From: Patescibacteria group bacterium
GTDB lineage: Bacteria; Patescibacteriota; Gracilibacteria; JAYELJ01
Assembly: GCA_034717395.1 (NCBI GenBank)
Contig: JAYELJ010000030.1
Location: forward strand, 1 to 21,115
Length of the DNA: 21,115 nucleotides
Direction: 5' to 3'
Part shown: piece by piece, positions 1-21,115 of the stretch
How positions within the stretch are numbered: the first letter of the stretch is position 1
Layout: every line of letters starts with the position of its first letter
The notes under the pieces: model-generated
Database searches by the model: none
Seen by the model: the letters and a program-made list of their open reading frames with translations, nothing else
What the model was told of the DNA's origin: nothing
Translations under genes and position numbers: made by a program

Positions 1-14
1 AATGGAAAGAAGTA

Positions 15-1895
15 ATGGGTTCATGTGCTCAGGCGCTTGCGACAACATCTCAATCGATGATTGATCATATTTATTCTGATATTACAGAGAAAAAAGATCA
101 TGCGAGTATGATGCTGATATACACAAGTGTATTTATTGTCCTTGCTCTTATTTTTATATTTATTTTGATAAGAGTAATCTCTTCTAGCATTGTCCATCCG
201 ACACAAACAATATCTGATGTACTGATATCATTTTTCAAAGTTCTCAATAGAGAAACAACACAATATGTACCAATGGAATTTGATGGAAAAGATGAGCTTG
301 GAACACTGATTACAACGACCAATGATGAAATTGTAGCAACCTTAGATGGTTTTAAAAAAGATACAGATACTATTGAAGAAACGAAAAGGGTGATCACTTT
401 AACAGATGCAGGACTATTCTTGTATGCTATTAAAACAACAGCAGATAATCCTGGAGTAGTAAGTATCGCTCAAACAACCAATAATTTTATAGCGGGGACA
501 ACAGAGCAGGTTCAAGAGATTAATAATGTCATTGGAGCAATAGCTTCTGGTAATTATACTGCCAAGATTCCTTCATCAGTCATGATGCTTGGAACCTATG
601 GTCTGATTAACAATTCTTTGGTTCTTCTTGCAAGAGCCTCTGGTATAAAATCAGCATTGATAAACAATACTGGTAAGCAGTTGCTCGATGCTACTCAGAA
701 AGGAACATCAAACGCTCAGATACTGTCTAAGAACTCAAATGAAACAGCAGCAGCACTAGAGGAAACAGCAGCAGCACTAGAGGAAGTGACGAGTACTGTT
801 ACTCAGACAACGGAAAATATGGCGCAGATGCAGAATTATGCAGATGATATTAATACATCTGCACAGACAGGTAAGTCTCTTGCAAATGATACCGTGTCTG
901 CCATGGATCAGATTAATGAAAAAGTTGCAGCTATTTTAGAAGCGATTACTGTGATAGATCAAATTGCATTCCAAACAAATATTTTATCGCTCAATGCAGC
1001 AGTAGAAGCAGCTACCGCTGGTGAAGCAGGAAAAGGCTTTGCCGTGGTGGCTCAGGAAGTAAGGAATTTGGCAAGTAGATCGGCAGAAGCAGCAAATCAA
1101 ATCAAAGATATTGTAGAGTCTGCAGAAACTGAAGCTTCTTCTGGAAAACAAAAAGCAGATGAAATGATTCAAGGGTACGACACGCTTATGAATAATATCA
1201 ATGAAACAACATTATTGATTCAAGATGTGTCTTCTGCAAGTAAGGAGCAGCAATCAGCAATTATTCAAATTAATGATGCAGTTACCAACTTGGATAGACA
1301 AACACAAGAAAATGCCAATGTGGCTAATTCTATGGAAACGATGATGAATGACAATCTCCAGCCTTTGGCTGAGAGTCTGGTGGCTATTGCACAAAGAGAT
1401 ACCTATGATCCTGGCTTAGAACAAGCTATCTGTGATCCTGATTTTGCGTATATGGTAGAAGATTTGAAAAGAGATCATGTGAAATTCAAAGAAACGATGC
1501 ATGCTTATGTAAGAGCAGCAGAGAAGAAGACAGAAGATCAGTTGCACAGAGAACAAGTACCAATGTTGAGTACCGAGACTGAGTGTAGATTTGGTCAGTG
1601 GATTGCACAGCAAGAAGCTGAAAATTCAGCTTTTGTTGGATCTTCAGAGTGGTCTGAGATCAAAGAACAGCATACTATTGTACATAAGTTGTCTCAGTCT
1701 TTTATGGAGGTTCATTATCCTCAGAAAAGAAATGCCGTGATTACTCAAATGCAATTCAGTAGAACGCCAACTGGAATTATTGTGGAGAAAGATCTTATTT
1801 CTCTTCATAAACAGATTGATGATGCAACAGATGCTCTGTTTGAAATTATGAATAGTTTAACAGTAGTTCATTGTAAACCAAAATATATGAGATAA
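15..1895 (+). CDS. methyl-accepting chemotaxis protein with C-terminal CZB (chemoreceptor zinc-binding) domain; may be 5'-truncated by the window edge
   Basis: Unbroken 626-codon ORF ending in TAA. It has one hydrophobic TM segment ([24 protein letters not shown]). It carries the canonical MCP hairpin-tip signature [44 protein letters not shown]. The frame stays open back to nt 3, so the ATG at 15 may not be the true start. Confidence 0.9.
741..785 (+). repeat. perfect 21-bp tandem duplication (2 copies plus 3 nt) inside the MCP gene, encoding [15 protein letters not shown]
   Basis: gaaacagcagcagcactagag occupies 741-761 and is repeated exactly at 762-782, followed by gaa. The repeat is in frame with the CDS. 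Confidence 0.95.
1476..1685 (+). other. CZB zinc-binding motif core within the MCP C-terminus
   Basis: The protein reads DH-VK-F ... C-R-F-G-Q-W ... H-TIV-H. This fits the CZB pattern Hxx[WFYL]...Cx[LFMVI]Gx[WFLVI]...HxxxH. The first spacer is about 32 residues by my count, slightly longer than usual. Confidence 0.7.
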
Positions 1896-1926
1896 ACATA
1901 TTTCCCCAAATATATATGATTTTATG

Positions 1927-1955
1927 CACAGAAGCTTTGTCTTCTGTGTTTTTTT
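1927..1955 (+). terminator. rho-independent terminator downstream of the MCP gene
   Basis: Stem cacagaag (1927-1934), loop ctttgt, stem cttctgtg (1941-1948), followed by TTTTTTT. Confidence 0.75.
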
Positions 1956-1977
1956 ATTTCCAAAAATCAGAGAAATC

Positions 1978-1986
1978 TGCTATAAT
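1978..1986 (+). promoter_or_regulatory. extended -10 promoter element (TGcTATAAT) upstream of the K+ channel gene
   Basis: An exact TGnTATAAT lies 36 nt upstream of the ATG at 2023. The -35 candidate is only weak (ttccaa). Confidence 0.5.
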
Positions 1987-2022
1987 ACAATGAAAATAAT
2001 CTATAATTTGTAAGTAGACTCA

Positions 2023-3045
2023 ATGACACAGACATCAAAACAACATCATATGCGGCGTGTGATAGCTCTCGGTGTGGGAGTGGTTACCATTGGAGTCCTT
2101 GGTTTTATGATTATCGAAGGCTGGAGCTTTGAAGATGCTCTCTATATGGTAATAATCACCCTGACAACCATTGGGTACCAAGAAGCTCAAGTTTTGAGTG
2201 ACACAGGTCGCTGGTTCAATATGGTATTTATCCTCTCTGGACTAGGGATTGTGCTCTATGCAATCTCTTATATATGAGCCTTTGTCGTCGAATGAGGGGT
2301 GAAACAATTTCTTATATCTCATTATACTTCTAATAAAATAAAAAAAATGAATAATCATTATATACTTTGTGGTCTAGGATCTGTGGGAAAACAGATTATC
2401 GAAGAGCTCAGACAAAATGGAAATGATGTCTGTGTCATTGATACAGATATTGATCAAAAAAATTATTGTAACAAAGAAGAACTCCTATTTATAGAAGGGG
2501 ATGCTTCGGATGAGGAGGTGCTCAAACAAGCGGGTGTAGATAAGGCAAAGGGTTTGATAGCTGCCACTGGTTCAGATGCAACGAATGTGTTTATCGTGTT
2601 ATCTGCTCGTCATGCAAATAAAGATCTATTTATTGTAGCAAGAGCGAACGAAAAAAATTCTCTTTCTAAACTCCGACAAGCAGGCGCAGACAAATCATCT
2701 CTTGCGCATCGTATTTCTGGGTACCATATGGCAACAATGGTAGAGCATCCCTCTGTGATTGATTTCTTGGATATATTAACCAATTCTTCGACTCATAGTT
2801 TTCGAATAGAAGAAGTTTATATCAGGGAGCAGTCATCGGTAGCAAATACTACGATCAAAGCATTTTTTGATCAGACTGAGTCAAATATTTCAGTGCTCGC
2901 AATATTCAAAGGATCAGCTGATAACTATATAATGAATCCAAAAGATGATCATATTATTGTTCCTGGCGACAGATTGATCGTGATGGGTGGAAGAGAAGAC
3001 CTCGACACAGTACTCGATCGTATAGAAAAACCAAAAACAGAATAG
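2023..3045 (+). CDS. 2-TM potassium-channel homologue with cytoplasmic RCK (TrkA-N plus TrkA-C) domains; two in-frame UGA(Gly) codons
   Basis: Track ORFs 2023-2277 and 2299-3045 share one frame and join through TGA at 2275 and 2293, giving ISYI[G]AFVVE[G]GVKQF. The protein shows TM1, a pore helix, a TLTTIGYQ filter and TM2. It then has a GLGSVGKQ Rossmann motif and a TrkA-C-like tail (PGDRLIVMG). Stop is TAG. Confidence 0.88.
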
Positions 3046-3066
3046 CGATGAGCTATTCTGTTTTTA
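3033..3066. terminator. bidirectional intrinsic terminator between the convergent K+ channel and uvrC genes
   Basis: Stem acagaatagc (3037-3046), loop gatga, stem gctattctgt (3052-3061). It is flanked by an A-run on one side and a T-run on the other. It overlaps both stop codons (TAG at 3043, TAA at 3064-3066 on the minus strand). Confidence 0.75.
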
Positions 3067-4914
3067 TATATTCTCTCGTAACCCTTTCCATATCTTTTCT
3101 CCAACAAGAGCTTGTAATTCATCATCGCTCGCATTACGTATACCGTCAAGTGATCAAAAATGTGTGAGAAGCTTTTTCTTAGTAACTCAACCAATTCCAG
3201 GAATAGTATCGAGGACAGATTTCTTGGCTGCTTTTATCCGACTATTCCTATTGTGAGTAATGGCAAACCTATGTGATTCATCTCGCATGTGTTGCAGGAG
3301 TCTCAGCTCGTCGGTTCCTTTTTCAAACATGATTGGATCAGACTGGTCAACGGTAAATATCTCTTCTTCTCTTTTTGCTATAGAGCAGAGAAATATATCT
3401 TTGTATGGGTCTATACCGTATTCTTCAAACACTTGTGCTACCGAAGAGAGTTGTCCTTTTCATCCATCTATAAGGATAAAATCAGGTCGAATAAAATTAT
3501 CTTTTCCGTAGTTTTTGAGTCGTCGGGTGAGTACTTCCTTCATACTTTTAAAATCATTAATCTCTCATTCTTGCAGTGTATCAATCTTATAGTGACGGTA
3601 GTCTTTTTTACTAGGCTGTCCATCTATGAATACCACCTGTGAAGCAACGGTATGAGTCCCCGAAAGATGAGAAATATCATAACACTCCATACGACTCACT
3701 TCTTGTTTTTGCGTAATAGAGAGCTTGGATTTGATATTATTTACAATTTTTTTATTTCCAATATAGCTCCGTTCAAATGATGCTTTTTGTTCTTTTGCAT
3801 AATTCTGTGCGTTCTGAGAGGCAAGAGTTATAAGATCCAGCTTTTCTCCTCGTTTGGGTGTTTTGATTCATAGGGAAGTCTTTGTGATATCACAGAGTGC
3901 TTGCTGCGTATCTTCCAATTCTGGAATATCAAGAGGAAGCAGTACTTCTTTTGGGTACGAAATAACTTCAGAGTAATATCTCAGAAGAAATTGTTGAATA
4001 ATAATCTGTAGATCTTCTTTTTTATGCTCATTCGTTTGTGAGTGTACTTGGAAATTCTCTCGTTGAATGAGTTTTCCCTCTCGTATTTGAAATACAGCAA
4101 AAGAGATAATATCACCTTCTTGATAAAATCAGATAATATCACGAGCGATAGTATCCACATGCTCTAGTTTTTGTTTTTCTTCTATTTCTTGTATGATTTG
4201 GTATTGCTCTTTGATCTTTGCAGCCTCTTCAAACAGCTGTTGTGTGGCAAGCTCCATCATTTTGTTTTTGAGTATTTTGAGTATTTCTCAGGTGTTCCCT
4301 TTGAGAAAACTTACAATCCCATCAATAGTATGTTGATATTCTTCGGGAGTAGTGAGCGCTGTACAAGGAGCTCCACATTTTTTGATATGGTAGTCCAGGC
4401 ATGGAGTGTTTCTGTCTATATTTTTGAGCTGAGTTTTCTTCTCTTCTATTACAATACTCATACGACAAGTACGATAGGGGAATATACCTCTCAGGAATTG
4501 GAGAAGTTTCTTTATTCTATTAGCAGATGTGTAGGGTCCAAAGTAGAGATTCTTATCTTTGGTTGGTCTTCGTACAATAGTGATTCTCGGAAACTGTTCG
4601 GTTGTATGTATTTTTATATAGACAAAGCTTTTATCATCTTTGAGCAAAATATTATATCTTGGTTTATGTTGCTTGATGAGATTATTTTCCAGGATCAGGG
4701 CTTCGATATTATTCGAGACCTCTATGTATTCAATATTGTCGATCTGGGGTACCATTTTGTGTGTCCAGACGGATCATTTATTTTTACCATTAAAATAACT
4801 CTGTACACGAGTACGGAGTTTTTTCGCTTTCCCTATATAGAGGATTGTATCATTTGTATCTTTGTATATATAACAACCAGGTTTATTTGGTATGTTTTTG
4901 ATTATATTTCTCAT
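3064..4914 (-). CDS. uvrC: excinuclease ABC subunit C (UvrC), 616 aa, with eight in-frame UGA(Gly) codons
   Basis: N-terminal GIY-YIG domain (KPGCYIYKD...[17 protein letters not shown]). Middle region [20 protein letters not shown]. Then PDFILIDG[G]KGQL and a C-terminal HhH region IPGIG[G][10 protein letters not shown][G]SLDGIRNAS. The minus-strand TGA codons have their lowest plus-strand coordinates at 4774, 4288, 4129, 3868, 3565, 3460, 3187 and 3154. Stop is TAA. Confidence 0.93.
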
Positions 4915-4916
4915 CT

Positions 4917-5183
4917 CTAGTTGATCATTTGTTCAAAGACTTTTCGTGCAATATCCTCCTGTTCTTTTTTTCGAGAAGCCTGTGTACTCATATCCAGACG
5001 GAGTGTATCACCAATATTTATATCTTCTGAAAGATTTTTAATAGGCCAGTAAAGAGTATTAGCTTTTGGTGTATCGTAGGGAGTTTGTATTTCTAGAATA
5101 GCAAAACGATCTTCAAAAGAGAGAATCTTTGCTTCAAGAGAATGATTGAATTGGTGATCGAGAGCTTGGTCTATGGTGAGCAT
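4917..5183 (-). CDS. small hypothetical protein (88 aa), possibly DUF3006-like; its stop lies 2 nt before the uvrC ATG
   Basis: Intact ORF ending in TAG at 4917-4919, with the uvrC ATG at 4914. The architecture ([15 protein letters not shown] ... [11 protein letters not shown] ... acidic helical tail) resembles DUF3006 from memory only. Confidence 0.55.
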
Positions 5184-5259
5184 GAGAAAAATGATAGTAA
5201 ATAATATGTATTCTTATTTTATTGTGTTTTGAATAATTATGCAATTTATGTTGAGCTTG

Positions 5260-6375
5260 TTATTCTAGAATCTGACCTCATCCCACAACATAATCTCCAT
5301 CGTAGAATACCGCTGTTTGACCAGGAGTGATAGCAACATTTGGAAATCGTTCGAAATCTATACGGCAAGTGTTGTTTTTTAGTCGAGTAAGTTGCGCAGG
5401 AATCTCCAAAGTTCTGTGGCGGATTTTGACAGAAATCATCTTCCAGTCTCGATTATATTTCTCATGGGACCAAGTAATATCTCGAACAATCATGTCCGTT
5501 TTCATAAGTGTCTCTTTTGGTCCGAGCCAGAGAGTGTTTGTATCGGGATTCATACGTGATACATAGACTGGGTCTGGAAAACCTCAGATATCTATTCATC
5601 TCCTCTGTCATATAGTGTAAGCAAGAAGACCGTTATGTTGTCCGAGTAATTGATTGGTTTCTGTGTGTCGAATTTCTCCTGGGACAAAATATCTTTCTCC
5701 TAGATGACGACGAAGAAAATCTATATGTCCCTTGTCTGGATGGAAGCATATCCCCATGGATTCTGGTTTCTCTATGACCGAATCCAGCCCCTGTTCGATG
5801 GCTATTTTCCGAACTTCTCCCTTGGTCATATGAGCCAGAGGAAATACACAGTGAGAGAGTTTCCATTGGTCCATTGTGTAGAGAAAATAACTCTGGTCTT
5901 TCATTGGGTCGAATCATTTTTTGAGTCTGTATTCTATTTCTCCATCTTGTTCTTCTTGGATCACATTGGCATAGTGACCAGTAGAAATATAGTCAGCTCA
6001 CATGTCTTGCATAGTTGTGAAATACAGTCCAAATTTGATACTTCGGTTACATTCGATACAAGGATTAGGAATGAACCCAGCTTTGTATGTGTCGAGATAG
6101 TATTGAACAACCGTGTCATAAAACTCCTGAATATAGTTAACACGATGCAGGGGAATATCGAGTTTTTTACATACATCGAGAGCATCTTGGTAGGCCTGAT
6201 CACCACAGCATCTGTTGGTAAATGTAGAGCCATCTGCATTGATACAACACTCATCAGCCCAATAGTTATGATAGACTCCTTCAACATTATACCCTTGTTC
6301 TTTGAGAAGATAGGCTGCTACAGCACTGTCTATCCCGCCTGACATACCGATAAGTACTTTTTTCCCTGTATTCAT
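5260..6375 (-). CDS. mnmA: tRNA-specific 2-thiouridylase MnmA, 371 aa, with six in-frame UGA(Gly) codons
   Basis: PP-loop VLIGMSGGIDSAV, then DM[G]ADYISTGHYA, LKK[G]FDPMKDQSYFLY, AYTI[G]QRR[G]IDI[G]G and a C-terminal FYDGDYVVG[G]GQILE. The TGA codons have their lowest plus-strand coordinates at 5998, 5914, 5608, 5596, 5584 and 5278. The true stop is TAA at 5260-5262. Confidence 0.93.
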
Positions 6376-6432
6376 GGATTTTTATTATAATATTGCGATT
6401 ATTCTATCATACTCTTGAGTATTTTCGAAAAG

Positions 6433-6458
6433 AAAAAAGCACTGAGATGACTCAGTAC
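6433..6458 (-). terminator. rho-independent terminator after the 139-aa orphan gene
   Basis: The minus strand reads GTACTGAG-TCAT-CTCAGTGC followed by TTTTTTCTTTT. Confidence 0.7.
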
Positions 6459-6462
6459 TTAT

Positions 6463-6882
6463 TTATTGATATGATTCGAATTGAATCTGTTCTTTCCCTT
6501 TTGTAGCGAAATCGAACATTTCTACAAGAGATACTTCCTTTTTCTGCTCGTTTGTTCCGTGCAGCATAATTCCTGTATTTTTCTTGTGTTGTTGTTGTTG
6601 CTCATCTATATCTGCTGAATGATGAGCTACTACTAACTGATCAAAAGTAAGTACTTTATTCACAGGTTCTTTTGTTTCTGGTGTCTTTTGATCCGAAGCC
6701 GAATCAGTGTAGACAATACTAGGGGTAAAAGATTTTTCTTTGAGTTGCTTCTGAATATTTTCAGAAGCTGTTTCTACATGAGAGATGGATACAAACCCTT
6801 TGACCGCTTCCCACAGATGCAGAAATAGGTTAGCGCTTGTATTTGTGTCTCTGATATGCGAATAAACTGGTGAAGCAGTCAT
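6463..6882 (-). CDS. hypothetical protein (139 aa), no recognisable family
   Basis: Intact ORF with a strong SD (AAAGGAGGTACACA-ATG) and a TAA stop followed by a terminator. It contains a QQQQ run. Confidence 0.7.
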   Translation of the reverse strand: MTASPVYSHIRDTNTSANLFLHLWEAVKGFVSISHVETASENIQKQLKEKSFTPSIVYTDSASDQKTPETKEPVNKVLTFDQLVVAHHSADIDEQQQQHKKNTGIMLHGTNEQKKEVSLVEMFDFATKGKEQIQFESYQ

Positions 6883-6971
6883 TGTGTACCTCCTTTTGTA
6901 GTACTAATTTTCTAGAACCAAGTGGTTCCATTGCGGGGCTCAACTGTTAAATTCCGAATTAAACTAAATCT

Positions 6972-7000
6972 ATATTATCGAGTTTATTATAAAATGTCTA
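6972..7000 (-). promoter_or_regulatory. candidate sigma70-type promoter for the 139-aa gene (TAGACA-17-TAATAT)
   Basis: The minus strand reads TAGACA (7000-6995), a 17-nt spacer, then TAATAT (6977-6972). A competing TATAAT sits inside the spacer, so the assignment is uncertain. Confidence 0.3.
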
Positions 7001-7034
7001 GGATTTTTCCCTTTATTTTTGTAGAATAGTATTA

Positions 7035-8417
7035 ATGAAGAATACAAAATTTGAACAACATACTGGACGTGTATGGATATGGGGCTTTGGAGTAGAATGA
7101 AAGGCTTCTTTTTCGTATTTTCAGAAATTCTACCCAGAGAGGAAATTGTGAATTATTGAGAATTATGAAAATTTGGATCCGGAGTTTATGAAGCAGTGTC
7201 GATCACAGAAAATATTACTGATAGACAAACAATACTTACCTGATCACGCATCCTATATACTCAAGGCGACTATTAAACCTCGGGATATTGTACTCAAGTC
7301 ACCGGGTATATCACCATTGTCCCAAGATTTTCAAGTGATACAAGATACAGGGGCTTCTATGAGCACCGCAACACAATTATTTCTTGCTATGTATCGTAAT
7401 CAAATTATCGGAGTTACAGGATCCAAAGGAAAATCAACAACATCATCATTGATCTACTCTATACTCCAGCAAACAACAGATAATGTGTATCTTGTTGGGA
7501 ATATAGGAATATCACCGCTACAAGTTTTGGTAGATCACACAGACTCTATAGATCACACAACAATATTTGTATATGAACTTTCCAGTTATCAACTCCATGG
7601 ACTCACTACCTCTCCAAAGTACGCAGTAATAACGAGTCTGTTTCCAGACCATTTGGATTGGCATGGGGGAAAAGATCCATATTATGCAGATAAATTGAAT
7701 ATATTGAGATTCCAGGATTATAAATCTGGAGATTGGTGTTTTATTTCTCATCAGGCAAGAGGGGTTATGCAAAATTCTGTCATCCTCGACTCCGATCGGG
7801 GATCTAGAATTTTTATTCAAGATAGAATCTTACCTCTACTTCAAAATCTGCAGATATGACAGAGTGTTATGTACTGACTCATTGGTCAGCACAACCAATC
7901 AAATATACAGTTAGCAATATCTGTTGCACAAACTCTTGGTTGTACAGAAGAGCAAATAGAACAGGGGATTGTAGGATTTCAGGGGCTTCCTCATAGATTG
8001 GAATATGTCTGAGAACACCATGGTGTAGACTGGTACGACGATGCCAATGCTGCAACACCAGAGTCTGTAATAGTCGCGTTAGATGCTCTATCTGAAGAAA
8101 ATAAACAGGTGGATACACTTTTTCTAGGGGGGAGCGATAGGGGATATGATTTTACAGAGTTACTAGGGAAAATATCTCAGTTACATATACAAAACATTGT
8201 GCTTTTCCCACCGAGTGGAGAGAGAATATATCAACAAATAGATCAAAAAAGATACACAATACTTCAAACAACTTCTATGCAAGAAGCGGTAGAGTTCGCA
8301 AAACAAAACACAGAAAAATGAAAAGTAGCCTTGCTTTCTTGCGGCTCTCCAAGCTATAGTTTATGGAGAAATTTCGAAGAAAAAGGTGATCTTTTTCAAA
8401 AATATATTACAGAATAA
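7035..8417 (+). CDS. murD: UDP-N-acetylmuramoylalanine--D-glutamate ligase (MurD), 460 aa, with six in-frame UGA(Gly) codons
   Basis: N-terminal VWIWGFGVE[G]KAS Rossmann-like motif and Mur ligase P-loop GVTGSKGKSTT. Further on come MY[G]LIGQHNQSN, GLPHRLEYV[G]EHHGVDWYDD and a C-terminal LLSCGSPSYSLWRNFEEKGDLF. TGA codons are at 7098, 7149, 7857, 7875, 8010 and 8319. Stop is TAA at 8415-8417. Confidence 0.9.
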
Positions 8418-8440
8418 TTATTTTCTTATTATCCTTCTCT

Positions 8441-9202
8441 ATGTCTATGAATGAAAACACAAAGATCAACATGCAGGATTTTCCTGAAGTTCAGCGTTTC
8501 TTGAATGCAGTTACCAAAGTAATTCGTTATTTTTTCTCTGGGATTGTTATTGTCCTTCCTCTTATCCTGACTCTAGCCGTAGTGGGATGGGTGATTGGGT
8601 TTTTTGATGGTCTTATTGGAGGGCAGTCATTTCTCAATAACATTGTGAACTTTATCCTCTCTATCACGACATTGGGGACAGAATGGAAAACAGCTATTGG
8701 ATACTCGCTTATTGTAGGAGCATTAATTCTTCTTGGTGCATTTAGAGAAAGAAAAGCTCTTGGGACTCGTGTTCAGCTACGTATTCAGAACTTCTTTTCT
8801 CGTATACCTTTGGTGAGTAAGATTTATTCGACTTCAGAACAGATTTCAGAATATTTTCTCAAACCAAGTGATGGCCTCAGCAAGTTTGGAGATGTAGTCA
8901 TGATCGATGTGATGAATGGAAAAATGTTTGGTCTCGTATCTCCAGAATCTATCTTGGATATAGGTGGAGTAAAACATATGTGGGTATTTATTCCTACCGC
9001 TCCGGTTCCAGCGACAGGGTACAATTATCTTGCCAAGCTGGACAGTGTATATTCATGCAAAGAGATCGGGATCGACAATTTTGCCAAAGCGAATATTTCT
9101 CTGGGGATCCTAGCTCATGACTTGGTAAAAGAACAGTTGAACTTGGTTCCATATTCAGAAGTGCTTGCAGAGAGAAAAAAAGATAAATCAGAGAAAAAGT
9201 AG
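8441..9202 (+). CDS. DUF502-family integral membrane protein
   Basis: Intact 253-codon ORF with two N-terminal TM helices. It carries the family-typical IPTAPVPATGY motif (compare PTTPNPTSGF). Confidence 0.7.
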   Translation: MSMNENTKINMQDFPEVQRFLNAVTKVIRYFFSGIVIVLPLILTLAVVGWVIGFFDGLIGGQSFLNNIVNFILSITTLGTEWKTAIGYSLIVGALILLGAFRERKALGTRVQLRIQNFFSRIPLVSKIYSTSEQISEYFLKPSDGLSKFGDVVMIDVMNGKMFGLVSPESILDIGGVKHMWVFIPTAPVPATGYNYLAKLDSVYSCKEIGIDNFAKANISLGILAHDLVKEQLNLVPYSEVLAERKKDKSEKK

Positions 9203-9216
9203 ATATAATGAAACAC

Positions 9217-9248
9217 AAAAAACACCCAGCCAAGCTGGGTGTTTTTTT
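9217..9248. terminator. bidirectional intrinsic terminator between the convergent DUF502 and mscS-like genes
   Basis: AAAAA, stem acacccagc (9222-9230), loop caa, stem gctgggtgt (9234-9242), then TTTTTTT. Confidence 0.85.
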
Positions 9249-9268
9249 GATACTGAAAGAAAAACTTT

Positions 9269-10360
9269 TTATTTTCTAGATTCCCGATCGGGGTCGGGAA
9301 TGATAGAAGTGTGTATAGTCTGTGTAGGGAATGCCATCTCAAGGCCACCTTCTTTTTCAAACTGTTGTTTGATCTCAAGATTAATTCGTTCTTGGATATC
9401 CATGTACACATTGTAGTCACGTGTCAGTACATAATAGACAATCTCAAAATTGAGACTAAAATCACCAAACGATTTGAAATGCACGCGTCCTAGCTCTGTT
9501 TGTGTATCAGTGTTTATAATATCTTTTACTATCTCTTTTGCCTTTTTTAGCTTCTCTGCTGTTGTGTCATATGTTAGTCCAAGAGAAAATACAATGCGAC
9601 GTTTTTCCATTCGTTTGAAATTCTGTACACGAGCATTTGTGAGCTCTTGGTTACTAATAATCATCTCTTCTCCTTGAAGTGTTTGGATACGAGTAGATTT
9701 CATTCCAATCTTTTGTACCACACCACTGTCAGATCCTACCAATATATAATCCCCAACCTGGAATGGTTTATCGAAGAATAATGTAAATGATGCAAATATA
9801 TCACTCAATACATTTTGGAGGGCAAAAGCAATTGCTATACCCCCAATTCCGAGAGAAGCAACGAGAGAGGTGATTTCAACTCCTAGATTTGAAAGTATCA
9901 GAAGTATTCCTGTTGTCCAAAGAAGTACATTGGCAATGATACGAAATGCATTGTGCATAGTAGCAGAATTTTCTTCTCCAAAACCGGAAACGATCTGTTT
10001 GATAAGATAATCGATCAGTGATCGAGCAGAGAAGATAAGCTGCAGAAAAATAACAATGATCATCAAACTATTGAGAAATTCTTGTCTCTCTGGAAATACA
10101 GGGAAAATCCAGTGAGCAGCATAGAATCCAAAATAACTAATAAATATCGGTTTGATATTCTCAAGCATATCCACAAAACTATCATCAAATTTTGTAACAG
10201 ATCTTTCTGTTATTGTACGAAGTCGAGAGAGTCCTTTTTTTTGTATTTTGAAAAAAATCCAAGAAATGAGAAGAAAAAGTAGTGCAAAGGTGGATATATC
10301 TAGAATGCTTTGAGGTATAAGAGCCAGAATATCTTGGACTGAATTAATAGTAGAGTTCAT
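9269..10360 (-). CDS. mechanosensitive ion channel family protein (MscS-like)
   Basis: Intact 363-codon ORF with several TM helices followed by the MscS beta-domain signature FDKPFQVGDYILVGSDSGVVQKIGMKSTRIQTLQGEEMIISNQEL. Confidence 0.9.
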   Translation of the reverse strand: MNSTINSVQDILALIPQSILDISTFALLFLLISWIFFKIQKKGLSRLRTITERSVTKFDDSFVDMLENIKPIFISYFGFYAAHWIFPVFPERQEFLNSLMIIVIFLQLIFSARSLIDYLIKQIVSGFGEENSATMHNAFRIIANVLLWTTGILLILSNLGVEITSLVASLGIGGIAIAFALQNVLSDIFASFTLFFDKPFQVGDYILVGSDSGVVQKIGMKSTRIQTLQGEEMIISNQELTNARVQNFKRMEKRRIVFSLGLTYDTTAEKLKKAKEIVKDIINTDTQTELGRVHFKSFGDFSLNFEIVYYVLTRDYNVYMDIQERINLEIKQQFEKEGGLEMAFPTQTIHTSIIPDPDRESRK

Positions 10361-10392
10361 AGAAAAAGTAAGAGAATAATTATTATTGGTCT

Positions 10393-10421
10393 ATACTACG
10401 CCTCTCTATTTTCAGAGTCAA
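10393..10421 (-). promoter_or_regulatory. candidate promoter of the mscS-like gene (TTGACT-17-TAGTAT)
   Basis: The minus strand reads TTGACT (10421-10416), an exact 17-nt spacer, then TAGTAT (10398-10393), about 33 nt upstream of the ATG. Confidence 0.5.
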
Positions 10422-10434
10422 ACTACTTTGTGTT

Positions 10435-10463
10435 TGACAAAATTATGGTAGGTATGTAAATAT
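10435..10463 (+). promoter_or_regulatory. candidate promoter of the thioredoxin gene (TTGACA-17-TAAATA)
   Basis: Perfect -35 TTGACA at 10435-10440, a 17-nt spacer and a weak -10 TAAATA. It diverges from the mscS promoter. Confidence 0.35.
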
Positions 10464-10493
10464 TAATATGAATTTCAAAAAGAGAGGTGATAT

Positions 10494-10913
10494 ATGTGTG
10501 TATTGAAAAGCATATGGAAAAAATGGTTTGGATCAGGTAAATCTCAAGAGGAACAATCGGAAAAGACAGTTGTAAATATTCAAGAAGAGTTACTGAAAAA
10601 ACAAGAAGAGATGCGATTGCGTATTACAGATGATATTATATGTATCATGTTCTCTGCTGACTGGTGTGGACCATGTCGTATGATGGAATCTCTAATAGGT
10701 AAAGATTCAGTATTTCAAAAGACATTAAAAGAAAATAATATAACATTTCTTGTTATAAATACGGATCAAAATCCAGATATTTCAAAAGATTATAGAATTG
10801 AAAGTATTCCAAGTTTTATACTACTTGATTCAAAGAAAGAGAAATACAGATCAGTTGGGGCGATAAACGAAAACCATTTACAAGAAGCTGTTGTATCAGC
10901 TATACAAAAATAA
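10494..10913 (+). CDS. thioredoxin-family protein with a roughly 50-aa N-terminal extension
   Basis: WCGPC active site (FSADWCGPCRMM), SD GAGAGGTGA immediately upstream, TAA stop. Confidence 0.85.
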   Translation: MCVLKSIWKKWFGSGKSQEEQSEKTVVNIQEELLKKQEEMRLRITDDIICIMFSADWCGPCRMMESLIGKDSVFQKTLKENNITFLVINTDQNPDISKDYRIESIPSFILLDSKKEKYRSVGAINENHLQEAVVSAIQK

Positions 10914-10945
10914 AACACCCGGGATATCCCAGGTGTTCTTTTTTA
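10914..10945. terminator. bidirectional intrinsic terminator between the convergent thioredoxin and ftsH genes
   Basis: Stem aacacccgggat (10914-10925) pairs with atcccaggtgtt (10926-10937) with one mismatch, followed by CTTTTTT. The T-run overlaps the ftsH stop codon. Confidence 0.7.
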
Positions 10946-12880
10946 TGCTTGTTTTGGTCCTTGTACTTCTCGATCACTCATAAGTTTTTGGAACTCTGTT
11001 GCATCAATAGTTTCTTTTTCTAGTAGTATATCCCCAATTTCTTTGAGTTTGTCTTTGTTTTCTGTAAGAAGATTGATGGCATTTTGATAGGCCGTTGTAA
11101 TTATTTGTTGTACTTCATCGTCAATTTTTTGTGCTGTGGAATCTGAGTATGATCGGCTGAGATTATTTATCTCTGCTGGGTTTCCAAATGCTACATTTGC
11201 CATAGACCCCATACCGTATACCATGATCATATTACGAGCTACTTGTGTTGCCCGTTCTATATCATTGGATGCTCCAGTGGTAATCGAACCAAACATTACT
11301 TGTTCTGCTGCACGACCTCCAAGATATGAAACAAGGTCCTGTTCAAATTTCTCTTTACTTGTAAGATGCGTATCTTCTTGTGGAAGGTACCAGGTTACTC
11401 CGAGTGCCGATCCACGAGAGACAATAGATATCTTATGTACTGGTTCACAGAGAGGGTTCAGATGTCCACAGATAGCATGTCCCGCTTCGTGATAGGCTGT
11501 TATTTTACGTTCTTTTTCACTAAGTTTACGAGATTTCTTTTCCAGACCAATAACGACTTTTTCTATAGCCATATGAATCATCTCCATATCGATAGATTTT
11601 TTCTTGTATTTGGTAGAAAGGATAGCAGCTTCATTGAGCATATTCGCAAGATCAGCCCCGGAAAATCCACTCGTTGCTTTGGCAATCTCTGCATAGTTTA
11701 CCTCTGGGTGCATTGGTTTATCTTTAGTGTGCACCTGGAGAATCTCTTCACGTTCTTTGATATTTGGTGGATCGATTGATATACGACGATCAAAACGTCC
11801 TGGACGGAGAAGAGCTGGATCTAGAATCTCTGGTCTATTGGTAGCAGCGATAACGATAACATTGGTATCAGTATCAAAACCATCCATTTCTACAAGTATT
11901 TGGTTGAGTGTTTGTTCTGAAGTAGAGCTTCCTGTGGCTGTTGACCCTCCAGTCTGACGTTTTTTTCCAACTGCATCGATCTCATCTATAAAGATGATAG
12001 CAGGGGAGCTTTGTTTTGCTTTGGTGAATAGGTCACGGACACGCGAGGCTCCAACCCCAACGAACATTTCTTCAAATTCAGACCCCGCAATATGAAAGAA
12101 TGGTACCTCTGCTTCTCCTGCCACTGCTTTTGCGACCAGTGTCTTCCCGGTACCAGGGGCTCCGAATAGAAGTACTCCTCGTGGGATCTTCGCTCCCATT
12201 TTTTGATACTTCTTCCCATGTTTAAGGAAATCTACAACTTCCATGAGCTCTTCCTTGGCTTCGTCTATACCAGCAACATCTTTAAATTTGGTATCTGGCT
12301 TCTTATTTACTTGTTTATCAAAATCTTTTCCTCCCATCATTCCTGCTGCACCACCACCCATGGATTTGCGCATGAGGAATACAAACAGAGCAATAATAAT
12401 AAGAAATGGAAGTATGCTTCCTGCAAGCTCTTTCCAGAATTTTCCACTTTCTTCTGAAACAATAATATCCACTTTGTTTGGATCTACCCCCAGCTCGATC
12501 AAAGAAGAGTAGATTTCTTTGGAACTCTTGAGTACAACAGGTGTAGAAGTATTATCAACAATAGCTCCAGAAAGGGTTGTGCCCGAGAGAGATTTATACG
12601 TGATCAATAGGTCTTTATTTTCTATGACTTCAATGGTATCGATCAGGTCATTATCACTATCGATAATTACTTGAGAAAGAGAGATGTCAGTAGAAACTGT
12701 TTCTGTGGCTTTTATAGTCGTATCCAAAGAAAACTGATCTTTTATCTCCTGGTCTGCCATGAGAGTATACGACCCTCCTATTGTAAATGAGATAATAAGA
12801 AGGGTTATAATAGGTCCAAAAGAGCCTTTTGATTTCTTTTGTTTCTTTTTGTTTGGTGCTTTATTTGCCATGTTGTTCAT
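10943..12880 (-). CDS. ftsH: ATP-dependent zinc metalloprotease FtsH
   Basis: Intact 645-codon ORF with Walker [19 protein letters not shown] and Walker [10 protein letters not shown]. It also has the SRH region [20 protein letters not shown] and the zinc site HEAGHAI. There are no in-frame TGA codons. Confidence 0.95.
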
Positions 12881-12926
12881 ATATTAAAATAAAGTAGAGA
12901 ACGATTATTAAATTACAGGTGTAATA

Positions 12927-13853
12927 ATGAAGAAAAAAGGTGAAATAATCAACATTTTCTGTTATAATAGAATATCAAAGATAAAAAACAAAAATCTCAT
13001 GCAATTTACAAAACATGTTTCATTTCGCTCATTTGCAGCGATTTCTGGAGGAGTATTTCTGAATATATTTGGAATACTCTCAACGGTATCAACCGTAGGG
13101 GGCAGTCTTTCATCGAGTGCAATGCTCAATTCAGTATTCAATATTGAAAATATGAATACCCTGGATATTATGGCAGAGCCATCGCTCACCCTGTCTCTTC
13201 TACAGGTTGTGTTTCTTTCACTCTTCTTTTCCAGCGCTATATTGCTTCTTGTATTTCAATTTCTTTTAAAATATGAGGCACGTAAACAACGTGTAGCGAA
13301 GATGGAGTCACAAGGACCACAAGCACGGGATGAAAGTGTATATAGTATTATGGATGATATTCCTGTGGTTGGTTTTCTCGAGGTATGTACTTTTGTCTGG
13401 GTATCATCATTTCTCATATTGATTTCTCACTACGTATTTGTGCATTTTGATACACTGCTTGCTATCGATGCGGATCTTCGTATTTCGGCTATCATCTTTG
13501 GTCTTCTCGGGGGAGCACTTGCTAGTATTAAATTCTTTATTCCCAATTCTGGAAATGGGATTTCACAAGATAAAATAAAAACAGAGTTTTCTTCTCAGTA
13601 TGTGTATAAATATCTTTTTTCTCCATTTATTTCGAGTCTCCTTGCTTTGTTAGTATATCTTGCATTGCTTGCTAGTGGAGTAGAGTTTAGTCAGTTTACT
13701 TCAGAGAATTCAGCAACTTTTGCTTTCATATTTATCATCTCAGGGTACTATTCAGAACAAGTGTTTACTATGATGTATAATATTATGAGTTCCGTTGTTG
13801 CATCGGTAGAAGCCTATTTTGCCAAAATTATCCCTTCACATCATACCAAGTAG
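12927..13853 (+). CDS. hypothetical polytopic membrane protein (308 aa), no recognisable family
   Basis: Intact ORF with an SD-like AGGTG 5 nt upstream and about six hydrophobic segments. TAG stop followed by a terminator. An internal Met (MQFTKH) is an alternative start. Confidence 0.6.
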   Translation: MKKKGEIINIFCYNRISKIKNKNLMQFTKHVSFRSFAAISGGVFLNIFGILSTVSTVGGSLSSSAMLNSVFNIENMNTLDIMAEPSLTLSLLQVVFLSLFFSSAILLLVFQFLLKYEARKQRVAKMESQGPQARDESVYSIMDDIPVVGFLEVCTFVWVSSFLILISHYVFVHFDTLLAIDADLRISAIIFGLLGGALASIKFFIPNSGNGISQDKIKTEFSSQYVYKYLFSPFISSLLALLVYLALLASGVEFSQFTSENSATFAFIFIISGYYSEQVFTMMYNIMSSVVASVEAYFAKIIPSHHTK

Positions 13854-13860
13854 GTGTAGT

Positions 13861-13900
13861 AAAAACTGGTTTCTTTTCTCAAAGAGCCAGTTTTTATTTT
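13861..13900 (+). terminator. rho-independent terminator after the membrane-protein gene
   Basis: aaaaactgg (13861-13869) pairs with ccagttttt (13887-13895). There is additional imperfect inner pairing and a T-run downstream. Confidence 0.6.
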
Positions 13901-13929
13901 TTGACAAAACATATACAGATCAGTACTAT
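13901..13929 (+). promoter_or_regulatory. candidate promoter of the pyrC/pyrD-like operon (TTGACA-17-TACTAT)
   Basis: Perfect -35 TTGACA at 13901-13906, a 17-nt spacer, then TACTAT at 13924-13929. Confidence 0.55.
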
Positions 13930-14016
13930 ATCGTATAACATGTTTCTAGCTACAATCAAGTAGCCAGTGGTATGTAATTTTGCAAAATTATAAAAGAGAA
14001 AGAGGAGAACAGAGCC

Positions 14017-15111
14017 ATGACACAAAGAATGAAAAAGTATATAGATTTACCAGGTATGGTAGACGCACATGTCCATTCGAGAGATCTAAAACAGAGATCA
14101 AAGATGACCGTAATGCAAACAATGAAAGAAGCTCGGAAGAGTGGAGTAGCGACAGTATGTCTGATGCCGAATACAGACCCATCGATTGATAATGAGGAAA
14201 CTCTTAATGAATACTTGAGATTGATGGAAGATGCAGAGCGAAAAACAGGAGTAACAGCGTATGTATGGGTAGCATTGACTGATACAAATCATGCAGAAGT
14301 GATCAAAATGCTCAGGTATAAAAAGGTATGCGGGGTAAAAGTATATCCTCTCAAGCCAACAGGAGAATCAGTAACTACTGGTGCGGTTGGTATCCAGCAG
14401 TGGTCTTCGATCATGAAGTTATTATTCATGATGCGAGAAGAGGCTAATATAGACAAACCGATTGCTGGGCATTTTGAAGATCCGTTACTTGGGCATACAG
14501 AAGAGTCTGAGGTGTCTGCACTAAAAACACTTGTTTCTATTGCCAAAAGATATCCAGAACAAAGATTTACTGCTTGTCATATTACTAGTGCGGGTGGTTT
14601 AGCTATTATTGAAGAGGCTTGGGCTTCAGGTCTGAAAATCATGGCAGAGCTAACACCACATCATCTATGGTGGAATAGAGAAACAATCAAATTGTCTCAG
14701 CATGCTGCTGCATTATTTCATTGTTTTCCTCCTATTAAAGAACCAAAAGATCAACAAGCACTGATTCAGTTTTTGGTAAAGCATCAAAAAAATCCGCTTG
14801 TCTCTATTGGTTCTGACACAGCTCCTCATCATCGATCAGAAAAAGCAGGAGATAATCCTCCTGGTGGAGTTCCTGCTCTGCAGCATAGCATACCAGTATT
14901 GCTTACTATTGCTCAGGAGTACGGTATAGAAGACGGACATATTTGTTATCTTATACATGATAATGTGATCGAACATTTGGGTATTGAAAGTGTTCCAGAT
15001 ACAATGAATACCAAATGGGTGCTCCAGCCAAGTACAGATGCTATTGTTTATAATAAAGGTGAAGTATCGAGTCCTTGGATAGGAGAAAAATTCGCATATA
15101 CGCGAGCATAA
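14017..15111 (+). CDS. pyrC: dihydroorotase (class II-like amidohydrolase)
   Basis: SD AGAGGAG upstream. Motifs are DAHVHSRD (metal-binding HxH), CLMPNTDPS, GVKVYPLKPTGESVTTG (matching E. coli-type KLYPAgaTTNS) and GSDTAPHH. TAA stop. Confidence 0.8.
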   Translation: MTQRMKKYIDLPGMVDAHVHSRDLKQRSKMTVMQTMKEARKSGVATVCLMPNTDPSIDNEETLNEYLRLMEDAERKTGVTAYVWVALTDTNHAEVIKMLRYKKVCGVKVYPLKPTGESVTTGAVGIQQWSSIMKLLFMMREEANIDKPIAGHFEDPLLGHTEESEVSALKTLVSIAKRYPEQRFTACHITSAGGLAIIEEAWASGLKIMAELTPHHLWWNRETIKLSQHAAALFHCFPPIKEPKDQQALIQFLVKHQKNPLVSIGSDTAPHHRSEKAGDNPPGGVPALQHSIPVLLTIAQEYGIEDGHICYLIHDNVIEHLGIESVPDTMNTKWVLQPSTDAIVYNKGEVSSPWIGEKFAYTRA

Positions 15112-15125
15112 AAAGGGGAGTAATT

Positions 15126-16202
15126 ATGAAATTAGGAAATATGAGTTTAGGGCCTATATTGGGAGCTTCTGGTGTAGAAGGGAATTTCGGAGAAGGGTAT
15201 TGGTATCATAAATTATTACATGGTTTTAGTTTGTTAGATCTGAGTGGCCTTGTCTTTGTTAGTAAAACTGCTACTTTGAATCCAAGAAAAGGAAATACTC
15301 CATTTGTTTATGATGAAAACTACTTTTCTCCTTCAGAGATCAAACCAAAATCGATTGTAATAAAACCATTTCAAAAAAATGTGTTGAATGCAGTCGGTCT
15401 AGGAAACCCTGGTTTAGAAGCTTTATTGAAAACAGGACATTATCAATCGAGAAAAGACCCATTTTTAATTTCTATAATGTCTATAGCAGGATCAGAAGAT
15501 TCAAGAAAAGCAGAAATGGCAAAAATGATTGCTATTCTTGAAAAATATAAAAATGAGTTTCAATCACTATTTGGGCTTCAGATAAACCTATCATGTCCAA
15601 ATACTGCGCATGATCCATGTTCATTGATTGCAGAGTCTTCGGATATGATAGGTATTGCTGCAAGACTTGGTGTTCCTTTGATGCCAAAATTTAGTATTGC
15701 ATCAGCACCAATTGCAGCATTGATGGAACTCAATGAGAATCCTCATGTAGATGCTATTTGTTTATCAAATACACTGCCATATGACTGGCAACCTTCAGAA
15801 AATCTGTATAGAATTTCTAAAGGAGATGATTACTTTGAAGATTTTCAAAGATTACAAAGAAGAGGATTTATCTCTTGGAAAAGTGATGGAAAAACAGTAT
15901 ATATTGTTACATTCATCAATTGGGAGAAGATATTTGGAACAACAGAATCTCCACTTGCTTCTATGGGTGGTGGAGGACTTTCGGGGGATATTATTCGACC
16001 ATTTGTCCTTCATTATATCAAACAACTCAGAGCAGAAGGTTTTTCTAAACCAATCAATGGTGGAGGTGGAATTATGAAGCCGGAACATGTTGATATGTAT
16101 AAAGCTGTTGGAGTAAACTCAGTCTTTATCGGGTCTGTTGTAATGACACGACCATGGGATGCGGAAGATATTATAAAAAGAGCAAATGAAATTTTTTGAT
16201 AG
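15126..16202 (+). CDS. dihydroorotate dehydrogenase-like (class 1-type) FMN TIM-barrel protein with a large internal insertion
   Basis: SD AGGGGAG sits 5 nt before the ATG at 15126; the track start at 15075 overlaps pyrC and lacks an SD. Motifs are GASGV, NAVGLGNPG, QINLSCPNT, GGGLSGDIIRP and INGGGGI. The frame ends ...NEIF-TGA-TAG, so under code 25 the stop is TAG at 16200-16202. Confidence 0.75.
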
Positions 16203-16203
16203 A

Positions 16204-16238
16204 CCCCAGTCTTTATAGACTGGGGATTTTTCTTTTTT
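16204..16238 (+). terminator. rho-independent terminator after the pyrD-like gene
   Basis: Stem ccccagtct (16204-16212), loop ttat, stem agactgggg (16217-16225), then ATTTTTCTTTTTT. Confidence 0.85.
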
Positions 16239-16272
16239 GTATTTTTTCTCCCTTTTGGGTAGAGTGGCTATA

Positions 16273-19230
16273 ATGAAAAATAAACATTTATACCTCATGA
16301 ATATCTCTCAATTTGATACAGCATACCAAAAACTCAACCCAGCACAAAAACAGGCAGTAGATACTCTCTATGGTCCGGTGGCTGTGATCGCAGGTCCAGG
16401 AACAGGGAAAACCCAGCTCCTGACACTGCGTATTGCTAACATACTCAAATCTACCGATGTGCAACCCCACAATATCCTTGCTCTTACCTTTACCGAAGCA
16501 GGGGCTATTGCTATGCGTCAGCGTTTGGTATCTTTTATCGGACCGGCAGCATACCAGGTACAGATCCTTACCTTTCATGGGTTTTGTAATGAGATGATCC
16601 AGAGTTATAGCGAAGAATTTCAGTTTTCCAAAACACTCCAATCGATTTCCGAGCTGGAGAAACGCAAGCTCCTTTCGCATATATTTCGCTCAGAAAAGCT
16701 TTCGTATCTCTATAACCGTTTCGATCCAGAGATGTATCTGTACGATACCCTGAGTCTTATTTCTCAAATGAAACGAGAACAGATCTCTCCAGATCAGCTG
16801 AATACTATGATAGACCAGGGTTTAGAGAAAATAGATGCAGTCGAAGAATTTCAGTATCAAAGAAAATATAAAGACAAACAACCAGGGGATTTTAATGCAA
16901 AATATTATAAAGAGCAGGATAAGCTCGCAAAGAATAAAGAATTTGTCCTGGTGTATAAAAAATATGAAGAACAACTCAAAGAGAAAGGGTGGTATGATTT
17001 TGATGATATGATCGGACTCGTTCTGAAAAAAATGAATGAAGATAGTCAGTTTCATGCGCTGCTCCAAGAACAGTTTCAATTTATTATGGTAGATGAGTAT
17101 CAAGATACCAATGGGGTACAAAATGCTATTGTATCAAAGCTTATAGAGGGAGTTCAGCAACCCAATATATTGGTAGTAGGGGATGACGAACAGTCAATCT
17201 ATCGTTTTCAAGGAGCAGTTATGGAAAATGTATTAGAGTTCTTTCAGACACATGCCAGTGGTGGTATGACATCAGTAGTCTTGTCAGATAACTACCGAAG
17301 TACTCAGAAGATTTTGGATGCTTCTCGAGAGCTGGTTCGTAATAATACCCAATCTCTGGAAAAAGCATTAGATTTGAATAAAAAACTGATATCTCATACA
17401 ACGGAAAACACCCCTATAGAAATATACCAAGGAGAAAATGAAAACACAGAAAGTTATTATATTATCAAACAGATAGAAAAACAGCATGCAGCAGGGATCC
17501 CATTCAAAGAAATGGCTATTATCTACAGAAACAATGCAGATAGTCTCGAGTTGATCGAAGCAATGAGGCGAGCAGGAATTCCTTTTAAAAAACAAAAAGG
17601 AGAGAATCTTCTCCATCTTCACGAAGCACAAAAATTACTTCGTACTCTCGAGTTGATAGAAAGTTTTGAAACCAGTCATCTTCTTTGGGAGGTTTTGAGT
17701 TATGATTTTATGGGACTCAATGTTCTGGATCTCATGCATCTACAAAATCAAGCTCGAGAAGAAGGTGTTACCTTTTTTCAAATGCTTCTCAAGAGTGAAA
17801 ATGAACAAATCACAGAAAAGCTAGAAAGAATTATAGCTCTCAAAGAAGCTCAGGCAAATACGAGTCTTGTTGGATTTTTTGAACACTTTTTAGAAGAGAC
17901 AGGGTATCGTGAATATATTCTACAGCAAGAAGATAAGTTAGAAAGACTTAATATTCTCAATTCACTGTTCAATGAAATCAAAAGCTTTGCCAGTGAATAT
18001 CCTCAAAAAGGAGTTTCTGATTTTCTTCAGTATCTGCAAGATTTAGAATTCTATGGAATAGCTCCTGTGGCACAACCACTCAAGACAAGTGACGATGCCG
18101 TACAGCTGATGACAGCACATGGATCCAAAGGGCTTGAATATGATGTTGTATTTATTATGAAAACTATTTCGAGTCGTTGGGAAGCGAAGCGATCAGTATC
18201 CAAACTTTCTCTTTCTGTACATATATTTGAAGATCAGGAAATCCTCTCTTCTGAAGATAAAAAACTGCAATCTCTCGAAGAAGAACGCCGGCTATTTTAT
18301 GTAGCCATGACTCGTGCACGAAGGTATCTCTATATCACATCAGCCAAAAATTATGCTGGTTCAGATGCTATGCTCTCTCGTTTTGTATCCGAGCTACCAG
18401 ATGATATCTGTAACCATTCAGAAGTCGAAGATATCGACAATACCGATCTTCTGACTTTGTTTACTTCAGCTCCACAGCAAGTAGATTGGACCGCTGCCTT
18501 TGAGTCGGAACTCCGAGAACGAGCAAACAAATATGTATTATCTGTGACTGCACTCAACACCTGGATAGCCAGTCCAAAAGAGTTTTTAGAAAGACACCTT
18601 ATCCGTATACCATCAGCCAAGAATACCTCTGCGAGCTTTGGGACGATTGTTCATGAAGTACTCAACCAAGTATCTCGCAATTACCAGAAAACAGGTCAGG
18701 TATTATCTCATGATGATTGGGTGGATGTTTTACATGCTACCGCAGAGAAAGAAATATTATCTGGTCAAGAACGAGAAAAGATAATAGAAGAAGCAGAGAG
18801 TGTTATTGACCGATATATTTCCGTAGCCGAAAAAGAGCTGACACTCAAAGCGGAGTCGGAAGTCTATTTTGGGTTTCATCCTGTGGTGGTAGAAGGTATG
18901 CCAATCAAAGGGATGATTGATCGTATCGAATACCAAGAAGATGGGTCTGTAGTTGTGGTAGATTACAAAACAGGGAAAAGCAAGAAATCCAAAGAACAGA
19001 TGGAAGGATACATCCGTCAGATGTATTTTTACAAACTTCTCTATGATGGATCTGGTCGCAAAGAGCCACTTTCCGGAGGGGTATTTGATTTTGTAGAAGA
19101 TCTGCAAGACTCTATCAATAGAAAAATAATTTCATATGATACAGAAAAAATGGACGAATTACGAAGACATATAAAAGCTTTCAAAGAATCTCTCGATACC
19201 CTTAATTTTCCAGAAGAACATCTTGTATAA
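16273..19230 (+). CDS. UvrD/PcrA-family superfamily-1 helicase fused to a C-terminal PD-(D/E)xK (RecB-type) nuclease domain
   Basis: Walker A AGPGTGKTQ, motif II MVDEYQDTN, VVGDDEQSIYRFQGA, YRST, TAHGSKGLEYDVVF and YVAMTRAR. The C-terminal part reads FGTIVHEVL ... GMIDRIEY ... VVVDYKTGKSK ... QMYFYKLL. I chose the ATG at 16273; the ATG at 16297 (MNISQ) is an alternative. The TTG at 16237 lies inside the upstream terminator T-run. Confidence 0.88.
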   Translation: MKNKHLYLMNISQFDTAYQKLNPAQKQAVDTLYGPVAVIAGPGTGKTQLLTLRIANILKSTDVQPHNILALTFTEAGAIAMRQRLVSFIGPAAYQVQILTFHGFCNEMIQSYSEEFQFSKTLQSISELEKRKLLSHIFRSEKLSYLYNRFDPEMYLYDTLSLISQMKREQISPDQLNTMIDQGLEKIDAVEEFQYQRKYKDKQPGDFNAKYYKEQDKLAKNKEFVLVYKKYEEQLKEKGWYDFDDMIGLVLKKMNEDSQFHALLQEQFQFIMVDEYQDTNGVQNAIVSKLIEGVQQPNILVVGDDEQSIYRFQGAVMENVLEFFQTHASGGMTSVVLSDNYRSTQKILDASRELVRNNTQSLEKALDLNKKLISHTTENTPIEIYQGENENTESYYIIKQIEKQHAAGIPFKEMAIIYRNNADSLELIEAMRRAGIPFKKQKGENLLHLHEAQKLLRTLELIESFETSHLLWEVLSYDFMGLNVLDLMHLQNQAREEGVTFFQMLLKSENEQITEKLERIIALKEAQANTSLVGFFEHFLEETGYREYILQQEDKLERLNILNSLFNEIKSFASEYPQKGVSDFLQYLQDLEFYGIAPVAQPLKTSDDAVQLMTAHGSKGLEYDVVFIMKTISSRWEAKRSVSKLSLSVHIFEDQEILSSEDKKLQSLEEERRLFYVAMTRARRYLYITSAKNYAGSDAMLSRFVSELPDDICNHSEVEDIDNTDLLTLFTSAPQQVDWTAAFESELRERANKYVLSVTALNTWIASPKEFLERHLIRIPSAKNTSASFGTIVHEVLNQVSRNYQKTGQVLSHDDWVDVLHATAEKEILSGQEREKIIEEAESVIDRYISVAEKELTLKAESEVYFGFHPVVVEGMPIKGMIDRIEYQEDGSVVVVDYKTGKSKKSKEQMEGYIRQMYFYKLLYDGSGRKEPLSGGVFDFVEDLQDSINRKIISYDTEKMDELRRHIKAFKESLDTLNFPEEHLV

Positions 19231-19239
19231 ATTTTTCTC

Positions 19240-19268
19240 TTGCAAAACGATAACTCAATCAGTACAAT
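19240..19268 (+). promoter_or_regulatory. candidate promoter (TTGCAA-17-TACAAT) upstream of the small basic ORF
   Basis: TTGCAA at 19240-19245, an exact 17-nt spacer, then TACAAT at 19263-19268. Confidence 0.5.
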
Positions 19269-19343
19269 AGTCGGGCTTTTAAAGTACATATTACTTTTGA
19301 AAATAACAGCAAACATATTTCATTTCATAATATCTTTCTCCTC

Positions 19344-19502
19344 ATGGCTGGAAAAAAGAAACATTGTCTTGTAGGGATTCATTCTCGTCGTCCAAAGACA
19401 ACAGTAGCAGAAAAAGTTCGTAAAGCTCGTGTTCGTACACGTAAACATGCTTTCCTTCTTGCTCAATCAGAACGTATGGCAGCAGCTCGCGCAGCTCTAT
19501 AA
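19344..19502 (+). CDS. small, highly basic hypothetical protein (52 aa) that falls below the ORF-track length cutoff
   Basis: Translation is MAGKKKHCLVGIHSRRPKTTVAEKVRKARVRTRKHAFLLAQSERMAAARAAL. It has 15 Lys/Arg and 2 acidic residues. All 8 Arg codons are CGT or CGC, with no AGA. A candidate promoter lies upstream and a strong terminator downstream. There is no SD. Confidence 0.5.
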   Translation: MAGKKKHCLVGIHSRRPKTTVAEKVRKARVRTRKHAFLLAQSERMAAARAAL

Positions 19503-19509
19503 TACAAAC

Positions 19510-19539
19510 AAAAAGCCTCTTATGATCGAGAGGCTTTTT
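19510..19539. terminator. bidirectional intrinsic terminator between the small ORF and the convergent mltG
   Basis: aaaaagcctct (19510-19520), loop tatgatcg, then agaggcttttt (19529-19539). Confidence 0.8.
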
Positions 19540-19540
19540 G

Positions 19541-20527
19541 TTATCTTAAATATTGCTCTATATTCCAGAGGTGCTCATTATAATCTTTTCCATAATATAT
19601 TTGTCCAGAGTTACTATGAAGGTAGTAGTAATACGGAGAAGACTCTGGCTGCATTGCAGCTTTAAAAGATTCAGTAGAAAAATTGGAGATGGCTGTGGGA
19701 GGAAATCCTAGATTCCTACGCGTATTGTAGGGAGAATCACTTTCAAAATCAGCAGTATAGAGTGGAGCAGTCCATCGATCAAGTTGATAGCGAGTGGTGG
19801 CATCTATACCCAGAGGAATACCTTCTTGCTGTCTTTTGTATATAATTCCACTCACAATAGCTTTTTCATCATGTTTTCGCGTTTCTTTTTCTATGAGACT
19901 AGCAACATTGACCAGTGTAGAGAGACTATCTAGATCTGGATCCAAAGCAAGGATGTTGGATTCGAAACTACGAAGCATCTTGGAAATAATCTCTTTTTCT
20001 GTACTGTTTTCTTTGAACCTATACGTATTTGGAAATAGATATCCTTCCATACTTCTCCAGTCATTTCTCTCTGGTAAAAATGTATTCAGTGTTTCAAAAT
20101 CACATCTAATGAGACAGTTTTTAAATTTCTCTTCTGAAAGATAGGGGAATATATCCTGTGTCTGATCTATAATTTGTTCGATAGTCTGTCATTCTTTGAA
20201 GGTAATCTGGAGTTCATTTTCTGGATTGGGTACTCCAGTAATAATCAAAGCTAAACTATTAAAAGTTACTTTGTCTGGTAGAGTATACGATCCTGCTTTG
20301 ATTTTAGTAGCAAGATCTTCTGATTTCAAATATCGAAGAAAGTAGTAAGCAGAAGGAATAATATTATTGTCAGTGAGGTATTCTGCTGCAGCCTGGGAAC
20401 TGGTTCATTTTTCTATGCGAATATCATACATACTATCGGGAACAGTGTATTGCTGTCCTTCGTAGTACAGAGCAAATCCATTATATATCAATATGGTAGA
20501 AACGATTCCAAAGAGAAGTTTTTTCAT
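19541..20527 (-). CDS. mltG: endolytic murein transglycosylase MltG (YceG-like), 328 aa, with two in-frame UGA(Gly) codons
   Basis: N-terminal TM anchor (MKKLLFGIVSTILIYNGF), then IRIEK[G]TSSQAAAEYL, ITFKE[G]QTIEQI, the signature MEGYLFPNTYRF and GLPPTAISN-type GFPPTAISN. The TGA codons have their lowest plus-strand coordinates at 20405 and 20189. TAA stop. Confidence 0.88.
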
Positions 20528-20552
20528 AAAAAGAAAGGGGAAAAATAGTATC

Positions 20553-20580
20553 AAAAAACGCATACGAAATTGTATGCGTT
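20553..20580 (-). terminator. rho-independent terminator after the XRE-family gene
   Basis: The minus strand reads AACGCATAC-AATTTC-GTATGCGTT followed by TTTTTT. Confidence 0.8.
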
Positions 20581-20613
20581 AGTATAGTATCCTGATGGTA
20601 TAAAATCAAATAG

Positions 20614-20856
20614 CTATGCGCGTTTGATTTCCATAAGATCAGCAATATGTTCAACCGTTATTTCTAGCTTGGTTGCGAGACCAAAAGCAGTATCGATATT
20701 GATGCTATGAAAACGATCACCAGATTCTAGACGAGAGATATAGCTTTCATTGACACCGATAAAATCAGCAAGCTGAAACTGAGTAAGGCTCAATTCTTTT
20801 CGGCGAGATTTGATATACTCTCCAAGATTTTTCATCCCTTTGCGTAATTCAGACAT
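20614..20856 (-). CDS. XRE-family helix-turn-helix transcriptional regulator (80 aa)
   Basis: Classic HTH_3 pattern: IKSRRKELSLTQFQLADFIGVNESYISRLESGDR. TAG stop. Confidence 0.85.
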   Translation of the reverse strand: MSELRKGMKNLGEYIKSRRKELSLTQFQLADFIGVNESYISRLESGDRFHSINIDTAFGLATKLEITVEHIADLMEIKRA

Positions 20857-20936
20857 AATAAAGAAGAATTAAATGATACTTGATAAAATACAAAATTATT
20901 TTTTGTATATACTACAATACTCTCTTATTTCTATTA

Positions 20937-20953
20937 GTCAATATTAAATTGAC
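20937..20953. promoter_or_regulatory. inverted repeat GTCAAT-N5-ATTGAC in the divergent XRE/ddl intergenic region; candidate operator
   Basis: Arms of 6 bp at 20937-20942 and 20948-20953. The arms coincide with TTGAC-type -35 hexamers on both strands (TTGACT on minus, TTGACA on plus). Confidence 0.35.
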
Positions 20954-20990
20954 AAAAATCATATTATATATTTCTATTATTGAAAATCTC

Positions 20991-21019
20991 TTGATAGTAT
21001 TTCTTATGACGACTAGAAT
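20991..21019 (+). promoter_or_regulatory. candidate promoter of ddl (TTGATA-17-TAGAAT)
   Basis: TTGATA at 20991-20996, a 17-nt spacer, then TAGAAT at 21014-21019, 29 nt upstream of the ATG at 21049. Confidence 0.5.
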
Positions 21020-21048
21020 ATAGCTAATTATTACTTCTCTTTTATTTT

Positions 21049-21115
21049 CATGGTTTCTAATATTGCAATTATAACAGGAGGAAAGGGTTCAGAACGTGAT
21101 ATATCTATTCGTTCT
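21049..21115 (+). CDS. ddl: D-alanine--D-alanine ligase, N-terminal 22 codons only (runs off the window)
   Basis: MVSNIAIITGGKGSERDISIRS matches the conserved Ddl N-terminus (vavlfGGrSaEreVSlrS). Confidence 0.55.

Follow-up and report, generated by a model that had tools for sequence, protein, structure and literature searches.

Evidence for translation table 25, with UGA read as glycine, in a contig from a Patescibacteria group bacterium

Gene content and the distribution of TGA

The window, meaning the whole 21,115-nt stretch of DNA that was analysed, was searched for reading frames with TAA and TAG as the sole stops and TGA read through, which gave the features listed below. For genes on the minus strand, each TGA coordinate is the lowest coordinate of the codon.

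15..1895, plus strand: methyl-accepting chemotaxis protein with a CZB domain (Pfam); no TGA; stop codon TAA
2023..3045, plus strand: MthK-like K+ channel with an RCK gating domain (Pfam Ion_trans_2, TrkA_N and TrkA_C); TGA at 2275 and 2293 (codons 85 and 91)
3064..4914, minus strand: uvrC; TGA at 4774, 4288, 4129, 3868, 3565, 3460, 3187 and 3154
5260..6375, minus strand: mnmA; TGA at 5998, 5914, 5608, 5596, 5584 and 5278
7035..8417, plus strand: murD; TGA at 7098, 7149, 7857, 7875, 8010 and 8319
8441..19230: run of eight genes (DUF502, mscS, thioredoxin, ftsH, hypothetical, dihydroorotase-like, pyrD-like and UvrD-nuclease helicase), with TAA or TAG stops
15126..16202, plus strand: the dihydroorotate-dehydrogenase-like (pyrD-like) gene of this run; its last sense codon is TGA (16197-16199), followed directly by TAG
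19344-19502: 52-aa ORF
19541..20563, minus strand: mltG (YceG family); TGA at 20405 and 20189
from 21041: ddl-like CDS, incomplete, extending past the end of the window

The 6,475 codons of the window hold 25 in-frame TGAs and no in-frame TAA or TAG. The original prediction had claimed 25 such codons, and the same coordinates and per-gene counts were regained: eight in uvrC, six each in mnmA and murD, two each in the K+ channel gene and mltG, and one in the pyrD-like gene. All but the last are internal (24/25, spread over five genes). The exception directly abuts a TAG, so the site is uninformative as to which residue TGA encodes; this 'TGA TAG' at 16197-16202 is also the one place in the window where TGA might be taken for a stop. 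UGA is required as a terminator by no gene in the window, and counting TGA as a sense codon raises the coding density from 84.9% to 92.6%. The GC content of the window is 32-41%, with an overall figure of 37%.

Every one of the 18 complete CDS (17 of at least 80 aa, and the 52-aa ORF) stops at TAA or TAG. The prediction had counted 19 CDS, all ending in these two codons; this stands for the 18, and the nineteenth, the ddl-like CDS, runs off the window before its stop. The eight-gene run shows that both TAA and TAG are in use as terminators, and its genes contain no internal TGA against 205 GGN glycine codons.

Continuity of the TGA-bearing genes and the residue encoded

The translations obtained by reading through TGA were compared with NCBIfam models at their curated cut-offs and with Pfam domains. 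UvrC matches TIGR00194 at 560 bits (cut-off 285; residues 5-599), MnmA matches NF001138 at 362 bits (cut-off 284; full length), MurD matches TIGR01087 at 260 bits (cut-off 212; residues 12-458) and MltG matches TIGR00247 at 178 bits (cut-off 103; residues 16-340), each model being matched end to end in one stretch. Pfam domains likewise run across the TGA positions, and the expectation that these genes become full-length once TGA is read through is thereby borne out. Window positions 959-6336 recur without a difference in an independent assembly of run SRR26901930; this span covers both channel TGAs, all eight in uvrC and five of the six in mnmA (5998 also lies inside it). Since this second assembly carries the identical sequence, the TGAs are not the error of one assembler.

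These observations bear on the reading in which the TGAs are true stops, the genome uses the standard code, and the interrupted genes are pseudogenes or products of sequencing or assembly error. The public annotation does treat TGA as a stop and calls fragments. However, all 25 interruptions are TGA, with no TAA, TAG or frameshift among them; homology is unbroken across the TGAs with full-length model coverage; and apart from the ambiguous pyrD-like case no gene ends in TGA. The restriction of the interruptions to TGA, the second assembly and the preference of the TGAs for conserved glycine columns, described below, refute this reading, which can be given next to no weight.

Codon meanings were estimated from alignments of about 120 homologues each of UvrC, MnmA, MurD and FtsH, with the 61 sense codons of the window as a control, and all 61 decode with their standard meaning. 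At the 20 testable TGA sites the log-odds are +22.5 for Gly, -26.4 for Ser and -59.0 for Trp, so that Gly leads the runner-up by about 49 nats and Trp by about 81. In a separate candidate for reassignment, CTA appeared to decode as V/I in a control of three alignments; with FtsH added it aligns with invariant Leu, and the candidate was rejected.

A column tally over 357 homologues (120 UvrC, 120 MnmA and 117 MurD) gives the same picture. Gly ranks first in 13 of the 20 TGA columns (65%), compared with 69% for the GGN codons of the window and 2.8% for other codons (binomial P ~5e-16 against this 2.8% background). In the other seven, which are variable, most residues are not Gly, a situation shared by 31% of the GGN codons in the window. 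In UvrC, the columns at codons 485 and 587 hold G in 120 and 114 of 120 homologues, those at codons 450 and 262 have a G plurality, and the other four are variable and contain no Trp. In MnmA, G leads at each of the six TGA columns (96, 50, 120, 115, 56 and 118 among 120 homologues). In MurD, G occurs in 110 of 117 homologues at codon 22, 75 at codon 326 and 68 at codon 429, with codons 39, 275 and 281 in variable columns; codon 22 is taken here to be part of a Rossmann-type G-x-G-x-x-G motif.

Solved structures from standard-code organisms were also compared (MnmA of E. coli and S. pneumoniae, UvrC of B. caldotenax and T. maritima, MurD of S. agalactiae and E. coli, MltG of L. monocytogenes and E. 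coli), and every conserved TGA column is Gly in them. The E. coli and Gram-positive MnmA structures have G at all six sites; MltG codon 53 is G in L. monocytogenes Lmo1499, and codon 125 is G in both Lmo1499 and E. coli YceG. The two channel TGAs fall in columns where the solved structures disagree, MthK having L and R and GsuK having S and P.

Glycine had been predicted in the homologue at twelve named TGA positions, and ten of these held. Column alignment confirmed both sites in UvrC, PDFILIDG[G]KGQ (3460) and LTHF[G]SL (3154); the six MnmA positions are Gly in the homologous structures and lie in columns led by Gly; and homologue Gly was likewise found for HRLEYV[G]E of MurD (8010) and KE[G]QT of MltG (20189). 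The remaining two did not hold: the column of murD 7875 is chiefly P, K or S, G being confined to certain homologues, S. agalactiae MurD among them, and at FVVE[G] of the channel (2293) MthK has R and GsuK has P. As both columns are variable, these sites are neutral rather than contradictory.

Reading UGA as tryptophan (table 4) would be the commoner bacterial reassignment of this codon, and the low GC of the genome would suit it. A prevalence of Trp at the TGA columns was looked for as the outcome that would count against glycine; Trp makes up 3 of the 2,335 residues in these columns and tops none of the 20. Together with the strongly negative log-odds for Trp, the clean decoding of the window's TGG codons as Trp (+32.4) and the Gly, not Trp, of the solved structures, this makes table 4 extremely improbable, and the column counts refute it. 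Site-specific recoding, as selenocysteine or by programmed read-through without any change of code, is vanishingly unlikely as well. UGA is indeed the bacterial selenocysteine codon, and selenocysteine sites align with Cys in homologues; however, Cys accounts for only 4 of the same 2,335 residues, up to eight sites occur in a single gene, the genes concerned are housekeeping genes that do not encode selenoproteins, and an Rfam search of the window found no match of any kind, SECIS elements included.

It is thus strongly supported that UGA is a glycine codon here and that table 25 applies, while tables 11 and 4 do not; the prediction to this effect agrees with the solved structures, the 357 homologues and the control codons. 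As glycine, UGA constitutes about 6.6% of the glycine codons in the window. By analogy with what is established for lineages that use code 25 (Campbell 2013 and Rinke 2013, as cited in later work), UGA would be read by a tRNA-Gly with anticodon UCA, for which the identity elements G1:C72, C2:G71, G3:C70 and U73 have been described, release factor 2 (prfB) would have been lost, and termination at UAA and UAG would be carried out by RF1. A tRNA scan of the window found no tRNA genes and a Pfam domain search of the window found no release-factor gene; the tRNA scan of related loci found only tRNA-Lys(CUU).

Uneven use of TGA and consequences for annotation

Against the table 25 reading stands the strong unevenness of TGA from gene to gene, which would not be expected if the codon were a plain synonym throughout the genome. 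Twenty of the 25 TGAs lie in uvrC, mnmA and murD, and none in ftsH, the helicase gene or the gene for the chemotaxis protein; clustering within genes is not significant (p = 0.11). A foreign origin of the TGA-free genes, through a chimera or a recent transfer, was considered but finds no support. Their synonymous codon usage, with glycine excluded, shows no difference from that of the TGA-bearing genes (the observed value is reached in 17% of random partitions of the genes), and murD and mscS are joined by a Logan contig. The uneven use may shed light on the spread of a captured stop codon.

The window is a complete contig of a metagenome-assembled genome at NCBI. Both its NCBI record (locus tags U9Q15_013xx, from the assembly with proteins MEA3304395-MEA3304414) and the Logan gene calls read the contig with the standard code, so that uvrC, mnmA, murD, mltG and the K+ channel gene appear as fragments or pseudogenes. 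The prediction that table-11 callers would mis-annotate the contig is confirmed directly by the Logan calls, in which the channel is cut into pieces of 84 and 232 aa, and by implication for NCBI through gaps in the locus tags and accessions. Re-annotation with table 25 would regain five full-length genes, and coding sequence would then make up about 93% of the contig instead of about 85%. Wrong translation tables are a known difficulty in this group, with errors running both ways (gTranslate preprint), and both kinds of error occur among the records analysed here. A literature search on the run, the locus-tag prefix and the accession found no paper. The scientific value is modest, as UGA has been known as a glycine codon since 2013; even so, the contig brings a highly divergent genome into the small group with code 25.

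Placement and comparison with known systems

Code 25 is known only from the GTDB class JAEDAM01, which comprises the orders BD1-5 and Absconditabacterales, and the GC content of the window is within the range reported for these clades. On the basis of the code, a source in Gracilibacteria or Absconditabacteria is a reasonable placement. The named best matches are Ca. Gracilibacteria, Peregrinibacteria, Abawacabacteria and Patescibacteria at 39-59% identity; among 5.8 billion proteins the best identity is 40-44% for UvrC and MnmA and 50-59% for FtsH. The window forms a long branch with no clear partner group in a neighbour-joining tree of FtsH. In a scan of GTDB genomes with FtsH, the matches listed have 46-55% identity and are mostly Chloroflexota; in code-25 genomes the tblastn confirmation would break at TGA. 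An exact-sequence look-up of the window's FtsH and thioredoxin returned no record, and look-ups with hyp88 and the HTH gene returned Logan contigs that all lie inside the window.

This distance allows a reading in which UGA does encode glycine and the organism lies outside both known code-25 orders, as a deep-branching member of Patescibacteria in which the code arose independently or to which it spread more widely. In its favour are the low identity ceilings (about 44% for UvrC and MnmA, 59% for FtsH), the long FtsH branch, the NCBI label of merely 'Patescibacteria group bacterium', and the behaviour of the nearest named relatives as standard-code genomes, those labelled 'Gracilibacteria' appearing to use UGA as a stop. 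Against it, the genes of code-25 relatives are shattered in table-11 calls and would therefore rank low in protein searches, so that their absence from the top matches is to be expected; JAEDAM01 is a class without a name at NCBI, and a member of it would likely receive just such a generic label, in keeping with the translation-table errors at NCBI described in the gTranslate preprint. A position outside both orders is thus unlikely; if true, it would extend the range of the UGA-to-Gly change or imply more than one origin, and the fact that most TGAs sit in a handful of genes would then reflect incomplete or selectively constrained codon capture.

Within JAEDAM01, the two sides differ in the use of CGA and CGG. 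The code of Absconditabacteria (SR1) has in common with the window that UGA is read as glycine; in that group a change of CGA/CGG to Trp has been predicted (Shulgina & Eddy 2021, PMC8629427), and the codons are rare, CGA occurring fewer than 37 times per 10,000 codons in all species and CGG fewer than 7 in all but one (PMC8629427). In the window the two are commoner, with 50 CGA (77 per 10,000) and 11 CGG (17 per 10,000), and they align with conserved Arg: CGA scores +23.9 for Arg and -52.5 for Trp over 18 aligned sites, and CGG +6.2 and -11.5 over five. As both codons encode Arg and neither is rare, a code of the Absconditabacteria type is disfavoured and the Gracilibacteria/BD1-5 side is favoured for the contig. 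Taken as a whole, the reading in which the organism uses table 25, with UGA as an ordinary glycine codon, only UAA and UAG terminating, and a position in JAEDAM01 that is likelier on the BD1-5 side, is given a probability of about 95%.

In comparison with table 4 systems, the window likewise shows a former stop codon, UGA, turned into a sense codon in an AT-leaning and probably reduced genome; however, the codon specifies Trp there and Gly here. Users of table 4 include Mycoplasmatales, Hodgkinia, Zinderia, Nasuia, Stammera and others, insect endosymbionts among them. The closer likeness is to Gracilibacteria (BD1-5). The window differs from these in having no close relative (best protein identity 44-59%), in the confinement of TGA mostly to a subset of genes, and in a record annotated with table 11. 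It shares with them a low-to-moderate GC content (37%), a gene content of the Patescibacteria type and the reading of CGA/CGG as arginine, along with the features of table 25 (Rinke et al. 2013, as cited in later work), namely in-frame UGA at conserved glycines and UAA and UAG as sole terminators.

Gene structure and in-frame UGA codons

When only TAA and TAG are allowed to end a gene, the window holds 18 complete CDS and a further one cut off at the 3' end, for a coding density of 92.6% compared to 84.9% under table 11, the standard code. UAA and UAG are the only terminators used, as originally predicted, although the prediction that all 19 CDS end in them applies to 18, the last being incomplete. 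The 25 in-frame TGA codons are spread over six genes, at exactly the coordinates predicted; neither TAA, TAG nor a frameshift interrupts any gene in the window, and under table 11 the TGA-bearing genes fall into two to five pieces each.

In-frame TGA codons by gene, with NCBIfam model and score where matched
uvrC: 8 TGA; TIGR00194, 560 bits against a cut-off of 285
mnmA: 6 TGA; NF001138, 362 bits against a cut-off of 284
murD: 6 TGA; TIGR01087, 260 bits against a cut-off of 212
mltG: 2 TGA; TIGR00247, 178 bits against a cut-off of 103
MthK-like K+ channel gene: 2 TGA
Dihydroorotate-dehydrogenase-like gene: 1 TGA, the last codon, with TAG directly after

Judged by domain and family matches, the identities of the TGA-bearing genes are secure, since Pfam domains extend across the TGA sites and, with TGA masked as X, UvrC, MnmA, MurD and MltG match their NCBIfam models above cut-off in one stretch over essentially the whole model length. 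An independently assembled Logan contig (L084, run SRR26901930) is identical to positions 959-6336, an interval holding the channel TGAs, all eight in uvrC and five of the six in mnmA.

The dihydroorotate-dehydrogenase-like gene adjoins a dihydroorotase-like gene (14017-16202, plus strand); the two miss their NCBIfam equivalog cut-offs by far (79 vs 269 bits and 139 vs 279 bits, respectively) and form a divergent pair of uncertain substrates. The former ends in TGA TAG (16197-16202), to which code 25 adds one C-terminal glycine. No other TGA in the window is readable as a terminator, and this one could be a former stop backed by the adjacent TAG.

The residue specified by UGA

Comparison was made with solved structures from organisms whose standard code is certain. 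All six TGA sites of MnmA align with glycine in the E. coli and Gram-positive (S. pneumoniae-type) proteins, as do UvrC codons 47, 485 and 587 in solved structures; UvrC codons 450 and 576 lie in variable loops. In MurD, codons 429, 326 and 281 are all glycine in S. agalactiae, and of the three only codon 429 is glycine in E. coli; MltG codon 53 is glycine in the Listeria protein, and codon 125 in both the Listeria and E. coli proteins. Both channel sites are variable in MthK and GsuK. Glycine had been predicted at twelve specific sites and is found in ten of these columns; the murD site at 7875 and the channel site at 2293 fall in variable columns, and are hence neutral.

Alignments of UvrC, MnmA and MurD to database homologues, about 120 for each and 27-44% identical to the window proteins, point the same way. 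Many homologues carry names from Bacillota, Clostridia, Deltaproteobacteria, Chloroflexota and Peregrinibacteria, and gene calling used table 11 for most of the homologues, which means that their glycines cannot stem from translated TGA. Glycine exceeds 90% in six TGA columns (UvrC 485 and 587; MnmA 256, 260 and 366; MurD 22) and is the top residue in 13 of 20; it leads in 69% of columns at the window's GGN codons and 2.8% at its non-glycine codons (binomial P ~5e-16). Codetta-style log-odds decoding over these alignments and FtsH gave glycine +22.5 nats for TGA, followed by serine at -26.4, with tryptophan at -59.0; as a control, 61 of 61 sense codons recovered their standard meaning.

UGA is thus a sense codon for glycine in the window, as table 25 requires and as had been predicted, and makes up 25 of 379 glycine codons (6.6%). 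Tryptophan accounts for three and cysteine for four of the 2,335 residues in TGA columns. Taken together, the columns and the decoding exclude table 4 (UGA as tryptophan), selenocysteine and pseudogenes. To go by what is described for lineages using code 25 (Campbell 2013, Rinke 2013), UGA would be decoded by a tRNA-Gly(UCA) and RF2 would have been lost; the window, which is the whole 21,115-bp contig, contains no tRNA genes.

Uneven use of UGA along the contig

TGA is unevenly distributed among genes (gene-level permutation p ~0.001), with 22 of the 25 codons in four adjacent genes at 2023-8417: the K+ channel gene, uvrC, mnmA and murD. Between 8441 and 19230 there is no TGA except the terminal TGA-TAG, and mscS and the thioredoxin, DUF502 and amidohydrolase genes have none, nor do three other genes:

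15-1895, plus strand: methyl-accepting chemotaxis protein with a C-terminal CZB zinc-binding domain, 24 GGN codons
10943-12880, minus strand: ftsH, 48 GGN codons
985-aa helicase-nuclease gene, 43 GGN codons

A chimera or recent transfer is not indicated, because TGA-bearing and TGA-free genes are alike in their other synonymous codon usage and an independent contig spans the murD-mscS boundary; selection on expression level, or chance, is possible. A chemotaxis protein with a CZB domain on a Patescibacteria-type contig is unusual, given how reduced the genomes of such bacteria are. A very basic 52-aa ORF (19344-19502, plus strand; MAGKKKHCLVGIHSRRPKTTVAEKVRKARVRTRK...) lies in the 310 bp that separate the helicase gene from mltG; it ends in TAA, matches nothing in Pfam and is among the genes called in the Logan assembly.

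Public annotation and placement

The main value of the finding is annotation correction. In the NCBI record, a MAG labelled 'Patescibacteria group bacterium' (locus tags U9Q15_013xx, proteins MEA3304395-414), gaps in locus tags and accessions flank mnmA and murD, implying fragments called under table 11, and the Logan gene calls show fragmentation directly. The mis-annotation foreseen under table 11 is thus seen in the Logan calls and implied by the NCBI numbering: mnmA, uvrC, murD, mltG and the channel gene are annotated as fragments. Two relatives labelled 'Ca. Gracilibacteria bacterium' at NCBI and called with table 25, GCA_021734545.1 and GCA_046314355.1 (contigs L086 and L082), have rare in-frame TGAs at expected stop positions in these intervals:

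L086, 2253-6983, minus strand
L086, 13967-15073, minus strand
L082, 17440-18207, minus strand

One falls between the HD and penicillin-binding protein (PBP) parts of a 1,576-aa 'fusion', and the others lie 8-17 codons ahead of the annotated end; judging from these positions, both genomes probably use table 11 and were given table 25 in annotation, an error opposite to the window's.

Direct phylogenetic support for placement is weak. Top protein-search identities are 40-44% for UvrC and MnmA and 50-59% for FtsH, with no FtsH above 59% among 5.8 billion sequences, and named best matches are from Ca. Gracilibacteria, Peregrinibacteria, Abawacabacteria or 'Patescibacteria'. The window FtsH, in which the FtsH_ext N-terminal domain was not detected, sits on a long branch: it shares 50-54% identity with each of its 113 best matches, themselves about 60% identical to one another. 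As true code-25 relatives would be fragmented in most databases, and protein searches would place them far down the list, it is uninformative that none is among the top matches. In the low-GC relatives that gave the closest UvrC and FtsH matches (contigs L081 and L085), about 9,600 codons include no in-frame TGA, and very few stops are TGA (1 of 24 and 1 of 12). TGA is nearly unused there both as a sense codon and as a stop, as expected shortly before or shortly after codon capture.

Table 25 is reported to be confined to the GTDB class JAEDAM01, comprising the orders BD1-5 and Absconditabacterales (gTranslate preprint), and for Absconditabacteria a further change is predicted, with CGA and CGG read as tryptophan and rarely used (Shulgina & Eddy 2021, PMC8629427). 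In contrast, neither codon is rare across all window CDS (CGA 50 codons, 77 per 10,000; CGG 11, 17 per 10,000), and both align with invariant arginine, as at uvrC codons 115, 278, 464, 465, 544 and 559 and mnmA codon 189. The organism thus reads CGA and CGG as arginine, and this favours the Gracilibacteria/BD1-5 side. The reassignment seen in this contig has been known since 2013, and the contig is a very divergent new member of a kind that is not itself new.
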